Virus record (IMG/VR): IMGVR_UViG_3300023720_000218
Strand: one strand, 5' to 3'
Length of the DNA stretch: 64,000 nt
From: a virus
Shown here: in pieces, positions 1-64,000 of the stretch
Position numbering within the stretch: position 1 is the stretch's first letter
How the letters are laid out: each line of letters opens with the position of its first letter
Made by a program: the position numbers and the translations under genes
The notes under the pieces: generated by a model
What the model was told of the DNA's origin: nothing
The model's input: the letters and a program-made list of their open reading frames with translations, nothing else
Databases searched by the model: none

Positions 1-293
1 AACAAGTCATTGATCTTTCCTGCCACGGAAGGTACTTGGAACTGAATATCGGAATCTCCGGCATTAGCAATAGAAGTCCAAGTGGCTCCGGTTGTCAACT
101 TGATCTTGGAAACATCGGCAGCTCCGGTATCAAATGTAACTCCGTCAGAGAGTACCGGCAGTTCCATATCAAAAGCCGCTAAAGTCGCGAGGTCACTATT
201 GACTTGGGACACATAATAAACCTCCTTCATCTGATTGAAGAGTACCTTTAACTCTTCCAGTTTGGTAGTAATAGAAATCTCTGCCATAATCGT
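1..293 (-). CDS. phage structural protein, partial (start ATG at 293-291, runs off the left edge); by position probably the major tail protein
   Basis: Reverse-complement reading gives MAEISITTKLEELKVLFNQMKEVYYVSQ... with no stop before the window edge. It lies downstream (on the minus strand) of four small head-tail connector-size ORFs. Confidence 0.35.
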
Positions 294-310
294 ATCTTTT
301 TAAGTTTGTG

Positions 311-706
311 TCATTTGTTTATTATTAGCTTCGCTTGTATTATTAAGGAATGAAAACCGAGTCCGTTATTTCCTCCGGGAAGTAATCGTGGACTTACAGC
401 TGAAAACAATTCCGTCACTATTGGAAATTTTGAAACCACTTCCATTTGCATTTCATCTAAACGGACTGTATTCTCAATACCGTTTGAACGATCACGCGCA
501 AAAACATTAATCTGACAATAGGTGTCTTGGTAGGTACTTCCTTTGTCTTGGATAGTTTGTGGCAGTCGGATAACAACAAAGTCTTTCATCGCCTTTTGTT
601 CAGCTGCCGGACGATCCGTTATAAAAACCTTTTCACCAATGCCGGTTACTGCATCAGCGATTTGTTTCAATATATCCATACGTCTATAAACTGTCCGTCC
701 CATCAT
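311..706 (-). CDS. hypothetical head-tail joining or tail-completion protein
   Basis: 131-aa ORF in a tightly packed minus-strand run of small ORFs between the capsid gene and the putative tail gene. Assigned by position only. Confidence 0.35.
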   Translation of the reverse strand: MMGRTVYRRMDILKQIADAVTGIGEKVFITDRPAAEQKAMKDFVVIRLPQTIQDKGSTYQDTYCQINVFARDRSNGIENTVRLDEMQMEVVSKFPIVTELFSAVSPRLLPGGNNGLGFHSLIIQAKLIINK

Positions 707-1233
707 TTCATTGGTTTAAAGTTCTTGAATAATGTATTTTGTGCCCTTTGAAATGTTCCGGTCAGAACATCTGCATTCAACACATTCTCCAAATAGGTTG
801 AATATTCAGTACCCGTGCACATTACTATCTCAAATCCTTTACGTGATTCCGACTTATATCTTTTCAAGAAATCAAAGGAGAATGCTTCGCCATAACCTTT
901 ATCAGTTTCTATTGTTCCAGTAAAACGTCTGTTCTGATTATCATAACTGACACCTACAAATGTTTCACCTTTAGTCAGCTTTACTCTCACCGGTTGTTTC
1001 ATTGAATCTCCACTACAAACGAAATAGGAAAATCTACCGTCCATGAATAATCCGCACGCATAACTGGTTATTGTATTACCCGTAAGATTCCGAAAGCCAG
1101 ACTTGTTATCAAGTGCATCTTGGATAAGGTCTTCACAGCATTTAGTCAAGACATCAAAGATATATCCTGAAACAAGCTCCTTTGCCTTCCTCATTCCTTC
1201 ATCAAACAATACTTCATTGCTCCGGTTATCCAT
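703..1233 (-). CDS. hypothetical structural or connector protein
   Basis: 176-aa ORF whose stop overlaps the next ORF, in the morphogenesis operon. Confidence 0.35.
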   Translation of the reverse strand: MDNRSNEVLFDEGMRKAKELVSGYIFDVLTKCCEDLIQDALDNKSGFRNLTGNTITSYACGLFMDGRFSYFVCSGDSMKQPVRVKLTKGETFVGVSYDNQNRRFTGTIETDKGYGEAFSFDFLKRYKSESRKGFEIVMCTGTEYSTYLENVLNADVLTGTFQRAQNTLFKNFKPMK

Positions 1234-1236
1234 GCG

Positions 1237-1566
1237 TTAATTCTTTGCAAGATTGAAATACACAGTTGTTCCCAAATTTCCGGCATAGCTATCAGTAACC
1301 ATACATTGAGTGAAAGTGCCTTGTCTGTCCGTGACATCTATCAAATCACCGGCCAATATTCCTTCAACAATTCCGGGAAGGCTCAACAGATAATCGCTCT
1401 TTATCACATTATCGGTTTTGAATGTCCGCAAATTTGTACTACCTTCCTTTCGGCATATACCTTCATACAAGATCACCTTCTCACCATCACTGAAAGAATC
1501 CTCACCTATAATTCGGTAAACAGTACATTTGTGCGGATGCCGTGGATTATTCACTTTCATACTCAA
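1237..1566 (-). CDS. hypothetical head-tail connector protein
   Basis: 109-aa ORF within the operon. Assigned by position only. Confidence 0.3.
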   Translation of the reverse strand: MSMKVNNPRHPHKCTVYRIIGEDSFSDGEKVILYEGICRKEGSTNLRTFKTDNVIKSDYLLSLPGIVEGILAGDLIDVTDRQGTFTQCMVTDSYAGNLGTTVYFNLAKN

Positions 1567-1937
1567 AAATTGACTATTCTGATTTTACTGCCCTTTACAA
1601 CTTCTTCATCCCATTTCTCATACAGTTCTTTCGCCATTTCACGGAGTTGCCGCTTGTCGTATGCGCTGGTCTGCCAACCACCTTCCTTATGCTTCCATCC
1701 CCCGTCACTGTCTTCGGTATCATTCTTACTGCTTGGAGTGCTTGCACACCACATATAAATATCGGCAGTGGCAAGATCAAGTTGCCTTTCGGTCAGTTCA
1801 CTTACCATTGTTCCAAAAGCGATTTTCCGCTTGACAAGAACCCTTTTGAGGGCGTTATCCGCTATTTCATAAGCGGTTGCGCCACTCAAAAAGTCTTCAA
1901 TGGTCATATCTTCCGTATGAGAAAGTTCCTCACTCAT
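1563..1937 (-). CDS. hypothetical head-tail connector protein
   Basis: 124-aa ORF immediately downstream of the capsid-like gene, with a 4-nt overlap to the next ORF. Confidence 0.3.
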   Translation of the reverse strand: MSEELSHTEDMTIEDFLSGATAYEIADNALKRVLVKRKIAFGTMVSELTERQLDLATADIYMWCASTPSSKNDTEDSDGGWKHKEGGWQTSAYDKRQLREMAKELYEKWDEEVVKGSKIRIVNF

Positions 1938-1956
1938 TCTTGCATGAAGTTAAGAG

Positions 1957-3150
1957 TTACATAGTCACAGTAGAAATGAACATATACTGCGGCATTCTCG
2001 GCACACACATTTGGGCGGCTTCACTTTCAATATAGATTGAATGTGTTTCAGGGTTGGCTCTCTGTGTCAGTTTCAAACGTCCACCGTCATAAGAAGCAAC
2101 CTTGTTTGCCTCATAACCCAAAGTCAAAGGCTCCACACCTTGAATAGTACCGATCTGACCTACCGGTATAAAGGCAATATTGGTGGCCTTGAAGTTCTCC
2201 ACTTGTTCAGTGATAAGATCAGGTTGTCCGTCCGCATCCTTACCGGGCTTGTCAACAAAAGCATAGCTGTCACGTGGCACGATTTCATCTACCTTAACCA
2301 GTTTCTTGAAAATGGCTTTCAGGCGGTCTTCATCTTCATTCTGTGCATTGGCAATAACCGTACTATCATCCGTCACAGTCGGATAGAGGGAATGGCCGAT
2401 ACGTTTAAGAACCGCGGTATGAGTCATTAAATCATCCCACAAGTCCTGCGCCAGCTCCATCCTGATCTTACCCAAATAATGATATTTGCGGCGAATCTCT
2501 TTCACTCTGTTCTTTATATCCATAATCGGATCAGAGGCAGAGCCTTGATTTGCCGGAATATGTTCATCCTTAGTCCACCAACGGCTTGTGCCGGCCAATA
2601 CCTGGTAATGGTTTTCAGGGATATTAAAGTCAATAGTGATACCCTTCAAACCACGTGGGTTGTTATCAGTATCAATAGTGAACTTACCCGTGGAAACAAT
2701 TCTCATTCGCTGGTGAGTAAGCGCATTGTAGTACGATCCGATAAGACCGTCAGCACTTTCATCAAGCAAGCCCAAGAACACATTCTGCATCTCTTCCGTC
2801 AATGCGGACATGCCTACCCGTTGCAACAGCTGTAATTGTTGTCTCACAGTCACACGGTTCAAACGGTAGAACTTCTTTTGAGTCGGGATATTACCCGTCC
2901 TTCCTTCGAGTTCTCCCAATGCAGCTTCATAACCCGGACTTTCCGGATCAACGTAAGCTGGCAGCGTTTTCACGCCGAGGCTCGTAATAAGCTGGGAGAA
3001 AGTATAATCCAACTTGGTTGCTTCAAATTCAAAACCATCAATTTGAAGTAGGTCATACTTCTCCTTGTAACGGTCAATAAATTCTTGCCAAGTGTCCCCA
3101 CCAAGCCCATACTCGATAACCTTGTACAAATCAATAGGAAGTGTATTCAT
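1957..3150 (-). CDS. putative major capsid protein
   Basis: 397-aa ORF directly downstream of a coiled-coil scaffold-like gene. The size and position are typical of HK97-fold major capsid proteins. No motif was verified. Confidence 0.45.
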   Translation of the reverse strand: MNTLPIDLYKVIEYGLGGDTWQEFIDRYKEKYDLLQIDGFEFEATKLDYTFSQLITSLGVKTLPAYVDPESPGYEAALGELEGRTGNIPTQKKFYRLNRVTVRQQLQLLQRVGMSALTEEMQNVFLGLLDESADGLIGSYYNALTHQRMRIVSTGKFTIDTDNNPRGLKGITIDFNIPENHYQVLAGTSRWWTKDEHIPANQGSASDPIMDIKNRVKEIRRKYHYLGKIRMELAQDLWDDLMTHTAVLKRIGHSLYPTVTDDSTVIANAQNEDEDRLKAIFKKLVKVDEIVPRDSYAFVDKPGKDADGQPDLITEQVENFKATNIAFIPVGQIGTIQGVEPLTLGYEANKVASYDGGRLKLTQRANPETHSIYIESEAAQMCVPRMPQYMFISTVTM

Positions 3151-3187
3151 ACAATTGTCGTGTTTTAAATGTTATTTTCAAATTCTT

Positions 3188-3595
3188 TTACTGCACCCAT
3201 ACAATTTGAGGAAGTGTAGTAATCTTTTGCAGGATAGCGACCACTTCTTCGTCAAACATGTACTGATAAATCTCTCCGGCATAGACTACTGTCCCACTGG
3301 CCTTTGTGTTACCACTGGCTACAAGAATATCTTCTTGCAAATAACCATTAATGCCAAGAGTGGTAATATCTGATTCAGCCGCCTTGATCTGTGCGTCCGT
3401 GTAAGCGGTGAATGTCTTACCTGAAAGATCAAACTTCACAGCTGTACCGGCAGGAATTTTGCCAACTGCAACCCAATCGGAAATGTTGCTCACCATACCA
3501 CCGCCTGGATAACGGTGACGGATTTCACGCCACACTTTACGGGCATGTCCGTATTTCACGGTGTTCACATCAAACGTGTTACCCATTGTTCCCAT
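3188..3595 (-). CDS. hypothetical head protein (decoration or minor capsid?)
   Basis: 135-aa ORF between the scaffold and capsid genes. Confidence 0.3.
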   Translation of the reverse strand: MGTMGNTFDVNTVKYGHARKVWREIRHRYPGGGMVSNISDWVAVGKIPAGTAVKFDLSGKTFTAYTDAQIKAAESDITTLGINGYLQEDILVASGNTKASGTVVYAGEIYQYMFDEEVVAILQKITTLPQIVWVQ

Positions 3596-3622
3596 ACATT
3601 TACTGTTTTAGAGTTAATAATT

Positions 3623-4246
3623 TCAATTCTTCTTCCAGCCTTCCTTCTTGCCTTTACGTTCAAAGTATCTGCTGGCTGCATTGTGTTGTGTTCCACCTGA
3701 ACCGTCAGAAGTTCTTGGGGCGGTGCCATAACCCCTGCACGCCTTATATTCTGCATCATATTTTGGCAGAAATTCAGTAACCAGTTCATCCACAGTTTTC
3801 TTGGTATCGAAAATTACTCCCTGCAAAGTCTTGCCCAATACGTAATCATCATTAGCTTGCTTGGCTTTCATTGCAGCCGTAACCTTCTTTAGCAGGTCAG
3901 CTTGAACCTTTTTGCTGTCTTCTGCATCTAAACGTGCTTCCAGTTCTTTCAGTTTCTTCTCCAGTTCATCATCGTTTTTCGGTGGTGCCGGTGGAGTTGG
4001 AGGTGTCGGGGGAGTCGGTTGGGGCTTATAGTTTTTCTTAAAGTCCTCAACTTTGGTTGCGACATCATGGTTGTACTGTCCTTGCATCTCTTTCAGAAAA
4101 TCCACAGCCTTGTTCCAATAAGCCTCGTCAGGCTCCGAACCTTCGGCCACGGGATTAAGTTCTACATACTTCTGTAATGTCTGCGGTGAAAAACTGGTTT
4201 CTCCAAGTTTCTCGCTTAATGTGGATAAGATTTTTTCTTGTTCCAT
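3623..4246 (-). CDS. putative scaffolding protein
   Basis: Lys/Glu-rich predicted coiled coil (…ELEKKLKELEARLDAEDSKK…) with a PTPPTPPTPPAPP linker, located just upstream of the capsid gene. The start is taken as MEQEK (ATG at 4246-4244) rather than the upstream in-frame ATG. Confidence 0.4.
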   Translation of the reverse strand: MEQEKILSTLSEKLGETSFSPQTLQKYVELNPVAEGSEPDEAYWNKAVDFLKEMQGQYNHDVATKVEDFKKNYKPQPTPPTPPTPPAPPKNDDELEKKLKELEARLDAEDSKKVQADLLKKVTAAMKAKQANDDYVLGKTLQGVIFDTKKTVDELVTEFLPKYDAEYKACRGYGTAPRTSDGSGGTQHNAASRYFERKGKKEGWKKN

Positions 4247-4339
4247 CGTGTTTATTTTGTGTTTATGTTGAATAAAAAAAGAGTCAGACAATGCTTTTTG
4301 CATCAATCTGACTCTTTGGTCTTATTTTCCATTTAATAG

Positions 4340-4421
4340 TGGGCAGTATTGGACTCGAACCAATGAAGACGAAAGCCAATAGATTTACAGTCTATCCCGT
4401 TTGCCACTTCGGTAACTACCC
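4340..4421 (-). tRNA. tRNA-Tyr (anticodon GTA), type II with long variable arm
   Basis: RC gives GGGTAGT…GACTGTAAATC…GGTTCGAGTCC…ACTGCCCA. There is a 7-bp acceptor stem, an anticodon loop CTGTAAA and a T-arm ATTGG/TTCGAGT/CCAAT. Confidence 0.75.
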
Positions 4422-4427
4422 GTTTTG

Positions 4428-4512
4428 CGGAAGCAGAAGGATTCAAACCTCCGAAGCCTTTCAGCTTGCCTCTTTAGCAAAGAGGTGGTATCGTTCACTC
4501 ACCCATACTTCC
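4428..4512 (-). tRNA. tRNA-Ser (anticodon GCT), type II
   Basis: RC gives GGAAGTA…CCTCT TTGCTAA AGAGG…GGTTTGAATCC…TGCTTCCG. It has a long variable arm and a perfect acceptor stem. Confidence 0.75.
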
Positions 4513-4585
4513 AATATGCGACCTACAAGATGTCTCGGTGAAACCACCGCATTTCCCTTGTATTTCGGACGTTATTCATTCTGTG

Positions 4586-4657
4586 TAGCGTATCAGAGAA
4601 TCGAACTCTGGTTTCCACCGTGAAAAGGTGACGACCTAACCGTTAGTCGAATACGCC
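4586..4657 (-). tRNA. tRNA-Glu (anticodon TTC)
   Basis: RC gives GGCGTAT…TCACC TTTTCAC GGTGG…CAGAG TTCGATT CTCTG ATACGCT A. The 5' end is uncertain by ±1 nt (G1-U72 wobble). Confidence 0.6.
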
Positions 4658-4662
4658 ATTTG

Positions 4663-4733
4663 TTGAGATACAAGGATTTGAACCTTGAATAGCAGAACCA
4701 AAATCTGCTGTGTTGCCATTACACCATATCTCA
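4663..4733 (-). tRNA. tRNA-Gln (anticodon TTG)
   Basis: RC gives TGAGATA…GCAGA TTTTGGT TCTGC…CAAGG TTCAAAT CCTTG TATCTCA A. The U1-A72 pair is typical of tRNA-Gln. Confidence 0.7.
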
Positions 4734-4738
4734 ATATG

Positions 4739-4811
4739 CGCGAAGAGAAGGACTCGAACCCCCGACAATCAGGTTTGGAATCTGACGTTCTTCCAACTGA
4801 ACTATCTCCGC
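4739..4811 (-). tRNA. tRNA-Trp (anticodon CCA)
   Basis: RC gives GCGGAGA TA GTTC AGTTGGAA GAAC G TCAGA TTCCAAA CCTGA…GGGGG TTCGAGT CCTTC TCTTCGC G. Confidence 0.65.
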
Positions 4812-4818
4812 TTCATTG

Positions 4819-4891
4819 CGCCCGGTGATAGAATCGAACTACCGACCTTTACATTAACAGTGTATTGCTCTACCAATTGAGCTAACCGGAC
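4819..4891 (-). tRNA. tRNA-Asn (anticodon GTT)
   Basis: RC gives GTCCGGT TA GCTC AATTGGTA GAGC A ATACA CTGTTAA TGTAA AGGTC GGTAG TTCGATT CTATC ACCGGGC G. Confidence 0.75.
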
Positions 4892-4897
4892 AATATA

Positions 4898-4965
4898 CCT
4901 ATACTCACCTAACCTGCGATACCCCATTTCAGCGTACCTGTGGGAATTGAACCACACCGTATAGG
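4898..4965. other. tRNA-like element with a perfect 7-bp terminal stem (CCTATAC/GTATAGG) and a T-arm-like hairpin; probably a degenerate pseudo-tRNA
   Basis: The hairpin TGTGG-GAATTGAA-CCACA (read on the minus strand as TTCAATTC) sits at the wrong end for a minus-strand tRNA. No consistent D-arm or anticodon arm could be folded in either orientation. Confidence 0.2.
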
Positions 4966-4970
4966 TTTTG

Positions 4971-5043
4971 TGGAAAGAGATGAAATCGAATCACCTTAAC
5001 CGGATTTTCAGTCCGGCGCATACACCACGTCTGCCATCTTTCC
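4971..5043 (-). tRNA. tRNA-Phe (anticodon GAA), atypical 3-bp D-stem
   Basis: RC gives GGAAAGA…CCGGA CTGAAAA TCCGG TTAA GGTGA TTCGATT TCATC TCTTTCC A. It has a perfect acceptor stem and a canonical T-arm. No CCA is encoded. Confidence 0.6.
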
Positions 5044-5108
5044 ATATTCTCCCTTTATCCCCATACGCCACATCGAAGGGAGAAACAATGCGGCAACTCC
5101 AACTATTG

Positions 5109-5181
5109 TTGCGGAGATTCGACTCGAACGAATGACCTTTGGGCTATGATCCCAACGAGCTACCAGCTGCTCCACTCCGCG
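5109..5181 (-). tRNA. initiator tRNA-fMet (anticodon CAT)
   Basis: RC gives CGCGGAG TG GAGC AGCTGGTA GCTC G TTGGG ATCATAG CCCAA AGGTC ATTCG TTCGAGT CGAAT CTCCGCA A. The C1·A72 mismatch and the three consecutive G-C pairs closing the anticodon stem are bacterial initiator hallmarks. Confidence 0.7.
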
Positions 5182-5196
5182 ATATTATCCTGAAAA

Positions 5197-5379
5197 CTAC
5201 TTTGTACCCACAATATCCACATTTATGTAGTTCTTGCATCTACGACACTTCACTCTCAATATAACAACACCATTGACATAGCTTATATCAGTTAGTTTCT
5301 GACCGCATATCGGACATAAAACTATCTTGTTGTATATTTCCCTTTGATCTGCATCTTTATCCGCACTAATTTTTATCAT
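5197..5379 (-). CDS. small zinc-ribbon protein (Mu Com-like)
   Basis: 60-aa ORF with CPICGQK…CRRCKN, i.e. a CxxC-x(~25)-CxxC spacing. The size and spacing resemble the Mu Com translational activator. Confidence 0.35.
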   Translation of the reverse strand: MIKISADKDADQREIYNKIVLCPICGQKLTDISYVNGVVILRVKCRRCKNYINVDIVGTK

Positions 5380-5559
5380 ACTCCATGTTTTCGTTGCAAA
5401 TATATGTACTGGATTTCTTTTCTCAAAACATTTTTGATATTATTTTCTATTAAAATGTAGAAAATAATACTCTTTATGCGTATTTTTGTACTGCAATATT
5501 AGAATCAGAGCTTATAGGCCGGTCTCCACATGTGTAATGTGAGGATCGGTTTTCTTTTT

Positions 5560-7164
5560 ATGGAGAAATATAGTGGAATAAAAACGGTTAATGCCAGTTT
5601 GGTGCTTGATTATGAATATATCCAAATGTTAAGGGACGCGGATAGGAAAATTCCTAATCCGAATAAGATAATCGCACAAGGTGGAGGGCAGGAAAACATG
5701 CTCTCCACCCCGGCTGATATTACCATCTGTGGGGGATGCCGTGGAGGAAGTAAAACTTTTACTCTTCTTATGGAAACATTGAAAGATATAAAAAATAAAA
5801 ACTTCCGTTCTGTGCTTCTCCGGCATGAGATAGACGATCTCTCTGATATGGTAGAAACATCATCCACCTTATATGATGATTTTGGGGAATACAACAAGTC
5901 CAAAAACGACATGCGCTGGAATTTCTATAAAGGTGGATTTTTAAAATTCAGCTATCACGCTGACACACTTGACGATTTCAAAAAGCGTTTTCAAGGTAAA
6001 CAGTTCGCATATATAGGTGTGGATGAAATAACCCACATGGAATATCTCAAATTCAAATACCTTATCACTTGTAACCGTAACGCCTTTCATATCCGTAACC
6101 GCTTTATCGGAACATGTAACCCTGATCCTGACAGCTGGGTTGCAAAATTCATTGACTGGTGGATCGGAGAAGATGGTCTTCCAATCCCGGAACGTGATGG
6201 CAGAGTCCGGTATTGTTTTATGGACGGGGACAATGTTTCAGGTATATATTGGGGAGATACCCGTGAGGAAGTATATGAGCAATGCAAGGATATTATACAC
6301 GCCTACTGGAAGCCGGAGTATGAGCAATATGGCACACCACAAGAACTGTTTATCAAGTCGGTTACTTTTATTGAAGCAAAACTTTCCGATAATGTAAAAC
6401 TGATGTCTTCTGATCCGACCTATTTGGCTAACCTTGTCAACCAGTCAGATGAACAACGCGCACGCGATCTTGACGGTAACTGGAAATACAAAGCTGCCGG
6501 AGATGATATAATAAAGCTGACTCACATGGAAGCCTTATACCGCAATTCCATGCAGATAGGTGATGGAATACGCCGGGTATCATGTGATGCGGCATTTGAG
6601 GGTGGCGACAGTCTTGTCATGTGGCTGTGGGAAGGATGGCATATAAGAGACATATTTGTTTGCAAACTTGACAGCAAGAAAACAGTCGATACCGTAAAAG
6701 CGATGCTGGAAGAATGGCATGTAAGAGAAGAATGCTTCACCTATGACCTTAACGGACTCGGACAAATATTCAAAGGCTTTTTCCCGAATGCAATCCCATT
6801 CAACAACAAAGAAGCCGTGGAAGAGAAATTCAAATACATCTATGCGAATTTAAAATCACAAGCGGCATATCTGTTCGCACAAAAAATTATCAACCGGGAG
6901 ATTTCCATTGAACCGACTCTTCTTGAACGCAAGTTCTCCGGCAAAGGGTTTGAGAAAGTTCCCCTTAGACAGATTCTCGACAAGGAAAGGAAAGCGATAC
7001 GAAAGGATGAAGACAGTGAAGAGAAAGGCTGGACTATTATCAAGAAGATTATAATGAAAAAATTAGTAGGTCATTCTCCCGACTTCATAGAAGCATTGCT
7101 TATGCGAATGATTTTTGAAATTAAACATAAACGCAAACATATAAAAGGTTTAGGATTAATATGA
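5560..7164 (+). CDS. terL: terminase large subunit (PBSX/Terminase_6-like)
   Basis: N-terminal Walker A (ICGGCRGGSKTFTLL) and Walker B (IGVDEITHM), about 530 aa, directly followed by the portal gene. Start chosen at MEKYSG (ATG at 5560). Confidence 0.8.
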   Translation: MEKYSGIKTVNASLVLDYEYIQMLRDADRKIPNPNKIIAQGGGQENMLSTPADITICGGCRGGSKTFTLLMETLKDIKNKNFRSVLLRHEIDDLSDMVETSSTLYDDFGEYNKSKNDMRWNFYKGGFLKFSYHADTLDDFKKRFQGKQFAYIGVDEITHMEYLKFKYLITCNRNAFHIRNRFIGTCNPDPDSWVAKFIDWWIGEDGLPIPERDGRVRYCFMDGDNVSGIYWGDTREEVYEQCKDIIHAYWKPEYEQYGTPQELFIKSVTFIEAKLSDNVKLMSSDPTYLANLVNQSDEQRARDLDGNWKYKAAGDDIIKLTHMEALYRNSMQIGDGIRRVSCDAAFEGGDSLVMWLWEGWHIRDIFVCKLDSKKTVDTVKAMLEEWHVREECFTYDLNGLGQIFKGFFPNAIPFNNKEAVEEKFKYIYANLKSQAAYLFAQKIINREISIEPTLLERKFSGKGFEKVPLRQILDKERKAIRKDEDSEEKGWTIIKKIIMKKLVGHSPDFIEALLMRMIFEIKHKRKHIKGLGLI

Positions 7165-8657
7165 TAGCAGAGATTCTTACAAAAAAGCCTTTTGCAAGGG
7201 TTACTCCCGAAGGTTACTTGCAAGGCAGGATTACGAGCGATTTAAGAAACGCATCGTTCACAAACAACAGTGATAGGCTGACATGGCAGCTCATTTCGCA
7301 GGCTGATTTTATCCGTGAGTTTTATCCTTCAGGGCACAAGATCAATTCGGAATTGTTTTACCCGGACAGACTGAAATATGACGAAGAGAAGAAACGGTTC
7401 TTCCGGGAGAAAGTATTCCGTGCTTCTTTTCCCTTTCAGATGATAATCACTATCCAACAACTTGTACATCTATGTGGCAATGACATTCATCATGAGCTGA
7501 CCGATACCAAAGTTGATGAAAGTTCACGGGAAATATTTCTCGAATTTCAAAAAGGATGGCTGGATAAAAATATGGAGATTGCATTTTACGAATATGCCAA
7601 AAGTGTAAAAATAACGGGAGATGCAGCAATCGTATTCTATATGAATGAAGGTAAGGTATTCACCAAGAATCTTTCCTATTTTGATGGTGACACTCTTTAT
7701 CCTCACTACGACTCCATAACCGGTCAAATGACACTGTTTGCCCGACGATACAGTGACTATGACGAAGAGGGAAAGGAACTCATTTCTTGGGTAGAAGTGT
7801 GGGACAATAAAAAAATGTACCGTTACCGTCAGGATAAAGGGGGAATAGTCGGAGCAATAAACAAATTGAAACAGTATTTCGGTATTGAAGGATATACATT
7901 AGTGGAAGAACACGATCATGGATTTGCCGAATGTCCGGTTGTATATTATCGGGACAAACACGGTGCCTGCTGGAGCTTTTCACAAGATAATATCGACAAG
8001 TACGAACTGGCTATTTCCCATTTGTGTCAAAACAATATGGCATACGCATTTCCGATCATGTTACTTAAAGGTGAAGATGTTGAGATTCAAGGAGATATGT
8101 ATGGTGCGGTAAAAGCTATCACTATGGGGAAGGATGATGATGCAGGCTTTATGAATCGTCCCGAAGCATCACAATCATTTGAACTTCAAATTAATACATT
8201 ACTTAAAATGATTTTTATGGGGAGTTTTGTTGTCATGCCTCCCGAAGTAAAGTCAGGAGATTTGCCGGGTGTGGCTATCAAGCTGATATATTCACCATCT
8301 TTGGAAAAAGCCATGATTGACTGCAAGGAATTTGACGAATCAATAGACAAAATGAAACGGCTGTTCCTGCACGGATATGGAACTGAAAAAGGCCAACTTA
8401 CCAAATTCCTCAATTTGAAGATTTTTTCGTGGGCAGTTCCATACGTCCACCAAAATGCAGCAGAATTGGTATCGAACTTGGTACAATTAGTCGGTGCCGG
8501 TATTTTATCAAAAGAAACCGGCTCGGAAGAATCCGGCTATGGGAAAAACAATGAATGGGATCGTATCATGCGTGAATATAAGGAACAGCAACAAGCTGAC
8601 TTGCTATATCAACTGAAAATCAAGAAAAATGAAAATAAAGAGGGTAATGCAAAATGA
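7161..8657 (+). CDS. portal protein
   Basis: 498-aa ORF with an ATGA overlap to the terL stop. The size and position are typical of an SPP1-type portal. No motif was verified. Confidence 0.55.
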   Translation: MIAEILTKKPFARVTPEGYLQGRITSDLRNASFTNNSDRLTWQLISQADFIREFYPSGHKINSELFYPDRLKYDEEKKRFFREKVFRASFPFQMIITIQQLVHLCGNDIHHELTDTKVDESSREIFLEFQKGWLDKNMEIAFYEYAKSVKITGDAAIVFYMNEGKVFTKNLSYFDGDTLYPHYDSITGQMTLFARRYSDYDEEGKELISWVEVWDNKKMYRYRQDKGGIVGAINKLKQYFGIEGYTLVEEHDHGFAECPVVYYRDKHGACWSFSQDNIDKYELAISHLCQNNMAYAFPIMLLKGEDVEIQGDMYGAVKAITMGKDDDAGFMNRPEASQSFELQINTLLKMIFMGSFVVMPPEVKSGDLPGVAIKLIYSPSLEKAMIDCKEFDESIDKMKRLFLHGYGTEKGQLTKFLNLKIFSWAVPYVHQNAAELVSNLVQLVGAGILSKETGSEESGYGKNNEWDRIMREYKEQQQADLLYQLKIKKNENKEGNAK

Positions 8658-8737
8658 TCTGTACCAAAACGCGGAGCGCGAAAGCAATCCCGTACTCCGC
8701 GCTCCGAATCCAATGTAACTATACATCGGAAAAATCC

Positions 8738-8777
8738 GCCTCTGCCTACATAAAATAGACAGAGGCTTTACTTTTTC
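8738..8777. terminator. bidirectional rho-independent terminator
   Basis: The hairpin GCCTCTG-N15-CAGAGGC is flanked by a T-run (TTTACTTTTTC) on the plus strand and an A-run read as a U-run on the minus strand. It sits between the convergent portal and 8856..9110 genes. Confidence 0.45.
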
Positions 8778-8855
8778 AACAACTTGGTTGATAAGCTTGT
8801 GTTATAACAAGTCAACTTCTACATTGCAAATGTAATAAATAAATTGAATATGGCA

Positions 8856-9110
8856 CTACTTTCGATACAATTTTTTATTATAAGGCTTTCGAGGATATTT
8901 CCGGTTAAGCTTCTTTTGCAGATCATCATTGATACTTTCATTCAGAAGGATTTTAGAGTTTAGCACCCGGACTTCTCCAGTAAGTTCCATAATAGTTTTG
9001 GATTGTGTCGCATTTTGTTTTGAAAGTTCAACATTGGCAATAGCCAGTTTGCTGCATTCTGATGCAAGATGATTGAGTTTCTTTGTGCTGATTAATGATA
9101 GTCCAAACAT
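8856..9110 (-). CDS. hypothetical coiled-coil protein
   Basis: 84-aa ORF downstream of the head-morphogenesis gene. Confidence 0.3.
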   Translation of the reverse strand: MFGLSLISTKKLNHLASECSKLAIANVELSKQNATQSKTIMELTGEVRVLNSKILLNESINDDLQKKLNRKYPRKPYNKKLYRK

Positions 9111-9139
9111 AATATTCTGATATTTAGCATGTTAAATAA

Positions 9140-9928
9140 TTATATTGCTGATACGGGAACGGCAAAGCATTTACAATGACCGTGATACGGTGGTAATTTG
9201 TCCCATTCCACATGAAATCCGACTTCATCGTCACAAATGTTACAAGGATAGGAGCTGCCACGCATGACAAAGAACCCTACGGCTCCACAGGCTTTAGCCT
9301 GCAATTCCCAATGCTTCATCCACCCCTCTGCCACAGCATACTCCGTCAAATCTGACAGCGCAGTCCAAGAGCTTACAGTACGTCCTACTCCAAAAGACTC
9401 CTGAACACCGAGTCTTGAAATAATCGGATAACCCTTTGAAATAGCTCTCTGTACATGCTCATTGAGTAATGGCGTTTTTACCGACTGCCTGATAGATGAA
9501 AGTAGTTTGTCTTTGGAAAGGTTTAGTAGTAGTCCGGCGGCAATGGCCGTTTCAACCTCCTTTGAAAACCGGTCAACATATTCTCTTGCGCGTTGCGTGA
9601 AGGTTTTGCTGTATGATTCTCGCGTTATATATGTTATGATTGCATCCTTATTATCCTCATGTATCGCTACTGCCAAAGTATAAGTATAGTCTTCAATTAT
9701 TTCAAGAAGGGATAAAATAATGGCATCCACTTCCTCCTGCAACTGTCTGTTTGCTGAAAAACGGAACAGTTCAGGGCTGATCTTGTACCGGTATGAAATA
9801 TCTATAATTTGCTTTGCTGCCTCGATCATTACAATTTGAAGATTGGTACGCATGGATAGCTCCGCATCCAAACGTTGACGGAGGTATTCTTTGGTCTCTT
9901 CAATTTCCTTATCAGTCGGTACCCTCAT
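9140..9928 (-). CDS. head morphogenesis protein (Mu gpF / SPP1 gp7 family)
   Basis: 262-aa ORF whose C-terminus …KLPPYHGHCKCFAVPV matches the conserved HPNCRC-type motif that ends Phage_Mu_F domain proteins. Confidence 0.55.
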   Translation of the reverse strand: MRVPTDKEIEETKEYLRQRLDAELSMRTNLQIVMIEAAKQIIDISYRYKISPELFRFSANRQLQEEVDAIILSLLEIIEDYTYTLAVAIHEDNKDAIITYITRESYSKTFTQRAREYVDRFSKEVETAIAAGLLLNLSKDKLLSSIRQSVKTPLLNEHVQRAISKGYPIISRLGVQESFGVGRTVSSWTALSDLTEYAVAEGWMKHWELQAKACGAVGFFVMRGSSYPCNICDDEVGFHVEWDKLPPYHGHCKCFAVPVSAI

Positions 9929-10319
9929 TTTTATGTTCCTCCTTAATACTTTCCTTTATGCTATTCATGTTTCTTTCTTCTTCCAGTATTTTGGCATCAT
10001 CTTCCGGTGATACTGGTTTCTGCAAGCCTCGTAGCCGTTCGGTAAGATCAGAATAGCTTTTAAAAAACTCTTCCATAAACTTAACATCGGGGGTTGCGTT
10101 ACTAATAAGGAAACAGACTTTGATCCATGTTTCCAAATATTCGCGAAGTTCCTTATTGTTGGCTAATTCCCGAATCCGGGAGAACATTCCGTTGTCATCC
10201 CGAAAACGCATACTCCAAAAACCTGACACTGCCTTAATGCTGATCCAGTCATGTTCACTACCATTATCCCTCGTAACAATAAAGTTACCTACCTGAATAC
10301 CATTTGTTTTTTTGCTCAT
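9912..10319 (-). CDS. hypothetical protein
   Basis: 135-aa ORF in a tightly overlapping minus-strand operon (9912-12774). Confidence 0.3.
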   Translation of the reverse strand: MSKKTNGIQVGNFIVTRDNGSEHDWISIKAVSGFWSMRFRDDNGMFSRIRELANNKELREYLETWIKVCFLISNATPDVKFMEEFFKSYSDLTERLRGLQKPVSPEDDAKILEEERNMNSIKESIKEEHKNEGTD

Positions 10320-10702
10320 AATCCTATTTTCAATTTACGTTCAAATCTATCTCCATGATTAAAAAAGTATTCCTTACCGTAAGAGTTTATACGCTCTTCA
10401 TCCGATGATACTTTATTCATTTCATAAATCAAACAACTATACCTATCATCATCAGGAAGAAGTCCTTTGCATTCTTCTCTGATATAAATATGATGCTTCC
10501 CATTTACCCAATAAAATTCAGAGAGAAATCCACCAAGAAGCATTTCAATCATTTTTTGGTGCCTGACAGACAATTCTCCTTGCACTGCTATATCCATTGC
10601 AATACTCTTACCTTCTATTGTCTTCAATTCACATGAATAGTTCAAGGCTCGAAGGATAGACATCAGCTCAACACTTAACTCTATGTGATTCATATTTTTC
10701 AT
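10316..10702 (-). CDS. hypothetical protein
   Basis: 128-aa ORF with start/stop overlaps to its neighbours. Confidence 0.3.
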   Translation of the reverse strand: MKNMNHIELSVELMSILRALNYSCELKTIEGKSIAMDIAVQGELSVRHQKMIEMLLGGFLSEFYWVNGKHHIYIREECKGLLPDDDRYSCLIYEMNKVSSDEERINSYGKEYFFNHGDRFERKLKIGL

Positions 10703-10935
10703 ACTTTTACTATTTCAAATTCATCTGCATGTTCCTTACCAATCCAATCCCGTTTCTGATTTTCAGTTGCGGTTTCGTAGATTCTTCCTCGCTTAGACAA
10801 ATGCCTTTTCCTAAAAATATCTTCTTCTCCAAGTTTGTCATAATCTCTTCTTGAAGGGGATAATCCCTTTGCCCTGCAAAAGAACAATCCCGTTTCCTTG
10901 TGTCTAAATTTTACTGCCATGCTTATTCCTCCCAT
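10699..10935 (-). CDS. hypothetical basic protein
   Basis: 78-aa ORF with overlapping stop codons in the operon. Confidence 0.25.
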   Translation of the reverse strand: MGGISMAVKFRHKETGLFFCRAKGLSPSRRDYDKLGEEDIFRKRHLSKRGRIYETATENQKRDWIGKEHADEFEIVKV

Positions 10936-11105
10936 GGATTTTCGTCTTCTTCCTCAACGTAAATCCGTTTTAATTTGTCTGATACTTCTTCAAGCTCACG
11001 CTTCATTTGATTTACATGAAATCCAGCTGGCATAGGGATTTCTAATGTTCCCCGTAGGTTATCTATTCTTTCAATAACCTCTGCAAATTCATCCGGTGCG
11101 ATCAT
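10923..11105 (-). CDS. hypothetical acidic protein
   Basis: 60-aa ORF immediately downstream of the primase/helicase gene. Confidence 0.25.
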   Translation of the reverse strand: MIAPDEFAEVIERIDNLRGTLEIPMPAGFHVNQMKRELEEVSDKLKRIYVEEEDENPWEE

Positions 11106-11106
11106 A

Positions 11107-12744
11107 CTATTTGGTTCTTATTTTTAATTGTTTGATAATCTTCTCCACAGCGTCCAAGTCAAAAACTGTTGTTCTTTTCTCCATGTGGTACGTCCCTTCC
11201 AGTTTCTTCTCCCGGAACAAACGCTGAACTTGATAAATGCTTAATGACAAGCAAGCCGCAAGTCCTTCATGGGTATAGGCATATCGTTTGCCATCTTTGT
11301 AAACCGGTTTGGCGATCCTTTGCTTATAGTTGCCCCGTAAGTCTTCCCGTTTCTCATAATAGAGTTTTTCCGTCAAGGCTGTTCCATATAAGCCATATAC
11401 CTGACCGTTCGGGGTTCTTTTTTTGCGATAACCGGCTTCCGAAAGAATACGTCCGAATACTGTCACATTCTCTTCTTTGGCATTATTGTCCCTACACCAT
11501 TTGCAATATTTCCGGTACAGAATGGCCGAAGACATCCATTTGGGTTCAATATCAGCAATTTCCTCATAGCGGCACAGATAGTTCATTTGATACATGAACT
11601 TCATTACGGTACTACTTTCCGACTGATATTCATCCATGACATTTTCAAGCTCCTTACTGTCTGTCAACTTATAACCATTGGCGATAAAACGGTCACGTCC
11701 TTCCAATATCCAATTGAATATAGCTGGGTATTCGGCCTCCAAATCCCGTGACAGTTCTTTTTTCTGCCGGGCTTTGGGTATCTCCACCTCAAAGGGAATA
11801 ATGCAAATACGCCGCCTCATTCCATAGCTCCAGTCTTTCAAATACGGCATTTGGTTGGCATTTGCCATAAGCAGAAGAATATTGTAAGCAGTGAAGTTAT
11901 CGCCATAGATAGGCCGGGCTTCGGTAGGTTCACCACTGATAAGGCTCTTCAACGTGTCACTATCCTTACCAAACTCTAACGCTTGTATTTCAGAACAGTA
12001 GTTCAACCGCTTGCCATTAATGAAAGCGATATTTTTTTTTCTCTCATTTCCAGTAATCAATGCACCTATGCCGAAATTGCTGACATTCTCCCGGCCAAGT
12101 ATGCCCATGATCGTTTCAAAGACTACACTTTTGCCATTGGAGCCGGAGCCACGAAGAACAAGCATAGTTTCCATTTTCGCCACACGCCGGTCAACAAAAA
12201 TACTTCCAAGAAACTCCTGCAAAACTTTTTGCATGTTTTTGTCCGGCAAAACTTCATCCAGGAACATTCTCCAAAGAAAGACATGCTCTTCCGGCTTGTA
12301 GTCATAGGGAACACATGTAGTCTGTACCCAACGGCGGTTGAAAGAATGTGCACGGCGAGCATTCATATCAAACACACAGTTATTGAACACCACAATGGCA
12401 TTATCAGGCTTCAAGGCTTTTCCTGCCACCACACGCTTACAGACTTTCAGTACACCCTCCACACGGGAATAATCACCATTGGGCATTTTGCATTTACGCA
12501 TCAAGTCATATATCAGATTGCCAAAATCATCCCATGCCATCTCTTCATATATCCGGCCACTGAAATAGTAAGGCGTACCATTGAACTTACAAATCGAAGA
12601 TCGTATAATGGCTGCACGCATCAAGTCCTGCACAGCGTCAACACGCGCTGCACTTTTGGACTCTTGTAAGGCGGCATCCAGTTTCTCGCCTTTCATAAGC
12701 CCGAAGACCTCATTTAACAACTTCCTATACTTTCCCTTCTCCAT
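11107..12744 (-). CDS. phage/plasmid primase, P4-family C-terminal domain with SF3 (D5-like) helicase NTPase
   Basis: Walker A LRGSGSNGKSVVFETI and Walker B-like LLLMANANQMP. It is about 545 aa and sits next to the iteron region. Start taken at MEKGKYRKL (ATG at 12744); an upstream in-frame ATG at 12774 is also possible. Confidence 0.65.
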   Translation of the reverse strand: MEKGKYRKLLNEVFGLMKGEKLDAALQESKSAARVDAVQDLMRAAIIRSSICKFNGTPYYFSGRIYEEMAWDDFGNLIYDLMRKCKMPNGDYSRVEGVLKVCKRVVAGKALKPDNAIVVFNNCVFDMNARRAHSFNRRWVQTTCVPYDYKPEEHVFLWRMFLDEVLPDKNMQKVLQEFLGSIFVDRRVAKMETMLVLRGSGSNGKSVVFETIMGILGRENVSNFGIGALITGNERKKNIAFINGKRLNYCSEIQALEFGKDSDTLKSLISGEPTEARPIYGDNFTAYNILLLMANANQMPYLKDWSYGMRRRICIIPFEVEIPKARQKKELSRDLEAEYPAIFNWILEGRDRFIANGYKLTDSKELENVMDEYQSESSTVMKFMYQMNYLCRYEEIADIEPKWMSSAILYRKYCKWCRDNNAKEENVTVFGRILSEAGYRKKRTPNGQVYGLYGTALTEKLYYEKREDLRGNYKQRIAKPVYKDGKRYAYTHEGLAACLSLSIYQVQRLFREKKLEGTYHMEKRTTVFDLDAVEKIIKQLKIRTK

Positions 12745-12751
12745 GTACAAT

Positions 12752-13015
12752 CTATGAATTTGAATACCCGGCACGGGTTAAGGCCTCAACCATATATACT
12801 GACAGATTATTTATAGCAACATCTCCTGAATATCCAAATCGCCACAAATCAGTACGCCAGTCCTCTAAAGATGTGTCACAAGGTATATGATATTTTTGCA
12901 TAATATCTCGCATCACCGCACAATCTTCATATCTTTCCTCTTCCTGCGCTTTTCTGAACACAGAAACAAAAACGTATCGCCCATAATCAAACAATATAGA
13001 CTCAAACTTATTCAT
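12752..13015 (-). CDS. hypothetical protein
   Basis: 87-aa ORF between the iteron region and the primase gene. Confidence 0.3.
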   Translation of the reverse strand: MNKFESILFDYGRYVFVSVFRKAQEEERYEDCAVMRDIMQKYHIPCDTSLEDWRTDLWRFGYSGDVAINNLSVYMVEALTRAGYSNS

Positions 13016-13318
13016 ACCACCGTTTTTATACCCGAAAACAAAGCATTTCTACTGTTTTTATGCTATTTTTCAAGTGTTTTATGCCACAAATATAGCTTAT
13101 TTTCTACATAATTACCATATAAATACTATTATTTTCTACTTAAAATATAGAATAAACACGCTTTTTTGAAGTCTTTTTGCCATGTTTTTATTCGTTGCAT
13201 CATTGAAGACCAATAATCGCAAAATATTGATAAACAAAGGATAACTACTCTATTTCAATAGGAAATACAGATGGAACATTCTCTCTGATATGTATGGTTT
13301 ATGTAGGGTTTTAAAGGC

Positions 13319-13552
13319 AACTATACATATATAACATATTGAAATACAAATCAATGGAAAAATAGTGCATAGTATGTATAGTTTTTTATGCAAACCATAT
13401 TATATATATTTTTTTCCCATACGCAATTTACATATAAACTATACATACTATACATTAAATTTCCATTGACCTAATAATGAATGATTTACACATGTATAGT
13501 TATGAAGTAAACTATACATATACTATACATTTTCAGAAGTAAAACTATACAT
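13319..13552. repeat. iteron cluster: at least 9 copies of (A)ACTATACAT in both orientations; candidate replication origin
   Basis: Forward copies at 13319, 13437, 13447, 13510, 13522 and 13543. Reverse copies (ATGTATAGTT) at 13374 and 13492, plus a 1.5-copy at 13366-13383. The cluster lies in a 750-bp AT-rich non-coding gap upstream of the primase/helicase operon. Confidence 0.5.
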
Positions 13553-13775
13553 CGGACATTCACTTTTGTAATTTATCATTGGAAAAGCCTTAAAAACATC
13601 CATTATTGGCTCCAAAAAAGAAAAAAAAATAAAAATCTTGACCGGGATTGAAACATGCTTGGTGTCTTGGGTAGCCGGGGGGGGGTGCCCTCCCTGCTTT
13701 CATTATCCAGTTGACCGGCAAAGAAGGAGAAAAGCCGCGCTTTGCCTTGATTCTCTTTATATTATACCTATAATA

Positions 13776-14411
13776 TTAAATATTATCCGGCTTTTCCGCT
13801 TCTTCTGCTTTCCGTTTTGCTCGATCAGCTATAAAAAGGCTGCATCTATAACATTGCAAAGGCAGATAATAATGTACTGTTTCCTCTTCTTCTGTATTTT
13901 CGTCCTTCTTCATCTGTTGTAAATCGGCTATTTTCATTAATACATCCGCGCGATCTTTCCCCCTTAAATAAGGTAGGGTTTGTTCGAGACCTGATAAAAC
14001 CGCGTCTTTATCCCGATATTGTACAACATTCCCGGCTTTTTCTTCCTCTTCTGCTTCTGTGTTTTTCTTTTTCTTCTTGCTTTTGGTGCTATCATTGTCA
14101 GGAAGGAAGGCCGCGCGGTTATCTTCAAAAGATCGTATAAGCTTATTAATACCGGGTTTATCCTTTGCAAGTTGGGCGGCTCCGCGTTGCGCCGTTTCTA
14201 TTTTGGTTGATCGTGGTCTAAATATAGTTGCGTATGCTTCGCCACGACTGGCGCCGGATGCTACAAGCATACAAAAGAAAACATCATCCGGGTTTAATTG
14301 ATAAATTTGCTGTAAATCTGTTACGCGCTTACTATACACCATATAAAACGATATAAAAGGGTTTATTATATTGGCGTCTCGCGCTCTGTAACTTGCTACA
14401 AAGTTAAACAA
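13776..14411 (-). CDS. hypothetical Lys/Glu-rich protein
   Basis: 211-aa ORF at the first position of the CpG-rich module. Confidence 0.35.
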   Translation of the reverse strand: MFNFVASYRARDANIINPFISFYMVYSKRVTDLQQIYQLNPDDVFFCMLVASGASRGEAYATIFRPRSTKIETAQRGAAQLAKDKPGINKLIRSFEDNRAAFLPDNDSTKSKKKKKNTEAEEEEKAGNVVQYRDKDAVLSGLEQTLPYLRGKDRADVLMKIADLQQMKKDENTEEEETVHYYLPLQCYRCSLFIADRAKRKAEEAEKPDNI

Positions 14412-14692
14412 AGGCTATAAATAAAGCAAATAAGCATATTTAGATGTTTACATCTATAAATATTTCCTTACTTCTTAAATGCTTTATATTTATTCCCTTG
14501 TTGTTATATAATATACTGATAATCAATATATTATACAAGTATTAATAAATGCAAAAAATGGAGTGTTTCCTTAAAAATAAAGATACATTTTGTTTTGTAT
14601 TACAAATATTATTCGTATCTTTGTAATACAGAAAAGGAGATAAACGGTTAACGTCTTCCACACTTTCCCGTTTTTACTTCTTCTTTGGTTGA

Positions 14693-14956
14693 ATGTTTAA
14701 TTTAAAATATAAGATCATGGAAGTATTACTAAACTTACAAAACAAAAATGTAACGCTAAACGCCGTACATGTAGCCCCGGAGGGCACAAACTGTTGCAAC
14801 CGTTTAAAGGTTCATTTTGATGTATTTCAGGAAACAGCGAAAAAAGCCGCTATTATAAGACTATCGACGGCAAACAGTTTTGAACTGATTCACTATCAAG
14901 ATAAACATATAGCGTTATTAATACCTTTTGATCGCATTCAAAAGATTTCATACTAA
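14693..14956 (+). CDS. hypothetical protein
   Basis: 87-aa ORF preceded by the repeat CGGTTAACGTCTTCCACA (14646-14663). Confidence 0.3.
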   Translation: MFNLKYKIMEVLLNLQNKNVTLNAVHVAPEGTNCCNRLKVHFDVFQETAKKAAIIRLSTANSFELIHYQDKHIALLIPFDRIQKISY

Positions 14957-15098
14957 TAAAAAAAGCCGGATCAGTGCGTTAACTTCTCCGGCCTCCCTTT
15001 AAACTTTGCGTTTATCGGTTAACGTCTTCCACAACGTTAAATGCAAAGTTAAGGGAAAAACAAAGACAAACCAAGTTTCACCCTTTAATTTTTGCGTT

Positions 15099-15380
15099 AT
15101 GAACACAGATTTATTAATTATCTACATTCGCAATTCTCGCGATATTTACGCGCTTACTGAATGGTTGCAAAATGCACTTTTGAAAAAAGTAAACCGCGGT
15201 TTAACTCCTTCCGTTGAATATCTTGCAAACTGTTCCACTATGAAAAAGATCGTCCGGATGGCTGCAAAAATGCTTTCCGATCAGGATCATAAGACCGCAA
15301 CCAAGCAAGAAAAAGAACAAGCGGCAAGAGAACACGCGGCCTATATTATCGGATGCGTGGAATATCTTTCTAAATTCTAA
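15099..15380 (+). CDS. hypothetical protein
   Basis: Start placed at MNTDLL because the conserved upstream motif CCCTTTAATTTTTGCGTTATG abuts this ATG. The ORF track reports a longer frame from 15006. Confidence 0.35.
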   Translation: MNTDLLIIYIRNSRDIYALTEWLQNALLKKVNRGLTPSVEYLANCSTMKKIVRMAAKMLSDQDHKTATKQEKEQAAREHAAYIIGCVEYLSKF

Positions 15381-15457
15381 TAATAACTATTTTTCCGGGG
15401 CTGTCATGGCTCCGGGTTACTTCTTACTTTCATTATTCACCCTTTAAATTTTGTATT

Positions 15458-16351
15458 ATGACAACTACAAATAGACTTTGTTACACAGTATCAAAAAGAT
15501 ATATTCAAGCCGGGACAACCTTTAAAATCAATGTTAAAATATTACTGGCTGATGATTGCAAAAATAATATATGCGATTGGAGTATAACGGCGGATATTTA
15601 CGAACAACGCAAAAACGGGCGTTTCGTTTGGTGTGCTGGTGGTTGCTGCCATGAAGAAATACTAAAGCGTTTCCCACAGTTTAAAATGTTCGTTGATCTT
15701 CATTTGTCTAATCATTACGGCGCGCCAATGTACCCAGTTGAAAACGGGTTTTACCATATTACGAACAGCAGCAAAGAAACTGCAATTAACTATTTGCGTA
15801 TCACGGAAACGGAATATGATTTACTTCATCAGGCAGAAGATAAACAATACTTTAAATACCTCCTTTATATGCTCGGTATCGTTGAACGCTGGAAAAGAGA
15901 ATCTAACGAGGCTTTAAAAAAGCTGGAAGAGTTAACCGGGCAAACATGGGAAAACCCATATAAGCCGGAAAACGAACGTTTTACTTTGAAATTGACGGAC
16001 GAAGAACGTACAACTATAACTAACAGAATAAACGATGGTTATTATCATCCTGAAGCTGTACAAGCGCGAAAAGACGAAGAAAAGCGCAAAGCATACGAGA
16101 AAAAACGCGCTGAAATAATTAACGATTGCAAAAAGAAACAACAAAAGGCCGAAAATGAAAAGCGGGTTATGTTGGCCGTTCTTGATGCCGGGTTATCAGT
16201 TAGTAATGTGATATATTACGATCATAGTAACGAGCTTGTTTTTAATTGGAAAGACTACGAAACAAAAGTAACGGAGAACGATTTTAATAAATTCGTCTCC
16301 AGTGTTAACCGTTCTTTGTTGCCTGCTGGCATAACTTTTAAAATGAAATAG
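15458..16351 (+). CDS. hypothetical protein
   Basis: 297-aa ORF with the same upstream motif (CCCTTTAAATTTTGTATTATG) abutting its ATG. Confidence 0.4.
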   Translation: MTTTNRLCYTVSKRYIQAGTTFKINVKILLADDCKNNICDWSITADIYEQRKNGRFVWCAGGCCHEEILKRFPQFKMFVDLHLSNHYGAPMYPVENGFYHITNSSKETAINYLRITETEYDLLHQAEDKQYFKYLLYMLGIVERWKRESNEALKKLEELTGQTWENPYKPENERFTLKLTDEERTTITNRINDGYYHPEAVQARKDEEKRKAYEKKRAEIINDCKKKQQKAENEKRVMLAVLDAGLSVSNVIYYDHSNELVFNWKDYETKVTENDFNKFVSSVNRSLLPAGITFKMK

Positions 16352-17051
16352 CCTTATGAAAGTACGTAGAATAACAAAAGAAGAAGGAAAACGGGTGAAT
16401 ATATCCCGTTTCCCGAACTTTCATAAATCCGGCAGTATTAGAGGAATAAAAAAACAGTATTACGGCGTTGCCGCGCTGCTGGTGCGTTGTGGAAGCTATA
16501 TATATAACGTAACATCAGAACCAAACATTTATTATAATGCTAAATAATTAAGAATATGTTTTGTTTAATGCTGCTTTTGTTCGGTGCCGTGGTGTTTATC
16601 TCCGGCACCGATCCCAAGAAACTAAAAGACTTCATAAATAAAAACGATCAATCAGACAAATTTTAAATTTATGGAGAAAAAGATATTATATCATATTGGA
16701 TTATACGGATTTAGAAAACTTATAGTTTATGTGATAAAGGATAACGGGGATAATACATCTATTGTTAGCCTTAACAAAGACGGTTCATTTCCTAAACACG
16801 TTTGGAACTGTAATTTGCATAACATAAACGAATAATACAAATACTCCACCGCGCCGGGCGGTTTCCCGGCATTCCTTTAAACTTTGATATTATGACTACT
16901 TATATAATAGAATCCCCAAACGGAGAAACGCACAAATTAGAAGTATTCCGCACCGCAACCGGATTTAGTGTTTATGTTGATGGCTCAAATATATGTGAGA
17001 GTATAACGGAGGAAGATTTTTTGCAAGAGCTTGAAAACCCTACTTCCTAAC

Positions 17052-17192
17052 ATGGTGGGCGTAATTATTTGGCTAATAGTAGTTTTATTAATCTGCTTTA
17101 GCGTGTTTGGCGGTCTTTGGCTGCTTCCTATTTACTTGCTTTTTTGCCTTGCTTTAGGCTTTTACTTTGGTGTAAAATATCTAACTATTTAA
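17052..17192 (+). CDS. small hydrophobic two-helix membrane peptide (46 aa); a paralogue is at 61569..61709
   Basis: MVGVIIWLIVVLLICFSVFGGLWLLPIYLLFCLALGFYFGVKYLTI. It is too short for the ORF track. The second copy is MLGVLVWIVVILLICFSVFGGPCLLPLYVLFVVVVGFYFGVKYLDI. Confidence 0.4.
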   Translation: MVGVIIWLIVVLLICFSVFGGLWLLPIYLLFCLALGFYFGVKYLTI

Positions 17193-17196
17193 TGTT

Positions 17197-18894
17197 ATGA
17201 ATGAAAAAGAATTTAACGGCCTCATTTTGACCGAATTGGTTAAAATAGCAAACGACGTTTTTACAAATGAAATAGAAATAGCTCCCGGCACCTATACCGC
17301 CGCGGAGCTTGCAAAGCTGAAAGATGCCAACGGCAACGAGATAAATATAAAATATCTTTGCGTTGATGCCAAACTAAATATAACGGATTTTAGGACTGTA
17401 CAAATAAACAGCTTTAAATGTTCTTTTCCAGTGGATCAGGTTTTTAATCTTGTTTGGCAATTTGAAAAGCTGATAGGCACCAAACAAGCCAATAAAACAA
17501 GGTTTACCAAAATAGAAGAGCGCGAAAATATTGTTTGCTCCTTTGATATGTGGATTACAAATGAACATCTAAATATCACTAAATTAGTAACAAAAGATCC
17601 TCTAAGACCGGTATTTAATTATATTTATCTTGATCCTTACAAATCGGCTTTAGTTGCTTCTGACGGGCGTACATTAAAAGAATACCCTGTAATTATTGAA
17701 ACATCCGAGTTTTTGCCTGACGGCCTAAAATTATTTATCAATCCCAAACATTTAAAAGAAATGGTTGGCCGGTGTTCTGTTTGTGTTTGTAATCAGGAAG
17801 GCGGCAATATTACAGAAATAACCAACGATAAGAAACAAACCTTTGTTTGTGATTTTGCCGGATATTTCCCTAATTACCGGCTTGTATATCCCAATCTTTC
17901 AAAAGACGGATTTATAAAGATTCAGAAAAGCGAATTAAAGGCGGTTGCCGGTTTTGTAAAAGAAATAGCCAAACGAAACAAAAAAAGCGGTTTTTCACTT
18001 CGTACTATTGCCGGAGAGAATAAAGTTTATTTATCTTATAATGATGCAGACAGTAACGGACACAAAGAACTTTGTGCAACATTGGAAAAAGCCGCTTTAA
18101 TTGATATAAAGTTAGGTTTCTTTTCATCAAACGTTATCCCCTTGCTTTCCGGCTGGACTGGTGGCGTGTGGCTGGTTGCACCTGATCGGGCGGCGGTCTT
18201 TGATGATAAGACGGCGCGTATAGGTGTGGTTATGCCTGCATTTATAAATGATTCTATTTGCCCGAACTTAAAATGTAATATAAAGGCTTTAGATCGCGCC
18301 AAAGCTCCGATCATCCCGGAAAAAGAACCGGTAAGAGAACCGGAAAAACATTTACCGGCCTTATATGTGGATGCACAAACGAAAACACCGGCGTTTGTCT
18401 TTGCTTTGGTAGCTCTGATAGATTTTATTTCCCGTTGGTTTTATCAGGATCAAATAAACAAAGCATTACAGAGGCTAACAATGTTAACCGAACTATCCGG
18501 CATTTCTTTGCCTGAACTATTAACCGAACCAGTAAGCGAAGAAACAAACGCAAATGTACCCGAACCAATAACAGAGGATGAACCAGTACGCGCATACACA
18601 CCCGAACTATTGTATATTGATCGGCCTTTGGTTTTCCCGGTGCCTATCTTCATACATAAACATGAACGAACTATCAGCCGAATCGTTGTGCCCGAACTAT
18701 TGAATCACCAATGTATAGCGTTACTGTTTGTTTCCATGATGTTACCCGAACTATTACGGCGATATGTTTGGGGAACAATCCGACCAAAGGCAAATGCAGA
18801 TGAACTATTTTGGGGCGATTTCAGACGTTTTCACACCAAAGGTAATCATCGAATCAGAGACGGAACAAAAGAGGCAAACAAACCTAAATTATAG
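17197..18894 (+). CDS. DnaN-like (DNA polymerase III beta sliding-clamp) domain protein with a repeat-bearing C-terminal extension
   Basis: The segment RPVFNYIYLDPYKSALVASDGRTLKEYPVII closely parallels the beta-clamp domain-2 motif (…LNGMLFE…ELRTVATDGHRLAV…). The last ~130 codons carry about 8 copies of the DNA motif CCGAACTAT(T), which read as PELL/TELS/DELF in the protein. Confidence 0.4.
   Translation: MNEKEFNGLILTELVKIANDVFTNEIEIAPGTYTAAELAKLKDANGNEINIKYLCVDAKLNITDFRTVQINSFKCSFPVDQVFNLVWQFEKLIGTKQANKTRFTKIEERENIVCSFDMWITNEHLNITKLVTKDPLRPVFNYIYLDPYKSALVASDGRTLKEYPVIIETSEFLPDGLKLFINPKHLKEMVGRCSVCVCNQEGGNITEITNDKKQTFVCDFAGYFPNYRLVYPNLSKDGFIKIQKSELKAVAGFVKEIAKRNKKSGFSLRTIAGENKVYLSYNDADSNGHKELCATLEKAALIDIKLGFFSSNVIPLLSGWTGGVWLVAPDRAAVFDDKTARIGVVMPAFINDSICPNLKCNIKALDRAKAPIIPEKEPVREPEKHLPALYVDAQTKTPAFVFALVALIDFISRWFYQDQINKALQRLTMLTELSGISLPELLTEPVSEETNANVPEPITEDEPVRAYTPELLYIDRPLVFPVPIFIHKHERTISRIVVPELLNHQCIALLFVSMMLPELLRRYVWGTIRPKANADELFWGDFRRFHTKGNHRIRDGTKEANKPKL
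18486..18810. repeat. dispersed direct repeats of CCGAACTAT(T) (about 8 copies, spaced 35-90 bp) inside the 3' end of the DnaN-like ORF
   Basis: Copies at 18487, 18523, 18559 (variant), 18602, 18667 (in a different reading frame), 18692, 18746 and 18801 (variant). Identical synonymous codons and one copy in another frame argue for a DNA-level motif. Confidence 0.4.
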
Positions 18895-18933
18895 CCATTT
18901 CAAACGAATTATTACATATATCAATGAATCATT

Positions 18934-19116
18934 ATGGAAGAGAATAAACAAGCCAAAAGAAGTTATCGCCGAAACAAACCGGTTACGAAAAGTAAGGTCT
19001 ATGCTATTAGACTGGATATTGATTTGGTTGATTTTGTCAGAGAGCAACCAAACATGAGTAAATTTATTAATGAACTGATCCGAAAGGAGAAGGAAAATAC
19101 CCAAAAGTATGAATGA
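18934..19116 (+). CDS. small ribbon-helix-helix-like DNA-binding protein; a paralogue is at 61706..61927
   Basis: KSKVYAIRLDIDLVDFVREQPNMSKFINELIRKEKEN aligns with KSKVRAIRFDLDLVEFINLQPNVSLFINDLIRREKEK in the second copy. Both show a beta-strand followed by two helices. Confidence 0.4.
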   Translation: MEENKQAKRSYRRNKPVTKSKVYAIRLDIDLVDFVREQPNMSKFINELIRKEKENTQKYE

Positions 19117-19618
19117 AAAATCAAAAGCTTTTGAACTGATAGAATTTGTTTGGAACAATGAAAAGACTGATTCTTATTTACGAGTCAACATAGCCATGTA
19201 TGAGGCAGTAAAATTGGCTATAATTTCTCAAATGAAATTCAACAAAGAGGATTTTCATAATATATTCTCAAAATTCAGCGGTAGTTACTGGTTTGGAGTC
19301 AACGCCAATGGTAAGGGCTATGGTGAGAACTTCTATCGGGAAGCTGTTACTTCGGGAAATATTTCAGCCTGCCAAAGCTATGAAGCATTCTGTAACATTA
19401 AACCCTTTATAGACTCCAAAGGCAGAAGGTTATGCAAAGGGGCAATGTACCGGGATAATGAGAAACGTTATAGGGTGACGGGATTTGATTTAGACGCTAA
19501 AAAAGTCTATTTAGTAGGTTATGCCATAAGTGATTGGGAAGAAAAAGGCAAAAGGTTTCTTTTTAACTTTTCCAACAACGAATGGAACGAATTTAGAAAA
19601 CAAATAAAGCAATTTTAG
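19109..19618 (+). CDS. hypothetical protein
   Basis: 169-aa ORF. Confidence 0.35.
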   Translation: MNEKSKAFELIEFVWNNEKTDSYLRVNIAMYEAVKLAIISQMKFNKEDFHNIFSKFSGSYWFGVNANGKGYGENFYREAVTSGNISACQSYEAFCNIKPFIDSKGRRLCKGAMYRDNEKRYRVTGFDLDAKKVYLVGYAISDWEEKGKRFLFNFSNNEWNEFRKQIKQF

Positions 19619-19625
19619 CATAATT

Positions 19626-19883
19626 ATGAATCAAAAAGCAAAAGATTATATCAGACGTAACACTTTGGATTTGGAAAGTGACAACCGGATGGATTCTACC
19701 GGCTATGTGCAATATGCCATATCAGAAGCAAAAGCCTATGCAGCAATAGCGATAGCCGAAGAAGGAATGAGACAAAAAGCCATTGAAGCATTCAAATTTG
19801 CCGTTGATGGTTATTTTATAATTGGCGGTACCGATTATTCAGCCAGTAGATTAAATGAATTTATTAAAAAACTTGACTCTTAA
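19626..19883 (+). CDS. hypothetical protein
   Basis: 85-aa ORF. Confidence 0.3.
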   Translation: MNQKAKDYIRRNTLDLESDNRMDSTGYVQYAISEAKAYAAIAIAEEGMRQKAIEAFKFAVDGYFIIGGTDYSASRLNEFIKKLDS

Positions 19884-19911
19884 TATTTATTGAACCAAAT
19901 ATTTAATTGAT

Positions 19912-21168
19912 ATGAAAGCTATTATAATATATTCAGGCAAAGGCGGCGTAGGCAAAACCACAACAACCGCAAATATAGCAAGATTACTTGCAAAACAAGG
20001 GAATAAGGTATTTATCATTGATGCAGATATAAATACCCCGTCAATGAACACCGAATTTGAAGGCGATCATCCGCATGAAATGATTTGGGTACACTCTTCT
20101 GGAAATATGTTTTCCAAGTTTATTTACTTGGAAAAATCAATGGTAAGGCAATATCTTGAACTGGCTAAAAAGAAAATACACTCTATCAACCCGGATTATG
20201 TTCTTATTGACACGCCTCCAAGTGTTACAAACGTGCATATAGAACTTCTTAGTAGGGTAAAAGTAAGTTATGTGCTGTTTGTCACCCAACCCACGAAATT
20301 AAGCAACCAAGATGTATTGCGTACAATGGACTTCTTTCATGAAAGATGTGGGAAGGTTAATTGTGGTATTGTGGAGAATATGTGCTATGGTACAGAACAT
20401 AATGAATACCCGATAAGACTTGTTGCACAAATACCCATGCAGGACAACATGAATACCGAAAACCTGCTAACCAATGCCTATAATGAGTTTCAAAAGATAG
20501 TTGATGAAATCGTACAGAGTGATATTGTTGTTCTTGAAGAATATTCCACCGAAAACGGATATGATGAAAACTTTGATGTTACGGATATACACATTACCGG
20601 CTCACGAAAACATTACTTTACTCATGAACTTAAATATGATAATGGTGTAGAAAAAACTCTTACTCTACCTGCTATGAAATTTCTGTCTGTAAGAACATGG
20701 GATAAAATAAGAGATTATATCCGGTTCCATGATGATTTGGGACATCTTTGGGACGAGAGAATGAGAAGATGTGATACAGAAAGGGTGGGCAGAGTAGTAA
20801 ATCATTTCCAAAATGACGATAACGCCTATTTTATGGTTATAAATGCGCCAAACACGGAAGTTCATCTCATTACTGGAGAAATCGGAATCTGTTCTTTATT
20901 GACTGGGCAGAGAGGGCATTTTGAACTACCAAGAGTCAGTTATCAAACGAGTAAAGGAAACGTGGTGCTGTTCCCTGATGAAATCATGCCAGTAGATATA
21001 AACTTGCTACAACAAGAAATAAACGAAGGCTATATAATGTTAAGTGACGGGAGATACTTACCACCGAAAGAAGCGGTACAACAATGTTACAACGCTTTCG
21101 GCATAAGGGTTGGCTTAGGTGATAATTGGGAAGATATTTATGATGGTTGGAATAAAGAAATGAAATAA
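19912..21168 (+). CDS. MinD/ParA/Mrp-superfamily P-loop ATPase (Mrp/NBP35-like) with a ~170-aa C-terminal extension
   Basis: Deviant Walker A SGKGGVGKTTTTANIA and an FIIDADINTPSM motif resembling Mrp/ApbC (DADIYGPS). Also VLIDTPPS and a CGIVENMCYG segment. Confidence 0.55.
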   Translation: MKAIIIYSGKGGVGKTTTTANIARLLAKQGNKVFIIDADINTPSMNTEFEGDHPHEMIWVHSSGNMFSKFIYLEKSMVRQYLELAKKKIHSINPDYVLIDTPPSVTNVHIELLSRVKVSYVLFVTQPTKLSNQDVLRTMDFFHERCGKVNCGIVENMCYGTEHNEYPIRLVAQIPMQDNMNTENLLTNAYNEFQKIVDEIVQSDIVVLEEYSTENGYDENFDVTDIHITGSRKHYFTHELKYDNGVEKTLTLPAMKFLSVRTWDKIRDYIRFHDDLGHLWDERMRRCDTERVGRVVNHFQNDDNAYFMVINAPNTEVHLITGEIGICSLLTGQRGHFELPRVSYQTSKGNVVLFPDEIMPVDINLLQQEINEGYIMLSDGRYLPPKEAVQQCYNAFGIRVGLGDNWEDIYDGWNKEMK

Positions 21169-21170
21169 AA

Positions 21171-21989
21171 ATGAAAGACTTACGTATAGCATTCTTGGCA
21201 AAATACCCCAAATATGAAATTATACTCAACATGTATAGTCGGGCAAATGATTGCCCGGCAACATGGGAGAATCTTTCAAAAGTCCGATTGCAGACTTTTG
21301 TTGATTATATGGAAGAACGGCTGGCACCAAACTCTGTTCGCCAATATGCCGCCAAATTAAAAGCTGTATTGAACTTGTATAATGAAGAGGTTGAGCTACC
21401 TAAAGACTATAATAAAATCCTTTCAGTAAAAAATGTGAGAAGCACTAATGTTTGGCTTACTGATGAAGAACTTGAACGAATTATCACCTATGCTCCCAAG
21501 AATACCAACGAACAATTGGTACGCACACAATTTTTAATAGGCGCCTTTACCGGTTGCCGTCATAGTGACTATACACGGTTGAACAACCGTAATATAGTGG
21601 GTGGAATGATCTCTTATGTCAGCCTAAAAACTAAAACTCATGCCACGGTGCCATTGAAGCCAATCGTGAAAGAGCTACTAACAAATTTACCTAAAGAAGA
21701 AGTTAGTGATCCGACATTCAACAATAATATCCGTAATATTTGCCGGAAAGCCGGAATCACAGAGGCGGTTAAAGTATTCAAGGCCGGAAAGGAAGTGGAA
21801 GGTGAAAAATGGGAATTTGTTTCAAGCCACACGGCACGCCGGAGTTTTGCAACCAATTTGTATTTACGCGGTGCCGATTTATACTCAATAAGCCAAATGA
21901 TGGGACATGCAAGCGTGGAAATGACTCAAAATTATCTTTGCTGTGGTCTCCGTGAACAATCGGCACAAGTTATGGAGTATTTTAAATGA
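21171..21989 (+). CDS. tyrosine recombinase (short, Xer-like; 272 aa)
   Basis: Catalytic R (…FTGCRHSD…), H-x-x-R (SSHTARRSFAT) and Y (…MTQNYL…). It has no long N-terminal arm-binding domain. Confidence 0.65.
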   Translation: MKDLRIAFLAKYPKYEIILNMYSRANDCPATWENLSKVRLQTFVDYMEERLAPNSVRQYAAKLKAVLNLYNEEVELPKDYNKILSVKNVRSTNVWLTDEELERIITYAPKNTNEQLVRTQFLIGAFTGCRHSDYTRLNNRNIVGGMISYVSLKTKTHATVPLKPIVKELLTNLPKEEVSDPTFNNNIRNICRKAGITEAVKVFKAGKEVEGEKWEFVSSHTARRSFATNLYLRGADLYSISQMMGHASVEMTQNYLCCGLREQSAQVMEYFK

Positions 21990-21994
21990 AACAA

Positions 21995-22031
21995 GCCACG
22001 CTAAATATCGGTAGAACTATTTTAGCGTGGC
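21995..22031. terminator. bidirectional terminator: perfect 11-bp inverted repeat GCCACGCTAAA / TTTAGCGTGGC
   Basis: It lies between the convergent recombinase (ends 21989) and integrase (ends 22041) genes. Confidence 0.5.
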
Positions 22032-22040
22032 TCTCTTATA

Positions 22041-23180
22041 CTATGACAAAATCCGTTCCAGCATCTCAAAGTCTTTTTCCACTTCGGCATTCAGAACTTT
22101 AGCATATTGTTGTGTGGTGCGTACATTTGTATGACCGAGCATTTTACTCACATTTTCCATTTTAACCCCATTGTTCAGGCACATTGTCGCAAATGTGTGC
22201 CTGCTCATGTGAACGGTCAAATTTCTATCAAGCCCTGCATAATCAGCAACTATTTTAAGCCGCAAATTGTATTGTTGATTACTGATAATCGGAAGCACAT
22301 AATCATATTTTTTCAATATTTCCATTGCAGGAGACAGTAATACGATAAAATAGTTTTCTTCTGTCTTTAAACGAATATCCAATATAACATACTTATTGCC
22401 GCGTTTTTGTACGTCACGTTTGAAATTGAATTTAGCAAGATCAGCATAGGATATTCCAGTATATGCCTGAAAAATAAAAAGGTCACGGACTCTACAGATC
22501 GTTTCCGAGTCTATTTGAGCATCTTTCACTTTCTTCAATTCTTCGGCAGTCAAATATTTCCTGATGGCATGTTTGCCACGGGAAAAACGCTCCCCCTTAT
22601 ACGGATCATTTTTTAGCAAATCAAACTTTATGGCCTCGTGGATATAACGTTTGTTACGTTTATGATAGTTATATATTGTCGGCTGTGAATAGCCCTTAGC
22701 ATGTAACCAATCATCATACAATGTGATATTGGCTTTTGTGAGATCAGAAAAATATATTATTCTGTCAAATTCACGTAATGAGGCCGCAAATGTCCGATGG
22801 GAAGCTTTGGTACTTTCCGTTATATCTCCACGCTCTTCAATTCTTCTTTCTACAAAGTCAACAAAACTTTCTGATTTATTGGTATATCTCAAAAATCTAT
22901 CCAGCTTATCAAAATCAAAAACTTCCTTTTTGCTGATAAGTTCATTAATCCAATTTTGGATAACCCGGAGTTGTTCATCAAGACACTGGTTCAATTGAAT
23001 CATTTCAACCGAATTGATTATCTTCTTTCGATCATTCCATTGGTCGGAATAGACTTTAACGCCGGTTCCGATCCATTTTCTCTTACCTTCGCTCAAAACT
23101 TCAATTTGAACGAGTCCCTTGTGTGTCTTTGTCGCAACCTTTTTACGGTCAAAGACGAATCTCATTGTCGGATATTTCAT
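22041..23180 (-). CDS. int: site-specific tyrosine integrase (Bacteroidetes type with N-terminal arm-binding domain)
   Basis: 379-aa ORF whose C-terminal catalytic region MSRHTFATMCLNNGV…LGHTNVRTTQQYAKV carries the H-x-x-R…Y motifs. The N-terminus (MRFVFDRKKVATKTHKGLVQIEV…) is typical of Bacteroides phage and conjugative-transposon integrases. Confidence 0.8.
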   Translation of the reverse strand: MKYPTMRFVFDRKKVATKTHKGLVQIEVLSEGKRKWIGTGVKVYSDQWNDRKKIINSVEMIQLNQCLDEQLRVIQNWINELISKKEVFDFDKLDRFLRYTNKSESFVDFVERRIEERGDITESTKASHRTFAASLREFDRIIYFSDLTKANITLYDDWLHAKGYSQPTIYNYHKRNKRYIHEAIKFDLLKNDPYKGERFSRGKHAIRKYLTAEELKKVKDAQIDSETICRVRDLFIFQAYTGISYADLAKFNFKRDVQKRGNKYVILDIRLKTEENYFIVLLSPAMEILKKYDYVLPIISNQQYNLRLKIVADYAGLDRNLTVHMSRHTFATMCLNNGVKMENVSKMLGHTNVRTTQQYAKVLNAEVEKDFEMLERILS

Positions 23181-23225
23181 ATTCTTTTGAGTTTTGGTAT
23201 CTACTGATTATCGCTACAATTAAAA

Positions 23226-23305
23226 AATGGTATCAAAGGCGGTATCATTATAGGTGAAAATATCGGTAAAAATCGGGAAATACTGGTAAGTTTCCGGTAA
23301 ATATG
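23226..23305. repeat. tandem ~11-bp direct repeats (TCGGTAAAAAT / TCGGGAAATAC / CCGGTAAATAT, plus GGTATCA repeats); candidate integrase arm-binding sites in attP
   Basis: Seen directly in the 300-bp non-coding region upstream of the integrase gene. A hairpin GGGAGTAAC-N4-GTTACTCCC at 23380-23401 also sits in this region. Confidence 0.3.
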
Positions 23306-23485
23306 CACCCAATTTTTATATGTTCTCCATCTACTTCCAATGCCTTAATTGTCTGATACACAACAAAAAAGGGAGTAACTAATGTTACTCCCTTTCGCGG
23401 TGCGTACGGAACTAACACATTTTACTATCATACTGATAATCAGTAAAATACTTGTTAAAAATATATTAATGGTATCATATTTATA

Positions 23486-23824
23486 TCATCTCCGCTTATT
23501 TTCTTCTATAATTTTATGCAAAGCTTCTATTTGCATCATTGCACCCTCATAAGCCGCTTTATAATTGACATTCGCATCAATATCCGTCTCAATCATATTC
23601 CCTTTGCCAGTACAAAGCCACTTCACATTCAATTCCGGAAACTTATCCACAATACGAGCTATTATATCAGTTCCAATAGCCCCCTTCCCGTTCCTTATGG
23701 AGTTATAGATGTATCTATTTGACAATTCACAATAAGCCTCAAACGAGTTCTCACCTTTGACAACTCCCTTATCACGTGCATACCTTGCAAATTTTCGTAA
23801 TCTGTCAATAGCCCTTTCTTCCAT
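23486..23824 (-). CDS. HTH DNA-binding regulator (phage CI/Cro-type HTH ending in the W-L-x-T-G-x-G motif)
   Basis: …IGTDIIARIVDKFPELNVKWLCTGKGNM… resembles the HTH helix-3 / WLLTGEG signature. 112 aa, adjacent to the S24 repressor. Confidence 0.4.
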   Translation of the reverse strand: MEERAIDRLRKFARYARDKGVVKGENSFEAYCELSNRYIYNSIRNGKGAIGTDIIARIVDKFPELNVKWLCTGKGNMIETDIDANVNYKAAYEGAMMQIEALHKIIEENKRR

Positions 23825-23825
23825 A

Positions 23826-24596
23826 TCAAATAATCTTTTGACTTATTATGCGTAATGCTTGCCACATCCCCCTTATTTCTCTTCTCTCGACATCTAACTG
23901 GCCATGCTTGGGGTTATCAGCCTTTAAAGTCAGCACATTATCCAAGAAAAGACTGTTTTTCAATATCCGCTTGACTGAAAGCGTTTTCCCATACACAATA
24001 CTCACAACTCCTGACGCGCTTTCCCACAAACCTTCTTCTATTTTGCGAGCAAGAATTTTAGCTCCGTCCGGTATAGTTGGCTCCATGCTGTCACCACGTA
24101 CTTGAAAGACCATATAAGAATCATCAAGCACTTCACCTTCTTCCGGCATGACACCATAAGAATCAATTTCATAAGCTGTGTTATATAAGCTTTCGACAAA
24201 TGAAGCCGCAGCATCTATCGGAACATATTTTACTTTTACAAGAATATCTTGAAGATAAGGAGCTACTTTACTAATCGTAGAGTCTGATTGCATTCTCGCA
24301 TTTTTCAGAGCATCCCTAATATCCTTCTCCGAAGGTTCTATCTGTCCTGATGGAGTCTTTGCAAACAAACCTTCTCCAGTATATAGCCATGCTCTGCTCA
24401 CATCATACTTCTCACAAAAAGCATCAATTGTTTTTTTACTTGGTAACTGAATCCCTTTTTTTATACTGGTAAGAGTTGATTCACTGGATATAATATTGTC
24501 TTTCTTCAATTTATACCCACTCAAACCACAATATGAAATTGCTTGCAAAAACCTTTTTGAGAGATCACTCAATTTTTTATCGTCAACTTCTTGCAT
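23826..24596 (-). CDS. CI/LexA-like repressor with C-terminal S24 peptidase domain
   Basis: N-terminal HTH (…AFCEKYDVSRAWLYTGEGLF…) and C-terminal S24 signature VRGDSMEPTIPDGAKIL with a downstream Lys. It is divergent from the plus-strand early genes. Confidence 0.7.
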   Translation of the reverse strand: MQEVDDKKLSDLSKRFLQAISYCGLSGYKLKKDNIISSESTLTSIKKGIQLPSKKTIDAFCEKYDVSRAWLYTGEGLFAKTPSGQIEPSEKDIRDALKNARMQSDSTISKVAPYLQDILVKVKYVPIDAAASFVESLYNTAYEIDSYGVMPEEGEVLDDSYMVFQVRGDSMEPTIPDGAKILARKIEEGLWESASGVVSIVYGKTLSVKRILKNSLFLDNVLTLKADNPKHGQLDVERREIRGMWQALRIISQKII

Positions 24597-25371
24597 ACTT
24601 CGTAAATTAAGTAGTATATTTGCATCCGTAATAGTAGCAGTATTACCACATAAATTGATTAAACATCCTATTTGGAGTTTATATATAGAAATCCGTAAAT
24701 AGCTGCTACCTATTTGCGGATTTTCTTTTTCTCCACATTGTGTAATCGGCGGTAGGCCGCATAGCGGAGAGACAGAGGGTTACACTCTTACAACTCAATA
24801 CTGCGAAGGGCGTGCGATATTGAGAGGCAAACGAAACCGGGATGCCTGCACAGCTACAAGTAAGCGAAAAATCCGGGAAGTCGGGTAACTTGTTAATGCC
24901 CGGCCAGCTAAGAACGGCGTACTTATACGAACGAGACATTTCTTATGCTGCATATAGCAAAAACGGGAAACCGTCTAAGGGCTAACTATGCAGCAATCCA
25001 GCACCTTACCGAATGAGATCGTCTTTTACTTCTTCAATTATTACAATACTAATAGAACGACATTACTTTTTTTCAGAAAGCTTTCTTTTTACGCAAACCT
25101 CACTTGTATAACATTTTATAAACCAACAATTTACATTAAAACATGTTTTATAACATACGAAATACTACAAATTTTAAGAAGTATTTTATTGTACTTCTGA
25201 AAATATGAAGTATATTTGCAACGTCAAACAAACAAAGAGTGTAAGTTTGAACAACAAGAAAGCTGGCGACTTCAAAAGCCACTTACTACATATCTCATTG
25301 GCAAATGTAGTTGTTAGCTTTCTTTTATGCAAATTTTTTGTGGAAAATTTAAGTATAAAATAGAAAATAAT

Positions 25372-25575
25372 ATGAAAGTAACAAAGAAAGATATTCTAAG
25401 CATTAAAGCTGGTTCTTCCAAAGTAATGCAGCTGGATTCTTACAAGGATTGCGTCAATGCAAGAAGCTACGCCTATCAATTAGCTTTTACTGATCCCCGT
25501 GAAGATGTTGAAAGATATTCAATATCCATCGACAAAGATAAAAATCAGATAACCATCGAAGCGATAAAGAAATGA
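25372..25575 (+). CDS. hypothetical small protein (first early gene)
   Basis: Start placed at MKVTKKD. The ORF track extends upstream to 25327. Confidence 0.3.
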   Translation: MKVTKKDILSIKAGSSKVMQLDSYKDCVNARSYAYQLAFTDPREDVERYSISIDKDKNQITIEAIKK

Positions 25576-25823
25576 ACCGTTCAGATGCCAAAATGATTGC
25601 AGAAGAACTGCACAAGTTTATTCGCAATGATGTGAGAAAGGCTGTAACTGAAATGGCGACTGCTGAAACCGAAGAGTATTTGAATGCCAAACAAGCTGCT
25701 GTATTTCTCGGATGGAAGTTGCAAACCTTATACAATCGAATACATGATATTCCTCACACCAAAAATGGCAAGAGTCTCATTTTTACCAAATCAGCTTTGA
25801 GAAAATTCATGGAAAGAAAATAA
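25572..25823 (+). CDS. excisionase-family (HTH_17/AlpA-like) DNA-binding protein
   Basis: …LNAKQAAVFLGWKLQTLYNRIHDIPHTKNGKSLIFTKSALRKFM… is a typical HTH followed by a wing. Confidence 0.45.
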   Translation: MNRSDAKMIAEELHKFIRNDVRKAVTEMATAETEEYLNAKQAAVFLGWKLQTLYNRIHDIPHTKNGKSLIFTKSALRKFMERK

Positions 25824-26207
25824 TCCCGGACGGATTTGGCCGTCTTTCCGGGAACTAACAAAACGTTCTTTGACATATTGTATAGTCTGAACAAATAAAG
25901 ACTTAAAACAAGGTTTACTGCTTATCTAAAGGGCGAAATAGACCGACAAAGTAGCCAAAGCGGATTAGTGAAAAGAGTGTGAATACGGACTGCCAATAAG
26001 AAGATGCAGCACACGAATCACTAAGTTATCAAAAACAACTTATATTATGACAAAGTAAACGTAGGGCGTTTATAAATACATTCTTAACTGAATAGATACT
26101 TTAAATGATATATATACCCGTGCTTCGCAAGAAGCGGTCACCGCTAAAAAGCTACGGCCAACAATCCATCGGAACGCGGACGGGAACACATTTTAAATGC
26201 TAAAAGT

Positions 26208-26909
26208 ATGAAAGGATTTACAGAAATGACCGAGCAAGAGATTCTTGCGTTAACGGAGGAAGATGTACAGAAATTGATTAAACTCCGCATGATGGAGGAA
26301 GGTATCAAAATCATGGATAAACCCAAAATTCCCGAATTATTTGAAATTGAGCCTGCTGATATTCAGTACTTCTCAATTCCGCTTTTGGATGGTTTTGCGT
26401 TTACTGACATTAATGAAGCGACTAAGGTTGCTGGAATTCTGAAAAGCGCGAAGTCATTGCGAAAGGTTGATTACGATTGGAATAAACTTGGGAGTGATTA
26501 CAAGTTCCTTAAAAATAGTGAGAAATACAAGTTTAATGGAAACTCTGATTTTGACATCATTTCAGGATGGGCTTATTCGGATGAACTATATGCTAAGATT
26601 TCAAGCTTTGCCGCACAGAACAAGGTTATGAAAGAACAAGCTGCGAAAGACCGAAAGGAATATGACGAAAAGATGCAAGAAGCGTCCGGCATCATCTCGG
26701 AGATAAGCGGACGGGTTAAAGAGGTCAAAGTTAAGTATGAGCGATTGAATAGGCTTACTTACAAATTCGCTACTGACTATTATCCCCTTTCCGATCACAA
26801 CGAGGATATGGCAATGAAATTTATGGCTAAAGCCTATTCTTTTACAGATGAAGAAAAAGAATACATATTACAGAATTACAAAGAATTACTATCCACAAGT
26901 GATGAATAA
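26208..26909 (+). CDS. hypothetical protein
   Basis: 233-aa ORF. Confidence 0.35.
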   Translation: MKGFTEMTEQEILALTEEDVQKLIKLRMMEEGIKIMDKPKIPELFEIEPADIQYFSIPLLDGFAFTDINEATKVAGILKSAKSLRKVDYDWNKLGSDYKFLKNSEKYKFNGNSDFDIISGWAYSDELYAKISSFAAQNKVMKEQAAKDRKEYDEKMQEASGIISEISGRVKEVKVKYERLNRLTYKFATDYYPLSDHNEDMAMKFMAKAYSFTDEEKEYILQNYKELLSTSDE

Positions 26910-26980
26910 GTTTTTTAGTTAGTTATTGGCTCCTTGCTTGCGAAAGTAGGGAGTTTTTTGTAAAACTCTAAATTCATTAT

Positions 26981-27949
26981 ATGAGTAATATAGAAGATAC
27001 AATTTACGATCTGCCAAATGAAGAATACCACCGTGGAGAAAGATTCAAAGATTTCCTAAGTAGTACGCAGATTAAAGATTATATGGTGTCCCCAAAGTTT
27101 GCCCGATACAAGGCGTTGCACCCGGAATTATTTGAGATAAGTATTGAAGCCTCTGAAAAAGGTTCACTGTACCATGATGCAATGGAAAGCCTTGTTAATA
27201 CTGGAAAACTTGACAAGTGGCGAAATAACCTTCTTGTATTTGAGCCGCCTATAAATCCTAAAACCGGCTGTCCGTATGGACGAGATACCCAAAAATATCA
27301 GATTGCACTAATAGAGGCCAAAGAGTCAAATCCGGGTAAAACGTTGACAAGCACAACCGATATACAATTGGTTGAAACAATGGTTTATGAGCTTCTTAAT
27401 AATTGCCGGGACACCTCCAAACAGATCAGGCAGATATTAAAATGGGGAAAAGCCGAAGTCAGCCATTTCGTTGAATACGAAGGATGCAAGTTCAAATATC
27501 GCCCTGATGTGGAAACGGCCAAGAAAATTGTCGACTGGAAAACATTGGCGGTTGATGATCTTCATGAAGAAACAGTTAACCGGACTATTGCCAAATTTCA
27601 TTACGGTATTTCGGCAGCCTTCTACCAGTTTTTTGAACATGAACGTACTGGAGTATGGAAGGAGTTCTACTGGGTTATGCAACAAAAGACAGCTCCCTAT
27701 GACGCAGTATTTGTCAGTGCAGCTAACTGGGCTTTCCATTTGGAAGACGGAATTGTGAAAATGGGTGCAAGTGCATTGGCATTCAAGAAATTGTTAGACC
27801 AGCATGTTTACTGTACACAAAACAATGATTTTGACGGTGCACAGATATTTATTCAGCCGGGATTCAAAGGGCGAAGAATAATGGTGCCGGACACACCTGC
27901 ATTTGAAAAGAACAAGATGTTTAACTTTTATAATAATCAAGAGCAATGA
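26981..27949 (+). CDS. putative recombination exonuclease (partner of RecT; PD-(D/E)XK-like)
   Basis: 322-aa ORF immediately upstream of the RecT-family gene, with a 4-nt overlap. The call is by synteny with Exo/RecE-RecT pairs; the motif was not verified. Confidence 0.35.
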   Translation: MSNIEDTIYDLPNEEYHRGERFKDFLSSTQIKDYMVSPKFARYKALHPELFEISIEASEKGSLYHDAMESLVNTGKLDKWRNNLLVFEPPINPKTGCPYGRDTQKYQIALIEAKESNPGKTLTSTTDIQLVETMVYELLNNCRDTSKQIRQILKWGKAEVSHFVEYEGCKFKYRPDVETAKKIVDWKTLAVDDLHEETVNRTIAKFHYGISAAFYQFFEHERTGVWKEFYWVMQQKTAPYDAVFVSAANWAFHLEDGIVKMGASALAFKKLLDQHVYCTQNNDFDGAQIFIQPGFKGRRIMVPDTPAFEKNKMFNFYNNQEQ

Positions 27950-28854
27950 GTAAAACAGAGAATCAATCCCCCCAACAAGGGAACTTGGGAATGGAACAAC
28001 ACAATGCTCCTTCACCAACAAAAACAGAACCGGTCTCCCCAACACCTTCCACACCACAACCGCCCGTTCCTTCTGCCCCACCAGCCTTTCCAGTACAACT
28101 GAAAGGATTGGAAAGTTGTTTTATCTCCCCTAAAAAGGCATTTATAGCAGCTGGTGGCACAGAACAGCAATTTGCCCGTGAAGTCAATTTCGCTATGCAG
28201 GCAATGTTGAATAATCCTTATTTGATTGACTGTGCCCGGCAATATCCCGATCATCTTGTCGAAGCAATCAAAAACGTTTCTCTTACCGGTCTGACACTCA
28301 ATCCTGAACTAAGATTGGGGTATCTTGTACCATACAAAGGCAAAGTGAAGTTCCAAGCTTCATATATGGGGAAAGTTGATATTTTGATCCGCACCGGCGT
28401 TGTAAAAGATATTTATTCTGATTTGGTTTATGCTAATGACGAGTTCAGCATGACAAAAGGTACCGGTGGCACTATCATCCACAAACCCAATGTATTCGGA
28501 GAACGTGGTGATCTTCTTGGAGGCTACTATTTTGCAGTCTTGACTTCCGGTGTTGTAAAATTCGATGCAATGCCCAAAGCACGTATTGAAGAAATAAAAA
28601 GTCGTAGTGAGGCTGTCAAGAAAGGCAAGCAATCTCCGTGGGACACAGACTTTGAAGAAATGGCTCGAAAAACAATCGTGAACTGGGCTTTCAAATTCCT
28701 GCCCAAAACCGGCATTTCAGATTCCATGATTAAAGTTCTTGAAACAGAGAGCCAGTTGGATGATGAAATGTTTGAAGACTGGAAAAAGGCACAAGGTCAG
28801 AAACCGGACGATTTTGAGGAAGACGATACTCCATACGCAGAAGAAGTCAAGTAA
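27946..28854 (+). CDS. recT: RecT-family single-strand annealing protein
   Basis: The central region (…FAREVNFAMQAMLNNPYL…LNPELRLGYLVPYKGKVKFQASYMGKVDIL…) resembles RecT. It has a Pro-rich N-terminal tail and an acidic C-terminus. Confidence 0.55.
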   Translation: MSKTENQSPQQGNLGMEQHNAPSPTKTEPVSPTPSTPQPPVPSAPPAFPVQLKGLESCFISPKKAFIAAGGTEQQFAREVNFAMQAMLNNPYLIDCARQYPDHLVEAIKNVSLTGLTLNPELRLGYLVPYKGKVKFQASYMGKVDILIRTGVVKDIYSDLVYANDEFSMTKGTGGTIIHKPNVFGERGDLLGGYYFAVLTSGVVKFDAMPKARIEEIKSRSEAVKKGKQSPWDTDFEEMARKTIVNWAFKFLPKTGISDSMIKVLETESQLDDEMFEDWKKAQGQKPDDFEEDDTPYAEEVK

Positions 28855-29074
28855 TGGATTCATGTGAAAAAATTAGTAACAGTATCACAGCGGCTAAAGA
28901 ACTGATCGAAAATGAAACACGTTCTTTGGCTGCTTTACATAAAGCAAAACAGCTTGAAAAAGAGCTTCATAAATCCGGCAAGTTGTTTCGTATTCCTACA
29001 ATGAACGGAATTATAGAAACAACCTGCCCGGAAAAATACATAGAATACAATAACCAGTTTAAAATCAAATTAAA

Positions 29075-29689
29075 ATGAGAACAGTAACAGTTGAAGTGCC
29101 CGAAGGACACATGGTAAAAATCGTGAAAGAAGAAAGTATGCAACCTACTCAAAAAGTTACGGGGGGGGGTAAATTTGAATTTGAGGGTGAGACATTCATC
29201 CCCGGTGACGTAATTATCAATCCGAATCGCGGAGGGGGCAGCATGATGATTCTCTCTGAAATTAGAGAAGAAAGGCCACTCTCTTTTTTACCGGCAATTA
29301 AAGTACCTTTCGGCCTTGTCGCCTATGTTCCTTCCAATGATGAAGGTGACAGAGTTTTTGTAAGACTCACACCCGAAGCTGGTATCGGAGGCATGAAGGG
29401 ATTCCGTAAAGCTACGGAAGAGGAAAAGGCAAAGATGCTTGCCGCCATGAAGGAAGAAAAACATTACTCCTTCAATTTTGAGAAGTTACAGCCTGAATAT
29501 ATCCCGACTGTCGGCGATGTTGTTATTGTATGGGATGATAATAGCAAAGAAAATGCGGTAGTCGGTGTTATGAATGAAATGGATAAAACAGTCAGGCCAT
29601 ACAAGATAAATGATGGTACTTGGTATGGGAACTGCGACAAGTTCGTTTCAGAAGAACAATATAAAAATTTGATTGATGGGAAAGAGTAA
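29075..29689 (+). CDS. hypothetical protein containing an in-frame G9 tract (codons ACG GGG GGG GGT)
   Basis: 204-aa ORF. The 9-G run at 29161-29169 encodes TGGGK. Confidence 0.4.
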   Translation: MRTVTVEVPEGHMVKIVKEESMQPTQKVTGGGKFEFEGETFIPGDVIINPNRGGGSMMILSEIREERPLSFLPAIKVPFGLVAYVPSNDEGDRVFVRLTPEAGIGGMKGFRKATEEEKAKMLAAMKEEKHYSFNFEKLQPEYIPTVGDVVIVWDDNSKENAVVGVMNEMDKTVRPYKINDGTWYGNCDKFVSEEQYKNLIDGKE

Positions 29690-29745
29690 ATCTAAATCGG
29701 GGGGGGCGAGAAATTACACTCCCCTTCTCACAGCTCGCCCAAAGG

Positions 29746-29975
29746 GAATGAGCTACCAAGAATATCGTGAACGCAGAGCCTATCAGAACGCATGGTTGAA
29801 AGAGCGACTGAAAGGCTTTATTTGTTATGTATCGTCTGAACTGGTTGTATATGACAAAATAACGGGATTACCCCGATTATTCAATCATCGTACAGATGAT
29901 ATACACAAAGCAAACATAAGGACTAACCCACAGCCATTTGTCGGTTCTGCCCGATATGGCTTAAAACCTTTATGA
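29746..29975 (+). CDS. hypothetical small protein
   Basis: Start placed at MSYQEY. The ORF track begins at 29673, which is inside the preceding gene and would include the G8 tract at 29699-29706. Confidence 0.25.
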
Positions 29976-29976
29976 T

Positions 29977-30405
29977 ATGGATAAAGAACTATTTAAAGAT
30001 AAGAATCCATTGCTTCGCAGACAAATGTTGGAAGACAATTGCGCAGCAGTTGAAAGAATTACCTATACTTCTCCTTTCAGCGAGGAAGAAATGGGTGAAC
30101 GGAAAACGGAGTTGGCAAATATTGACCTTGACATGGCCGCACTGGAAGAAGAAAAGAAAGCTTTCATGCAAGCATACAAGGACAAACTGAAACCTAAAAA
30201 GGAACGTAAAAAAACGTTGCTTACCGATATAAAACGTGGTTATGAGGAAATTACGGATGAATGCTTTAAGTTTATGGATCGTAGCACCCGTACCACCGGA
30301 TATTACAATGGTAATGGCGATTTGGTTAAAGAACGTCCGATGGAGGCACAAGAGATGCAAAAAACGGTCTTCGAGGACATTGAATCTACTGGTACGGAGG
30401 GATAA
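29977..30405 (+). CDS. hypothetical acidic coiled-coil protein
   Basis: 142-aa ORF. Confidence 0.35.
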   Translation: MDKELFKDKNPLLRRQMLEDNCAAVERITYTSPFSEEEMGERKTELANIDLDMAALEEEKKAFMQAYKDKLKPKKERKKTLLTDIKRGYEEITDECFKFMDRSTRTTGYYNGNGDLVKERPMEAQEMQKTVFEDIESTGTEG

Positions 30406-30408
30406 GCC

Positions 30409-30687
30409 ATGAGAAAAGAAGAACTTATCAAGCAAGTAGCCGAATCAACCGGTATTGCTATTTGCGAAGTCCGAACAGTTATAGAAGCAGCATTGAAGGA
30501 AACCGTGGATGCAGTAGCTAATGGAAGAACTCTTTATATCAGAGGTTTTGGTACACTGTCACCCAAACACTATAAACGAAAAGTTGCTCGTAACATACAC
30601 AAAAACGAGACTATTGTCATAGCGGAGCATTATACTCCACACTTCAAACCAGCCAAATCATTTAAAAACAGAACTAAAAATTTGTAG
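30409..30687 (+). CDS. HU/IHF-family DNA-binding protein
   Basis: 92 aa. MRKEELIKQVAESTGI…GFGTLSPKHYKRKVARN… matches the HU fold signature (the GFGxF arm region). Confidence 0.7.
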   Translation: MRKEELIKQVAESTGIAICEVRTVIEAALKETVDAVANGRTLYIRGFGTLSPKHYKRKVARNIHKNETIVIAEHYTPHFKPAKSFKNRTKNL

Positions 30688-30693
30688 AACAAC

Positions 30694-31437
30694 ATGGAAA
30701 ACGAAAAGATGCAAGTGAACTTTGCTCCGGGTGTGACCGAAGCAACCCTTAGAGTTATTGAACTTCACGAAGAAAATGAGTTACCGGTACTGGAGCCTGA
30801 TAAGGTAGAATTAGCCGGAACAATTGGAAGTGTTCATGAATTTCTCTTGAAAAGAATCTCTGAAAAAGAACAGATCAATCAGAAACGTTGCTATATTCTT
30901 GTTGATCGGGAGAAAATGACACTTAAACTTGTCACCAATGAAACTGACAGTAGGAATAAAGCTACTGTAAGAGGTGAGTTGAAATACTATCCCAAGTTTC
31001 TTGAATTTGGTATTAACACAAGCAAGACATGGGAACCGGTGCAGCTTTCAAAGTTCTTCAAAATGAATCGTGCCTTCTTCAAGGATGCACAATACAACAT
31101 GGAACTGGTAACAGTCTTGAAGAACTTCAAAGCCAGCATTGACTCAAAAGTGGAAAACTCCCGACAAGACAACGGTAGTCGCACTGACAATTACAGCCAA
31201 GTTGTCAACTCCAATCTTCCGGCCTCATTCAATCTTATTGTCCCGATTTTCAAAGGTCGCCCTGCAGAAGAGATTGAAGTGGAAATCATTGCAGATGTGG
31301 ACGGGCGTAATATTCGATTGTCCCTTTGCTCCCCTGGTGCAGAAGTGATAGTGGAAGAGGAACGCAACAAGGCCATTGACGAGCAATTATTGTTGATCCG
31401 TAAATTGGCACCGGATATTGCCATTATCGAACAATAA
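30694..31437 (+). CDS. hypothetical protein
   Basis: 247-aa ORF. Confidence 0.35.
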   Translation: MENEKMQVNFAPGVTEATLRVIELHEENELPVLEPDKVELAGTIGSVHEFLLKRISEKEQINQKRCYILVDREKMTLKLVTNETDSRNKATVRGELKYYPKFLEFGINTSKTWEPVQLSKFFKMNRAFFKDAQYNMELVTVLKNFKASIDSKVENSRQDNGSRTDNYSQVVNSNLPASFNLIVPIFKGRPAEEIEVEIIADVDGRNIRLSLCSPGAEVIVEEERNKAIDEQLLLIRKLAPDIAIIEQ

Positions 31438-31598
31438 CAATGAAGACTGTAAAGAAATACTGGAAGCCGGTACTTGTCGTATCGGCTTTCTTCATTGGCA
31501 ACCGCGTATTCAATCACATAAATGCGTGGTTGGGAATTTCAATAATTATGCTGACAGTAGCATTTATAGTTTATAATATCATTAAAAAAAAGTAGAAA

Positions 31599-32408
31599 AT
31601 GAAAAGAAAGATTGATTTTTTGATTGTGGCACTATTTGCCGTTGTTTTGTTTGCTTCATGCGAAAGAGTTGCTCCCAATTATGCCGGTGTCCTTATGGAG
31701 AACTACGGCAAACAAGGGAAAGAAGATTTTAAAATCGTTGCCGGTAAGGTATCTACATGGGAATTAGGCACAGAGCTTTTTCAAGTTCCGCTATTCGATC
31801 AGCGCGGAGAATTTTCTGATCCAGTCACACTAAAGGCAGCCGACAATACAGAGTTTACAGCCCGGCCAACTTACTCTTATAAAGTAATGAAAAACAGGGC
31901 TATTGATATTGTATTTGATAACAAGCATATTGATAAGGCTGACACCCCATCGGGAAAAGATGGCTTTATGCAATCATTAGAAGATAATATTTTGGAGCCA
32001 CGTATATATGATCTTATCAAAGAAGAAAGTCGCAAACATAAAACAGACAGTCTGATGGCTGACGGTGGTTCATTGGTATTTGAAAAGAGACTGGAACAGA
32101 TCGTTGATAAAGAATTTGAGAAACGGGGATTGCAGTTGTTGACCTTCTCCGCACAATTGGAATTTTCAAGAGCTGTCCGCGATAAAATAGATAGCCGTAA
32201 CGAGGTAAACACTAATATTTCGGTACTTGATCAGAAGATTGAAGAACAAAAGAAGCAAAACGAACTGGAGCAACTAAAAACAGAACAAGCTTTAATTGCG
32301 TCCCGTGGACTCACCCGTGAGATTTTATATAAACAATTTATAGACAAGTGGGACGGGAAGACACCTCTATATGGCATTGCTCCTGAATTTTTAAAAATGA
32401 CAAAATAA
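31599..32408 (+). CDS. SPFH/band-7 (prohibitin/stomatin-like) domain lipoprotein
   Basis: Signal peptide with lipobox (…VVLFASC), followed by an SPFH-like core and a C-terminal coiled coil (…QKIEEQKKQNELEQLKTEQALIASRG…). Confidence 0.5.
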   Translation: MKRKIDFLIVALFAVVLFASCERVAPNYAGVLMENYGKQGKEDFKIVAGKVSTWELGTELFQVPLFDQRGEFSDPVTLKAADNTEFTARPTYSYKVMKNRAIDIVFDNKHIDKADTPSGKDGFMQSLEDNILEPRIYDLIKEESRKHKTDSLMADGGSLVFEKRLEQIVDKEFEKRGLQLLTFSAQLEFSRAVRDKIDSRNEVNTNISVLDQKIEEQKKQNELEQLKTEQALIASRGLTREILYKQFIDKWDGKTPLYGIAPEFLKMTK

Positions 32409-33156
32409 TATGCTGACATTTCAACAAAGAAGAGATACGATATTGTCTCAATTTGCACAAGCAAAAGCCGATTTGGAAACACTTAATAGTGATATTGATG
32501 CAGAAATCGAAAAGAATAAATCTGTTATTTCTACACTAACTTCTAAAAATACAGAATTGGCCTCTTTAAAAAGTAATAATGAAGGCTCAATCAAGACTTT
32601 TGCTAAATTCCTAAAATAATAATTATCAACCCGATTAATAATCAGCTTCTCCCGGTGTGGCTTGACCGCCTATCCGGGAACTATCATGCCTCACCTTTTT
32701 TCTTCTCTTTGCAAGTCGAGCCGAGTACGCTGCATACGCTCCACGGCGGTAGATACTACAAAGAGTCTTTTTGTTCATATAAGAATGCCTCTATTGTGGA
32801 GGCAAACGAATAAGTGGCGGAATTGGAAGACGCTTAGTTTCTGTGGTAAAAATGCACGAATAGCATCACGAGTCAGGTAATCATGCTATTAACACTTGAC
32901 ATACGTACAAACGGAAGCAGAAACGAAAATCCTGATTGCAACAGTTCCCGGTTCGAGTCCGGGCTTATTCTCATAAATCAATCATTATGAAAGTTGAAAT
33001 TCCCGACTATTTCTTAAAATCCTTTATCCGACATTTTGAAAGGATAACCGAGAATTGTAAAGCATCACCTTCTGACATCAAGACCAGTGAAGCACTAAGA
33101 CTTGGAAAGAAAGATATAGTTAAGCTCAAAAGATTTGTAAACAAAAAGTATAATTT

Positions 33157-33612
33157 ATGAAACGAAGGATCATAGGTATAGATGTTGGCAAAAACGGTGG
33201 AATTGTAGTGTACGACACCGAGAATAACAGATTATTGGAGTGTATCAAAATGCCACCAACTCCCAAAGACTTATTAGATTTTCTCTCTATATACAAAGAA
33301 AATAGCGTTTGTTATTTGGAACGAGTGAATGGCATGACCGGACAAAGTGCTTCTGCCTCTTTTGTTTTTGGAGAAGGTTACGGACAGCTGACTATGGGAT
33401 TGATAGCTTGTGGGATTCCGACAGTAACAGTATCTCCACAAACTTGGCAAAAAACTTTAGGATTACGAAATACAGACAAATTGGGTAAGACAGAATGGAA
33501 AAACATCTTAAAGAAGAAAGCCCAACAGCTGTTTCCGTATGCAAAAGTTACATTGGCAACTTCGGATGCCTTACTAATATGTGAATATGGTAGAATTAAA
33601 GAAAATGAATAA
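33157..33612 (+). CDS. RuvC-like Holliday-junction resolvase
   Basis: N-terminal IIGIDVGKNGGIVV (the RuvC/YqgF motif with the first catalytic Asp). 151 aa. Confidence 0.55.
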   Translation: MKRRIIGIDVGKNGGIVVYDTENNRLLECIKMPPTPKDLLDFLSIYKENSVCYLERVNGMTGQSASASFVFGEGYGQLTMGLIACGIPTVTVSPQTWQKTLGLRNTDKLGKTEWKNILKKKAQQLFPYAKVTLATSDALLICEYGRIKENE

Positions 33613-33769
33613 TGGAAAATTTAAAAAAATGCAGCAAATGTGGCCGAGAACTTCCGGTCAGTGAGTTTTGGAGAAATGCTTCAACCGAAGATGGATTGCA
33701 GACATACTGCAAAGAGTGTGGTAATATTTATGCCAAAAACCGTAAGAAAACTCCGGGGGGGGTAATTTG
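33611..33769 (+). CDS. zinc-ribbon protein truncated at a G8 tract (+1 G would extend it to about 92 aa, ending near 33887)
   Basis: MENLKKCSKCGRELPVSEFWRNASTEDGLQTYCKECGNIYAKNRKKTPGGVI*. The G run at 33754-33761 precedes TAATTTGA; with 9 G's the frame stays open to 33887. Confidence 0.4.
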
Positions 33770-33886
33770 AAGAAAATATATTCCAATTCTGAATTGGCAA
33801 GATTTTCTCCACGGGAACTTATCACAGAATTGAAAGCACGTGGATATACCGGAGAATTGAAATACACTCAAACAATATCATTATAA

Positions 33887-34423
33887 ATGGAAAAGTTACG
33901 TCTATTGGTTACAACCAAATGTCCGAACAAATGTCCTATGTGTTGCAACAACTCATGGGATTTTTCAAAATTACCAGTTGTTGAGCACTTTAATTACAAA
34001 GAGATCATGATAACTGGTGGAGAACCACTTTTGTTTCCTGAAAAACTGTCAAATTTGGCCGAAAGTATCAGAACCGTTCAGAAATTGGCCTATGGCAATA
34101 AAGGAAAATTATTTCTATATACGGCACTGGCTGATATGCTTCCCAATTATATCAGATATTTCGATGGAGTTGTTTACACTCCACATTCTGCTAATGATGT
34201 TCATAGTTTATTAAAGGCCAATAATTTTTTGTTGGACTACAAAGATGAACTTATGGAAAGTAAATCTCTTCGACTCAATCTTTTTCCTGATATTAAAAAG
34301 CATATTCCTGACAACACAGACCTTTCGTTATGGAAAGTAAAAGATATGCAATGGATCAAAGATTGCCCGGTTCCGACTGATGAAGAGTTCAAAAGAGTAG
34401 CTGAATTATGGGAGGTGGAATGA
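33887..34423 (+). CDS. radical-SAM activating enzyme (NrdG-like; QueE-like not excluded)
   Basis: CX3CX2C cluster (TTKCPNKCPMCC) and a glycine-rich SAM motif (ITGGEPLLFPE). 178 aa, as for anaerobic RNR activases. Confidence 0.5.
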   Translation: MEKLRLLVTTKCPNKCPMCCNNSWDFSKLPVVEHFNYKEIMITGGEPLLFPEKLSNLAESIRTVQKLAYGNKGKLFLYTALADMLPNYIRYFDGVVYTPHSANDVHSLLKANNFLLDYKDELMESKSLRLNLFPDIKKHIPDNTDLSLWKVKDMQWIKDCPVPTDEEFKRVAELWEVE

Positions 34424-35508
34424 TGAAAGATGTAATTACCCCCCCCCAACATCTCTATCCTTATTGCTGGTCTTTAGAAGATGCTGTTTTTACTAAAGAT
34501 AAAGGAAAGGTGTTTTCTTGTTTTGCATGTGGCGGTGGCTCTACTATGGGTTACAAAATAGCTGGTTACGATGTTATTGGCTGTAATGAGATTGATCCAC
34601 GAATGATGAAATGCTATGAAACAAACCATCATCCCCAGTATAGTTATTTGGAAGATATTCGTGATTTTGTGAGAAGGAAAAATCTTCCCGAAGAATTGTA
34701 CAAATTAGATATATTGGACGGATCACCACCTTGCAGTACATTTAGCATGTCGGGATTACGTGAAGATGCGTGGGGTAAAGAAAAGAAATTCAAGGAAGGT
34801 CAAAAGACACAAGTTTTAGACACGCTCTTTTTTGATTTTATTGCACTTGCCAAACGCTTAAAACCTAAAGTCGTTATTGCTGAAAATGTGAAAGGTCTTC
34901 TTTTAGGGAATGCGATTGATTATGTCAGACGTATATACAAAGACTTTGAGGAAGCTGGTTATTATTGTCAGCATTTTCTTCTTGATGCTTCTAAAATGGG
35001 AGTACCTCAAAAAAGAGAACGTGTATTCTTTATATGTATCAGGCATGATTTGGGAGTCCATTTTCTAAAAGTTTCAGACCTCTTCAATGTTGAACCATAC
35101 ATCGACATGGAATTTAATGAATCGGAAATATATTATGGGGAATATGCGGATTACAAGGGAAAGCCTATTGGCGTAAAAATGAGAAAGTTATTTGAGCAGA
35201 GAGTGGCAGGAGATATTGCTTTGGCAGAGGCCTATAAGAAACAAACTGGAAAACGAGGCTTTTTTAATCAACAATATCTATATGAGAACAAAGTAAGCTA
35301 CACCCTAACAACTCATGCAGACTCAATTATTCCTTTTAAGCAGCCTATATATTTATCACGGTCAGAAGTATGTAATATATCCACATTTCCACAAGATTAT
35401 CATTTCCTCAACCAATCCCCACATTATATCTGTGGAATGAGTGTACCACCCGTTATGATGGCACAAGTAGCCTCACGAGTATGGAAATATTGGTTATCTA
35501 AATTATAA
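34408..35508 (+). CDS. DNA (cytosine-5)-methyltransferase with a C9 tract 10 codons into the ORF
   Basis: Motif I FSCFACGGGSTMGY, motif IV GSPPCSTFS and motif VI ENVKGL. The poly-C at 34439-34447 encodes TPPQ. The likely start is the ATG at 34420, preceded by GGGAGGTGG. Confidence 0.75.
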   Translation: MGGGMMKDVITPPQHLYPYCWSLEDAVFTKDKGKVFSCFACGGGSTMGYKIAGYDVIGCNEIDPRMMKCYETNHHPQYSYLEDIRDFVRRKNLPEELYKLDILDGSPPCSTFSMSGLREDAWGKEKKFKEGQKTQVLDTLFFDFIALAKRLKPKVVIAENVKGLLLGNAIDYVRRIYKDFEEAGYYCQHFLLDASKMGVPQKRERVFFICIRHDLGVHFLKVSDLFNVEPYIDMEFNESEIYYGEYADYKGKPIGVKMRKLFEQRVAGDIALAEAYKKQTGKRGFFNQQYLYENKVSYTLTTHADSIIPFKQPIYLSRSEVCNISTFPQDYHFLNQSPHYICGMSVPPVMMAQVASRVWKYWLSKL

Positions 35509-35513
35509 ATCAA

Positions 35514-35933
35514 ATGAAATCAGAAGAATTAGCAGCCCAATGGTGTCGGGATCATCCTGATGCAACATTGGAACAAGCATTCATGGCCGGATTAGGCCAT
35601 AAGATGAATATGAATAAGGATTCTCTTTCTGCAAGGAAAGACAAATTCAGAAGTGAAGTCCTCATGTATAGAGGGAAATATCCTGATGATATGTTGAAGG
35701 ACTTTTTCGAGTATTGGACTGAATGCGGAGGACGGAAAATGCGCTTTGAGAAGGAACGTACATTTGAAGTTTCCAAACGTTTAGTCAGATGGTCTAATAA
35801 TGATTTTAACAAGTATGGGAAACAACTTAATTCAAGTCAACAGCAATCTCCCGGCAACCGAAAAGAAAGCGTTGAAAGACTTGCTGACCTTGCAAGCGGA
35901 GTATTACAAGGGATTGCACGTAAGTTCGATTAA
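35514..35933 (+). CDS. hypothetical protein
   Basis: 139-aa ORF. Confidence 0.3.
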   Translation: MKSEELAAQWCRDHPDATLEQAFMAGLGHKMNMNKDSLSARKDKFRSEVLMYRGKYPDDMLKDFFEYWTECGGRKMRFEKERTFEVSKRLVRWSNNDFNKYGKQLNSSQQQSPGNRKESVERLADLASGVLQGIARKFD

Positions 35934-36483
35934 AGAAGCTGTTCTCAACACTCCTAACCTACCACTCTCCGTTATAAGAAAAGAAATCACATTGGCTGGC
36001 GCAAGAGCCATACTGGTAATTGCGATTAACGAGCTTGTGTCTTTTTTCAATGTTGGAAAAACGATGAATGATGTTCAAGTGGCACTTACCGCTGATCTAA
36101 TAATAGACAGATTCTATTATCTCAAATTGGAGGAAATCAAATTATGTTTCCGTAATGCTATGGCTTCCGGTAAGATTTACGATAGACTGGACGGTAATAT
36201 CATTCTCGGCTGGTTAAATGAATACGATGCACAGCGTGATGAAATTGTTTCTTCTCTTTCAATTAATGAAGCCCATGAACAAAATAATAACAGCACTGGA
36301 ATGTTCTACGGAGAATATATCAAACATCTAACTGAAAGATCGGAAAATGGAGATGAAGAGGCCAAAGAATTATTGGAATCCCATCAATCATTCATACAAA
36401 GGATGAAATCAAATGATAAAGAAGCCGCTTTCAAAAAATGGAAAGAAGAATATTATGGAAGAACTAAGAGACAAACTACTTGA
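35800..36483 (+). CDS. hypothetical protein (start uncertain; overlaps the preceding ORF)
   Basis: 227-aa ORF. Confidence 0.3.
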   Translation: MILTSMGNNLIQVNSNLPATEKKALKDLLTLQAEYYKGLHVSSIKEAVLNTPNLPLSVIRKEITLAGARAILVIAINELVSFFNVGKTMNDVQVALTADLIIDRFYYLKLEEIKLCFRNAMASGKIYDRLDGNIILGWLNEYDAQRDEIVSSLSINEAHEQNNNSTGMFYGEYIKHLTERSENGDEEAKELLESHQSFIQRMKSNDKEAAFKKWKEEYYGRTKRQTT

Positions 36484-37165
36484 CTGGGCGAAACAATTTG
36501 AAACACCTGATTTTATAAAAGATGATCCTATATTTTTTCCACATAAGTACAATGATAAAAAGGACATAGAAATCAGTGCTTTTCTTACTTCATGGATAGC
36601 TTTCGGGAATCGCAAACTGATAATGCAGCAAGCAGAAATTTTGGATAATCTAATGGGTAATTCTCCTTATGCCTTCATTATGAACAAAGTATGGGAACAA
36701 TACAAAGAAAATACAAATACCTTCTACCGTATGTTCACCTACCATGACTTCTTCTGCATTTGCCAGCGGTTGTACAACATATATCAGGAATGGGATGATT
36801 TGGAAGTATTTTATGAGGGTTACAACAATGTTATCCGTGAAATACAAACAGATTTTGGTGGCGTAAAAGGTATTCCAAAATTGGAGCGTGATTCTCCATG
36901 CAAGCGTATTTGTCTGTTTCTACGGTGGGTAGTACGAAAATCGCCGGTGGATTTAGGTATTTGGAATATTATTCACCCGACAGAATTATACATACCATTG
37001 GATGCACATGTTGCAAAAATGGCACACCAGCTTGGGATAACAACACGCAAAACAGAGGACTGGAAAATGGTTCAACAAGTAACCAATTACATGAAAACAA
37101 TTTTCCCGGATGATCCGTGCCGGGGAGATTTTGCATTATTCGGATATAGTATTAACAATAAATAA
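36413..37165 (+). CDS. hypothetical protein
   Basis: 250-aa ORF. No motif recognised with confidence. Confidence 0.35.
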   Translation: MIKKPLSKNGKKNIMEELRDKLLDWAKQFETPDFIKDDPIFFPHKYNDKKDIEISAFLTSWIAFGNRKLIMQQAEILDNLMGNSPYAFIMNKVWEQYKENTNTFYRMFTYHDFFCICQRLYNIYQEWDDLEVFYEGYNNVIREIQTDFGGVKGIPKLERDSPCKRICLFLRWVVRKSPVDLGIWNIIHPTELYIPLDAHVAKMAHQLGITTRKTEDWKMVQQVTNYMKTIFPDDPCRGDFALFGYSINNK

Positions 37166-37173
37166 TTTACATT

Positions 37174-37758
37174 ATGTCAGAACTTAAAATCACACAAGAA
37201 AAGGTAACAGCCGCTTTTAGTGAAGCAAACGACTGTCCTAAAGCAATTAGTATTCTAACAGCCCTATTCGGAAAGCAAAAGCCGGATTATACAGATTATC
37301 ACAATATTAAAACCTACGAAGATGCTTGTGAAGCAATAGGTGTAAAACCTATTGTTCGCCTACTTGTTGAGGATGAAGACGGACACAAAGAAGAAGTGGC
37401 TGATATTGCACACCTCGCCTACATCAAACTATGCACAATTGCTCGTGCATTGAACAACGATCCTGATTTTCCACGATTTACTAAAGATGAATACCGTTAT
37501 ACGCCGTGGTTTTATCTTTATAATCAGAAAGAAATTGATGAAATGGACGAAGAGGATCGTAATCAGCTGGTTCTTTGGGGCGGTGGTGCGTCTGACGGTG
37601 CGTCTTGCGGCCTCGCTTGTGCGCACTCGTGTAACGCTTGGTCGAACCCGACTGCGTATCTCGGCTCTCGCCTTGCTGTAAAATCAAGTGAAATCGCAAT
37701 TTACTTTGGAGAACAATTCAAAGAATTGTGGAAAGACTTTCTGATTGGAAAAAAGTAA
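37174..37758 (+). CDS. remote DGR target protein (C-terminal variable region)
   Basis: C-terminal …LVLWGGGASDGASCGLACAHSCNAWSNPTAYLGSRLA… is encoded by VR2 (37565-37676). VR2 matches the template repeat except at template adenines. Confidence 0.6.
   Translation: MSELKITQEKVTAAFSEANDCPKAISILTALFGKQKPDYTDYHNIKTYEDACEAIGVKPIVRLLVEDEDGHKEEVADIAHLAYIKLCTIARALNNDPDFPRFTKDEYRYTPWFYLYNQKEIDEMDEEDRNQLVLWGGGASDGASCGLACAHSCNAWSNPTAYLGSRLAVKSSEIAIYFGEQFKELWKDFLIGKK
37565..37676 (+). repeat. DGR variable repeat 2 (VR2)
   Basis: Its reverse complement aligns to the TR (53899-54006) over about 110 nt. There are about 17 mismatches at TR-adenine positions and 1 at a non-A position. The 3' end GGCTCTCGCCTTGC is shared with VR1 (IMH-like) and differs from the TR's …GCCATAC. 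Confidence 0.7.
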
Positions 37759-37770
37759 TCACACTGGGGA

Positions 37771-37794
37771 GGCCGCATCAAAGCGGCCTTTTCC
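37771..37794 (+). terminator. rho-independent terminator
   Basis: GGCCGC-ATCAAA-GCGGCC followed by TTTTCC, directly after the VR2-bearing gene. Confidence 0.5.
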
Positions 37795-37992
37795 ATACCT
37801 TTTAAATCTATGACTCCAAAAGAATTTTTCGACAAAGTGGTGGAAATGCGCCGTTGCCAAAAAGAATATTTAAAAAATAAGAGACAGATAGATTTACGAA
37901 TAAGTAAACAAATTGAGCGTGAAGTAGATGAAGAAATTGAACGTGTTCAAAAAATCCTTCACGACAAACAGAATCCGCAACTCTTTTAGACT

Positions 37993-38409
37993 ATGGTTAA
38001 TATGAAAATCCTTGACCTGCCATTAAAAGCAAAATGGTATGAAATGATCGAATCCGGAAATAAGAAAGAAGAATACAGAGAGATCAAGAAATACTGGATC
38101 GGAAGATTAGCAAAATGTGGAGGTCGCAATTCCTATGAAAAGACAGGTTTCTATTGTAAGAAAGGTATTTGTTTTTCTTGTATTACACGTGGAAACGGCT
38201 TTCACCCCAAAGAATACACTCATGTTCGCTTCCGTTTTGGCTACACCAAACGGACAATGCTTTTTGAACTTGAATCTATAACCATCGGAGTTGGTAACAC
38301 CAATTGGGGAGCACCGGATAACGAATGTGTATTTATACTTAAACTGGGAAAATGTATCAAAAAAAATGAAAGTAAGGACTCAACAGAATTTCAACCGAAA
38401 AACTCGTGA
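37993..38409 (+). CDS. hypothetical protein (possible ASCH/PUA-like fold)
   Basis: 138 aa. The N-terminal pattern LPLKAKWYEMIESGNKKEEYREI is reminiscent of ASCH domains; this is weak. Confidence 0.25.
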   Translation: MVNMKILDLPLKAKWYEMIESGNKKEEYREIKKYWIGRLAKCGGRNSYEKTGFYCKKGICFSCITRGNGFHPKEYTHVRFRFGYTKRTMLFELESITIGVGNTNWGAPDNECVFILKLGKCIKKNESKDSTEFQPKNS

Positions 38410-38622
38410 AACAGTATTCGGTATCAGCATCATGCCTGACGGTGGCAGAAGATATTGTAAATACCCAATAGGCCACCAAGAATACAAAGACTATACCCAA
38501 GCACACCAAGCTATGAAAGATGTACAAAAGATATTGGATAATGGAGGCCGATTAGTGTATTCTCCCAAAGGTAGTGCCGGGATTAATAAAAATGAATATG
38601 TAAAAATTGAAATGACATAAAA

Positions 38623-39472
38623 ATGAAAATATTAGTAAGTTTTTCAGGTGGTAAGGATTCACAAGCATGTTTGATCCAAGCCTTCAAACAATATGGGGGG
38701 GGATTTAATCGCTGTGTTTTGTGACACCGGCTGGGAACACCCTGACACATATAAACATGTGAATGATGTTTGTCTGCAAATGGGAGTAAGACTTATAACT
38801 CTCAAATCAAAATACGATTTTGTGTCTTTGGCAGTTCACAAGAAAAGATTTCCTTCCACGAATGCACGGTTTTGTACCAGTGAACTAAAAATGAAGCCAA
38901 TGATTGATTATGTACTTTCTTTGAAAGAAAGCTGCATTATTATACAAGGTATCAGAGCCGGAGAAAGTACAGCACGTGCGGCAATGGAAGAGGAATGTAT
39001 GTACTTCAAATCGTATTTTCAACCTAATAAGAAAGGAAGAACTGAAAACTACCGAAGTAAGGATGTCAAAGAATGGTGTTCCCAATTTGACGCTTCTGTT
39101 CTAAGACCGATCTTCAAATGGAGTGCACAGCAAGTTATAGATTGCATACTGGATGCAGGGCAGAAACCGAATCCATTGTATTATCGTGGATTCTCACGTG
39201 TTGGATGTTTCCCGTGTATCATGTGTCGGCATAAAGAAATTGAACTTATAGCCAAAAATGATCCTGAAATGTGTCAACGTCTGATTCAAGCAGAGAAAAA
39301 CGTGGGACATTCCTTCTTTCCTCCATCATACATACCTCAAAGATTCTGTAAAAACAAACAATATCCTTATGTAGAGGAAGTTTTGGAGTACGTTAAAGAA
39401 CATACCCCTGATATGTTCGAGCCGGAAAGTGGATATGCCTGCATGAGCCTGTTTCATGGACTATGCGAATAA
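38623..39472 (+). CDS. PAPS-reductase-family / PP-loop ATP pyrophosphatase-like protein, split by a frameshift at a G8 tract
   Basis: The ATG at 38623 gives MKILVSFSGGKDSQACLIQAFKQYGGG… (SGGKDS PP-loop) and stops at 38724. The tract-downstream frame (38693..39472; its N-terminal part up to 38724 overlaps the first frame) continues …DLIAVFCDTGWEHPDTY…. Removing one G from the run at 38695-38702 fuses them into a protein of about 282 aa. Confidence 0.55.
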
Positions 39473-39620
39473 ATAAAAATATTATGAAGAAAATACTACT
39501 TATCTTTACACTCCTTGTTTTGTTAACTGGATGTACTGCACCAAGAGTTTATAAAAAGAACCGCTTCACAAAACAGTTTCAAGAAGCAGATTCAATGTTT
39601 ACTCAAAAACATTTATTAGA

Positions 39621-40073
39621 ATGAAGACATTAGACGAAAAGGCTGCCGAATATGCAGCAGGGGTTGTAGCTGAGTTCCCTGAACTTGCAAGCTACAAAGG
39701 AACTATTGAAACCATTTACGGACAAGGGGCAATGGAATGTGAATTACTTGGAGAAGAAACGGGAACCTTTGGGCAAGCACTTGAATCTCTCAAACGAGGG
39801 CATCTCGTTACTCGTAAAGGATGGAACGGTAAGGGTATGTTCATATTCATGCGTCCTGAAGATTGTTTATCAACGGAAAAGGTTGTTAATCATGTTAAAT
39901 CACTTCCCGAATCATTCAAAAAATGGATAGCCAACAATTATGGAGATTCGGAAATTGATAAAATCAAATTTACTGCATACTTATGTATGAAAGCTGCCGA
40001 TGGCACCGTTGTAAATGGTTGGCTTGCATCACAGACAGATATGCTTGCTAACGATTGGATGATAGTTAAATAA
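39621..40073 (+). CDS. DUF2829-like protein (possible Tad2-type anti-Thoeris sponge homologue)
   Basis: …FGQALESLKRGHLVTRKGWNGKGMFIFM… and a C-terminal …NGWLASQTDMLANDWMIV resemble the DUF2829 signature (G-W-N-G-K-G…D-W). Recalled from memory. Confidence 0.35.
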   Translation: MKTLDEKAAEYAAGVVAEFPELASYKGTIETIYGQGAMECELLGEETGTFGQALESLKRGHLVTRKGWNGKGMFIFMRPEDCLSTEKVVNHVKSLPESFKKWIANNYGDSEIDKIKFTAYLCMKAADGTVVNGWLASQTDMLANDWMIVK

Positions 40074-40603
40074 GTGTATGTCATACGGCTGTTAAATGTC
40101 TGCCGTATGACGCATTCTATACAATTATAAAGCAAACGACTAAGTTATGAAATGTGAAGAGCACGTAGATAAAGGAAAAACAAGAATAAGAGGCTGGCAC
40201 AATTTTACTCCATGTAAAAATACTGCTAAATACAAAGTTACATACCCAAGTGGCAATGTTCTATTTTTATGTGGAGTCCATTATAATAGATTGAAAAGAC
40301 TTGGATATAACGTTAAAGCCGAAGAAATCAGAAAATAATATTAGTAGAAAAATCTTTATATTACTTCCATATATTCAAAATCATGTATGAAGGATTAAAA
40401 ATAAATTTCAGACTATGGCATATTGTAGGCGGTATTTACGAATACAAAACATTGATAAGACTTCCTCGAAAGCAAAAGAAAGCATTAAAGAAAAGTCTTT
40501 TGCAGGATATTTTTACGATTGATAGGAACTACCTAAAAGAGTGCCCAAAGCCTAAAAAAATGCCAATATTTAGTTATAAACAAGAATAAAAAGGATATAA
40601 ATA

Positions 40604-41272
40604 ATGCCGATAAGCGAAGTATATAACATGGACTGTATGGAATACATGAAGGGGATTCCTGATAAGTTCTTTGATTTAGCGATAGTCGATCCCCAGTATG
40701 GCATAGACATAATGCACAAGGGTGGGATGCCGAAGCATTTAGGCTTTAAGCAGTATAAACGCAAGGATTGGGACAAGAAACCACCTGGCAAAAGATATTT
40801 TCAGGAGTTATTTAGAGTGAGTAAGAATCAAATAATTTTCGGTGGCAACTATTTTACTCAACATCTGCCTCCTAAAATGGGTTGGATCGTCTGGGATAAG
40901 GGGCAACATGGACTAACAATGTCTGACGGAGAATTGGCATGGAGTAGTTTTGACAAAGCTCTTCGGATCATAACTCTAAACCGGTGTACAATTGGAGAAC
41001 GAGGTGGAAATATCCATCGTTGTCAGAAGCCAGTGAAATTATATGCTGAAATATTAAGAAAAAACGCCAAAGAGGGAGACAAAATTTTTGATAGTCATTT
41101 AGGTTCAGGAAGTAGCAGAATAGCTGCTTATGGACTTGGATTCGATTTCTATGCAACTGAAATAGATGAAGAATACTTTGAAGCACAAGAAGAACGTTTT
41201 CACCGGGAATGTTTTGGGGAGATAAAAACAGAGAGAGGAACGTTGGTTCAAACTAATTTATTTGATAAATAG
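40604..41272 (+). CDS. DNA N6-adenine / N4-cytosine methyltransferase (N-4/N-6 methylase family)
   Basis: Motif IV DPQY (LAIVDPQYG) and motif I FDSHLGSGSS. 222 aa. Confidence 0.65.
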   Translation: MPISEVYNMDCMEYMKGIPDKFFDLAIVDPQYGIDIMHKGGMPKHLGFKQYKRKDWDKKPPGKRYFQELFRVSKNQIIFGGNYFTQHLPPKMGWIVWDKGQHGLTMSDGELAWSSFDKALRIITLNRCTIGERGGNIHRCQKPVKLYAEILRKNAKEGDKIFDSHLGSGSSRIAAYGLGFDFYATEIDEEYFEAQEERFHRECFGEIKTERGTLVQTNLFDK

Positions 41273-41669
41273 ATATGAAACAGACAGTAGAAGAAGCGGC
41301 AAAGGAAGCAAGGATGACAAGTGCCGAAACATTAACTACTTATGGCACACACACGTCACTTGATGATTTTACATATTTATCTCATGATGAAATTGCAGAA
41401 TCTGCATTTATAAAAGGTGCTGACTGGCAGTCAAAGCAATCACCTTGGATAAGCGTGAAGGGACAGTTGCCGGATGAAAATGAAGACATCATCATTCTAT
41501 GTAAACATGGTGCGATTTTTAACGGCACATATAGCAACAATGTATGGTTCTGCATGGATGGTTATATCTATGACACGTACAAAGGTAACCCAATTTACTC
41601 TTCAATGAGCAGCATACCTCCGTCATGGGAACCGATAGCATGGATGCCAAAACCTAAATTTGAAGAATA

Positions 41670-42587
41670 ATGAATATTGGAATTTTAGCCGTTGATAGCA
41701 ATTTCCCCAATTTAGCACTTATGAAGATCAGTGCTTACCACAAAGCAAGAGGCGATCAAGTGGAATGGTATAATCCACTATGTAAATATGATAAAGTATA
41801 TGCAGCTAAAGTTTTCACTTTCACACCCGACTATAACTATTATATCAATGCTAACCAAATAGAAAAAGGTGGTACTGGATATGATATTGAAAAAGTTCTT
41901 CCAATTGAGGTTGATCGTCTTCAACCTGATTACTCGATCTACAATATTGACTCCAATTTGTCCTATGGGTTTCTGACACGTGGGTGTCCCAATCGGTGTA
42001 AATGGTGGGTTGTTCCTAAAAAAGAAGGAAAAATCTCACCTTATATGGATATTGAGGAAATAACAGCCGGACGGAAGAAAGCTATCCTTATGGATAATAA
42101 TATACTGGCCTCAAACTATGGCTTGCAGCAAATAGAGAAAATCATCAAACTGGGTATCAAAGTGGATTTTAATCAAGGACTGGATGCTCGTTTAATCACG
42201 GATGAAATCGCTCGGCTACTTGCAAAAGTAAAATGGATTAAACGTATTCGCTTTGGATGCGATACACCGGGACAGATTGCAGAAGTTGAACGTGCTTCCG
42301 CTTTAATAGACAAGTATGGATATAAAGGGGAATATTTCTTGTATTGCATCCTTATGGACTTTGAAGAATCGTTTGCGCGCGTCAACTACTGGAAATCTAA
42401 AAGCCGCCGTTTTCTTCCACATTGTCAACCCTTTCGTGATCTGAACAATCCACACCAAATTATTCCACAGTGGCAGAAAGACATGGCACATTGGGCTGAT
42501 AGGAAGGAAATATACATGAGTTGCGACTTCAAAGACTTTTCACCAAGAAAAGGTTTTTTATGTAAGGAATACTTTAAAATATTGTGA
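41670..42587 (+). CDS. hypothetical protein
   Basis: 305-aa ORF containing a TRGCPNRC segment. No firm family was assigned. Confidence 0.35.
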   Translation: MNIGILAVDSNFPNLALMKISAYHKARGDQVEWYNPLCKYDKVYAAKVFTFTPDYNYYINANQIEKGGTGYDIEKVLPIEVDRLQPDYSIYNIDSNLSYGFLTRGCPNRCKWWVVPKKEGKISPYMDIEEITAGRKKAILMDNNILASNYGLQQIEKIIKLGIKVDFNQGLDARLITDEIARLLAKVKWIKRIRFGCDTPGQIAEVERASALIDKYGYKGEYFLYCILMDFEESFARVNYWKSKSRRFLPHCQPFRDLNNPHQIIPQWQKDMAHWADRKEIYMSCDFKDFSPRKGFLCKEYFKIL

Positions 42588-42821
42588 GATGAAATTAAAC
42601 AAAAAGACAGAGCGACTTATTAAACGTAGAGCCGCTGAATTTAAAAAATTATATGAAACTCCTAATCCCGAAGTAGATAAAATTATTTCTGAATTGAGAG
42701 CAGAAGCAACGAAACGTCCACAGAACATGAGTAAGGAAGAAGAAATTGCTTATATTCTGAAAAAGGCTGATGAAAATTGCGATCATATAGAAATTCGTAA
42801 AATCCTAAATGTAAGTAATAC

Positions 42822-43311
42822 ATGAATACATCTTTTGAACGATCTGCAAACGCTTCCGATGAATGGTACACACCACGAGAAATCATTGAAGCATTAGGTG
42901 AATTTGACCTTGATCCATGTGCTCCCATGCACCCTCTTTGGCCTACCGCAAAAATCATGTACAACAAGCAGGACAATGGTCTTATACAAAATTGGGGGGC
43001 GAATTTGGCTTAACCCTCCGTACTCCAAACCGCTTATATGGCAGTTTGTAGAGAAATTGGCAGAACACGGCAACGGTATAGCACTACTTTTTAACCGGTG
43101 TGACAGCAATAAGTTTCAAGACATCATCTTCACGAAAGCAACCGGTATGATGTTTTTGAGGAATCGAATAAAATTCTTCCGTCCCGATGGAACACGTGGG
43201 GACAGCCCCGGTTGCGGTAGTGTTCTTATTGCATTTGGCCGGGAAAATGCCGAAATTTTAAGGAACTGCTCTTTACAAGGCAAATATGTTGAACTTAACA
43301 ATGATAAATGA
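42822..43311 (+). CDS. phage Dam-family DNA N6-adenine methyltransferase, split by a frameshift at a G6 tract
   Basis: Frame A (42822..43013) has SDEWYTPREIIEALGEFDLDPCAP. Frame B (to 43311) has IWLNPPYSKP. One G fewer at 42994-42999 gives the contiguous …LIQNWGRIWLNPPYS…. Confidence 0.55.
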
Positions 43312-43586
43312 TGAAAGTCTTATATTTACTCATGCTCATTGCCGGTCTTCTGTGGATCGGTGATTTCTCTATCACCTTAAAACCCTTTTCTGTATCTTTA
43401 CCATGCTGGTATAAATCCGTTGGCATACTTCTATTTTGGCTGTCAATGACTATATATGTTTTAGGTGAGCATACCAAAGGCTATAAAGAAGGATTTGATA
43501 CTGGAATTAAACAGTGCATTAAGATACTTGATAGAAATTGCTACTCTAAAGAAATAAATAATGATGAAACAGTACAGAATCAATAA
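43308..43586 (+). CDS. hypothetical small membrane protein
   Basis: 92 aa with two hydrophobic helices. Confidence 0.3.
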   Translation: MMKVLYLLMLIAGLLWIGDFSITLKPFSVSLPCWYKSVGILLFWLSMTIYVLGEHTKGYKEGFDTGIKQCIKILDRNCYSKEINNDETVQNQ

Positions 43587-43766
43587 AACGACTACCTTCG
43601 TAGAAGATAATTGCAGCGGAAACAGAGAGAAATACCTCCTTCTTGATTACAAAGTACAAGTTAAATTTGCAGGGATTTGGATAACAGTCAAGTCCTTTCA
43701 TGATGAAGATGAAGAATACGCAAAGAACTGTGCGAATGAACTTCTTGAAAAACTTAACGAAAAGAT

Positions 43767-45038
43767 TTGATTATGATTGAATTACAAGGAAAATTCGGCA
43801 AAGATTGTAAAATATTTACAAATGCAATAGAAAATGAAGCTATTGGAACGATACAAAACATTTTGAACAATCCGGTTACGACTGGTGTTCCGGTTCGTAT
43901 TATGCCTGATACCCATCAGGGAGTAGATATAGTGATTGGATTCACCATGCCAGTTACAGATCGTGTCAACCCCAATCATATCGGAGTGGATATTGGTTGT
44001 GGAATGTTGTGTGTAGAAATTGAAAATGCAATAACAGAAGAGTCTTTCCCGGACATTAATCATGCAATCCGTTCCATCATACCTATGGGATTTGAGATTA
44101 ACCAACAACCCTTATCCAAACAAGAAAAGGAAGATTTGTTTACCTTCTTATCTATCAGAATGGATCAGTTCTGCTCTAAATACCAACTAACCAAACCAGT
44201 TATTAATGAAGAATATGTATCACAACTTTGTAAGAAGGTGGGGATAAATGAAGGCACATTCTACAACTCTTTAGGTACATTGGGAGGTGGAAACCACTTT
44301 ATAGAACTGGGGCGTGCCGAGTCAACCAATAATATATTTCTTACAATACATACCGGATCGCGCAACTTTGGTGTGAAGGTCTGTAAATACCATGCAGAAA
44401 TAGCAAAATTTGATAAAAAGGCTTTTTCTAATGAAATTCAACGCTTGAAGTCCACTGTTGAGCCACAATTCATGCAAACTGAAATACTACGTTTGAAGGA
44501 AAAATTTGCCGAATATTCCGGGTATCTCACAAATGAAGCAATGCTCCACTATTTATGTGACATGGTGATCGCACAAGGATATGCCGCATTCAACCGCAAG
44601 TTGATTATACAGCGTATAATCAGAACTTTGAGCTGGAACGCTACAATATCCGTTGAGACAGTCCATAACTATATCAGCTTTGATGATATGATAATCCGTA
44701 AAGGGGCTATTGCCGCATACGCCAATGATTACGTTGTGATTCCTATGAATATGGCAGACGGTATTCTTCTTTGTCGTGGTAAGGGAAACAAAGACTGGAA
44801 CTATTCTGCACCACATGGTGCAGGACGCTTATACTCCCGTTCCGAAGCTAAAGAAAGATTATCAATGGACGCATTCAAAACCCAAATGAGCAAAGTGTAT
44901 TCCACTTCCGTATGTGAAGGGACATTGGATGAAAGTCCTATGGCATACAAAAATGTTCAGGAAATAAAAGAGCTTATAGAACCTACGGTAGAAATTATTG
45001 ATACAATTGTGCCACTAATCAATATCAAAGCTGTATGA
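43767..45038 (+). CDS. rtcB: RtcB-family RNA ligase
   Basis: …RIMPDTHQGVDIVIG…, …LGTLGGGNHFIEL… and …SAPHGAGRLYSR…. These are the conserved metal- and GMP-binding His motifs of RtcB. 423 aa. Confidence 0.75.
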   Translation: MIMIELQGKFGKDCKIFTNAIENEAIGTIQNILNNPVTTGVPVRIMPDTHQGVDIVIGFTMPVTDRVNPNHIGVDIGCGMLCVEIENAITEESFPDINHAIRSIIPMGFEINQQPLSKQEKEDLFTFLSIRMDQFCSKYQLTKPVINEEYVSQLCKKVGINEGTFYNSLGTLGGGNHFIELGRAESTNNIFLTIHTGSRNFGVKVCKYHAEIAKFDKKAFSNEIQRLKSTVEPQFMQTEILRLKEKFAEYSGYLTNEAMLHYLCDMVIAQGYAAFNRKLIIQRIIRTLSWNATISVETVHNYISFDDMIIRKGAIAAYANDYVVIPMNMADGILLCRGKGNKDWNYSAPHGAGRLYSRSEAKERLSMDAFKTQMSKVYSTSVCEGTLDESPMAYKNVQEIKELIEPTVEIIDTIVPLINIKAV

Positions 45039-45442
45039 TAGAAAAGACAGACTTCCCATATACTCTTGGCGGCTATGTTGAACAGCAAAATTATAAAGGT
45101 TTCGACATAGCCGTTTCCATTCGTAGATACAAAGGAATATCAGCTTATGTCATTTCCTCGGAGAAAAGGCTGATCCGTGAAGAATCTGCCACCTTTGCCG
45201 ACAAAGAAGACATGTTCCGTTGGGGACGAGAAGCGGTTGACCGATATTTGGAACAGCAAGAACGTAGAAAAGAAGAAAATACGATCAAACGGGCAGACTA
45301 TTATAAGAAGAAAGCTCGTGTGGCAGCATTGAAAGCCTTTAATGCCGCTATGTATTTCTCTGATATAAAGGACGGACTTTATGATAAGGCAAAAGGATTT
45401 TTTGAGTATGAACTGGATAAGGAACATGGAAAGATCAAATGA
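45035..45442 (+). CDS. hypothetical protein
   Basis: 135-aa ORF. Confidence 0.3.
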   Translation: MIEKTDFPYTLGGYVEQQNYKGFDIAVSIRRYKGISAYVISSEKRLIREESATFADKEDMFRWGREAVDRYLEQQERRKEENTIKRADYYKKKARVAALKAFNAAMYFSDIKDGLYDKAKGFFEYELDKEHGKIK

Positions 45443-45954
45443 AAACACTTGATATTATACAAGGCTTTTGCGATCATGTTTTTCGTGATAAAAAAGGAAA
45501 CCGCATCTTTCCCAATATTTTTGTCGGGAAATGGGAAGCTGACTTATTGGAAGTTACCCGGTCACGCCTGACTTATGAATATGAAGTAAAAGTAAGCAGA
45601 TGTGATTTCCATAAGGATAAAAAGAAAAGTGATAAATATGGCAAGAACAAGTTTGATGTTGTCACTTCCGGCCAACGTACCAATTATTTTTATTATATAG
45701 TACCAAAAAGTTTGATAAAGCCCGATGAAGTCCCTGATTTTGCCGGGCTTATTTATGCTTATGAAGGATCAGTGCAATGTTATTCTCTTGAAAAGGGAAG
45801 GTATGCGGTAAAGAGAATTTTCTTTGAGGTAGTCAAGCCTGCCCAAAAAGTTTCTGACATGAAAGCGGATGATAATTTCATTCGTAAACTCGACTTATCC
45901 ATGTACTATCGCTATCACCAAATGAGAAGAGATAATTACAAAAATAAGGAATAA
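45439..45954 (+). CDS. hypothetical protein
   Basis: 171-aa ORF. Confidence 0.3.
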   Translation: MKTLDIIQGFCDHVFRDKKGNRIFPNIFVGKWEADLLEVTRSRLTYEYEVKVSRCDFHKDKKKSDKYGKNKFDVVTSGQRTNYFYYIVPKSLIKPDEVPDFAGLIYAYEGSVQCYSLEKGRYAVKRIFFEVVKPAQKVSDMKADDNFIRKLDLSMYYRYHQMRRDNYKNKE

Positions 45955-45955
45955 T

Positions 45956-46357
45956 ATGGAATTAAGATTAGACCCTGAAATACCGGTCACACGGGTTGTC
46001 AACGGACATAATGTTTTCAATAAAGGCTATCACCACGGATTAAGAGGAAAAACCTATGAAGAATACTATGGCAAAGAGAGAGCTGTTGAAATAAGAAAAA
46101 GACACAGCGAGGCTTTGAAAGGACATAGATATTGGTCTAATGGAAACGCCCATGCCTTTGCGTGTATCGCAATCACTCCCGAAGGCAAATGGTATAGATT
46201 CGATTCAATAACCCAAGCCGCCCAAAAGCTAAATCTGAATTATGCCACAGTTCGCCGGTATATAAAACGAAAAATCAAGCCCCAAAATGGCTGGCAATGG
46301 TTTTTGGAGAAAGATAATAACTGGATAAAACATATTGATAATGGGAAAATTAAATGA
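45956..46357 (+). CDS. homing-endonuclease-type DNA-binding module protein (NUMOD-like motifs); no nuclease domain seen
   Basis: …GKTYEEYYGKERAVEIRKRHSEALKGHRYWSNG… and a C-terminal …FDSITQAAQKLNLNYATVRRYIKRK, an IENR/NUMOD1-like HTH. Confidence 0.3.
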   Translation: MELRLDPEIPVTRVVNGHNVFNKGYHHGLRGKTYEEYYGKERAVEIRKRHSEALKGHRYWSNGNAHAFACIAITPEGKWYRFDSITQAAQKLNLNYATVRRYIKRKIKPQNGWQWFLEKDNNWIKHIDNGKIK

Positions 46358-46634
46358 GATCGCGCAGAAAGCTTATGAATGTGCCGTAAGACGTGGAAAG
46401 ATTGATCCCGACAATGATAGCAACAACAATCTTCACCGCGATCTGCTTGAAGAAGTTGCCGAAGTCTTTGAGTGTACGGGTGAGAAATCTCCACATATTA
46501 AAGAGTATTTAGATGTAGAAGAAGAACTGGCAGATGTAATCATTGTTGCCCTAAGTACACTACATCATTTCAAATGTGACATTGATTCACTCATTGAAGC
46601 CAAAATGAATTATAATAAAAACAGAATGGATTGA
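46335..46634 (+). CDS. MazG-like nucleotide pyrophosphohydrolase
   Basis: …LLEEVAEVFE…EELADVIIVALS…, an EExxE…EELAD pattern typical of small phage MazG proteins. Confidence 0.5.
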   Translation: MIMGKLNEIAQKAYECAVRRGKIDPDNDSNNNLHRDLLEEVAEVFECTGEKSPHIKEYLDVEEELADVIIVALSTLHHFKCDIDSLIEAKMNYNKNRMD

Positions 46635-46724
46635 TATAGGAACCGGACAATTAATAAAGTTGATTGTTGAGACGTTTGTCCTTATCTTTGCACTACCATG
46701 TGTCTATAAAGATTTCATGAACTT

Positions 46725-47390
46725 ATGGAAAGAAAAATAGGTGATATAAAAGACAAGAAGTTAAAAGCTGAAAATATCACACTGGCAGCAATATATAACA
46801 TATTGTTCACCAATGACATAGTTTGTTCCTTAATTGTAGAAATGTTAAGTGAATTACGTAAATCAAGGCTTTGTCGTTTCCGCGTAAAGCAGCAAGGAAA
46901 TAAACTGGAACAGTTGATGCTTCAATATGAAAAGAAAATCAATAAAATAGCTGGACACCGGGCTTTTTTCATGGCTGATGCTAACCAGTATATTGCAGAT
47001 GAAGTACAACCTGATCTGCTTAAAATGGAATACTCCATTAAACTGGAATTTGACAAATGCCGGATTGAAAACAGTGCCTTACTTGCCAAAGTAGAACTTA
47101 CAAGATGTATGGCAGAGCTTGCTTGTCTATCCCTTGACAAACGGATAGAAGAAGTCCGTCCATACAACAAAGAAGTAACCGGAATAACATATCTCCGGCT
47201 CACTGACACACTTAAAGTATTGGACGAACTTTCTGATATTTTATATAAGGGAGGGTATTGTGACCTCAATCAAAGTGATAATTGCAAAAGGGGGATGGCT
47301 ATCATACAACGAAAACTTACTGATTGTGATATTATCAGCCGTGCAATCAATGAGTCAGACAAGTTAAATCCGGCTGGGGATGATGAATAA
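46725..47390 (+). CDS. hypothetical protein
   Basis: 221-aa ORF. Confidence 0.3.
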   Translation: MERKIGDIKDKKLKAENITLAAIYNILFTNDIVCSLIVEMLSELRKSRLCRFRVKQQGNKLEQLMLQYEKKINKIAGHRAFFMADANQYIADEVQPDLLKMEYSIKLEFDKCRIENSALLAKVELTRCMAELACLSLDKRIEEVRPYNKEVTGITYLRLTDTLKVLDELSDILYKGGYCDLNQSDNCKRGMAIIQRKLTDCDIISRAINESDKLNPAGDDE

Positions 47391-47576
47391 AAATGGCAAA
47401 ATATCGTATAGGAATATCCGAGAATCTATTAGGAGACAAACGCTATCAGTGTCAGATTAAAAGATTTGGCATTTGGTGGAATGATGAAAGTTTCAGCACT
47501 AAAGAAAGAATGTTAGATTATGCCCGTAAACTTGAAAAGGCCGGGCATATAGTGTTTAACTATTTATAAGCGAACA

Positions 47577-47978
47577 ATGAAATTAGAAGGAAAAATTATT
47601 GTGGCACAACCGATACAATCGGGTGTCTCAAAAAATGGTAACAACTGGCAAAGACAAGATTTCGTTTTGGAAATTCCCGGCCAATACCCTAAAAAAGTCG
47701 CTTTTTCAGTAATGAATAGCAATATTCAGAATTTTGGATTAGCAGTCGGGCAAGACGTTGATATTGAAATAGATATTAATGCGAATGAATGGCAAGGAAA
47801 ATGGTTTAACTCCATTACTTGCTGGAAAGCAACACTCCGTAATCCAGGACAGCCTACCGCAGCGCAACAGCCCCAAACTTATTATCAGGGGGCATCATCC
47901 ACCGCGGCACCCGTACAAACTGCCATACCTCAACCGCCAGTGGATTTTGGGGAACAAAAAGACGATTTGCCTTTCTAA
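47577..47978 (+). CDS. DUF3127-like protein
   Basis: MKLEGKIIVAQPIQSGVSKNGNNWQRQDFVLEIPGQYPKKVAFSV… matches the conserved N-terminus of Bacteroidetes DUF3127 proteins, from memory. Confidence 0.35.
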   Translation: MKLEGKIIVAQPIQSGVSKNGNNWQRQDFVLEIPGQYPKKVAFSVMNSNIQNFGLAVGQDVDIEIDINANEWQGKWFNSITCWKATLRNPGQPTAAQQPQTYYQGASSTAAPVQTAIPQPPVDFGEQKDDLPF

Positions 47979-47985
47979 AGAAAAA

Positions 47986-48014
47986 GGAGAAGGGAGCATT
48001 TCGGCTCCCTTCTT
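47986..48014. terminator. bidirectional terminator between convergent plus and minus gene blocks
   Basis: GGAGAAGGGAGC-ATTTC-GGCTCCCTTCTT followed by ATT. Confidence 0.5.
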
Positions 48015-48019
48015 ATTAA

Positions 48020-48583
48020 TTAATGTTCCACCTTTACAATTTCATTATAAACGATTTTGCTTCGTGGGTTATGATTGACTATCGTTTGTTTATACCCCTT
48101 TGTCCCCCATCTCCACCATAGGAACCTGTGTTTATATATCTGACTTATCGCACTTGAAAGACTGTCTCTCGCTTCATAAGTAAATGTGCTGTCAGGAATA
48201 TTTGCATAAAAATCCACCCATTTATCTGAATAATTGAAACAGCTGTCTTTCAGAACAAATACAATACTGTCTTTAGTGACAACTTTTGTGGTTGTGATAT
48301 ATTCGACTTCTTTTGGACGCAGATTCAATTCTTTTATTAGTTTTGCATCCGCACTCCGCAGCTCTTTCAATTCTTCTATGTTAAGCCGTAAAACATGGTT
48401 TTCAACCACATTTAGACTATCCCTAATCTTATATTCTTCAAGCCCAGTACAGAGACTTTTCATATTATCTGAAAGTCGGGCACTTTCCTTCTTCTCTTCC
48501 TGCCACAACCGGTACATCAAAAAGGTTGCCGCAAGGAGTAACACAAAGATTACTCCTATACCTATCTTCAATCTCATAATCAA
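48020..48583 (-). CDS. hypothetical membrane-anchored protein (possibly lysis-associated)
   Basis: N-terminal TM helix (IGIGVIFVLLLAATFLMY), 187 aa. Confidence 0.3.
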   Translation of the reverse strand: MIMRLKIGIGVIFVLLLAATFLMYRLWQEEKKESARLSDNMKSLCTGLEEYKIRDSLNVVENHVLRLNIEELKELRSADAKLIKELNLRPKEVEYITTTKVVTKDSIVFVLKDSCFNYSDKWVDFYANIPDSTFTYEARDSLSSAISQIYKHRFLWWRWGTKGYKQTIVNHNPRSKIVYNEIVKVEH

Positions 48584-49287
48584 TCTGTATATACATTTTT
48601 ACCAACTTCCGCAATAACTACCCATGCACCATTACAGAAACCATATATCTTACCGTCATTCTCCGGCATTTCAGGTATTGTATTAAGTTTTGTTTCATTG
48701 GCAGTGGCTTTGCTAAGAGCTGTTTGAGCTGTACTTTTTGCAGCATCAGCCGTTGTTTGTGCGGTCACGGCCTTTCCATCAGTAACAGCCAACATTCCAG
48801 TCAGAGTTTTTTCATTGGTTACTCCTGCAAGGAAGGTTTCAATTTCATTGAAGGTGTCAATGGCCGTAGTCGCATCAACAGTACCAACCAATTCATCCAA
48901 AGCGGTCTTCACCGCATTTATGGACTGTTCCAGTTGGGACTCTGCCAGTTGAGCACGTCCGCTTTCTGCTAAAATATCCGATTTGCTCGCACTGCTGCTA
49001 CCATCAGAACTTTCCAAAAATGAAGATGAAATAGGAAGTTCATTACATCCTACCATAACATATTGTCCGGCTATCAACCCGTCGACATTCATATCACAGA
49101 ACTCTCCAACCCCAAGTGCTGTTTTGTAAGGTACATAATCCTTTCCATTAGAACTTTTGTACACAACAACTCTGTTGTTTGCTGCATCTCCAAAATTGAT
49201 GCTAATAGCAAATTTCCCAGTAGATAACTGTATAGGTTGGCTTTCGTACCAATCCTCTTCTTTAAGAGTAAAATTCAAGTTTGCCAT
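48580..49287 (-). CDS. hypothetical tail-fibre-associated protein
   Basis: 235 aa with Ala/Thr-rich repeats, in the tail-fibre block. Confidence 0.3.
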   Translation of the reverse strand: MANLNFTLKEEDWYESQPIQLSTGKFAISINFGDAANNRVVVYKSSNGKDYVPYKTALGVGEFCDMNVDGLIAGQYVMVGCNELPISSSFLESSDGSSSASKSDILAESGRAQLAESQLEQSINAVKTALDELVGTVDATTAIDTFNEIETFLAGVTNEKTLTGMLAVTDGKAVTAQTTADAAKSTAQTALSKATANETKLNTIPEMPENDGKIYGFCNGAWVVIAEVGKNVYTD

Positions 49288-49315
49288 ATCTTCTATGTGT
49301 TTATATGTTTGTTTC

Positions 49316-49762
49316 CTATATCAACTCCCAACCTTTCCTTACCTCATCCATGTTTGCAGGAACACCATTCTCAACATAACTCATTGCAGCCACCACCGCA
49401 ATAAGTTGTTCCCGGTTGTTTCTGTTCAGAATTGTATGACGAGATATGCCTGAACGCTTTTCGACTGTGGCAATATACACTTCAGTATTGTTCTCACATG
49501 GCGGTGCCCATCGCATAATAACATCTTCAAGTTCATTGGCCGTGCCGTCTTTGTCAGTATCATACTTATTAAGAATATAAGTTTGAAGAGTTTTAAAAGC
49601 AGCACGATAACCGTATGCCATAGTTTTAAACTGAAAGAAACTTTTATCTGTCTGTGTTGCAGACAACCCCTGCCATTTCGTATTATTTCTCCGTATATTT
49701 AACGGATTATTATTCCGTAGTCCCCGTGTCATTTTTATCCTCCTTTTCTTTTTGTGTTTCAA
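49316..49762 (-). CDS. hypothetical protein (N-terminal basic RNNNPLNIR motif)
   Basis: 148-aa ORF. The motif was not confidently assigned. Confidence 0.25.
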   Translation of the reverse strand: MKHKKKRRIKMTRGLRNNNPLNIRRNNTKWQGLSATQTDKSFFQFKTMAYGYRAAFKTLQTYILNKYDTDKDGTANELEDVIMRWAPPCENNTEVYIATVEKRSGISRHTILNRNNREQLIAVVAAMSYVENGVPANMDEVRKGWELI

Positions 49763-50177
49763 ACAATATTTGTGCGGCCAGTCGTGCTATATCGTCCTTA
49801 TTCTCAATGATTATACTCATGGTCTTTTCCGCTTTCCGAAGCTCGGCCTTTTCCCATGATTTCTCACGTACCGATTTGAACTCACAGAAAACGCAATAAA
49901 CCGCCCATAACATAGCGAATACTGGAAATGGAATGACGATGCAACATATAAGGTCAATCATAACCAGTGTCAGAAACGGATTAAAATATTTCTTCGCTTT
50001 TGTCGCTGTCATTTTGTACTTCTTCGAGGTACGAAGTTCCCCACGCTGTTTGGCCTTCTGAATCCCCGAAATAAAATCTATCCCCATTGCGATTATGATA
50101 GCTGTCATACTTACCGCTATCAAAACCAAATGTAAAAACAAATGGTCGTGAATGAATATTTCAATAATGTCGTTCAT
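49710..50177 (-). CDS. holin-like membrane protein (3 predicted TM helices)
   Basis: Hydrophobic segments LFLHLVLIAVSMTAIIIAMGI, FLTLVMIDLICCIVIPFPVF and AMLWAVYCVF, with a charged C-terminus. Confidence 0.3.
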   Translation of the reverse strand: MNDIIEIFIHDHLFLHLVLIAVSMTAIIIAMGIDFISGIQKAKQRGELRTSKKYKMTATKAKKYFNPFLTLVMIDLICCIVIPFPVFAMLWAVYCVFCEFKSVREKSWEKAELRKAEKTMSIIIENKDDIARLAAQILFETQKEKEDKNDTGTTE

Positions 50178-50470
50178 ATCCTTTTGTGTTTGCGTTTATT
50201 ATTTTTATTCCAATAGTAATTTGTTGATAGCATCAATAAAGGCTGGGGAACATAAACTTGCGTATTCCTTAATCATATTACACTCTTCATCGTTATACTC
50301 AATTTCTCCATTGGAGTTGAATATTTTAAATGCGAGGGCATGAGCCTCTATTCCCCTGCCAAGTTGATAAATGATATTGGCAAAATCCTTCTTGTAGTTC
50401 TCAACGGAACATCTCGTCTTATCAATATCAACAAATATCTCAATTCTTTCAAAATTTATCCTTTTCATAA

Positions 50471-51646
50471 TCACTTCCAATCATTATCATTTGAAGCACC
50501 GAACATCAGTCCTCTTCCCAACCAGTCAGAGTTCGGTGACGGATACATAAAATCCACCAACTGCATACAATGGTGCATGGAACCGCCATTCAATGTTTGC
50601 TTTGTTCCATTCGCGTATATCTGAACATTATTATAATTGTCATTTGCATTAACCACGAATATCCTTTGGGTGACGGCAAGACTCAAAAGATAACGGTAGG
50701 TTACATTCGATGTTATTCTAAATATAACCGTATCAACTGGAAAACCCGAAGTTTCACCGTTATAATCGTATCTTGGCGAATAGCAAGGAACTGTATAATA
50801 AGTTTCGTTATCAGAGGAAGTCCCGGAAGTCAAAGGTATATAAGTACCGGTTTTATCAGCACCTTTTGTGTACACATAGGCATAGGAGCCGTAAACTACC
50901 ATAATGCTTCTTTCCCTTGCGCCAAACACGCCTCTACACCATAAGTCAGAAGTGTAGAAACGTAATGACCGGTTATCCTTAGTACCTTGATGATACATAT
51001 CACCATCAAACCACATTCTTCCATCACTTCCAAAGCTGATTCCTCCAACCGCATCACCAGCAGCATTCACGCAATTCAACCTTGTAAAAGAGCCTGATAC
51101 ACCTTTCAATGTACCTTCAAAAGTGCTGTCACCTGAAATAACCGCACCAGCCGCATAGAGTTTCCCTGCTATACTCACCTTATATGGCGCATCAGTCGGT
51201 GTTGTAGCTCCAACCCATAACGGATAGTCACCACCAACAAGACCTGCTGCAACCGTTTTATTATCGCCCTTCATTATCAAAAGCTGATTACCCTGCATGA
51301 ACCGTAGAATAGCATTTTGAGCCATGATAAGCGGAGTGTACACTGGCACCAAAGAATTAAACTTCTGCCAATAAGTTGTATTTGTCACCGGAATGGAATC
51401 ACTGGACGTATGAGTTTTCAGACATTTATACGCATTAAACGTATTAGCACCGGTAGTCACAATTGCAATATCCAAGTACCGGGTACCGGAAGTCAAAGCC
51501 TCGTCATTGCGATACTCTATGCCTTTAGCCCATTCGGATTGCCGGAGAATACAGCCTTGCAGCCCGTTTTTCCCCGGTTCCCCATTAGTACCGTCAATTC
51601 CATTTTTGGCCTTTCTTCGTATTAATATATGCCCTTGCGCCTCCAT
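50471..51646 (-). CDS. tail fibre protein with N-terminal collagen-like Gly-X-Y repeats
   Basis: …KNGIDGTNGEPGKNGLQG… followed by a beta-rich, Gly/Ser/Thr-rich C-terminal domain. 391 aa. Confidence 0.5.
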   Translation of the reverse strand: MEAQGHILIRRKAKNGIDGTNGEPGKNGLQGCILRQSEWAKGIEYRNDEALTSGTRYLDIAIVTTGANTFNAYKCLKTHTSSDSIPVTNTTYWQKFNSLVPVYTPLIMAQNAILRFMQGNQLLIMKGDNKTVAAGLVGGDYPLWVGATTPTDAPYKVSIAGKLYAAGAVISGDSTFEGTLKGVSGSFTRLNCVNAAGDAVGGISFGSDGRMWFDGDMYHQGTKDNRSLRFYTSDLWCRGVFGARERSIMVVYGSYAYVYTKGADKTGTYIPLTSGTSSDNETYYTVPCYSPRYDYNGETSGFPVDTVIFRITSNVTYRYLLSLAVTQRIFVVNANDNYNNVQIYANGTKQTLNGGSMHHCMQLVDFMYPSPNSDWLGRGLMFGASNDNDWK

Positions 51647-51652
51647 ACCGGA

Positions 51653-52048
51653 TTACTTCAATTTTGCTAATACTTCTTTTGCGATCTCCTTAGCCTTGAT
51701 ACGATAACTCTGATAATCAGTGTATTCTTTCAGATATTCGGCACGCTTACCTTCGTCAAGTTCCGAAGCCATATCACGTGCCATTTCCAAGTTGGCGAAA
51801 ATGGCATCACGTTTATTCGCATCATAACGTTCCATGATAATGGCACTTACAATACTGTCATAATCATGTTCCCCTTCAACATCCACGTTTTCACAGACAT
51901 ACTGGTCTTCAACCACCACATCTTCCGAACCGGCCTTTTGAACAGCTTCTCTTCTCTCAAAGTCGAAGTAAATGCGTAGCAACGCACCTTCAACTACAAA
52001 TTCAATACCAGTCGGCAGTTCTCCTACAAGAGTTCCATAACTTTTCAT
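51653..52048 (-). CDS. hypothetical acidic protein
   Basis: 131 aa. It is not Avd-like (acidic, no basic helical bundle pattern). Confidence 0.3.
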   Translation of the reverse strand: MKSYGTLVGELPTGIEFVVEGALLRIYFDFERREAVQKAGSEDVVVEDQYVCENVDVEGEHDYDSIVSAIIMERYDANKRDAIFANLEMARDMASELDEGKRAEYLKEYTDYQSYRIKAKEIAKEVLAKLK

Positions 52049-52069
52049 AAATTACCTCCATTTTTATAA

Positions 52070-53613
52070 TTATTCTTCAAAATAATAAGCACTCTTCCCG
52101 TCACCTAACGAACGCCGCTTGACAATCACATTTTCCACTGGAAAAATCTTCTGACCGTTATTCTCCGCTTCGCGAGCCTGATCCAACACATCTTTCAGAT
52201 TGTAACAGTTCGTTATGAATTTGCTACGTTGTCCGTTCTGTTCAAAAAGAACACAATATCTACCTTCACCTTGCTTTGTCTTCACATTCGTTTCAAAGTC
52301 CACCACTGTTATAGGGACATTGAGAATATCCATCAATCTTGTCTCTTTTACATCGAAGAACTTCTTTCCGTCCTTTGTTCTACCACTCTGTTTGATACCT
52401 TTATCTGCAAAACTCATATCATTATTTGTTATTGTTCTCCATAAATTCTTACAATCTCCCCACTTACACCAGCCCCAGTATGAAGCTCGTATCTCGCGGT
52501 TACGTTTCCGGCTTTTTATTCGTTTCACCTTTCGGGCAAAGTTCTTTTTCATATTTTTACGCATCCGAACATTATCTTTCGTGAAGCAATAGCCCAAAAA
52601 GTTAATCCTTCTTCCTCTTACTACGTTTTCGCTTTCTATGCTTTTTGTTCCCATTTTTTGTTTCTGTTCCTATCGGAGCAATACAACTGTTTGCTTTAAC
52701 TACCAACCCAACTTTTGCACTTTCCCGTTCATACGCACGAATAAGAAACAACGCTTCGGCCTTAGAACGAGCCAGCATAACATTATCATCGCAATATCTA
52801 TGCAGGCATTTGACACGATATTTCTCCTTCATTGTATGATCTATCCGGCTTGCCGCAAAATTCCCGATAGGTTGGCTTGTAAATGCTCCAATCGGAACAC
52901 CTCTTCTTCCGTTCAACTTCATTCTCCAATACGTCAACTAACTCTGTTCCGCTGTCATACGATAAAACAGCTATCTCGATCAATTTAATAAATCGTTCAT
53001 CTTTGAATTTCCTTCTCAATGCAGCAACAATAAGCTCATGAAGAATACTTTGATAGAACTTTTTGAAATCAGTCTTTACGAACCATTTGTATTCCGGGTA
53101 CCGGTGAAGAAAACGTTTCATTCTCCTTACTCCAAAATGTAATCCCTTTCCCTTGATACACGCACTTGTATCATAAATCAAATTTCTATAAACATCTTCT
53201 TCAATCACCCTCATAATTGCATGGTGCAATATACGCCACGGGAAATATTTCTGTTTGACAATATCTCGAACCTTTCCTGCATCACTTTTTACTCTCATTA
53301 CGCTATAATCCGGTGCCGGAAAATCCAATGTCAGGATCATCAACTGCAAAGCTCGGAGGTCTTCTTCCGGGTGTAGATTATGCCGCCTGATAAAGCGGTT
53401 TTTCTTAACCTTCCCATCTTGTGCTTCTTTGTCCGCTTCACGTAAATTATTTATCTCTGCTATACGTTCAAGAATATACCCGGCTCTTTTAGATTTCTTT
53501 CCACCGTTTGCTTCTATCCGTTTATTGTCAGCCTCTATCCTTTCCGCTATAATTCTATCAATTTCATTATGCGATAGACTCTTCCAATCAATATCACTTC
53601 TTCCAATATTCAC
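52070..53613 (-). CDS. DGR-type reverse transcriptase, reading frame interrupted twice in this sequence (three ORF pieces)
   Basis: Piece 1 (53613-52798) has RT motif 2 (FVKTDFKKFYQSI). Piece 2 (52937-52602) has the DGR-specific GVPIGAFTSQPIGNFAAS (I-G-x-x-x-S-Q in place of QGxxxSP) and YCDD. Piece 3 (52654-52070) has INFLGYCF (thumb). The second break sits at an A6 run (T6 at 52654-52659 on the plus strand); one A fewer restores …IAPIGTETKMGTKSIESENVVRGRRINFLGY…. Confidence 0.7.
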
Positions 53614-53898
53614 TGCTGCTTTGTTTTAAAATTTACACCATACTTCCAATTTTGTCTTGTTCAGACTATTTTAATTATTCCGATAACTGCAAGCTGTTTT
53701 TACTTGCTTGAATAATTCGCCCGGAGCTTTCGAGAACCAACCTACTAACACCGCTTGTTGCCTTTCGCAAATTGGGCAACCTTTCCGCATTCTTGATTTT
53801 CTGACATCGTAACCAATTGATTACTACGTTGCAACGATATAAATCCTGCAAGGTCATGGCTCGGAGAACTCGCAGATTACTCTACGATAAATAAGTAT

Positions 53899-54006
53899 GG
53901 CGAGAGCCGATATTCGCATTCGAGTTCGACCAATCGTTATTCGAGTTCGCATAAGCGAGGCCGCAATTCGCACCGTTATTCGCATTACCGCCCCAAAGAA
54001 CCAGCT
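53899..54006 (-). repeat. DGR template repeat (TR)
   Basis: Read on the minus strand, it carries 12 AAY (Asn) codons: …GGC GGT AAT GCG AAT AAC GGT GCG AAT TGC … AAC TCG AAT AAC GAT TGG TCG AAC TCG AAT GCG AAT ATC GGC TCT CGC CAT AC. It is non-coding and lies between the target gene and the RT. Confidence 0.75.
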
Positions 54007-54129
54007 CTTGTTCCCCTCTGCCAACCGTCCACGCCTTTCGGCTTTCGTCCCGTTATCCGTTGCCGTAAAACGAGAAGGTGGACGGATTTTAATTAATTGA
54101 AATTCAAAGAACTAATATTTCAAAATCTA

Positions 54130-55449
54130 TTATGCAGCCATCAAAGATGCACCGCTAACAAATGTTAAATTCCCAAAATACGCAAGGCGAGAGCCGATAG
54201 TCGCAGTCGAGTGCGACCAATCGTTATGCGAGCGCGCATAAGCGAGGCCGCAATACGCACCGTCATACGCATCACCGCCCCAAAGAACCAGCTGCCCAGT
54301 AGTGTTTGCCCATGAATAATCAGCCCAATAAGAAGTGCTGTTTCCACCAATCTTTTTCGGGAAAATATCAAAATGCTCCCCAAGAATTATTTCCTGCACT
54401 TGACCGGAAACTGTCTGCCGGGTAGCTTGTCTGTATTCACCATTTGGATGCGCAGCTAATTCAGCAGTAGTCGGTAAACGGTTTCCTTTGTAAATGAAAA
54501 TTTCCGTTCCACTTTGAGCACTATTGTTGGAACTACCGCAAAATACTCCTTGCAGAAATTCCCACTGCCACCCATAAGGATCTTCTATACCCATCATGTT
54601 CACCCGTGAACAATCCACTCCAGTATTACTTCCATTCACCACAGAAATAGCTATTTTACCCCAATTGTCACCGAGACTCTTTGTTGCGCCAGTTTGCAAT
54701 GCTGCCGCAGCAGCCCACAAGTCTTTACTGGAGCTACCACCCACACCATAACCAAGTTTGGCTTGAATATTGGTATCTCCGTACTGGGACAGCCCCAACA
54801 TCATAATAAGCTTTCTCTGATCGTAATCGGTCAGTCCCCATTCCTTACCGTTCACTTGTGCAGCATTCCAAAATGCGTTGATTGTCTTGCTGCCTGCCGG
54901 TGCAACTCCTGAACGTGAAACAAGTGCGCTACCTGACATGGAGCCTTTGTATGCACCGATACAGTTATACATTCCACCATTTGCCCCACCAATAAACTCA
55001 CCGCCAATAGGTAGCATCGAGAGCCATAAGACTGGTACACCACTCACACTGTCAGTCTGTACACGATAATACAAACGTGGCCCTATCCACATCACATGCC
55101 CTTTGGTTTCATCCACCGCAGTACCATCAGCAAACACCGCACTATTGGTAGGGGACATTTTAGCAGCCCTTCCATCATTCGTTACGAGATAACGGCCACA
55201 ATACAACTTGTATTCTGTCCATGCGGCTGTATTACCTATCACACCATAGTTCGTGCTACTTTGGGTTGATTGTTTGATTGGAATCCCCCAAGCCACCTGC
55301 CTCAACATTTGTTCGTCACCATTATTAATAGCATTCATGAAGTTTTCCACGGTAATGCGTCTGACACTACCACCAACTTCCACCAATACTGTATTGGAAC
55401 GCAGAATGGAGGTCACCAATGTTTCATTTCCTAATCCTTTAGTTGCCAT
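54130..55449 (-). CDS. DGR target: tail-fibre / receptor-binding-like protein with a C-terminal variable region
   Basis: 439-aa ORF in the tail block. The C-terminus …LVLWGGDAYDGAYCGLAYARSHNDWSHSTATIGSRLAYFGNLTFVSGASLMAA is encoded by VR1. Confidence 0.7.
   Translation of the reverse strand: MATKGLGNETLVTSILRSNTVLVEVGGSVRRITVENFMNAINNGDEQMLRQVAWGIPIKQSTQSSTNYGVIGNTAAWTEYKLYCGRYLVTNDGRAAKMSPTNSAVFADGTAVDETKGHVMWIGPRLYYRVQTDSVSGVPVLWLSMLPIGGEFIGGANGGMYNCIGAYKGSMSGSALVSRSGVAPAGSKTINAFWNAAQVNGKEWGLTDYDQRKLIMMLGLSQYGDTNIQAKLGYGVGGSSSKDLWAAAAALQTGATKSLGDNWGKIAISVVNGSNTGVDCSRVNMMGIEDPYGWQWEFLQGVFCGSSNNSAQSGTEIFIYKGNRLPTTAELAAHPNGEYRQATRQTVSGQVQEIILGEHFDIFPKKIGGNSTSYWADYSWANTTGQLVLWGGDAYDGAYCGLAYARSHNDWSHSTATIGSRLAYFGNLTFVSGASLMAA
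54182..54293 (-). repeat. DGR variable repeat 1 (VR1)
   Basis: It matches the TR over about 110 nt with 10 mismatches, all at positions that are A on the TR coding (minus) strand. It ends 17 codons before the stop with the GC-rich GGCTCTCGCCTTGCG (IMH-like). Confidence 0.75.
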
Positions 55450-55469
55450 AATATTATTTTGTTTTTATG

Positions 55470-56492
55470 TTAATTAAAATGACATTCTGCCAAAACATCA
55501 ACATCATATTGAGTCCCGTTTCTGTCAGTTTCCGTTGTTGTTACAGATATAGAATTTGTTGTAGAATGTTTCAAACTCTTCCAGTTTTCCTTATCCATCA
55601 CATCCATAGTCCACGATGCGGAAGTAGGAGTATAAGTTGACCCCGTAGTCATATTTACAATCTTGGCACTTACTGTAACGGGTTGTCCGGTATCAACCTC
55701 TTTGTTGGAAGAAGTTATATAACATACAATTTGAAATTCATCTGCCGTATCAATGATACGTACCCCGGCACGTGCTATCGGTTGTGAAGCACTTGAAGAC
55801 TGATAAACTTCTGCTATGAATAACTGGGTACCGTCCACATCACCACGGGTAACAGTTACACTTTTCTGTCCGTTCTTATCAGTCCAAGCCGCCGTGTCCT
55901 TATACCATTTTATATAGTAATCGGTAATGGCATTGGCACCGGCATACAGCTTGGTAGTCAGAGTACAACTTGTTACTTTGCTTGTTAACTGTTCGGTACT
56001 TGCAAGAATAGCAAGATAGTAAGAGCTGGCTCCCATATTCTGAATGGCAATAGGCAGTTCCCCGGTCAAATTATACTCAACACCTGCCGTAGAAGCGACA
56101 CATGAATAAGTCAATGTATCTCCTGCAATATTCGTTTTGCTTGCCAAGTTTCCGACAATTTTAATGGCACCGGTACTGGTATTCAAAGAGAATTTGCCCG
56201 TACTGTCTTTTTTCCAACCTCCACTTTCCGCACCGTTAAAATTTAAAGCCACTCCATTGTAAGCCCAACTATGACCAGACAAACTGACCGCCAACCCACG
56301 TGCCGAAGTTACTTTGGGTGTCCGTACCGGCTGATTCGCAGCTATACTCCAATCAGGAGAGACAGCCCCACTTTCTTCATCTACGGCCTGAAACAATGGA
56401 ATGCCATTATTTTCAAAAGTCAGCATCAGGCTGTCATTGGAACGAAGACGTTTAATCGTGATGCTATTTTGGGCACTATAATTTTCTGCCAT
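55470..56492 (-). CDS. hypothetical tail/baseplate protein
   Basis: 340 aa, Thr/Ser/Gly-rich, in the tail block. Confidence 0.35.
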   Translation of the reverse strand: MAENYSAQNSITIKRLRSNDSLMLTFENNGIPLFQAVDEESGAVSPDWSIAANQPVRTPKVTSARGLAVSLSGHSWAYNGVALNFNGAESGGWKKDSTGKFSLNTSTGAIKIVGNLASKTNIAGDTLTYSCVASTAGVEYNLTGELPIAIQNMGASSYYLAILASTEQLTSKVTSCTLTTKLYAGANAITDYYIKWYKDTAAWTDKNGQKSVTVTRGDVDGTQLFIAEVYQSSSASQPIARAGVRIIDTADEFQIVCYITSSNKEVDTGQPVTVSAKIVNMTTGSTYTPTSASWTMDVMDKENWKSLKHSTTNSISVTTTETDRNGTQYDVDVLAECHFN

Positions 56493-56710
56493 ATTCCCAA
56501 CCTCCTTCTGATATAATTTGATTCATGCTTGTATTAGTATAAACGATACCGTCCAACAACAGTATTCTATCTTCCAGTTCTCCATCAAGAGAAGGCAGGC
56601 ACATTACCTCCTTTTCATTCAAGATGATGGATTCTCCCTTTACCAAGTGCCCCAACAACAGAACCCCGGCATCCAAAGCCTTTTCCTTATTTGCTACAAC
56701 ATACCTCATA

Positions 56711-57916
56711 TCAATTATTTATATATATGTTCCCGTTACTGTCCGTATATTCATTTGTCCCATCAGTCAATACAGAGAAAGCCTTTTTTTGCTCGGCCTT
56801 AATGTACACGTCCAACCAATCGTCAAGATAAGTTTCACCAATACCGGTTCCATCCAACATTATCACAGTTTTTTCCCCCTCCTGCCATTGTACCCCGGTC
56901 TTATTTGCACTGTCCGTAAACCATACCATGCGGATAATCGGTGCCGGTATCGGCACAATTTCTCCATTCCACTGTACCATAGCTATATTCCTATGCAGGA
57001 TTTCATCAGGATTGATGGAAGCCTGACTTGCCGGTATGCACGTAAATTTTGGATAAACACGATTGACGGAGAATTGCTGTCTTGCAACCTCCTTTCCACC
57101 AACCTTCACCAACAGCAAGTAATCCCCCTTCTCGACCAAACGCAAGTCCATTATCAGGCTGGTTAAGGACAAAGCCACTATTTCATGGTTTGCGGTAGTC
57201 AGCATTGTTTGACTTGATATGCTGTTCACCTGATAAAGTTCAATTGTATATCCGGTAGTTATTTTATTCACTCCCTTTGTTACCATAAGTGGAATGGTGC
57301 GCTCGTATGAATTTTCATCCAAAGCTGCATTCCTATTGGCCGTAGATGCGGAAATCAAATTGTTGGCTACCTTGTAATCATACAACAAAAGCTTGTCAAG
57401 AAATGGATTGTACTGGATTATCTGACTATCCCCAATAGACAAACCGTAGGTATCTTCACTCTTATCTACCGTTGTCAACATGATAGAGTCAGTCTTAACG
57501 GGAATATTCACCCCAAGCCGGGTATCAGCTATCAGACCTTCAAAATACAACTCAAAACTTTCACCCGGAGCCACATTTCTGCTTATGGTAATGGCACCGC
57601 GTGTATCTCCAACCGTATCTATACTGTACTTCCCATTCCATGAACTGATTGCAGAAATATTCTCTCCATTAGCAAACCAGTTCATTTCTGCCAACAAAGA
57701 ATTAACATAAGGCATATCCCAGCTACCGTCAGCGGCATTCGCTATGACTTCCGGTAAAATCACCAGTGGAGTAACCCCACGGTCAGGATCATATTCATTT
57801 GCCACCGGATTATAGACCTGATTGGCCGGACTGTTCGGTGTCATTATCTTCAAGCTTACTGCAATCGTAAGCGGTTGAAACTCTTTTCTGATTCTTTTCT
57901 TTTCACTCTCTATCAT
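56711..57916 (-). CDS. hypothetical tail/baseplate protein
   Basis: 401 aa. Confidence 0.35.
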   Translation of the reverse strand: MIESEKKRIRKEFQPLTIAVSLKIMTPNSPANQVYNPVANEYDPDRGVTPLVILPEVIANAADGSWDMPYVNSLLAEMNWFANGENISAISSWNGKYSIDTVGDTRGAITISRNVAPGESFELYFEGLIADTRLGVNIPVKTDSIMLTTVDKSEDTYGLSIGDSQIIQYNPFLDKLLLYDYKVANNLISASTANRNAALDENSYERTIPLMVTKGVNKITTGYTIELYQVNSISSQTMLTTANHEIVALSLTSLIMDLRLVEKGDYLLLVKVGGKEVARQQFSVNRVYPKFTCIPASQASINPDEILHRNIAMVQWNGEIVPIPAPIIRMVWFTDSANKTGVQWQEGEKTVIMLDGTGIGETYLDDWLDVYIKAEQKKAFSVLTDGTNEYTDSNGNIYINN

Positions 57917-60810
57917 ATCGTCACAATTGCTTCTACTGATGCAGTATCATTTGTTGCCGTTATGGTAAACAAGGTACTTACCACTGTTACTGAATTATTT
58001 CCTAAATCACTAATTCCCTTTGTGTTATGTATCGTTATTGAACCGTTGAAATCCTTATGCTTGATATTCCAAGCTTCATCATCGGCGGTATCTCCACTAT
58101 CCCTTCGGATAGCCCATTGTCTAACTGTGTCTGTAATATCCTCCCAACCTTTAAAGACCTTGCAAGTAATTTCCATTGATTCACCATAAGCAAGAAAATT
58201 GTCACCTTGCGTATCAATCTCAATGCGTACCGGTGCATCTATCTGTAACTGTTCGATTGTGCCGGTCATATAAATGTTATTCAGATAAGCAGAATAACCG
58301 GTCATATCCAACCCGAAGATGTTGAGATTGCTCAAATCCCCATCCTGCATTGCAACCATACTCTTTGTAAACTCCCAGTCATTTACCCCTACCAAGAAAC
58401 GGCGGTATGTCCTCGTCTCATAAGCGGAAGTCTGGCGTTCCTTGTTTGTAAAGTTGCCATAAGCGACAAAATGCAAAGCCTCACACGGATGGAAAGAATA
58501 TTGCCAACGATCAGAAACACCACGAAGCACATAGCGAAACCTTTTGTTTGTTCCGGCATCCAATATTTCTGTAATACGAAAATAGATTGTACAGAAACCG
58601 GCAAACATACGGTTGCCACGGCTATCATCTATATCAGATACCGCATTATTCCCCGGCGTTTCATAGTCATGGAAATACCCCATGCAAATATCATCCACAG
58701 CCACAGCACCTATTTCACCGTCTTGTAATTTCAAACTTATTGTCCCGGAACGTAGCAAGTTACCATCAGCATCATAATCAGGCTCAACACTCTCTATAAT
58801 TCCAGCACCGGGAGAACGCCATTTGTCACCAAGCACAATTTCAGCACGGTTAAAACGCAATTCCGGCACCTCTAAAAACCTGCGTAACGTGAGGCTTTCC
58901 ATATACCCACGTCCCATGCTGTCTATTTTCGCCCCAAAGCCGGTCAAACCCTCTGCAAAACCGCTTGCACCAAAGATAGCACCGGCTAAGAAGCCGATAA
59001 GCCCAGCTGCCGTATCATTGTGGGTGCGCGAAAGAAAAAGCTGATTGCCCAGTGAACGGATGATAGACTGTATCTGTTGGGTATTCAAGCCACCGGTTCC
59101 CTGCCCACCACTTGCAATAGAGTCTATCTGATTTTGGATTTTTTCAAGCGATCCAACAGCCTTTTCCTCCCGAAGTGTCATAGTGTACTTCGGTATCATA
59201 TCTTCTCCCTCTTTGATAATAAGGGTATCAATAATGATGCTGCCTTCAATACCAAGATCGCTATCAGTGAATAGCATCAAGTCCCCTTCTTTCAAAGTAT
59301 CATGTATGCTTGCTTCCCCCCTTGCAACAGCCTCATCATGTTGGCGTGCCATGAAAATATCATCCACCTTCGGTTCATACGAATAGCGCACATAGTCATT
59401 CTTTGCAAGATATTTTTTCGCGGTAGCAAGCAACCGTTGTGAAGCGGCCTGAATATAAACGTCCGGCATATCAATATAAAGCAGGACAAACTTGTCACCG
59501 GACTTTATATTGTAATCCTTGTATGGGAAATATAATTTCAGACTTTCATCATATACACGGTTACAAGTCAGCACATATTTATTGCCCTTCTTCTCACATT
59601 TGGTTATTTCAAAATCCCGGCCACCACACATGCCGTTTTTCATGCTAATGGTGGCTGTTTCAGAAGTCAGGTAATCGTTTATATTGAAACCAACATCTTT
59701 TAGCGTTATTGTAAAAGGTGGGACATCTTCACCTTCCTTCAGGCTATCCATTGTACCATCATCTGTCAGTTGTTCGGCATCAGCCACTTCGTCAAGATTG
59801 CCATTATCCCCGGCATCCAATGATACATAAATACCTGCATCTTTCAACTGTTCGGCGGTCATACCTTCCATTGAAGGACATATTTCCTCCAAACCACCGG
59901 TACCGTCAAAATAAACACTCCCTTCCCGAATGCCAAGCACAGCAATATTCTTACTGTCAATATATGGATCAAGCGTTGTCTTAGGAAAATCAGGTAACAT
60001 CAGATTTTCCACGGCCATGTTATTCGGCAAATAATTGGTAAGAGAACTGTTTGAGAGCTTATTATAATACCGGTTAGGCATATTTCTTGTACTACCGTAT
60101 GCACGCAATCGCGTAATAATCTGTTGATCCGCATCGGCTGTACGTTGAATTTCGTACAAACCGTTTCCACGTCCATACTTGAAAATATTGCCCACAGCAA
60201 TACCGGCAGTACCGATTGTTATTGTTCGGCCACGAATAACAAAGTTCGCACCAAATTTTGAATTGAACAACTCCAATGCACCCCATACCTTTATATTGTT
60301 CACATCAATGTTTACATTGGTAGTGCTCACATATTCAGGGTGTACGGCAACCGTCCATTTTTGTGCTCCGGTATATATACGGTCAAGATTTACTTGAACA
60401 CGGTCTGCCAAATCTTGTATAGACGAAGCGAAGAAACTGAACTTAGGCAAAGAAGTGAAGTGTATCTGATTATCACTTTTCACATAATCAAGAAAATCAC
60501 ATCGCGTCAATTCATCTCCCGGCCAGTTGAACTTTACGTTATCATAGACAAACGCTTCTCCCGAAGTTTTTCTTGCCGCCTTTTTTAATGCCGTAGGATC
60601 ATAGTTTATCTCAAACTTCTCACCACGGTACATAACATAGTCACCTATCTCAAAAAGAATGGGTACGGCACTTTTCAGAGTGCTTGTCACAAAACATGCA
60701 CCCATCCATGTACCATTATACTCCAAACCTTTCAGTGTACAACGTACCGTATTGCCAGTTTTATCATAAACCTTCCATGCCATACAGCTATACTTTTTCA
60801 ACCAATGCAA
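57913..60810 (-). CDS. large tail protein (baseplate hub / tail-tip, Tal-like)
   Basis: 965 aa, the largest ORF in the tail block, following a 172-aa Dit-like ORF. Confidence 0.4.
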   Translation of the reverse strand: MHWLKKYSCMAWKVYDKTGNTVRCTLKGLEYNGTWMGACFVTSTLKSAVPILFEIGDYVMYRGEKFEINYDPTALKKAARKTSGEAFVYDNVKFNWPGDELTRCDFLDYVKSDNQIHFTSLPKFSFFASSIQDLADRVQVNLDRIYTGAQKWTVAVHPEYVSTTNVNIDVNNIKVWGALELFNSKFGANFVIRGRTITIGTAGIAVGNIFKYGRGNGLYEIQRTADADQQIITRLRAYGSTRNMPNRYYNKLSNSSLTNYLPNNMAVENLMLPDFPKTTLDPYIDSKNIAVLGIREGSVYFDGTGGLEEICPSMEGMTAEQLKDAGIYVSLDAGDNGNLDEVADAEQLTDDGTMDSLKEGEDVPPFTITLKDVGFNINDYLTSETATISMKNGMCGGRDFEITKCEKKGNKYVLTCNRVYDESLKLYFPYKDYNIKSGDKFVLLYIDMPDVYIQAASQRLLATAKKYLAKNDYVRYSYEPKVDDIFMARQHDEAVARGEASIHDTLKEGDLMLFTDSDLGIEGSIIIDTLIIKEGEDMIPKYTMTLREEKAVGSLEKIQNQIDSIASGGQGTGGLNTQQIQSIIRSLGNQLFLSRTHNDTAAGLIGFLAGAIFGASGFAEGLTGFGAKIDSMGRGYMESLTLRRFLEVPELRFNRAEIVLGDKWRSPGAGIIESVEPDYDADGNLLRSGTISLKLQDGEIGAVAVDDICMGYFHDYETPGNNAVSDIDDSRGNRMFAGFCTIYFRITEILDAGTNKRFRYVLRGVSDRWQYSFHPCEALHFVAYGNFTNKERQTSAYETRTYRRFLVGVNDWEFTKSMVAMQDGDLSNLNIFGLDMTGYSAYLNNIYMTGTIEQLQIDAPVRIEIDTQGDNFLAYGESMEITCKVFKGWEDITDTVRQWAIRRDSGDTADDEAWNIKHKDFNGSITIHNTKGISDLGNNSVTVVSTLFTITATNDTASVEAIVTI

Positions 60811-61306
60811 CTATCTTTGTCGGTTCCGCAACACTATACGAGGGGATTATTTGAGTTCGAGGATCAGTTACTCTGAATTTTACCGGGAAGGTCAAGACTT
60901 CATCCATATTGGACTTATTAAATTCAAAATCTCCAACCTCCAGTAAGTAAAGTCCTTGCCGCCCGATACCCGTGTGCGAGTTATATATTTTCAAGGTGGC
61001 ACCGTCACCATTTTCTCCCGTGAGATAGTTTTGAAAGGCCATAATTTTATCGTATGCAGTACCCAAATCTCCCTTATAGCACATCTCGGCTTCCAAGTCG
61101 TATGCCTTTAATAGCAGCTTATCGGGTATGTAAGTATCTTCACCGTCTTCATCCGGCCAATCCCGTTTGGGTAAATCTTTCGTTTCCCCACCCGGCTTGA
61201 ACGGAAATTCTGTGCACACAATTCCAAAATGCGCCAAGCTGTCTTTGACTGGAGCATTCTCGGTAGTTTTCTGCATCAAAATAGAATACGGTTCGTTCAT
61301 ATACAT
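60788..61306 (-). CDS. tail protein (distal-tail-protein-like, by position)
   Basis: 172 aa, first gene of the minus-strand tail block. Confidence 0.3.
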   Translation of the reverse strand: MYMNEPYSILMQKTTENAPVKDSLAHFGIVCTEFPFKPGGETKDLPKRDWPDEDGEDTYIPDKLLLKAYDLEAEMCYKGDLGTAYDKIMAFQNYLTGENGDGATLKIYNSHTGIGRQGLYLLEVGDFEFNKSNMDEVLTFPVKFRVTDPRTQIIPSYSVAEPTKIVALVEKV

Positions 61307-61568
61307 ATATTAAAAAAGAGCTTGCCGCAGAGATATTTAGTCTCCACAACAAGCTCTATGGCCTTATACTTTAATCTTATTTCAACGCAAATATAATTGT
61401 ATTTTCTATATAATCATAGAAAATAATGCCATAAAAGCATTTTTTAGTAGATTATTATACTCAACCCCTAACTTGCTTCCACGTGTATGTTGAAAAACAT
61501 AAAAAATATCATTTGTCATAATTTTATTTATTAATACTTTTGCATTTAATTATAAAAGAGGTTATTAT

Positions 61569-61709
61569 ATGTTAGGAGTTTTAGTTTGGATAGTAGTGAT
61601 TCTTCTGATCTGCTTTAGTGTTTTCGGAGGGCCATGTCTATTACCACTATACGTACTTTTTGTGGTGGTGGTAGGTTTTTATTTTGGTGTAAAATATTTA
61701 GATATATGA
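61569..61709 (+). CDS. small hydrophobic membrane peptide, paralogue of 17052..17192
   Basis: 46 aa with about 60% identity to the first copy. Its stop overlaps the next ATG (ATGA). Confidence 0.4.
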   Translation: MLGVLVWIVVILLICFSVFGGPCLLPLYVLFVVVVGFYFGVKYLDI

Positions 61710-61927
61710 TAGAAAAGGAACAAAAAGCTAAAAGAGTGTATCATCGAACAAAACCTGCGAGTAAAAGTAAGGTTCGGGCTATCAGATTTGATTTAGACTT
61801 GGTAGAGTTTATAAATCTACAACCAAACGTAAGTCTATTTATAAATGACCTTATTCGGAGAGAAAAAGAAAAAATAGAAAGAATGAAAGCTATTGAAGTT
61901 CGTGAAATTTTAAAAGAAATGGAATAA
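61706..61927 (+). CDS. RHH-like small DNA-binding protein, paralogue of 18934..19116
   Basis: MIEKEQKAKRVYHRTKPASKSKVRAIRFDLDLVEFINLQPNVSLFINDLIRREKEK…. The ORF track's longer frame starts inside the preceding peptide gene. Confidence 0.4.
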   Translation: MIEKEQKAKRVYHRTKPASKSKVRAIRFDLDLVEFINLQPNVSLFINDLIRREKEKIERMKAIEVREILKEME

Positions 61928-62394
61928 TGAAAAACATTTTACTTTTACTGTTCATATCATATTTTATTATTAGTTGCAGTAGTAATACAAAAACGCCATT
62001 TGAAGAAGAAGCATATAAAATGCTTAAAACTGAAATTAGTGATACGTTTTCCAGCGTAGGAAACGATGTTGATATATTAAATACCAGTACAGAGTATTAT
62101 ACAGATTCATTATGTGTAATAAAACTATCTGTCAAAGGGAAAAATGAACTTGGAGGAAAAACTTCAAATGTGTTTGAATATATATATTTAAAAGAAGATG
62201 ATAGTTCGACTATGGGATTTCTTAGAGAAATACAAAAAAATGATTCTTCATTGATGAAAGTAGCTGATATTGAAAGTGAAGACTCCAAATGGAATAATAA
62301 ATCATTTGATGAAAAGTTATACCATCTATGTAGAGTTTATGCTGCTACCAAGGCTTACGCTAAACAGCTTAAAAAAAAATACAAACTAAATTAG
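61927..62394 (+). CDS. lipoprotein of unknown function
   Basis: Signal peptide with lipobox (LFISYFIISCSS). 155 aa in a very AT-rich context. Confidence 0.45.
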   Translation: MKNILLLLFISYFIISCSSNTKTPFEEEAYKMLKTEISDTFSSVGNDVDILNTSTEYYTDSLCVIKLSVKGKNELGGKTSNVFEYIYLKEDDSSTMGFLREIQKNDSSLMKVADIESEDSKWNNKSFDEKLYHLCRVYAATKAYAKQLKKKYKLN

Positions 62395-62429
62395 GTGAAC
62401 ATAGTTAGTAATAAAATCATGAATGAGTA

Positions 62430-62460
62430 GGGCTGGCTCCAAAGTCAGCCCAATTTATTT
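62430..62460 (+). terminator. rho-independent terminator
   Basis: GGGCTG-GCTCCAAAGT-CAGCCC followed by AATTTATTTG. Confidence 0.4.
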
Positions 62461-62719
62461 GTTATGTATTGAAAAGAATCGCAAATTACCTCTTGATTGT
62501 ATAAGAACGGAATTACGTTCTTTTAGTTTTTCCTCTGTAATTAAGTTTTTTACGAATTGTTTAGTAGAATCGTTTCTGTATAGCGCACCATCTGTTTCTG
62601 CTGCCCACTATGTTTATTCCATTAACTTTACCGAAAAATGACGATTTAAAATTTGCTTATTACAGTATATTGTCAAAAACTCGATTCTTCTGAATTTTCA
62701 GAGAAATAAATAGTGAACG

Positions 62720-63550
62720 CTATGCTACTGGTATTAATTCACCCTTAATCAGCTTTATGGCTTTCTTTACGTCCCAACCGCTTTCGCATAATGCGATGAT
62801 AAAACGTACACCTTTCGTAGTCCATACAGTATAAACATTTGTTCCTATCGAGCCATCCGAACGTGTGTACGTCTGTGTACGTGTAGAGTGTAGTCCCCAA
62901 GTAGAATAAGGAGTATGCAATAACCATTGTCCGCTTTGTCGGTAGATGACTCCGATTTCTTTCAGCTTCTTATGCAGCTTTTCGGCATCCATTCCTATCT
63001 GCTTGGCGACTTGTGTGCTCGTCTGGGTGTTTACACTCTGCAAGTGGTTATCATAATAGCTGACCTTCGGAGCGGCTTGAAGCAACTGCTCTTCTTGCAA
63101 TGCGTTCTGTTGTTCAAGACGTTGCTTCTCTTCTCGCTCGTTCTTTAATTGTGTTGCAAGACTGATAACAAGGTCGGGATTGTTTATCATTTGCTCCAAA
63201 GTTGGCTGCATGGCGGTCATGCCATATTGAAGTAACTCTTTGATACGCTTATTACACCATATAGCAAATGATGGAGATAACCAACGGGCAAATTCCAATG
63301 CTACATCTTCGTGAAGCCATGTGCCTTGTTCGCTATTACCACCTTTAACTACTTGAATTAGTGCCGATATGGGAATATGCATATCGGCTGAAAGTGCTTC
63401 TGTGAACTCGGTAGTAGCTTTCAATCTAAGCCAATCCCCTACTAATTTACCAAACGGCTTTGCCATTTCTGTTGCATTTACCATTACATTATCATCTTTA
63501 TAAAAAGTGATAGGGCTTCCATTATATTGAAAAATTTGATTTGTTTTCAT
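62720..63550 (-). CDS. KilA-N / Bro-N domain antirepressor-like protein
   Basis: N-terminal …IFQYNGSPITFYKDDNVMVNATEMAKPFGK…WLR… is a typical KilA-N pattern. It has a C-terminal coiled coil and a Bro-C-like region. Confidence 0.55.
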   Translation of the reverse strand: MKTNQIFQYNGSPITFYKDDNVMVNATEMAKPFGKLVGDWLRLKATTEFTEALSADMHIPISALIQVVKGGNSEQGTWLHEDVALEFARWLSPSFAIWCNKRIKELLQYGMTAMQPTLEQMINNPDLVISLATQLKNEREEKQRLEQQNALQEEQLLQAAPKVSYYDNHLQSVNTQTSTQVAKQIGMDAEKLHKKLKEIGVIYRQSGQWLLHTPYSTWGLHSTRTQTYTRSDGSIGTNVYTVWTTKGVRFIIALCESGWDVKKAIKLIKGELIPVA

Positions 63551-63559
63551 ATTATAAAT

Positions 63560-63931
63560 TTAGATTTTACTTAACAAAGATTTCTCCCTTTTACGGGAAA
63601 GCTCACGCTTGTTTTCTTCAAGTTCTTCCCAACGATTAATAATTTTGGCTCGTAAGTTTGCATCATAACCACTTGCGAGAAGAAGGCAATCCTTTTTGGT
63701 GAGAATGTAACAAGACACTTCTTTGCTTCCACCGTTTGGCATAGGTTGAGGTCTTGATGATAATTCAAAACTGAATTGTCGTCTATCTTCCAGTTGTTCA
63801 AGGATATTGCGAATATCTCGCATTACATTTGAATGAGTTTTGCCCGTAATTTCTGCAATCTGCAAGGAGGTCATTGTTCTTTTTTTACCTTTTCCCTCAT
63901 CAATAGGTATTAACTGATTAAAATTTTCCAT
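63560..63931 (-). CDS. Rha-family phage regulatory protein
   Basis: …TMTSLQIAEITGKTHSNVMRDIRNILEQL… matches the conserved Rha N-terminal HTH. Confidence 0.55.
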   Translation of the reverse strand: MENFNQLIPIDEGKGKKRTMTSLQIAEITGKTHSNVMRDIRNILEQLEDRRQFSFELSSRPQPMPNGGSKEVSCYILTKKDCLLLASGYDANLRAKIINRWEELEENKRELSRKREKSLLSKI

Positions 63932-64000
63932 ATCTTTGCACTATAAAGTTAATGTTTTCCCCATCAGCGGCTCGGACATCTCCGCTTTTGGGGAATTATT

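Follow-up and report, generated by a model that had tools for sequence, protein, structure and literature searches.

LoVEphage is a temperate phage of the candidate family Quimbyviridae that has been published as a very prevalent human-gut prophage, and its GenBank records are inducible prophages in several Bacteroides and Phocaeicola species. The DNA analysed here, a stretch of 64,000 nt from the IMG/VR record IMGVR_UViG_3300023720_000218 that we call the window, is a LoVEphage ("Quimbyvirus") sequence with 99% identity to GenBank records in which these tRNAs are already annotated. Its 871-bp tRNA array is 99.1-100% identical to MW660583.1, OY731433.1 and other LoVEphage, BI-TP1 and PV4-TP1 records, and Bacteroides phage LoVEphage, Bacteroides phage BI-TP1 and Phocaeicola phage PV4-TP1 carry the same eight annotated tRNAs as the window. 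Integration at tRNA-Asp and a tRNA ligase, both described for Quimbyvirus (Benler et al. 2021), are common to the window phage as well. Because of this identity to annotated records, the eight-tRNA array is known, and the finding as first stated in the initial annotation adds nothing new. In the GenBank records, the CAT gene is labelled "tRNA-Met" only, and in the accessible literature we found no description of its initiator identity, its A32/G38 anticodon loop, or its synteny across the clade.

The LoVEphage paper counts nine tRNAs, versus the eight found here. The ninth is a two-piece "tRNA-His/Undet" in GenBank, corresponding to about 33560-33762 in the window and lying inside the ORFs 33157-33612 and 33612-33770, and neither Rfam (E ≤ 10) nor ARAGORN recognizes it. 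We take it to be a false positive, so the literature count for LoVEphage tRNAs should read eight, which leaves the phage RtcB ligase with no intron-containing tRNA to splice.

The eight tRNA genes and the gaps between them

In the 64-kb window ARAGORN calls eight tRNA genes and no more. All are encoded by the minus strand, they follow the order Tyr, Ser, Glu, Gln, Trp, Asn, Phe and Met given in the initial annotation, and the array lies as described there between the head genes and the terminase, with the major head protein and TerL flanking it (Table 1). Against the Rfam model RF00005, which has a gathering threshold of 29 bits, every gene matches over the full length of the model (1-71) with scores of 45.1-65.0 bits, so the covariance-model check comes out in favor of all eight. 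A whole-window Rfam scan had missed tRNA-Met through its speed filters alone. The tRNA-Trp has an A31·C39 mismatch in the window, and an A-U pair is found there in other LoVEphage variants.

CCA is encoded in none of the eight genes, which agrees with the first description; in each, the discriminator base is followed by C74 and next by a base other than C. The host tRNA-Asp genes at the prophage flanks are written in the same style, with no CCA, with C74, and with an ATAT leader, and the missing CCA is a matter of host gene style. The one structural statement that needs correction is that the spacers are 5-7 nt. They are 5, 72, 4, 4, 6, 78 and 64 nt, thus comprising four of 4-6 nt and three tRNA-sized gaps totalling 214 nt.

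Table 1. Features of the tRNA locus, its flanking genes and RtcB, in window coordinates
Feature	Coordinates	Strand	Evidence and remarks
Major head protein	1957-3150	-	
First head-module gene after the array	3623..4246	-	OY731433 CDS; PHROG 5824, unknown function; scaffold-like position
Terminator-like hairpin and T-run	4271..4326	-	Fold -23.1 kcal/mol, z = -5.97, 0/200 shuffles
tRNA-Tyr(GTA)	4339-4421	-	ARAGORN; Rfam 57.7 bits; long variable arm, bacterial type
tRNA-Ser(GCT)	4427-4512	-	ARAGORN; Rfam 45.1 bits; long variable arm
Gap C, Glu-Ser, 72 nt	4513..4584	-	
tRNA-Glu(TTC)	4585-4657	-	ARAGORN; Rfam 56.8 bits
tRNA-Gln(TTG)	4662-4733	-	ARAGORN; Rfam 65.0 bits
tRNA-Trp(CCA)	4738-4811	-	ARAGORN; Rfam 59.2 bits
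tRNA-Asn(GTT)	4818-4891	-	ARAGORN; Rfam 63.7 bits
Gap B, Phe-Asn, 78 nt	4892..4969	-	T-arm-like GGTTCAATTCC/GGTTCGATTCC motif inside
tRNA-Phe(GAA)	4970-5043	-	ARAGORN; Rfam 54.5 bits
Gap A, Met-Phe, 64 nt	5044..5107	-	3' half is hairpin TCTCCCTT...AAGGGAGA, immediately 5' of tRNA-Phe
tRNA-Met(CAT), initiator type	5108-5181	-	ARAGORN; Rfam 52.9 bits
Zinc-ribbon ORF, 60 aa, CxxC...CxxC	5197..5379	-	Same strand, 16 nt upstream of first tRNA
Promoter-like region	5397..5440	-	TTTG, 19 nt, TATATTTG; Bacteroidota-type TAnnTTTG -7 motif at 5397-5404
TerL	5530-7164	+	
RtcB RNA ligase	43767..45038	+	PF01139 195.8 bits against a 27-bit cut-off

That the gaps are hidden tRNAs or known small RNAs was considered and rejected, there being no Rfam matches of note and no conserved structure. 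Local alignment of the gaps to the array tRNAs is no better than for shuffles (p = 0.13-0.67), and the folds of gap A (z = 0.02) and gap B (z = -1.41) are not significant against shuffles. Gap C folds with z = -2.35, yet by our reading of the variant sequences the substitutions mostly disrupt the predicted pairs. Among 21 distinct LoVEphage arrays, variability is 2-3 times lower in the tRNAs than in the long spacers, with variable columns making up 18.8% of gap A, 12.8% of gap B and 19.4% of gap C versus 1.4-8.2% in the tRNAs. One variant (L018) has a 156-nt insertion in gap B, and in the GD17-type array gap B is gone along with Asn and Trp, and gap C along with Glu and Ser. The GD17-type gap matching gap A is 112 nt long and has an in-register match to that array's own tRNA-Met (z = 2.8, p about 0.02), as might be left by a decayed tRNA-Met copy. 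Because this is the only gap that resembles its own tRNA-Met, decay stays a suggestion.

The initiator-type tRNA-Met and its relatives

The identity elements of tRNA-Met are C1·A72, A11:U24, the three G-C pairs G29-31/C39-41 (GGG/CCC), G2:C71, C3:G70 and A73, so that the C1·A72 and the GGG/CCC anticodon stem first reported for it can be read directly in the gene. In bacterial initiator tRNAs, formylation is determined by G2:C71, C3:G70 and A73. The E. coli tRNAfMet genes metZWV and metY have the same CAU anticodon and all of the same elements, and differ from the phage gene in the anticodon loop and in CCA, which is not encoded in the phage. Across E. coli genomes, tRNA-Met finds a median of four places per genome, these being the tandem mltA-amiC initiator cluster at 78-80% identity, and no match to E. 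coli elongator or Ile2 genes at E ≤ 1e-3. On these elements and matches, the gene reads as a genuine bacterial initiator type.

The phage anticodon loop is AUCAUAG, with A32 and G38, instead of the canonical CUCAUAA (C32-U33-C34-A35-U36-A37-A38) of E. coli. In E. coli tRNAfMet, positions 32 and 38 pair as Cm32-A38 (PMC2528185), and because of its AUCAUAG loop the phage tRNA-Met cannot form this pair as such. LoVEphage sub-lineages include one with the loop GUCAUAG and one in which A72 has become U with the 1:72 mismatch kept.

How unusual such a gene is can be put in numbers. Having found no published figure, we estimated by BLAST that a canonical-initiator-like tRNA is present in 306-358 of 50,697 deposited phage genomes, or about 0.6-0.7%, which bears out the description of a phage initiator tRNA as relatively uncommon. 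In IMG/VR, initiator-like tRNA genes are plentiful in absolute number. Among the matches listed, the loop is CUCAUAA in 102 of 116 viral-contig initiator-like tRNAs and AUCAUAG in LoVEphage only; CUCAUAA is likewise the loop in all 13 low-GC viral initiators that have an upstream Bacteroidota-type promoter motif. When 241 million metagenome records were scanned for initiators combining a GGG stem with A32/G38, one real tRNA turned up.

Beyond LoVEphage, nine contigs with TerL identity of 51-57% have a single tRNA-Met in the same position and orientation between MCP and TerL. Over 13 diverged copies of tRNA-Met, 95.2% of the cells are paired, compensatory double changes occur in 11 of 21 pairs, and the covariation score of 0.48 compares with 0.166 for shuffles (reached by 0 of 500) and 0.067-0.119 for slid partners; this test covers the Met gene alone, the seven elongator tRNAs being too little diverged. 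A11:U24 is invariant in 13/13, G2, C3, G70 and A73 are invariant, and position 71 is C in 11 copies and U in 2. In 12/13 clade members the 1:72 position is unpaired, the combinations being C·A, C·C, C·U or A·A. GGG/CCC is found in the window and in one other clade member (L298), and since the other 11 members have A29:U41 plus two G-C pairs, the three-G-C feature belongs to LoVEphage and not to the whole clade. The AUCAUAG loop is found in 12/13 members, taking in the LoVEphage type, the GD17 type and the nine distant TerL-linked copies; the L036/L098 relative has the near-canonical loop UUCAUAA. Taken together, the substitution pattern argues for clear purifying selection on an initiator-type tRNA.

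The gene content around it is much less stable. Relatives and variants have 8, 7, 4, 2, 1 or 0 tRNA genes at this locus; some LoVEphage variants are without Tyr (7 tRNAs) and some without six tRNAs, and L086 has a deletion that fuses Phe and Tyr. No tRNA is found at the locus in L035 and L088, with TerL identity of 82-86%, or in Prevotella/Segatella-type relatives at 58%. Because these exist, the elongator tRNAs must be dispensable and even Met is not universal. It is tRNA-Met that is kept in the 4-tRNA, 2-tRNA and 1-tRNA relatives, and by comparison of these sequences it appears as the evolutionary core and the most persistent member of the locus.

Transcription context and candidate functions

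The TAnnTTTG motif of the promoter-like region is the only minus-strand copy from 5404 to 1162, placing it upstream of the array and the head genes. The region overlaps a sigma-70-like TTGAGA-16-TATATT (5426..5399, 10/12 matches) and is conserved in GD17-type relatives. There is no genome-wide enrichment of TAnnTTTG, with 77 found versus 76 expected, and sigma-70-like motif counts are at chance level as well, so the promoter assignment is made from position and conservation only. The zinc-ribbon ORF that follows matches PHROG 6417, "translational regulator", at E = 5e-5, with weak Pfam zinc-ribbon matches; it is 87% identical in a GD17-type contig, and a similar ORF abuts tRNA-Met in L036. As a homolog of Mu Com it aligns only over a 12-residue RCxRCK motif, and that assignment is not relied on.

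At the other end of the array, only about 25-30 nt lie between the end of the terminator-like hairpin and the start codon of the head-module gene that follows, and a promoter after the hairpin has no room. The hairpin is kept in the GD17-type and L036-type relatives and missing in the single-tRNA relatives, where the tRNA precedes the first head gene by about 45 nt that contain no terminator. According to a preprint, expression of the LoVE tRNAs increases together with that of the middle-late genes for terminase, capsid and portal (bioRxiv 10.64898/2026.06.25.734096). From motifs that are not above chance, we infer a single transcription unit with read-through of the hairpin.

The explanation toward which we lean, with somewhat better than even confidence, is that of a functional tRNA operon at the head of the leftward late unit that sustains late translation, above all initiation. 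It builds on the gene identities, the selection on tRNA structure, the synteny and the array polymorphism observed above, and takes middle-late expression from the literature. The operon would head the late transcription unit of the head genes and be transcribed divergently from the terminase gene, with one promoter region at about 5400 driving the zinc-ribbon ORF and the eight tRNAs, and with the head genes reached by transcripts that run through the hairpin. The tRNAs would be excised by RNase P and RNase Z of the host and receive their CCA ends from its CCA-adding enzyme, just as host tRNAs do; charging, formylation and a selective benefit are likewise presumed. The initiator-type tRNA-Met would be ancestral, LoVEphage having gained the seven elongator tRNAs in blocks. 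In the distant relatives, the head operon has the lone tRNA-Met within its 5' leader, so that one initiator tRNA would come with each late transcript. Most likely the purpose would be a late protein burst translated independently of the host tRNA pool, which may be limiting, may not be alike in all of the many host species, or may suffer depletion or cleavage once the prophage is induced.

A counter-defence role of the array, as a buffer against anticodon-nuclease or translation-shutoff defences, together with an RtcB repair theme, as proposed in the initial annotation, is plausible. The phage tRNAs, above all the A32/G38 initiator, would then be nuclease-insensitive replacements, and RtcB would reseal cut tRNAs. 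The candidate tRNases would be VapC/PIN, HEPN, PrrC/RloC-like, Schlafen, retron/Septu and PARIS effectors of the host or of a prophage. We regard this version as doubtful. RtcB itself is where it had been reported, with a strong PF01139 match. It belongs to a family that joins 3'-phosphate or 2',3'-cyclic-phosphate ends to 5'-OH ends, and its metal- and GMP-binding motifs (MPDTHQG, DIGCG, GGGNHF, HTGSR, PHGAGR) are intact and align with the Thermus and Pyrococcus RtcB structures. Repair of anticodon-nuclease-cut tRNAs by this phage's tRNA ligase has already been proposed (Benler et al. 2021, PMC8008677). The loop also speaks for nuclease escape, being conserved in a deep phage clade and otherwise near-absent, with viral initiators mostly CUCAUAA. 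Enteric VapC toxins cleave initiator tRNA between A38 and C39 (PMC4105405), the very bond that the loop change flanks, and anticodon-loop changes are a proposed escape route of phage tRNAs (PMC10264068). There is precedent in T5, whose tRNAs are proven counter-defences (PMC11555353, PMC11464382), and codon compensation, the main alternative, is weak.

Against this stand several points. The hosts may have an initiator that carries T28 together with the phage's loop, and the L036/L098 loop is near-canonical. RtcB is early-expressed, versus middle-late for the tRNAs (bioRxiv 10.64898/2026.06.25.734096); it is 39 kb from the array, and it looks disrupted in some LoVEphage contigs. Close relatives of this RtcB (93-100%) are found only in LoVEphage-like contigs, the next matches being at 38-44% in unrelated large phages. 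RtcB is linked to the array by theme only.

Unlikely, in our estimate, is a reading that centers on the initiator, by which a phage-clade-specific variant, made stoichiometrically out of the head operon's 5' leader, would have been selected for nuclease escape or for altered initiation. On its sequence a purine at 32 and G38 would replace the near-universal C32/A38, with the determinants of methionylation, formylation and EF-Tu rejection kept, and this part we would put forward just as tentatively. The escape might be, for example, from a VapC-like cut at 38|39, or the variant might favor late mRNAs in the Shine-Dalgarno-poor Bacteroidota, neither of which we would call probable. With similar reserve, this one-gene device may later have been expanded by LoVEphage to the eight-tRNA array.

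Codon or amino-acid compensation, in which the AT-richer phage (39% GC versus 44% in the host flanks) would supply tRNAs for its own codons, is improbable. Compared with host-flank genes, TGG is 1.56 times commoner in phage ORFs, CAA, GAA, AAT and AGT are 1.3-1.5 times commoner, and the served codons are slightly commoner overall (29% versus 27% in the host, p = 0.002-0.0002). But when codon usage is checked against the host, as the initial annotation had proposed, with a host sample of 63 kb of prophage flanks only, the served codons or codon boxes as a set are not more phage-enriched than others (permutation p = 0.27, Mann-Whitney p = 0.16). No phage tRNA serves the most phage-enriched codons, AGA/AGG, CCA and TCA; the phage is depleted in Phe codons; the cognate C-ending codons of the G34 tRNAs are not enriched; and use of the served codons does not differ between late and early phage genes. 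Nor can compensation account for the conserved core of the locus, an initiator tRNA.

Quite improbable is a passenger or decaying locus, where hitch-hiking tRNAs with little or no function are retained by chance at a recombination-prone junction. The polymorphic gene content, the long gaps that look unconstrained, the GD17-type gap resembling a decayed tRNA-Met copy, and the Phe/Tyr fusion deletion all fit it. The lower variability of the tRNAs than of the spacers, the high covariance-model scores in all genes, and the expression reported in the preprint do not, and for the Met gene, with its strong covariation and with identity elements retained across deep divergence, the passenger reading is largely refuted.

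That the CAT gene is an elongator tRNA-Met or a lysidine-bearing tRNA-Ile2 can draw on the bare GenBank label, the non-canonical loop, and the two rather than three G-C pairs of most relatives, but it is very improbable given the full set of initiator elements, the unpaired 1:72 in 12/13 copies, the E. coli matches to the initiator cluster alone, and the pairs G4:C69 and G5:C68, which are flipped relative to C4:G69 and C5:G68, the pairs used by TilS.

Comparison with known phage tRNA systems

The array can be compared with the T4 tRNA cluster, whose eight tRNAs and two small stable RNAs depend for processing on the host's RNase P and CCA-adding enzyme. The two are alike in their tandem same-strand tRNAs with very short spacers, in having tRNA-sized segments that are not tRNAs, and in host processing, which for LoVEphage is presumed. 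They differ in that T4 is virulent and is not known to carry an initiator, and its non-tRNA segments are stable RNAs, whereas the LoVEphage array is in a temperate phage at the head of a structural operon and its three gaps are without conserved structure.

For repair, the comparison is with T4 Pnkp/Rnl1, which repairs PrrC-cleaved tRNA-Lys. The likeness is in a phage RNA ligase that could reseal anticodon-loop breaks; the difference is that RtcB is of another enzyme family and is early, with four methyltransferases, and unlinked to the array.

Besides the corrected tRNA count, it may be useful to know that the LoVEphage tRNA-Met is an initiator, kept beside the terminase in relatives with only about 50% TerL identity, and that a conserved non-canonical 32/38 pair sits exactly where known toxins cut initiator tRNA. 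Since engineering tools for temperate Bacteroides phages exist (PMC12629997), LoVEphage is tractable for asking why an initiator tRNA should be encoded by a temperate phage, and whether anti-phage defences of Bacteroidota are directed at initiator tRNA. In T5, tRNA-Tyr acts against retron Ec78/PtuAB and tRNA-Lys against PARIS (PMC11555353, PMC11464382), and the tRNAs of T5 and of mycobacteriophage cluster C1 replace or outlast attacked host tRNAs, with loop variants the proposed basis of insensitivity (PMC10264068). In an enterobacterial survey, phages mostly avoid tRNA-fMet; the LoVEphage locus, by contrast, has the initiator as its conserved core.

The eight tRNA genes and the gaps between them

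ARAGORN, run on the whole 64-kb window, calls exactly eight tRNA genes, all on the minus strand and in the order given by the initial annotation, whose placement of the array between the head genes and the terminase is borne out by the flanking major head protein and TerL genes. With the Rfam tRNA model the eight score 45.1 to 65.0 bits against a gathering score of 29, so the covariance-model check proposed for them leaves none below threshold. A whole-window Rfam scan listed only seven because its speed filters dropped the Met gene. As had been noted, no gene encodes CCA; each ends in the discriminator base, C74, and then a non-C base. The spacers, previously read as 5-7 nt, are in order 5, 72, 4, 4, 6, 78, and 64 nt, and thus three tRNA-sized gaps had been overlooked. 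Apart from the spacer lengths, the observation is real.

Features of the array, its flanks, and related loci in the window
Feature	Coordinates	Strand	Remark
Major head protein	1957-3150	minus	array flank
Hairpin and T-run	4271-4326		follows tRNA-Tyr
tRNA-Tyr-GTA	4339-4421	minus	ARAGORN
tRNA-Ser-GCT	4427-4512	minus	ARAGORN
Gap C	4513-4584		Glu-Ser
tRNA-Glu-TTC	4585-4657	minus	ARAGORN
tRNA-Gln-TTG	4662-4733	minus	ARAGORN
tRNA-Trp-CCA	4738-4811	minus	ARAGORN
tRNA-Asn-GTT	4818-4891	minus	ARAGORN
Gap B	4892-4969		Phe-Asn
tRNA-Phe-GAA	4970-5043	minus	ARAGORN
Gap A	5044-5107		Met-Phe
tRNA-Met-CAT	5108-5181	minus	ARAGORN
Zinc-ribbon ORF	5197-5379	minus	60 aa, CxxC...CxxC; 16 nt upstream of array
TerL	5530-7164	plus	array flank
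Portal	7161-8657	plus	array flank
Second small zinc-ribbon ORF	33612-33770	plus	
RtcB	43767-45038		PF01139, 195.8 bits

Two genes have local peculiarities. In tRNA-Trp, A31 and C39 are mismatched at the base of the anticodon stem; three other LoVEphage array variants have A31-U39. tRNA-Gln carries G37; E. coli tRNA-Gln has A37.

Over 21 distinct LoVEphage arrays, 12.8-19.4% of columns vary in the three long gaps, versus 1.4-8.2% in the tRNAs. The gaps have no Rfam match and no significant similarity to the array's tRNAs, and their folds are unremarkable save for gap C (z = -2.35), where substitutions read from the variant arrays mostly break predicted pairs. Because the 112-nt Met-Phe gap of the GD17-type relative (Bacteroides sp. 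GD17) matches its own tRNA-Met in register (z = 2.8), and gap B holds a T-arm-like motif, it is reasonable, though weakly supported, that the long gaps may have originated as decayed tRNA copies. In one LoVEphage-type locus (L018, 3281-3428), 156 nt are inserted between Phe and gap B (window ~4969); the insert has T-arm-like and D-arm-like fragments but no tRNA called.

The LoVEphage paper put the number of tRNA genes at nine, the ninth being a two-piece "tRNA-His/Undet" feature at MW660583.1 29237-29439, or window 33560-33762 (+), which falls within ORFs 33157-33612 and 33612-33770. Rfam gives nothing there at E ≤ 10 and ARAGORN makes no call, and we reject the feature as an annotation false positive. 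The published count should be eight, and RtcB is consequently left without an intron-containing tRNA to splice.

The initiator tRNA and its clade

The phage tRNA-Met has C1·A72, A11:U24, G29-G31 paired with C39-C41, G2:C71, C3:G70, and A73, which upholds the C1·A72 and GGG/CCC anticodon stem from which it had been named tRNA-fMet. Comparison with 5,426 E. coli genomes gives a median of four hits in each, 78-80% identical and situated in the mltA-amiC interval, whose tandem tRNA-Met genes make up the initiator locus; the elongator tRNA-Met and tRNA-Ile2 genes are not hit. Judged by these sequence features, the Met gene is an initiator. Something similar to the canonical initiator occurs in ~0.6-0.7% of deposited phage genomes, mostly large tRNA-rich phages, so calling it relatively uncommon was fair; in absolute terms initiator-like genes are numerous in IMG/VR.

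The main point of interest is the anticodon loop, AUCAUAG (A32, G38) versus CUCAUAA. In an IMG/VR sample, CUCAUAA is found in 102 of 116 initiator-like tRNAs and AUCAUAG is confined to LoVEphage itself, both among the matches listed. A second IMG/VR search, with a pattern requiring the A32/G38 loop and excluding LoVEphage's own stem, found ten contigs, one GD17-type and nine distant relatives. Each of the nine has one such tRNA, with an Asn gene also in one contig. A TerL homologue (51-57% identical) lies ~170-200 nt from the tRNA in eight; the ninth contig is short, with the tRNA at its end and the major head protein homologue alone visible. That homologue is on the opposite side of the tRNA in all nine, and in the three contigs checked for strand the tRNA points the same way as the head protein gene and divergently from TerL, as in LoVEphage.

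A structural alignment of 13 diverged initiator copies has 95.2% of cells paired, versus 37-44% in slid controls, and compensatory double changes in 11 of 21 pairs, which none of 500 shuffles reached. A11:U24, G2, C3:G70, and A73 are invariant, and 12 of 13 copies have 1:72 unpaired; A32 and G38 are likewise kept in 12. One LoVEphage sub-lineage has A72 changed to U, keeping the C1 mismatch, and A32 changed to G, keeping the purine. When 241 million metagenome records were searched for initiators with a GGG stem and A32/G38, with T28 stems, LoVEphage's own kind, left out, just one of the 39 matches was a tRNA. The loop is canonical in all 13 low-GC viral initiators that are preceded by a promoter motif of Bacteroidota type. 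These indirect tests argue that the A32/G38 loop may be foreign to the host.

About 100 related loci were gathered by a TerL anchor and scanned for tRNAs. LoVEphage-like genomes have eight, or in some cases seven with Tyr lost. The GD17-type (93% TerL identity) carries, within the same frame, Met, Phe, Gln, and Tyr, and the B. reticulotermitis relative (65%) Met alone; the scan found no tRNAs at the locus in relatives with 82-86% TerL identity or in the Prevotella/Segatella type (58%). Hence Met is the most persistent array member. The LoVEphage-specific additions form two blocks, gap B-Asn-Trp and Glu-gap C-Ser. In a Phocaeicola MAG (L086, ~3440-3520) a deletion fuses the 3' ends of tRNA-Phe and tRNA-Tyr with six tRNAs gone; the Phe acceptor stem becomes a chimera containing two mismatches, and only Met is left intact. 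The GD17-type tRNA-Met (L027/L087, 3571-3643) is ~75% identical to the window's, differing in the T arm, the variable loop (AAAAC), and an AGG/CCU stem, whereas the adjacent Phe, Gln, and Tyr genes hardly differ from LoVEphage's, which suggests that the initiator gene alone was replaced or rapidly diverged.

Transcription and function

Upstream of the zinc-ribbon ORF that precedes the array is TTTG-19 nt-TATATTTG, a Bacteroidota-type -33/-7 arrangement overlapping a sigma-70-like site. No further TAnnTTTG occurs on the minus strand from 5404 down to 1162; facing this one, on the plus strand, is a motif upstream of TerL. TAnnTTTG is not enriched genome-wide, so the promoter assignment is positional. 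The hairpin and T-run after tRNA-Tyr is a strong fold (z = -5.97) ending ~25-30 nt ahead of the next head-module start codon, too near for another promoter to fit. Among the nine distant relatives, the head-operon leader contains the tRNA; the order is conserved promoter-like region, small hairpin, AAYAT leader, tRNA, ~45 nt, and the first head gene's ATG, and no terminator lies between tRNA and head gene. LoVE tRNAs rise with the middle-late genes for terminase, capsid, portal, and endolysin in a gut prophage induction preprint (bioRxiv 10.64898/2026.06.25.734096).

The GD17-type keeps the zinc-ribbon ORF, and the B. reticulotermitis-type relative (L036) has a similar one upstream of its tRNA-Met. 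The window's ORF has a weak PHROG match to "translational regulator", and its likeness to Mu Com is at the motif level and nothing beyond. Hairpins of unrelated sequence recur directly upstream of tRNA 5' ends: TCTCCCTT..AAGGGAGA before Phe in LoVEphage (window 5050-5085, minus), CTCCGT..ACGGAG in the GD17-type (L027, ~3465-3500), and GCCCGAAGCGTCGGGC before Met in the distant relatives (L231-L240). An AAYAT-like leader rich in A/T comes after each, and the hairpins may be processing or stability elements. Native host tRNA-Asp genes, too, encode no CCA and retain C74, and their leaders read ATAT(T), so the phage genes follow host style; processing is presumably by host RNase P, RNase Z, and CCA-adding enzyme.

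We lean, by a modest degree, toward a late-expressed tRNA supply unit, in which an initiator core would be made along with head-operon transcription and the unit would keep translation running irrespective of the state of the host tRNA pool. The initial annotation had favored a buffer against host nuclease or shutoff defenses with a tRNA-repair theme, an interpretation partly supported and partly already published. In its counter-defense form, the initiator would be insensitive to a putative host nuclease, with RtcB as repair enzyme, and three points lend this form appeal: positions 32 and 38 pair in E. coli tRNAfMet (PMC2528185), enteric VapC cleaves the A38|C39 bond (PMC4105405), and anticodon-loop changes are a proposed escape route of phage tRNAs (PMC10264068). 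But RtcB is distant from the tRNAs in position and also in timing, being reported as early together with four methyltransferases and an endonuclease (bioRxiv 10.64898/2026.06.25.734096), and the gene looks broken in some LoVEphage contigs; we consider counter-defense unlikely. Codon compensation, in which the array would serve codons used more by phage (39.0% GC) than host (44.1% in the flanks), is weak: in the suggested codon-usage check, with 63 kb of prophage flanks as the host sample, TGG, CAA, GAA, AAT, and AGT are individually enriched, but the served codons as a set are not (p = 0.27 and 0.16), no phage tRNA serves the most enriched codons (AGA/AGG, CCA, TCA), Phe codons are depleted, late and early genes do not differ, and an initiator is beyond its reach.

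Relation to known phages

LoVEphage records, Bacteroides phage BI-TP1, and Phocaeicola phage PV4-TP1 share 98.7-99.9% identity with the region. The 871-bp array is 99.1-100% identical to LoVEphage-type GenBank records, where the same eight tRNAs are annotated, so it is an already known object. The coordinate offset to MW660583.1 shifts by ~750 bp between array and integrase (window ~5200-22000), and the window genome therefore differs by at least one indel in the early region.

RtcB was rightly identified, with metal- and GMP-binding motifs that line up with solved RtcB structures. It is split in some LoVEphage contigs (L272/L292, L276/L289; IMG/VR 3300029732_000059 and 7000000075_000107), with residues 1-72 and 79-423 ~27 nt apart or residues 127-177 absent, which suggests frameshifted or deleted alleles, or assembly errors. 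The host chromosome beside one prophage copy (L108, 1-2610) has HepT-like/HEPN and nucleotidyltransferase (MNT-HEPN type) genes, candidate RNA-targeting toxin-antitoxin modules of a LoVEphage host.

To what was known, we make three modest additions: the corrected tRNA count, the initiator identity of the Met gene with its clade-wide synteny, and the conserved non-canonical positions 32 and 38. Published work (PMC8525569, PMC12629997) describes LoVEphage as an inducible temperate phage, highly prevalent, with Bacteroides and Phocaeicola as hosts. In prophage flanks L103-L110 (~9500-9800), tRNA-Asp(GTC), in one or three tandem copies, is found in two chromosomal contexts, a purU/his side and an aminotransferase/DUF179/RecR side, so at least two attB sites are used. 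LoVEphage matches "Quimbyvirus" of Benler et al. 2021 (PMC8008677), which has tRNA-Asp integration and a tRNA ligase adjoining four methyltransferases; as for Quimbyvirus, the prophage copies adjoin host tRNA-Asp(GTC) genes, the only host tRNA found in those flanks.

Follow-up and report, generated by a model that had tools for sequence, protein, structure and literature searches.

A dyad-symmetric array of 9-bp sites beside an SF3 helicase gene as a candidate replication origin of LoVEphage

In the genome of a LoVEphage-type temperate Bacteroides/Phocaeicola phage, a dyad-symmetric array of short repeats near the gene for an SF3 helicase is probably the phage replication origin, of the type served by self-loading SF3 helicases such as SaPI Rep and P4 alpha. 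This reading is supported because the sites of the array are conserved, because their layout outlasts a change of the repeated word, and because the same motif recurs beside DUF5906 helicases in unrelated phages. It agrees with the core of the original prediction, made from the sequence of this phage, that initiator-binding repeats form an origin beside an SF3 helicase, and this is the best-supported explanation of the array.

The window (the whole 64-kb stretch of DNA that was analysed) represents a 71-kb temperate phage with hosts in the phylum Bacteroidota. Among temperate phages of the human gut, LoVEphage is one of the most prevalent: it is reported from about 8% of 1,241 viromes (PMC12629997), and BI-TP1 and PV4-TP1 from 28% and 17.5%, respectively, of metaviromic data sets (PMC12694917). 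The first description of LoVEphage, as covered by term search, and the passages of two later papers around LoVEphage, BI-TP1 and PV4-TP1 describe no replication origin.

The array and its surroundings

The stretch from 13016 to 13775 is non-coding, as predicted, and is bounded on both sides by minus-strand open reading frames (12752-13015 and 13776-14342); its surroundings are poor in GC (0.317 for 13001-14000, against about 0.39 across the window). The exact word ACTATACAT occurs 10 times on the two strands of the 64-kb window, where 0.56 +/- 0.70 copies are expected and 100 shuffled windows contained at most 2, and 8 of these 10 copies fall within 233 bp (13320-13552). Three degenerate sites (ACCATACAT, ACCCTACAT and ACTATGCAC) bring the array to 11 (Table 1), such that the predicted count of at least 9 copies holds when degenerate sites are included and fails for exact copies alone. 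Both tandem doublets that had been pointed out are real, the one at 13438/13447 with 9-bp and the one at 13511/13522 with 11-bp spacing. The array is essentially restricted to a single locus of the genome; a MITE or other transposon was rejected as its source, the array being single copy and at a conserved position.

By their coordinates the sites form an exact dyad with its centre of mirror symmetry at 13410, the inverted singles being centred 86 bp and the 11-bp doublets 110.5 bp to either side, and a long inverted repeat joins 13319-13384 to 13436-13501. Written as a search pattern, the dyad is (ATGTATAGT)x2 - N50-140 - (ACTATACAT)x2. Five sites lie to the left and six to the right of an AT-rich centre of 55 bp, and the array centre is inside a 220-bp zone of low duplex stability (-41 to -44 kcal per 40 bp, where the window averages -51.7 +/- 3.9 kcal per 40 bp); we infer that the AT-rich centre is the melting region of the candidate origin.

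Table 1. Positions of the array, its sites and the neighbouring features in the window
Feature	Position	Strand	Remarks
SF3 helicase	11107..12774	minus	D5_N/DUF5906, 555 aa; proposed initiator and array reader
Accessory 87-aa ORF	12752..13015	minus	between promoter and helicase; unconserved, outside the proposed mechanism
Helicase-operon promoter	13087..13138	minus	Bacteroides -7 element TATATTTG (13094->13087); TAGAAAATA at 13098-13106 and 13130-13138
Dyad-symmetric array	13290..13552		11 ACTATACAT-type 9-bp sites, consensus AC[TC][AC]TACA[TC]; candidate origin core
Left arm	13290..13382		11-bp doublet 13290(-)/13301(-), inverted single 13320(+), 9-bp doublet 13365(-)/13374(-)
AT-rich centre	13383..13437		55 bp, contains ATATTATATATATTTTTTT
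Right arm	13438..13552		9-bp doublet 13438(+)/13447(+), inverted single 13492(-), 11-bp doublet 13511(+)/13522(+), extra single 13544(+)
Exact ACTATACAT	13320, 13438, 13447, 13511, 13522, 13544	plus	
Exact ACTATACAT	13374, 13492	minus	
Degenerate site ACCATACAT	13290	minus	
Degenerate site ACCCTACAT	13301	minus	
Degenerate site ACTATGCAC	13365	minus	
Hairpin and A/T-box module	13614..13694	minus	G-run/short loop/C-run hairpin 13677-13694, ~37-nt constant spacer, AAGATTTTTATT and T-run 13614-13639
Stem-loop GGCAAAG...CTTTGCC	13717..13746	minus	30 nt past the stop of the upstream gene; likely terminator hairpin
X, small-terminase-like protein	13776..14342	minus	188 aa; candidate reader if the array is a pac site

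Several other elements that had been ascribed to the origin proved to be of a different nature. The A/T-rich segment 13016-13300 is not a dedicated unwinding element, because it contains a Bacteroides-type promoter with TATATTTG and repeats of TAGAAAATA; 13016-13280 is a mosaic promoter segment. The promoter is conserved in all relatives, L059 and Dulem virus 40 included, and TAGAAAATA is also found at three other promoter regions; a sigma-70 promoter scan, with a consensus of the wrong type for Bacteroides, gave nothing above shuffles. The product of the 87-aa ORF, which has no family matches, had been put forward as a binder of the repeats but is implausible in that role, the array being unchanged where this ORF is replaced or absent: LoVEphage MW660583 has an unrelated 118-aa ORF instead, and the group with 72-73% helicase identity lacks it. 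The skew minimum that had been suggested as a check does occur, at about 14-16 kb of the window, but the cumulative GC skew is no independent evidence for an origin because this minimum coincides with a switch in gene orientation.

The G9 tract at 13677-13685 exists as described, but as part of a separate conserved module, in which it forms a hairpin with CCCTCCC (13688-13694), accompanied by an A/T-box. The module is found in every relative (with C-runs of 5-10) and is retained where the upstream gene differs (L059, L149/L150); it may be a terminator or insulator that protects the array when the upstream gene is transcribed, or else an auxiliary origin element. RNA folds of 13595-13780 on the two strands did not surpass those of shuffled sequences (z = +0.87 and -0.51), an Rfam scan of 12500-15000 gave only a chance let-7 match (E=0.41), and a tRNA scan found none in the region.

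Conservation of the array and its helicase

In eight relatives, with helicase identities as low as 69%, identity is 78-94% at the site positions and 46-76% at the others. Where the helicase is 69-73% identical, the sites remain 78-91% identical with spacers down to 46-57%, and the centre has retained its AT-richness but not its sequence; selection evidently acts on the array sites and not on the spacers. The original prediction had been made to depend on conservation of the repeats in related phages, and there the sites are retained across spacers that have diverged.

The layout persists even where the word does not. L092, whose helicase is 39% identical, has an equivalent layout made up of another 9-mer, CTGAATATT (shuffling P<0.0005): a single comes first, followed by an 11-bp doublet, an inverted single and a 9-bp doublet, and past the AT-rich centre come a 9-bp doublet, an 11-bp doublet and a single. 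A TRAATATT cluster (word GTRAATATT) and the hairpin/box module lie upstream of the helicase in L148-L151, and the X gene is about 3 kb off, behind the portal gene; the putative array of these phages is associated with the helicase side, not with X. The array is not universal across the helicase family, because de novo repeat searches were empty in Dulem virus 40, L059, L061, L086 and L091, and the presence of the helicase without a detectable array in L059, Dulem virus 40, L086 and L091 counts against an origin. Scans of IMG/VR with the L092 and L081 helicases returned zero further relatives.

A position upstream of the operon promoter is also what would be expected of a transcriptional control region, that is, a multi-site operator or enhancer through which a phage regulator would act on the helicase operon or on read-through from the upstream gene. 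In L092 some 25 bp separate the last site, which overlaps the likely promoter, from the start codon of the helicase, and initiator-binding repeats are often autoregulatory as well. We nevertheless hold this role to be quite improbable: a separate recurrent motif, TAGAAAATA, distinct from the array word, belongs to the operon promoter (a point counted in favour of an origin), the restriction of the array motif to one locus extends to zero copies in the cI/cro region, and the symmetry is centred on the AT-rich spacer, not on the promoter. Moreover, the distance to the promoter is not constant (L092, about 25 bp; window, about 196 bp) and the intervening segment is mosaic, and in three of the phages described below (L191, L179 and L211) the array lies 3' of the gene.

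The helicase, whose start is about 520-780 bp from the array (about 520 bp from the nearest site), carries the Pfam domains D5_N, DUF5906/VapE and Pox_D5/DUF3874 and belongs to PHROG 864 (1.9e-126). Its only sequence match in the PDB is 7OLA (SaPI5 PriRep5; E=3.5e-9). The label of P4-type primase that it had been given does not fit, no primase domain being detected in the 555-aa protein. A winged-helix-type region occupies about residues 410-462 (E=2.8e-6 for DUF3874 and E=8.5e-4 for Pox_D5, in each case just short of the Pfam curated cut-off) and is followed at about 500-555 by an extra C-terminal tail resembling Xis/HTH_17, where matches to HTH_17, DUF3853 and Exc are sub-threshold. This tail is an unlikely reader of the array, given that phages with the same motif differ strongly in its recognition helix. 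A search for homologues of the helicase C-terminus returned fragments only, and the P4 origin-binding domain gave no sequence match to the helicase.

The winged-helix region is the better candidate. Helicases beside ACTAT.CA. arrays have T-[VK]-F-G-[RN] of this region in common and, L081 excepted, also a K-[KR]-R wing, and helicases beside other words or without an array differ at these positions; this is suggestive of covariation between winged-helix residues and the array motif, within few lineages. It is also the only region in which the helicase of L179, from an unrelated phage, aligns with that of LoVEphage (35.6% over 73 aa, E=0.005). If the array is an origin, the winged helix would read the 9-mers and each arm, with its 5-6 sites, would seat one helicase hexamer; the pair of hexamers would melt the AT-rich centre and load themselves for bidirectional unwinding, and recruitment of the host polymerase would follow via the phage's own sliding clamp and SSB.

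Arrays in unrelated phages and other possible functions

An 18-mer scan of IMG/VR yielded 25 array contigs without detectable homology to the X, helicase, TerL or portal proteins of LoVEphage (tblastn E<=1e-4; LoVE-family profiles at E<=1 were also empty), and profile and BLAST searches found no protein common to LoVEphage and these contigs except a methylase and one weak match in a single contig. BLAST of the phage collection with a 36-nt tandem of the motif gave no match, probably owing to masking by the low-complexity filter. In three or more phage lineages that are otherwise unrelated (L191/L180/L218/L235, L179 and L211), identical ACTATACAT dyads lie immediately 3' of genes for PriCT_2/DUF5906 primase-helicases; in L232 the array is about 1.9 kb from the primase-helicase, and L236 is a weak case. 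Counted against an origin are arrays just upstream of TerS-TerL (L182/L229, and L185 with its Terminase_4) or after portal-minor capsid genes (L241), without a helicase in the contig sequence examined.

Arrays in such positions are expected under the main rival to the origin reading, in which the array is a pac site, bound by X, which would guide terminase to the first cut in a series of headfuls. Pac sites are usually found in or beside terS, and the array extends from 224 to 486 bp past the X stop codon (13776), on its downstream side. X, tentatively identified by low-TM fold matches and synteny, resembles TerS in fold (mostly small terminases in a BFVD search, with probability 0.87-1.0 but low TM-scores of 0.25-0.38; PDB fold and profile searches were uninformative), belongs to the TerL-portal module, after which its gene directly follows in about 25 distant phage contigs, and is the sole TerS candidate in the genome, the annotation of PV4-TP1 including no other TerS. 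Furthermore, the genome is reported to be circularly permuted, which fits packaging of the pac type, and in P1 pac two sets of hexamers flank the cut site. Public genome records of the phage begin at arbitrary positions.

Against these points, the putative small terminase subunits beside arrays are of unrelated families (X, the Terminase_4 of L185 and an unassigned 149-aa protein in L182) and would all need to recognise the same 9-mer, whereas the helicases beside arrays are all of the DUF5906 type. The putative recognition helix of X is nearly alike in ACTATACAT phages and in L092 with its CTGAATATT, and similar in relatives without an array; this helix 3, nearly unchanged across phages with different motifs, is an unlikely reader. 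The arrays of L148-L151 and of L191, L179 and L211 accompany the helicase, not X or a terminase. As in the pac regions of SPP1/SF6 and P1, the LoVEphage repeats adjoin a putative small-terminase gene, but these 9-mers are strictly conserved and recur by helicases and unrelated terminase families. SPP1 pac has direct repeats in three sets, and those TerS DNA-binding domains that have been studied show little specificity for sequence in binding pac DNA, as the SF6 domain does for its pac boxes (PMC4737164). We therefore regard a pac function as unlikely.

The varied neighbourhoods of the array have led us to consider a combined role, somewhat less probable again, in which the dyad is a portable nucleoprotein hub for the initiation of both replication and packaging, taken up by unrelated gut and environmental phage lineages with matching winged-helix specificity. 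Such a hub would explain why the array lies by the helicase in some phages, by TerS/TerL or portal genes in others, and between both in LoVEphage.

Identical 9-mers in unrelated phages could alternatively point to a host factor: a host-encoded protein, common to the hosts of many unrelated phages and of architectural, replication or defence-related function, would account for the same word and dyad layout in contigs that have no detectable protein in common with LoVEphage, and for an array near an ABC-transporter permease gene in L230. That close relatives differ in their word (CTGAATATT in L092, GTRAATATT in L148-151) speaks against it, as does the difference between L081 and L092, both from Muribaculaceae genomes, and the repeated adjacency to one helicase family would be left unexplained. 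DnaA in particular is not indicated: no TTATCCACA with up to one mismatch, representing the DnaA box (TTATNCACA), occurs within 11150-15117, and the tolerated site variants ACCCTACAT and ACCATACAT alter essential positions of the box, such that a DnaA-box cluster was rejected; the lack of DnaA boxes is also counted against an origin. We give a host protein little chance of being the reader.

Two further functions were suggested by other genes of the window. The ParA/Mrp-type ATPase (19912-21168), encoded in the window as is a short tyrosine recombinase, might make the array a partition centromere, in keeping with the short-repeat arrays of type Ib/II centromeres. This is very improbable, as the ATPase is 6.4 kb from the array without an adjacent ParB-like gene, it matches the NUBPL/Mrp iron-transfer family best and the genome is rich in radical-SAM genes, and the array travels with helicases in phages that show no ParA. 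The integrase (22041-23180) has an Arm-DNA-bind_5 domain, and attP arms are likewise short repeats in both orientations over about 250 bp, such that the array might consist of arm-type sites; its chance of being attP is close to nil. It is 8.5 kb from the integrase gene and is not attP because it is contiguous, without an attL/attR split, between X and helicase in integrated prophages of Bacteroides sp. GD17 (316-kb contig), B. acidifaciens and B. pyogenes (L078, the 316-kb contig, with L079 and L080).

Comparison with known origins and implications

As an origin, the array belongs to a known kind, of which it is a new instance. In SaPI origins, 6-12 short iterons are divided equally between the two sides of an AT-rich centre and point in opposite directions; the self-loading Rep reads them with its C-terminal winged helix, and one hexamer has been proposed for each side (PMC9371898). 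LoVEphage resembles them in its D5-type SF3 helicase, for which PriRep5 is the one PDB match, and in its 11 sites in two opposed sets around an AT-rich centre, and the arrays of L191, L179 and L211 lie immediately 3' of the helicase gene as in SaPIs. By contrast, the LoVEphage array is upstream of the operon, a position that counts against the origin reading, its repeats are 9 bp against 5-6 bp, its layout is strictly mirrored with fixed 9- and 11-bp doublets, and it is accompanied by the conserved hairpin and A/T-box module; the host is of the Bacteroidota and the element a 71-kb temperate phage.

The P4 origin also has short octamer repeats (type I iterons), direct and inverted. The 9-bp unit AC[TC][AC]TACA[TC] falls outside the 5-8 bp spanned by the SaPI penta- and hexamers and the P4 octamers, a difference in size and not in design. 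In P4 alpha a winged-helix origin-binding domain is C-terminal to the SF3 helicase (PMC2777425), the same order as in the LoVEphage protein with its predicted domain. P4 differs in that alpha has a DnaG-type primase domain, of which none is detected in the LoVEphage helicase, and in requiring a second, distant repeat region (crr).

More remote parallels are found in the SF3 initiators of eukaryotic viruses, SV40 large T antigen and papillomavirus E1, which form head-to-head double hexamers on a short-repeat dyad flanked by AT-rich DNA. Their origin-binding domain is N-terminal to the helicase, their sites number 4-6 and measure 5-6 bp, and homology is limited to the SF3 core. Lambda ori and plasmid iteron origins (Rep_3/RepA) likewise combine initiator-binding repeats with an AT-rich region, but their iterons are 17-22 bp and mostly direct, in or beside a dedicated initiator gene whose product recruits a separate helicase. 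No Rep_3/RepA-type initiator was found among the neighbouring proteins, and with units of 9 bp in both orientations a plasmid-type iteron origin was rejected.

If the array is the origin, the origin design of SaPIs and P4, with its self-loading helicase, extends to phages of the Bacteroidota. The fixed mirrored layout (11-bp doublet, inverted single, 9-bp doublet) combined with exchangeable 9-mers would make the co-evolution of initiator and origin directly testable. The origin of about 260 bp together with the helicase would be a minimal replicon for the engineering of Bacteroides/Phocaeicola phages and vectors, and would provide a marker for following phage replication activity from metagenomic coverage.

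A symmetric array upstream of the helicase operon

Phocaeicola phage PV4-TP1 and Bacteroides phage BI-TP1 match the region studied at 98% identity, and Bacteroides phage LoVEphage matches it at 94-96%; these phages are temperate, about 71.5 kb long and very common in the gut. The window also encodes a sliding clamp, a CI-like repressor, RecT, an exonuclease, a ParA/Mrp-like ATPase and two tyrosine recombinases; the annotation of PV4-TP1 lists no phage DNA polymerase. Three proteins are encoded next to one another at 19912-23180: the ParA-like ATPase, for which NUBPL/Mrp (iron transfer) is the top Pfam family, a short tyrosine recombinase (272 aa) that lacks an arm domain, and an integrase of 379 aa that has one. 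The first two might act in episome maintenance. Eight clustered tRNA genes (Tyr, Ser, Glu, Gln, Trp, Asn, Phe, Met; 4339-5181, minus strand) lie directly upstream of the terminase gene.

The repeat cluster of the original prediction was borne out: ACTATACAT occurs 10 times in the 64 kb against 0.56 expected, with eight copies within 13320-13552, and three degenerate sites (13290, 13301 and 13365) bring the array to 11. Partner elements have their centres at equal distances to either side of 13410 (singles at +/-86 bp, 11-bp doublets at +/-110.5 bp), and inverted arms of 66 nt (13319-13384 and 13436-13501) were found independently by a repeat finder. A lone exact ACTATACAT at 8718-8726 (+), in the gap behind the portal gene, is retained in most close relatives and missing from the group with 72-73% helicase identity; the equivalent place is occupied in distant phages by X, the 188-aa small-terminase-like protein.

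An attachment site (attP) is excluded because the array is intact within integrated prophages. The array is also unlikely to be a set of transcription-factor operators, as the motif is limited to one locus, with a symmetry that disregards the promoter and no fixed distance to it, and the promoter has another recurrent motif, TAGAAAATA; we likewise think it unlikely that the array is a centromere. TAGAAAATA is found seven times in the window against 1.6 expected, every copy in an intergenic promoter region and two sites being inverted pairs (TATTTTCTA-N8-TAGAAAATA), and looks like an operator or promoter element of a phage-wide regulator.

The G9 run noted beside the repeats is present at 13677-13685 and forms a hairpin by pairing with CCCTCCC. 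It belongs to a module (G-run, short loop, C-run, constant spacer of about 37 nt, GA[AG]ATTTTTATT, T-run) that all relatives examined have upstream of their helicase operon, whichever gene precedes it. The C-run (on the plus strand, the G-run) is 5-10 long among otherwise near-identical genomes, which could be homopolymer sequencing error or true slippage; the module may serve as a terminator or insulator, an auxiliary origin element or a packaging signal. Farther out, X and the plus-strand operon are separated by a divergent promoter region with two near-perfect palindromes (14504-14538 and 14593-14633; 17/17 nt, 88% complementarity); no other 40-mer of the entire window is as unstable as 14504-14543.

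Features of the window and of relatives (L numbers are relative or comparison loci; intergenic order is read on the minus strand, that of the flanking genes)
Feature	Position	Strand or order
TerL	5530-7164	
Portal	7161-8657	
Operon headed by 87-aa ORF and 555-aa helicase	~13015 down to 8856	minus
Helicase, 555 aa	11107-12774	minus
Stop of X gene	13776	intergenic 1
GGCAAAG/CTTTGCC hairpin	13746-13717	intergenic 2
G/C-run hairpin	13694-13677	intergenic 3
~37-nt spacer, then AAGATTTTTATT and T-run	13639-13614 (box/T-run)	intergenic 4
Array	13552-13290	intergenic 5
Mosaic segment, ~190 bp	after array	intergenic 6
Two TAGAAAATA copies and Bacteroides -7 element TATATTTG	13094->13087 (-7 element)	intergenic 7
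87-aa ORF, then helicase		intergenic 8
11-bp doublet	13290(-)/13301(-)	array 1, leftmost
Single, opposite orientation	13320(+)	array 2
9-bp doublet	13365(-)/13374(-)	array 3
AT-rich centre, 55 bp	between the two 9-bp doublets	array 4
9-bp doublet	13438(+)/13447(+)	array 5
Opposite single	13492(-)	array 6
11-bp doublet	13511(+)/13522(+)	array 7
Extra single	13544(+)	array 8, rightmost
All TAGAAAATA copies	5441/5458, 13098/13130, 25361, 61400/61417	
Hairpin/box module in relatives	L059 3475-3545; L070 12847-12935; L081 7985-8065; L092 9360-9440; L149 8395-8470	

Conservation in relatives and recurrence in unrelated phages

Near-identical relatives carry no information on conservation of the array, which is unchanged in them while both the small ORF (87 vs 118 aa) and the segment next to the promoter are swapped. 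In this mosaic exchange (window 12752-13280 vs 3047-3700 of relative L002), LoVEphage MW660583 and the OY records have different sequence in place of the promoter-proximal ~260 bp and an unrelated ORF of 118 aa in place of the 87-aa one; a 1.1-kb insertion occupies the same place in relative L041. Among more distant relatives (drawn from IMG/VR, Logan and GTDB; X identity 85%, 72% and 47-51%), the repeats are conserved as an origin would lead one to expect: array and element order are kept at helicase identities of 95%, 89%, 73% and 69-70%, and identity to the window is 78-94% at site positions and 46-76% at non-site positions inside the array. In L081, whose helicase is 52% identical, the sites are of the ACTATNCAC type and more loosely clustered. 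In L092 (39%) the 9-mer is an unrelated one, CTGAATATT, present in 11 copies that are arranged as a single, an 11-bp doublet, an inverted single and a 9-bp doublet, then an AT-rich centre followed by a 9-bp doublet, an 11-bp doublet and a single, mirror-symmetric overall like the window's array. A layout kept while its word is exchanged is the expected product of a co-evolving protein-site system; a host-factor site has a low probability and fits poorly, since closely related phages use different words. No array was found in several relatives that carry the helicase.

Scanning IMG/VR for the doublet ACTATACATACTATACAT returned 74 DNA stretches, giving 71 new loci. In 25 of these, tblastn (E<=1e-4) matched none of four LoVEphage proteins (X, the helicase, portal and TerL), and LoVE-family profile searches (E<=1) found nothing; their sole BLAST matches to any LoVEphage ORF were a methylase (L182/L229) and one weak hit (L177). 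About 12 of the 25 have a dyad of 2-4 ATGTATAGT copies (9-bp spacing), a 60-75-bp spacer and 2-4 ACTATACAT copies, often flanked by outlying inverted pairs. The array lies directly 3' of a 760-795-aa PriCT_2/DUF5906 primase-helicase gene in L191/L180/L218/L235, L179 and L211, which is the SaPI position, and about 1.9 kb from such a gene in L232; L236 is a weak case. In L182/L229 and L185 it is upstream of TerS-TerL genes that are putative or have Pfam support, and in L241 it is behind portal-minor capsid genes; these contigs are mostly short, so a helicase could lie beyond their ends. In L230 (2523-2623) a minimal dyad of two ACTATACAT sites, a 66-bp spacer and two sites stands about 0.7 kb upstream of an ABC-transporter permease gene on a contig predicted viral, and may be a non-phage context of the motif.

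Other repeat arrays adjoin replication genes in other phages: about ten tandem 10-bp units (CCATTTCCGA) directly 3' of a D5-like helicase in L065 (6411-6497, 6783-6892), four AAGGTAGG sites (two direct, two inverted) upstream of the 'alpha' gene of Parabacteroides phage PF672P2 (L008, 4145-4406), and seven copies of GTTTGCACT behind an AAA_25 gene in L064 (1400-2000).

Protein X and its possible role in DNA packaging

X (13776-14342, minus strand) belongs to no Pfam family; its N-terminal domain of five helices is followed by a K/E-rich linker and a strongly conserved C-terminal motif, LRGKDRADVLMKIADLQQMKKEE..VHYYLPL.C..C. Its AlphaFold model (pLDDT 74.5) matches mostly small terminases in BFVD (probability 0.87-1.0, with TM-scores of only 0.25-0.38), its homologues lie directly behind TerL-portal in about 25 distant contigs, and no other TerS is annotated in PV4-TP1. 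X is probably an unconventional small terminase, and for these reasons the array could be a pac site, the main rival to an origin. Against this, the putative terminase small subunits adjacent to arrays are of unrelated families across phages while the adjacent helicases are all of one family. The putative recognition helix of X is nearly the same in ACTATACAT phages and the CTGAATATT phage, and similar in array-less relatives; in the comparison loci L148-L151 X is behind the portal gene, away from the cluster and the hairpin/box module, both of which are upstream of the helicase; and the sequence specificity with which the SF6/SPP1 TerS domain binds pac is low (PMC4737164). The position of X itself varies by phage: behind TerL-portal, ahead of the helicase operon or, in L059, behind the helicase.

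A canonical AT-hook (RGRP) is present in the linker of the X homologues of Dulem virus 40 (L070), L081, L086 and L091, that is, in relatives without a clear 9-mer array plus L081 with its loose one. The Dulem virus 40 homologue (12197-12766) is missed by the annotation, which lists small minus-strand ORFs instead.

The helicase as candidate initiator

Of the 'P4-type primase / SF3 helicase' originally named beside the repeats, the helicase stands (D5_N, DUF5906/VapE and Pox_D5/DUF3874 domains) and the primase does not, as no primase domain is detectable. Among solved structures, the helicase matches SaPI5 PriRep5 alone by sequence (PDB 7OLA, E=3.5e-9). SaPI Reps are self-loading helicases that read 6-12 short iterons through a C-terminal winged helix; the iterons are split equally between the two sides of an AT-rich centre, the two halves oppositely oriented, and a hexamer is proposed for each side (PMC9371898). 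In P4 alpha, too, a winged helix is placed behind the SF3 domain (PMC2777425). The LoVEphage array resembles this design in site number, symmetry and AT-rich centre, and differs from that of SaPIs in its 9-bp unit and its position relative to the gene.

In the winged-helix region, T-[VK]-F-G-[RN] is common to the helicases adjoining ACTAT.CA. arrays, and all of these except L081 have a K-[KR]-R wing; helicases with other words nearby, or with no array, differ at these residues. The same region is the only segment of the L179 helicase alignable with that of LoVEphage. Covariation of winged-helix residues with the array word is suggestive, not conclusive.

A replication origin, as originally predicted, is the best supported of the readings and on balance the probable one, given an array kept in relatives and a SaPI-like design. 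Read in this way, the array would belong to the SaPI/P4-type origin design and would not be a new kind of system; what is most notable is that one 9-mer and one layout are shared across lineages.

Follow-up and report, generated by a model that had tools for sequence, protein, structure and literature searches.

Length-variable G/C homopolymer tracts as probable contingency loci switching accessory genes in a LoVEphage-type temperate phage

The window, i.e., the whole analysed stretch of 64,000 nt (IMG/VR record IMGVR_UViG_3300023720_000218), represents a LoVEphage-type temperate phage of Bacteroides/Phocaeicola, with 97–99% identity to MW660583, BI-TP1 and PV4-TP1. Seven G/C homopolymer tracts were identified on its plus strand: six runs of 8–9 nt, and one G6 that is G7–G9 in relatives. 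All are located in the early/accessory arm, six of them inside ORFs. The tract genes are g2, g3, a zinc-ribbon gene (g4), a C5-methyltransferase gene (g5), a PAPS-reductase-like PP-loop gene (g6) and a Dam-like methyltransferase gene (g7); in relatives, a third methyltransferase gene carries a C7–C9 tract as well. The only G/C run of at least 6 nt in the structural arm of the window is an invariant C6, and in the complete relative PV4-TP1 no G/C run of at least 6 nt was found in the 24 kb of structural sequence outside locus L003.

The G+C content of the window is 39.0%, in agreement with the value of about 40% given by a preceding sequence-only reading, which had considered six G/C runs of at least 8 nt strongly non-random. 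The run-length distribution is bimodal, with 17 runs of 5 nt, three of 6 nt, none of 7 nt, three of 8 nt and three of 9 nt. The expected number of runs of at least 8 nt was 0.22 in 2000 mononucleotide shuffles (maximum 4) and 0.04–0.47 under Markov models of orders 1–5 trained with the tracts masked (P(≥6) ≤ 10−5), so the excess over composition is more than tenfold (6 observed versus 0.04–0.5 expected). A/T runs of at least 8 nt numbered 5 against approximately 7 by a rough composition-based estimate; thus, the excess is limited to G/C tracts. The further suggestion that almost all tracts are G on the coding strand carries no statistical weight: the ratio is 5 G to 1 C in the window, and it becomes 5:2 once the additional tract of the relatives is counted.

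Tract 1 (G9, 13677–13685) is non-coding, as had been proposed, and occupies the gap separating two minus-strand genes, on the upstream side of the primase/helicase operon. The run makes up the 5′ arm of a short hairpin (G-run/TGC/CCCTCCC) and is situated about 125 nt from iteron-like repeats (13288–13552). In 29 clean loci its length ranged from G7 to G10, with G8 in 12 and G9 in 13.

Tract 2 (G9, 29161–29169) encodes Gly-Gly-Gly at codons 30–32 of g2 (29075–29689, 204 aa); it is in frame, as read previously, and g2 is ON in the window. Lengths were G7–G10, with the ON length of 9 in 22 of 29 clean loci (76%). Homologues of g2 show in-frame GG/GGG/GGGG variants, and in the sister lineage the tract was removed by a 21-nt deletion. 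Tract 3 (G8, 29699–29706) had been regarded as intergenic, but it occupies codons 8–11 of g3, a 99-aa ORF (29676–29975) that begins at ATG 29676, overlaps the g2 stop and is annotated in this way in BI-TP1 and PV4-TP1. This gene is also ON in the window; lengths ranged from G7 to G12, and 20 of 32 loci (62%) were ON (length 8 or 11). The sister lineage carries an in-frame non-repeat allele, AGGGGAGT, and no tract was found at the g3 position in a lineage of approximately 80% identity.

Four tract genes had been described as disrupted or tract-bearing near their start. The zinc-ribbon, PAPS-reductase-like and Dam genes are indeed broken in the window, whereas the C5-methyltransferase gene is in frame. 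Tract 4 (G8) is located at 33755–33762, one base from the position originally assigned. It turns OFF g4 (33612–33886 when repaired, 91 aa), truncating the ORF at 33770. The g4 protein consists of an N-terminal zinc ribbon, a tract-bearing linker and a small helical C-terminal part. Its PHROG matches (endonuclease VII, HNH and Lar-like families) lie mostly over the zinc ribbon, the best being phrog_1035 (endonuclease VII, residues 4–79). Net tract length varied from 6 to 14, with frames distributed 28/22/29 (ON 35%, n = 79); an interrupted allele, GGGAG7–10, was also seen. The sister lineage has no g4. Tract 6 (G8, 38695–38702), abutted by an ATG, occupies codons 25–27 of g6 (38623–39472 repaired, 283 aa), and the window has this gene in the OFF state. 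The run falls between the SGGKDS PP-loop and the remainder of the protein, and the repaired product matches PF01507 (PAPS_reduct) over residues 3–200, covering the profile end to end. In the clean set, net length was 8–11 and frames were 6/14/7 (ON 22%, n = 27).

Tract 5 (C9, 34439–34447) encodes Thr-Pro-Pro-Gln at codons 11–14 of the C5-cytosine DNA methyltransferase g5 (34408–35508, 366 aa), upstream of motif I (FACGGG), and g5 is ON in the window. The protein matches DNA_methylase (PF00145) over residues 34–357. Tract lengths were C6–C12, a 6-nt ATACAC insert being present in some alleles and absent from others, and frames were 30/15/29 (ON 41%, n = 74); in OFF genomes the annotated g5 start codon falls after motif I. 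Tract 7 (G6, 42994–42999) occupies codons 58–60 of the Dam-like N6-adenine methyltransferase g7 (42822–43311 repaired, 163 aa), directly before the NPPY motif. The gene is OFF in the window and ON (G8) in 8 of 19 loci; its repaired protein matches PF05869 (Dam) over residues 10–129. For g5, g6 and g7, Pfam matches of the length-repaired proteins were continuous across the tract. The third methyltransferase (40604–41272, N6/N4 type, DPQY motif) carries a "locked ON" non-repeat allele, AAGAAACCACCTGGC, at 40775–40789 on the plus strand. Eleven relatives have a C7–C9 tract at this site, C8 being ON (3 of 11) and C9 or C7 OFF. The tract allele sits in a divergent recombination patch of about 240 nt.

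Relatives compared with the window comprised 6 GenBank relatives, about 70 IMG/VR contigs, 5 GTDB genomes and 73 ENA gut contigs. Every LoVEphage relative examined held the tracts at identical positions with different lengths, the pattern that the sequence-only reading had proposed to look for, and all seven tracts varied in this manner across more than 100 independent assemblies. Removal of error-prone assemblies by an indel quality check left 103 loci with unchanged length spectra. The spread was 4–9 nt at tracts other than the non-coding one. Contig pairs separated by 0–3 SNPs in 4.5–5 kb already differed in tract length; the proportion of tracts that differed was 0.30 below 0.1% divergence and reached a plateau of about 0.74 above it, with saturation by 0.1–0.5%. 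Among control sequences, the G/C runs of 5–6 nt were identical in all loci or all but one, as were four of the five 7-nt A/T runs. Three A/T runs of 7–8 nt, A8 and T7 among them, varied too, which means that variable length by itself does not set the G/C tracts apart. Five of about 60 mapped locus ends fell inside tracts, four in G/C tracts and one in an A8 run, at most an indirect hint of switching within a clonal population.

In coding tracts, all three reading frames were found in nature, and the frame was intact in 22–76% of genomes. Fifteen distinct ON/OFF combinations occurred among 18 loci, and GenBank annotations of relatives alternate between whole and split versions of the tract genes. 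It had been reasoned beforehand that a single frame-restoring length would indicate assembly error and that absence of the tracts from close relatives would indicate chance. Neither was the case: near-identical assembled genomes span all three frames, and three tracts (g2, g4 and g6) are still pure G-runs even in the lineage with ~80% nucleotide and ~63% third-position identity.

Several observations concern the maintenance of the tract genes. Repaired ORFs were full length in nearly all loci for g2, g4, g6 and g7, the genes where this check worked, and no stop-codon variants were found in any of the six tract genes. The pN/pS values of tract genes were 0.06–0.28 versus 0.03–0.22 in neighbouring genes. 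The tract ORFs are under purifying selection. The tracts are built from GGG and CCC, the least used codons for Gly (13%) and Pro (15%), and are nevertheless retained. Locked non-repeat alleles exist, both of those checked for frame (g3 and the third methyltransferase) being in the ON frame, and recombination exchanges tract and locked alleles. A proto-tract, AGGGAGGG, was found at 47248–47255 (plus strand) in ORF 46725–47390; these eight positions read GGGGAGGG in one relative and form a complete G8 in PV4-TP1, documenting the birth of a tract by point substitution with its length unchanged. All tract genes are accessory and are absent or replaced in the sister lineage.

We consider it likely (probability about 0.7) that, in this LoVEphage-type phage, the tracts act as simple-sequence contingency loci that switch accessory genes. 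The properties of such loci recur here: repeats inside ORFs in excess of composition; repeat length changing far faster than point substitutions accumulate; length changes that place a gene in an intact or a truncated frame, given the Pfam matches crossing the tracts and the three frames seen; and genes kept functional with repeats kept by selection, as indicated by pN/pS, the use of the rarest codons and the ~80% identical lineage. From this pattern we infer the slippage mechanism, its reversibility within a lineage and an anti-defence benefit. During replication, G/C homopolymers of about 8–10 nt would gain or lose bases through slipped-strand mispairing. At the six in-ORF tracts, placed at Gly-Gly-Gly or Pro-Pro codons, each change of ±1 would shift the gene between the intact and two truncated frames, and further slippage would restore the previous frame, making the switch reversible. 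One phage population would thereby contain many ON/OFF combinations of accessory genes. The likely benefit is bet-hedging, as methylation would shield phage DNA from restriction-modification but expose it to modification-dependent defences. Slipped-strand phase variation that includes DNA-modification genes, as first suggested from the sequence, is thus supported by comparison of assembled genomes. The description as a DNA-modification arsenal fits only part of the set, given that g2 and g3 lack an assigned function and the PAPS-reductase-like protein an assigned substrate.

Slippage could act on expression instead. In some endosymbionts and insertion sequences, homopolymers that cause frameshifts are rescued by slippage during transcription. 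If RNA polymerase (or the ribosome) slipped on the G/C runs and yielded a share of full-length protein from any length, DNA length variation would be nearly neutral, and the tracts would set expression level rather than act as heritable ON/OFF switches. This model predicts near-uniform frames beside purifying selection on the ORFs, and the frames of g4, g5 and g6 are about equally frequent; such near-equality fits intermittent selection and also a model where DNA length is irrelevant. However, the intact frame is over-represented in g2 and g3 and is also that of the two frame-checked locked alleles, which argues that the DNA frame matters for at least some genes. In addition, lengths here roam all frames, unlike those of known programmed slippage sites. 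We therefore regard slippage rescue as an unlikely replacement for contingency switching, although transcriptional slippage may form an additional layer. Somewhat less probable still is that the tracts are non-adaptive mutational hotspots, i.e., accidental runs in Gly/Pro-rich linkers of dispensable genes that are decaying or irrelevant. The commonness of OFF frames (24–78%) and the accessory nature of all tract genes agree with this reading; against it stand the lack of stop-codon variants, pN/pS values like those of neighbouring genes, repaired ORFs that proved intact in almost every locus amenable to the check, pure tracts of the rarest codons across ~80% nucleotide identity, the more than tenfold tract excess and the swapping of tract and locked alleles by recombination. 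Homopolymer miscalling or assembly error, which the sequence-only reading had wished to see excluded first, is very unlikely as the main cause of the length differences and frame breaks: error-prone metagenome contigs exist (L110 has many deletions in short homopolymers), several contigs have only 1–3× coverage and the A8 and T7 runs vary too, but the variation remains in the quality-checked loci, SPAdes-style contigs at 22–484× coverage still differ, the spread at single tracts exceeds one-base miscalling, G/C runs of 5–6 nt and most of the 7-nt A/T runs are invariant, two zero-SNP record pairs from separate assemblies agree in length at all six coding tracts, and the tracts, whose existence itself cannot be an artefact, also occur in the isolate genome of B. 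acidifaciens DSM 15896 and in induced phage isolates.

The contingency-locus reading can be set beside known systems. Campylobacter phages with polyG tracts are lytic, infect a host without mismatch repair and carry the tracts in receptor-binding or structural genes. As far as the citing article describes it (PMC12823448, citing Sorensen et al. 2021, Cell Rep 35:109214), polyG tracts inside genes of these phages vary in length and generate ON/OFF variants and a phenotypically mixed population, as proposed here. In contrast, LoVEphage is temperate with a Bacteroidota host, MutS (mismatch repair) is encoded in a host flank, so that switching rates may be lower than in Campylobacter, and its tracts lie in accessory early genes, three of which encode DNA methyltransferases. 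A system of tracts in receptor or structural genes does not describe LoVEphage, whose structural arm is tract-free save for the invariant C6 and whose receptor variation is produced by a separate diversity-generating retroelement (DGR).

In T-even phages, homopolymer slippage likewise reversibly inactivates phage genes (Gomez, Barrick & Waters 2025 preprint, PMC12633550). The best-studied example is the T2 DNA-modification gene agt, in which a poly-A tract acts as the switch while TgvAB defence and McrA/BC restriction select in opposite directions (PMC12633550), the same logic of modification-dependent versus modification-sensitive defences that we propose for the LoVEphage methyltransferases. 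T-even tracts are poly-A, counted from 6 nt up, approximately as frequent as composition allows and found in all gene classes (PMC12633550). Those of LoVEphage are few, G/C, at least 8 nt long, in more than tenfold excess in an AT-rich genome, written in the rarest codons and restricted to a single arm, and the evidence for them is comparative rather than experimental.

Phasevarions are based on chromosomal Type III mod genes (Haemophilus, Neisseria, Helicobacter), whose switching re-programmes host gene expression. LoVEphage shares with them a simple-sequence repeat inside DNA methyltransferase ORFs (C5 and Dam-like; N6/N4-type in relatives) that would switch methylation, as far as sequence can tell. 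Its enzymes are orphan phage methyltransferases, for which protection of phage DNA appears more likely than a regulatory role, and on this sequence-level basis we do not class the set as a phasevarion. Programmed transcriptional slippage sites (Thermus dnaX, IS elements) keep a constant length in the genome and consist mostly of A/T runs. Both they and the LoVEphage tracts place a homopolymer where the reading frames of two portions of a single protein meet, but genomic length spans three frames at every coding tract, which excludes the LoVEphage tracts from this class.

Homopolymer switching is thus known in Campylobacter and T-even phages, is unreported for Bacteroidota phages and has not been previously described for LoVEphage, a temperate phage that is very common among Bacteroides of the human gut and has several Bacteroides and Phocaeicola species as hosts (PMC12629997). 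More tentatively, and with somewhat less than even odds, LoVEphage may practise combinatorial epigenetic bet-hedging, in which 7–8 selection-maintained tracts independently and reversibly switch three orphan methyltransferases and other early genes. If so, it would have no precedent in Bacteroidota, a phylum whose phase variation is otherwise known to be invertase-based. Every burst would release progeny with different DNA-modification states, which, together with the DGR-varied tail protein, could explain the unusually broad Bacteroides/Phocaeicola host range of the phage.

Megablast matched positions 28000-44000 of the window to six GenBank phage records at 96.7-99% identity. These were the Bacteroides phage LoVEphage records MW660583, OY731433, OY731444 and OY725593 and two cultured isolates, Bacteroides phage BI-TP1 (host B. 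intestinalis) and Phocaeicola phage PV4-TP1 (host P. vulgatus; complete genome). Because of this identity to LoVEphage-group records, the window is identified as a LoVEphage-type temperate phage. LoVEphage is reported from ~8% of gut viromes, with B. thetaiotaomicron, P. dorei and P. vulgatus as hosts (PMC12629997). The hosts met among relatives in our analysis were B. intestinalis, P. vulgatus and B. acidifaciens.

Four ~80%-identical relatives (L159-L162; positions 1-4400) carry four different left flanks next to the repressor gene, containing an Mfa-like gene, integrases, an outer-membrane-protein gene and mutS. These differing flanks suggest several integration sites, and the flanking mutS indicates a mismatch-repair-proficient host. 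On the minus strand, 4339-5181 holds an eight-gene tRNA array (Tyr, Ser, Glu, Gln, Trp, Asn, Phe and Met) that both Rfam and ARAGORN recognised; neither program detected further RNA genes in the window. Two annotations in the accessory arm of relatives are doubtful: a barrnap call of 5S ribosomal RNA in OY731433 (L004 28571-28676) and a two-piece tRNA-His in MW660583 (L001 21308-21510).

The G+C content of the window is 39.0%, and its G/C runs are bimodal in length, with 17 runs of 5 nt, three of 6 nt, none of 7 nt, and three each of 8 and 9 nt. The sequence-only reading had called the six runs of at least 8 nt strongly non-random, and the statistics agree: 0.22 such runs were expected by shuffling (maximum 4 in 2000 shuffles) and 0.04-0.47 under Markov orders 1-5 (analytic, with tracts masked), giving P(≥6) ≤ 1e-5. 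A/T runs of at least 8 nt numbered five, near a rough composition-based estimate of ~7. The tracts reported at 13677-13685 (G9), 29161-29169 (G9), 29699-29706 (G8), 34439-34447 (C9), 38695-38702 (G8) and 42994-42999 (G6) were all found there; the remaining G8, given as 33754-33761, exists one base further on, at 33755-33762. The first is non-coding (tract 1), and the others interrupt or lie within six genes, g2 to g7, of the long plus-strand early/accessory arm. According to the annotations of relatives, this arm encodes Exo/RecT, HU, a Holliday-junction resolvase, radical-SAM proteins, methyltransferases and RtcB. No G/C run of at least 6 nt occurs in the 24 kb of the PV4-TP1 structural arm outside locus L003. 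An IS256-family transposase gene is annotated in that arm (L157 12946-14160).

Each tract occupies the identical position in the six GenBank relatives, with nearly identical flanks and lengths from 6 to 11, while two C6 control runs are invariant. The same pattern of fixed position and differing length, anticipated by the sequence-only reading for related phages, was seen in enlarged samples: 41 IMG/VR loci located with the resolvase gene as anchor, 30 IMG/VR loci with tract 1, six GTDB loci (five LoVEphage-like, among them the isolate Bacteroides acidifaciens DSM 15896) and 73 ENA gut-metagenome contigs with the g4 tract, drawn from several databases with possible overlap. Of ~60 mapped locus ends, 5 fell in tracts, four of them G/C tracts and one an A8 run. 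Filtering on coding indels outside long homopolymers left a clean set of 103 loci.

In this clean set, tract 1 ranged from G7 to G10, with G8 in 12 loci and G9 in 13. The coding tracts were scored as ON when their length gave an intact frame and OFF when it truncated the frame. The g2 tract (G7-10) was ON in 22 of 29 loci (frames ON/+1/+2, 22/4/3) and the g3 tract (G7-12) in 20 of 32 (20/6/6). ON lengths made up 28/79 for g4 (net 6-14; 28/22/29), 30/74 for g5 (C6-12, with or without ATACAC; 30/15/29), 6/27 for g6 (net 8-11; 6/14/7) and 8/19 for g7 (G6-9; 8/5/6). Fifteen distinct ON/OFF combinations occurred among the 18 loci that span five or more coding tracts.

Since g4-g6 use the three frames almost evenly, some full-length protein might be made from any tract length through transcriptional or translational slippage. 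As the whole story, however, such rescue fits poorly with the enrichment of g2 and g3 for the intact frame, and with the locked alleles (non-repeat sequence replacing a tract), since both of the two checked for frame are in the intact frame.

Tract length changes quickly. LoVEphage contigs separated by only 0-3 SNPs over 4.5-5 kb can already have unequal tracts; at 0 SNPs, the net length of the g4 tract is 13 in L009 and 12 in L020, and 14 in L001 and 13 in L011. Below 0.1% divergence, a fraction of 0.30 of the tract comparisons differed; at every higher divergence the fraction was ~0.7-0.75, so tract length is randomised long before 0.5% sequence divergence. Sequencing error is very unlikely as the main cause of this variation. 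Some metagenome contigs are error-prone, L110 being deleted in many short homopolymers and several others having 1-3x coverage, and three A/T runs also vary among clean relatives (T6-9 at 25067-25073, A6-9 at 31584-31591 and A6-9 at 38359-38366). Against this, variation is kept in the 103 clean loci and among contigs at 22-484x coverage, and the control runs (those of G/C with 5-6 nt, and four of the five 7-nt A/T runs) keep one length in every locus or in every locus but one. Moreover, two pairs of separate records with zero SNPs over ~18.7 kb (OY731444/OY725593 and L029/L030) are identical at all six coding tracts, which shows that length calls can be reproduced and are not random noise; some single ±1 differences may still be miscalled. 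As to the variable A runs themselves, the one at 31584 lies just upstream of the start of a band-7 gene. That at 38359 (A8 in the window) is located at the 3' end of an ASCH-domain gene, directly 5' of the next gene's ATG, and its A7 allele would fuse both ORFs into a 208-aa protein.

Neutral decay of the tract genes is contradicted: no stop-codon variant was found in any of the six among the distinct codon variants counted across loci, their pN/pS of 0.06-0.28 (variants treated as independent) is near the 0.03-0.22 of eight neighbouring genes without tracts, and, with the tract at the ON length, nearly every locus has a full-length ORF (checked for g2, g4, g6 and g7; g3 and g5 are taken as intact because they lack stop-codon variants). 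By these measures the tract genes are working genes. The runs also use the rarest codons, GGG (13% of Gly codons) and CCC (15% of Pro codons) in the genome, so protein sequence does not account for them. In the lineage of ~80% DNA identity, reached through the g2 homologue P0047, third-position identity is down to 0.61-0.65, yet the G-runs are still pure at the g2, g4 and g6 positions, with unequal lengths among four contigs.

Tracts are also lost and born. A sister lineage (88-91% identity) lacks most of them: 21 nt are deleted from its g2, an in-frame AGGGGAGT stands in its g3, and g4-g7 are absent or replaced. At window position 47248, AGGGAGGG corresponds to GGGGAGGG in one relative and to G8 in PV4-TP1. 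The C tract coincides with a boundary of the C5-methyltransferase cassette in the sister lineage; because this boundary is only 15 nt past the stop of the upstream gene, we read it as an ordinary mosaic junction. Three tracts share a G-run + AATTTG motif; a role for it in binding or recombination was weighed and dismissed, because it reflects only the local codons (Gly-Gly-Gly, then Lys/Asn/Glu, then Phe/Leu).

The tract of g2 (29075-29689, 204 aa; ON in the window) encodes Gly-Gly-Gly at codons 30-32, in frame as had been proposed. Some database homologues of g2 (P0019 and P0023) show compensated double frameshifts in the region 29161-29240: the frame is lost at the G tract or CCCCGG (~29205), and CCCCGG or a G5 run (29234) restores it 10-15 codons further on. 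These may be real or may be assembly noise. The G8 at 29699-29706, previously placed in an intergenic position, lies inside g3 (29676-29975, 99 aa; ON) at codons 8-11. No function was obtained for g2 or g3 from Pfam, PHROGs or NCBIfam, and g4 and g6 are assignable at family level only. Repaired to the ON length, g4 (91 aa; OFF, truncated as described) comprises a zinc ribbon, a linker with the tract and a small helical part. Its PHROG matches (endonuclease VII, HNH and Lar-like families) are mostly confined to the zinc ribbon, and its tract falls in a low-confidence linker of the AlphaFold model; the models (pLDDT 42 for g2, 60 for g4) did not have the quality needed for a fold search.

The C9 does sit in a C5-methyltransferase gene, g5 (34408-35508; PF00145 over residues 34-357; ON), at codons 11-14 rather than 7-10. 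It precedes motif I, and the alternative start annotated in OFF relatives is placed after motif I, so the product from that start should be inactive. The PAPS-reductase-like gene g6 and the Dam-like methyltransferase gene g7 are both split in the window, in line with the original description. Once repaired, g6 matches PF01507 end to end over residues 3-200; its tract parts the upstream SGGKDS PP-loop from the remainder of the protein. An ATG abuts this tract (caatATGGGGGGGG, 38692-38702) and, at net lengths 8 and 11, is in frame with the part lacking the PP-loop. This class is the commonest (14/27 clean loci), not significantly so, and could represent a third state yielding a truncated protein. 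Repaired g7 matches PF05869 over residues 10-129, with NPPY just after the tract; the window has G6 and ON requires G8. A third methyltransferase, of N6/N4 type, is encoded at 40604-41272. In the window and BI-TP1 it has the non-repeat allele AAG AAA CCA CCT GGC; in 11 relatives it has a C7-9 tract (C8 = ON, 3/11), and this tract allele lies inside a ~240-nt divergent recombination patch.

Tract 1 is non-coding, as first described, and lies upstream of the primase/helicase genes. As to its proposed proximity to an origin, it is ~125 nt from iteron-like direct and inverted copies of AAACTATACAT / ATGTATAGTT (13288-13552), upstream of the primase/helicase operon, which are probably an origin or operator region. 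Scanning the surroundings of tract 1 for sigma-70 promoters gave nothing above background, and no Bacteroides -7/-33 motifs were seen there by eye. The tract can pair with CCCTCCC as the 5' arm of a short hairpin; folding 101 nt gave no improvement over shuffled sequences (z = -0.42), and therefore no RNA element is claimed. At the gathering threshold, Rfam matched none of the tracts, only the tRNA array.

The tracts bear the signature of simple-sequence contingency loci: repeats are in excess, their positions are conserved and their lengths hypervariable, frames are switched, and the remainder of each gene is under purifying selection. From this pattern we infer slipped-strand mispairing, the mechanism put forward in the sequence-only reading, and reversible switching within a lineage: gain or loss of bases would switch the gene frame back and forth. 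The window also contains a DGR on the minus strand, with 118-nt repeats at 53889-54006 and 54176-54293 that are 89% identical. All mismatches fall at adenines of the copy at 53889, which identifies this copy as the template repeat; its variable counterpart is situated at the 3' end of a tail-fibre/Mtd-like gene, and a reverse transcriptase is annotated alongside in relatives. The phage has two separate hypervariation systems, the DGR on a tail protein and the G/C tracts.

Phase-variable methyltransferases in bacteria are known as phasevarions. In phages, polyG contingency loci have been described for Campylobacter phages (Sorensen 2021, as cited in PMC12823448) and poly-A loci for T-even phages (PMC12633550). 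The kind of system is thus already known. The LoVEphage tracts differ in host phylum (Bacteroidota), in belonging to a temperate phage whose host, to judge from the mutS flank, is mismatch-repair-proficient, in their targets (three orphan methyltransferases and other early genes) and in coexisting with a DGR that varies a tail protein. Homopolymer, polyG, frameshift and phase variation are terms absent from the two main LoVEphage descriptions (including PMC12629997), and a full-text literature search found no reports of such tracts in Bacteroides phages. Methylation shields phage DNA from restriction-modification systems but can sensitise it to modification-dependent nucleases. Switching of the methyltransferases may be bet-hedging between the two, an idea supported by T2 agt, which behaves in this manner under opposing pressures from the TgvAB defence system and McrA/BC restriction (PMC12633550), and by the several hosts of LoVEphage.

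If the tracts are heritable switches, the methylation pattern of the phage would be a population-level mixture rather than a fixed trait, and its sensitivity to host restriction and modification-dependent defences would likewise be mixed. Methyltransferases annotated as 'split' or 'truncated' in gut phage catalogues would then be states and not pseudogenes, and slipped-strand contingency loci would act in Bacteroidota elements beside invertible promoters and DGRs.
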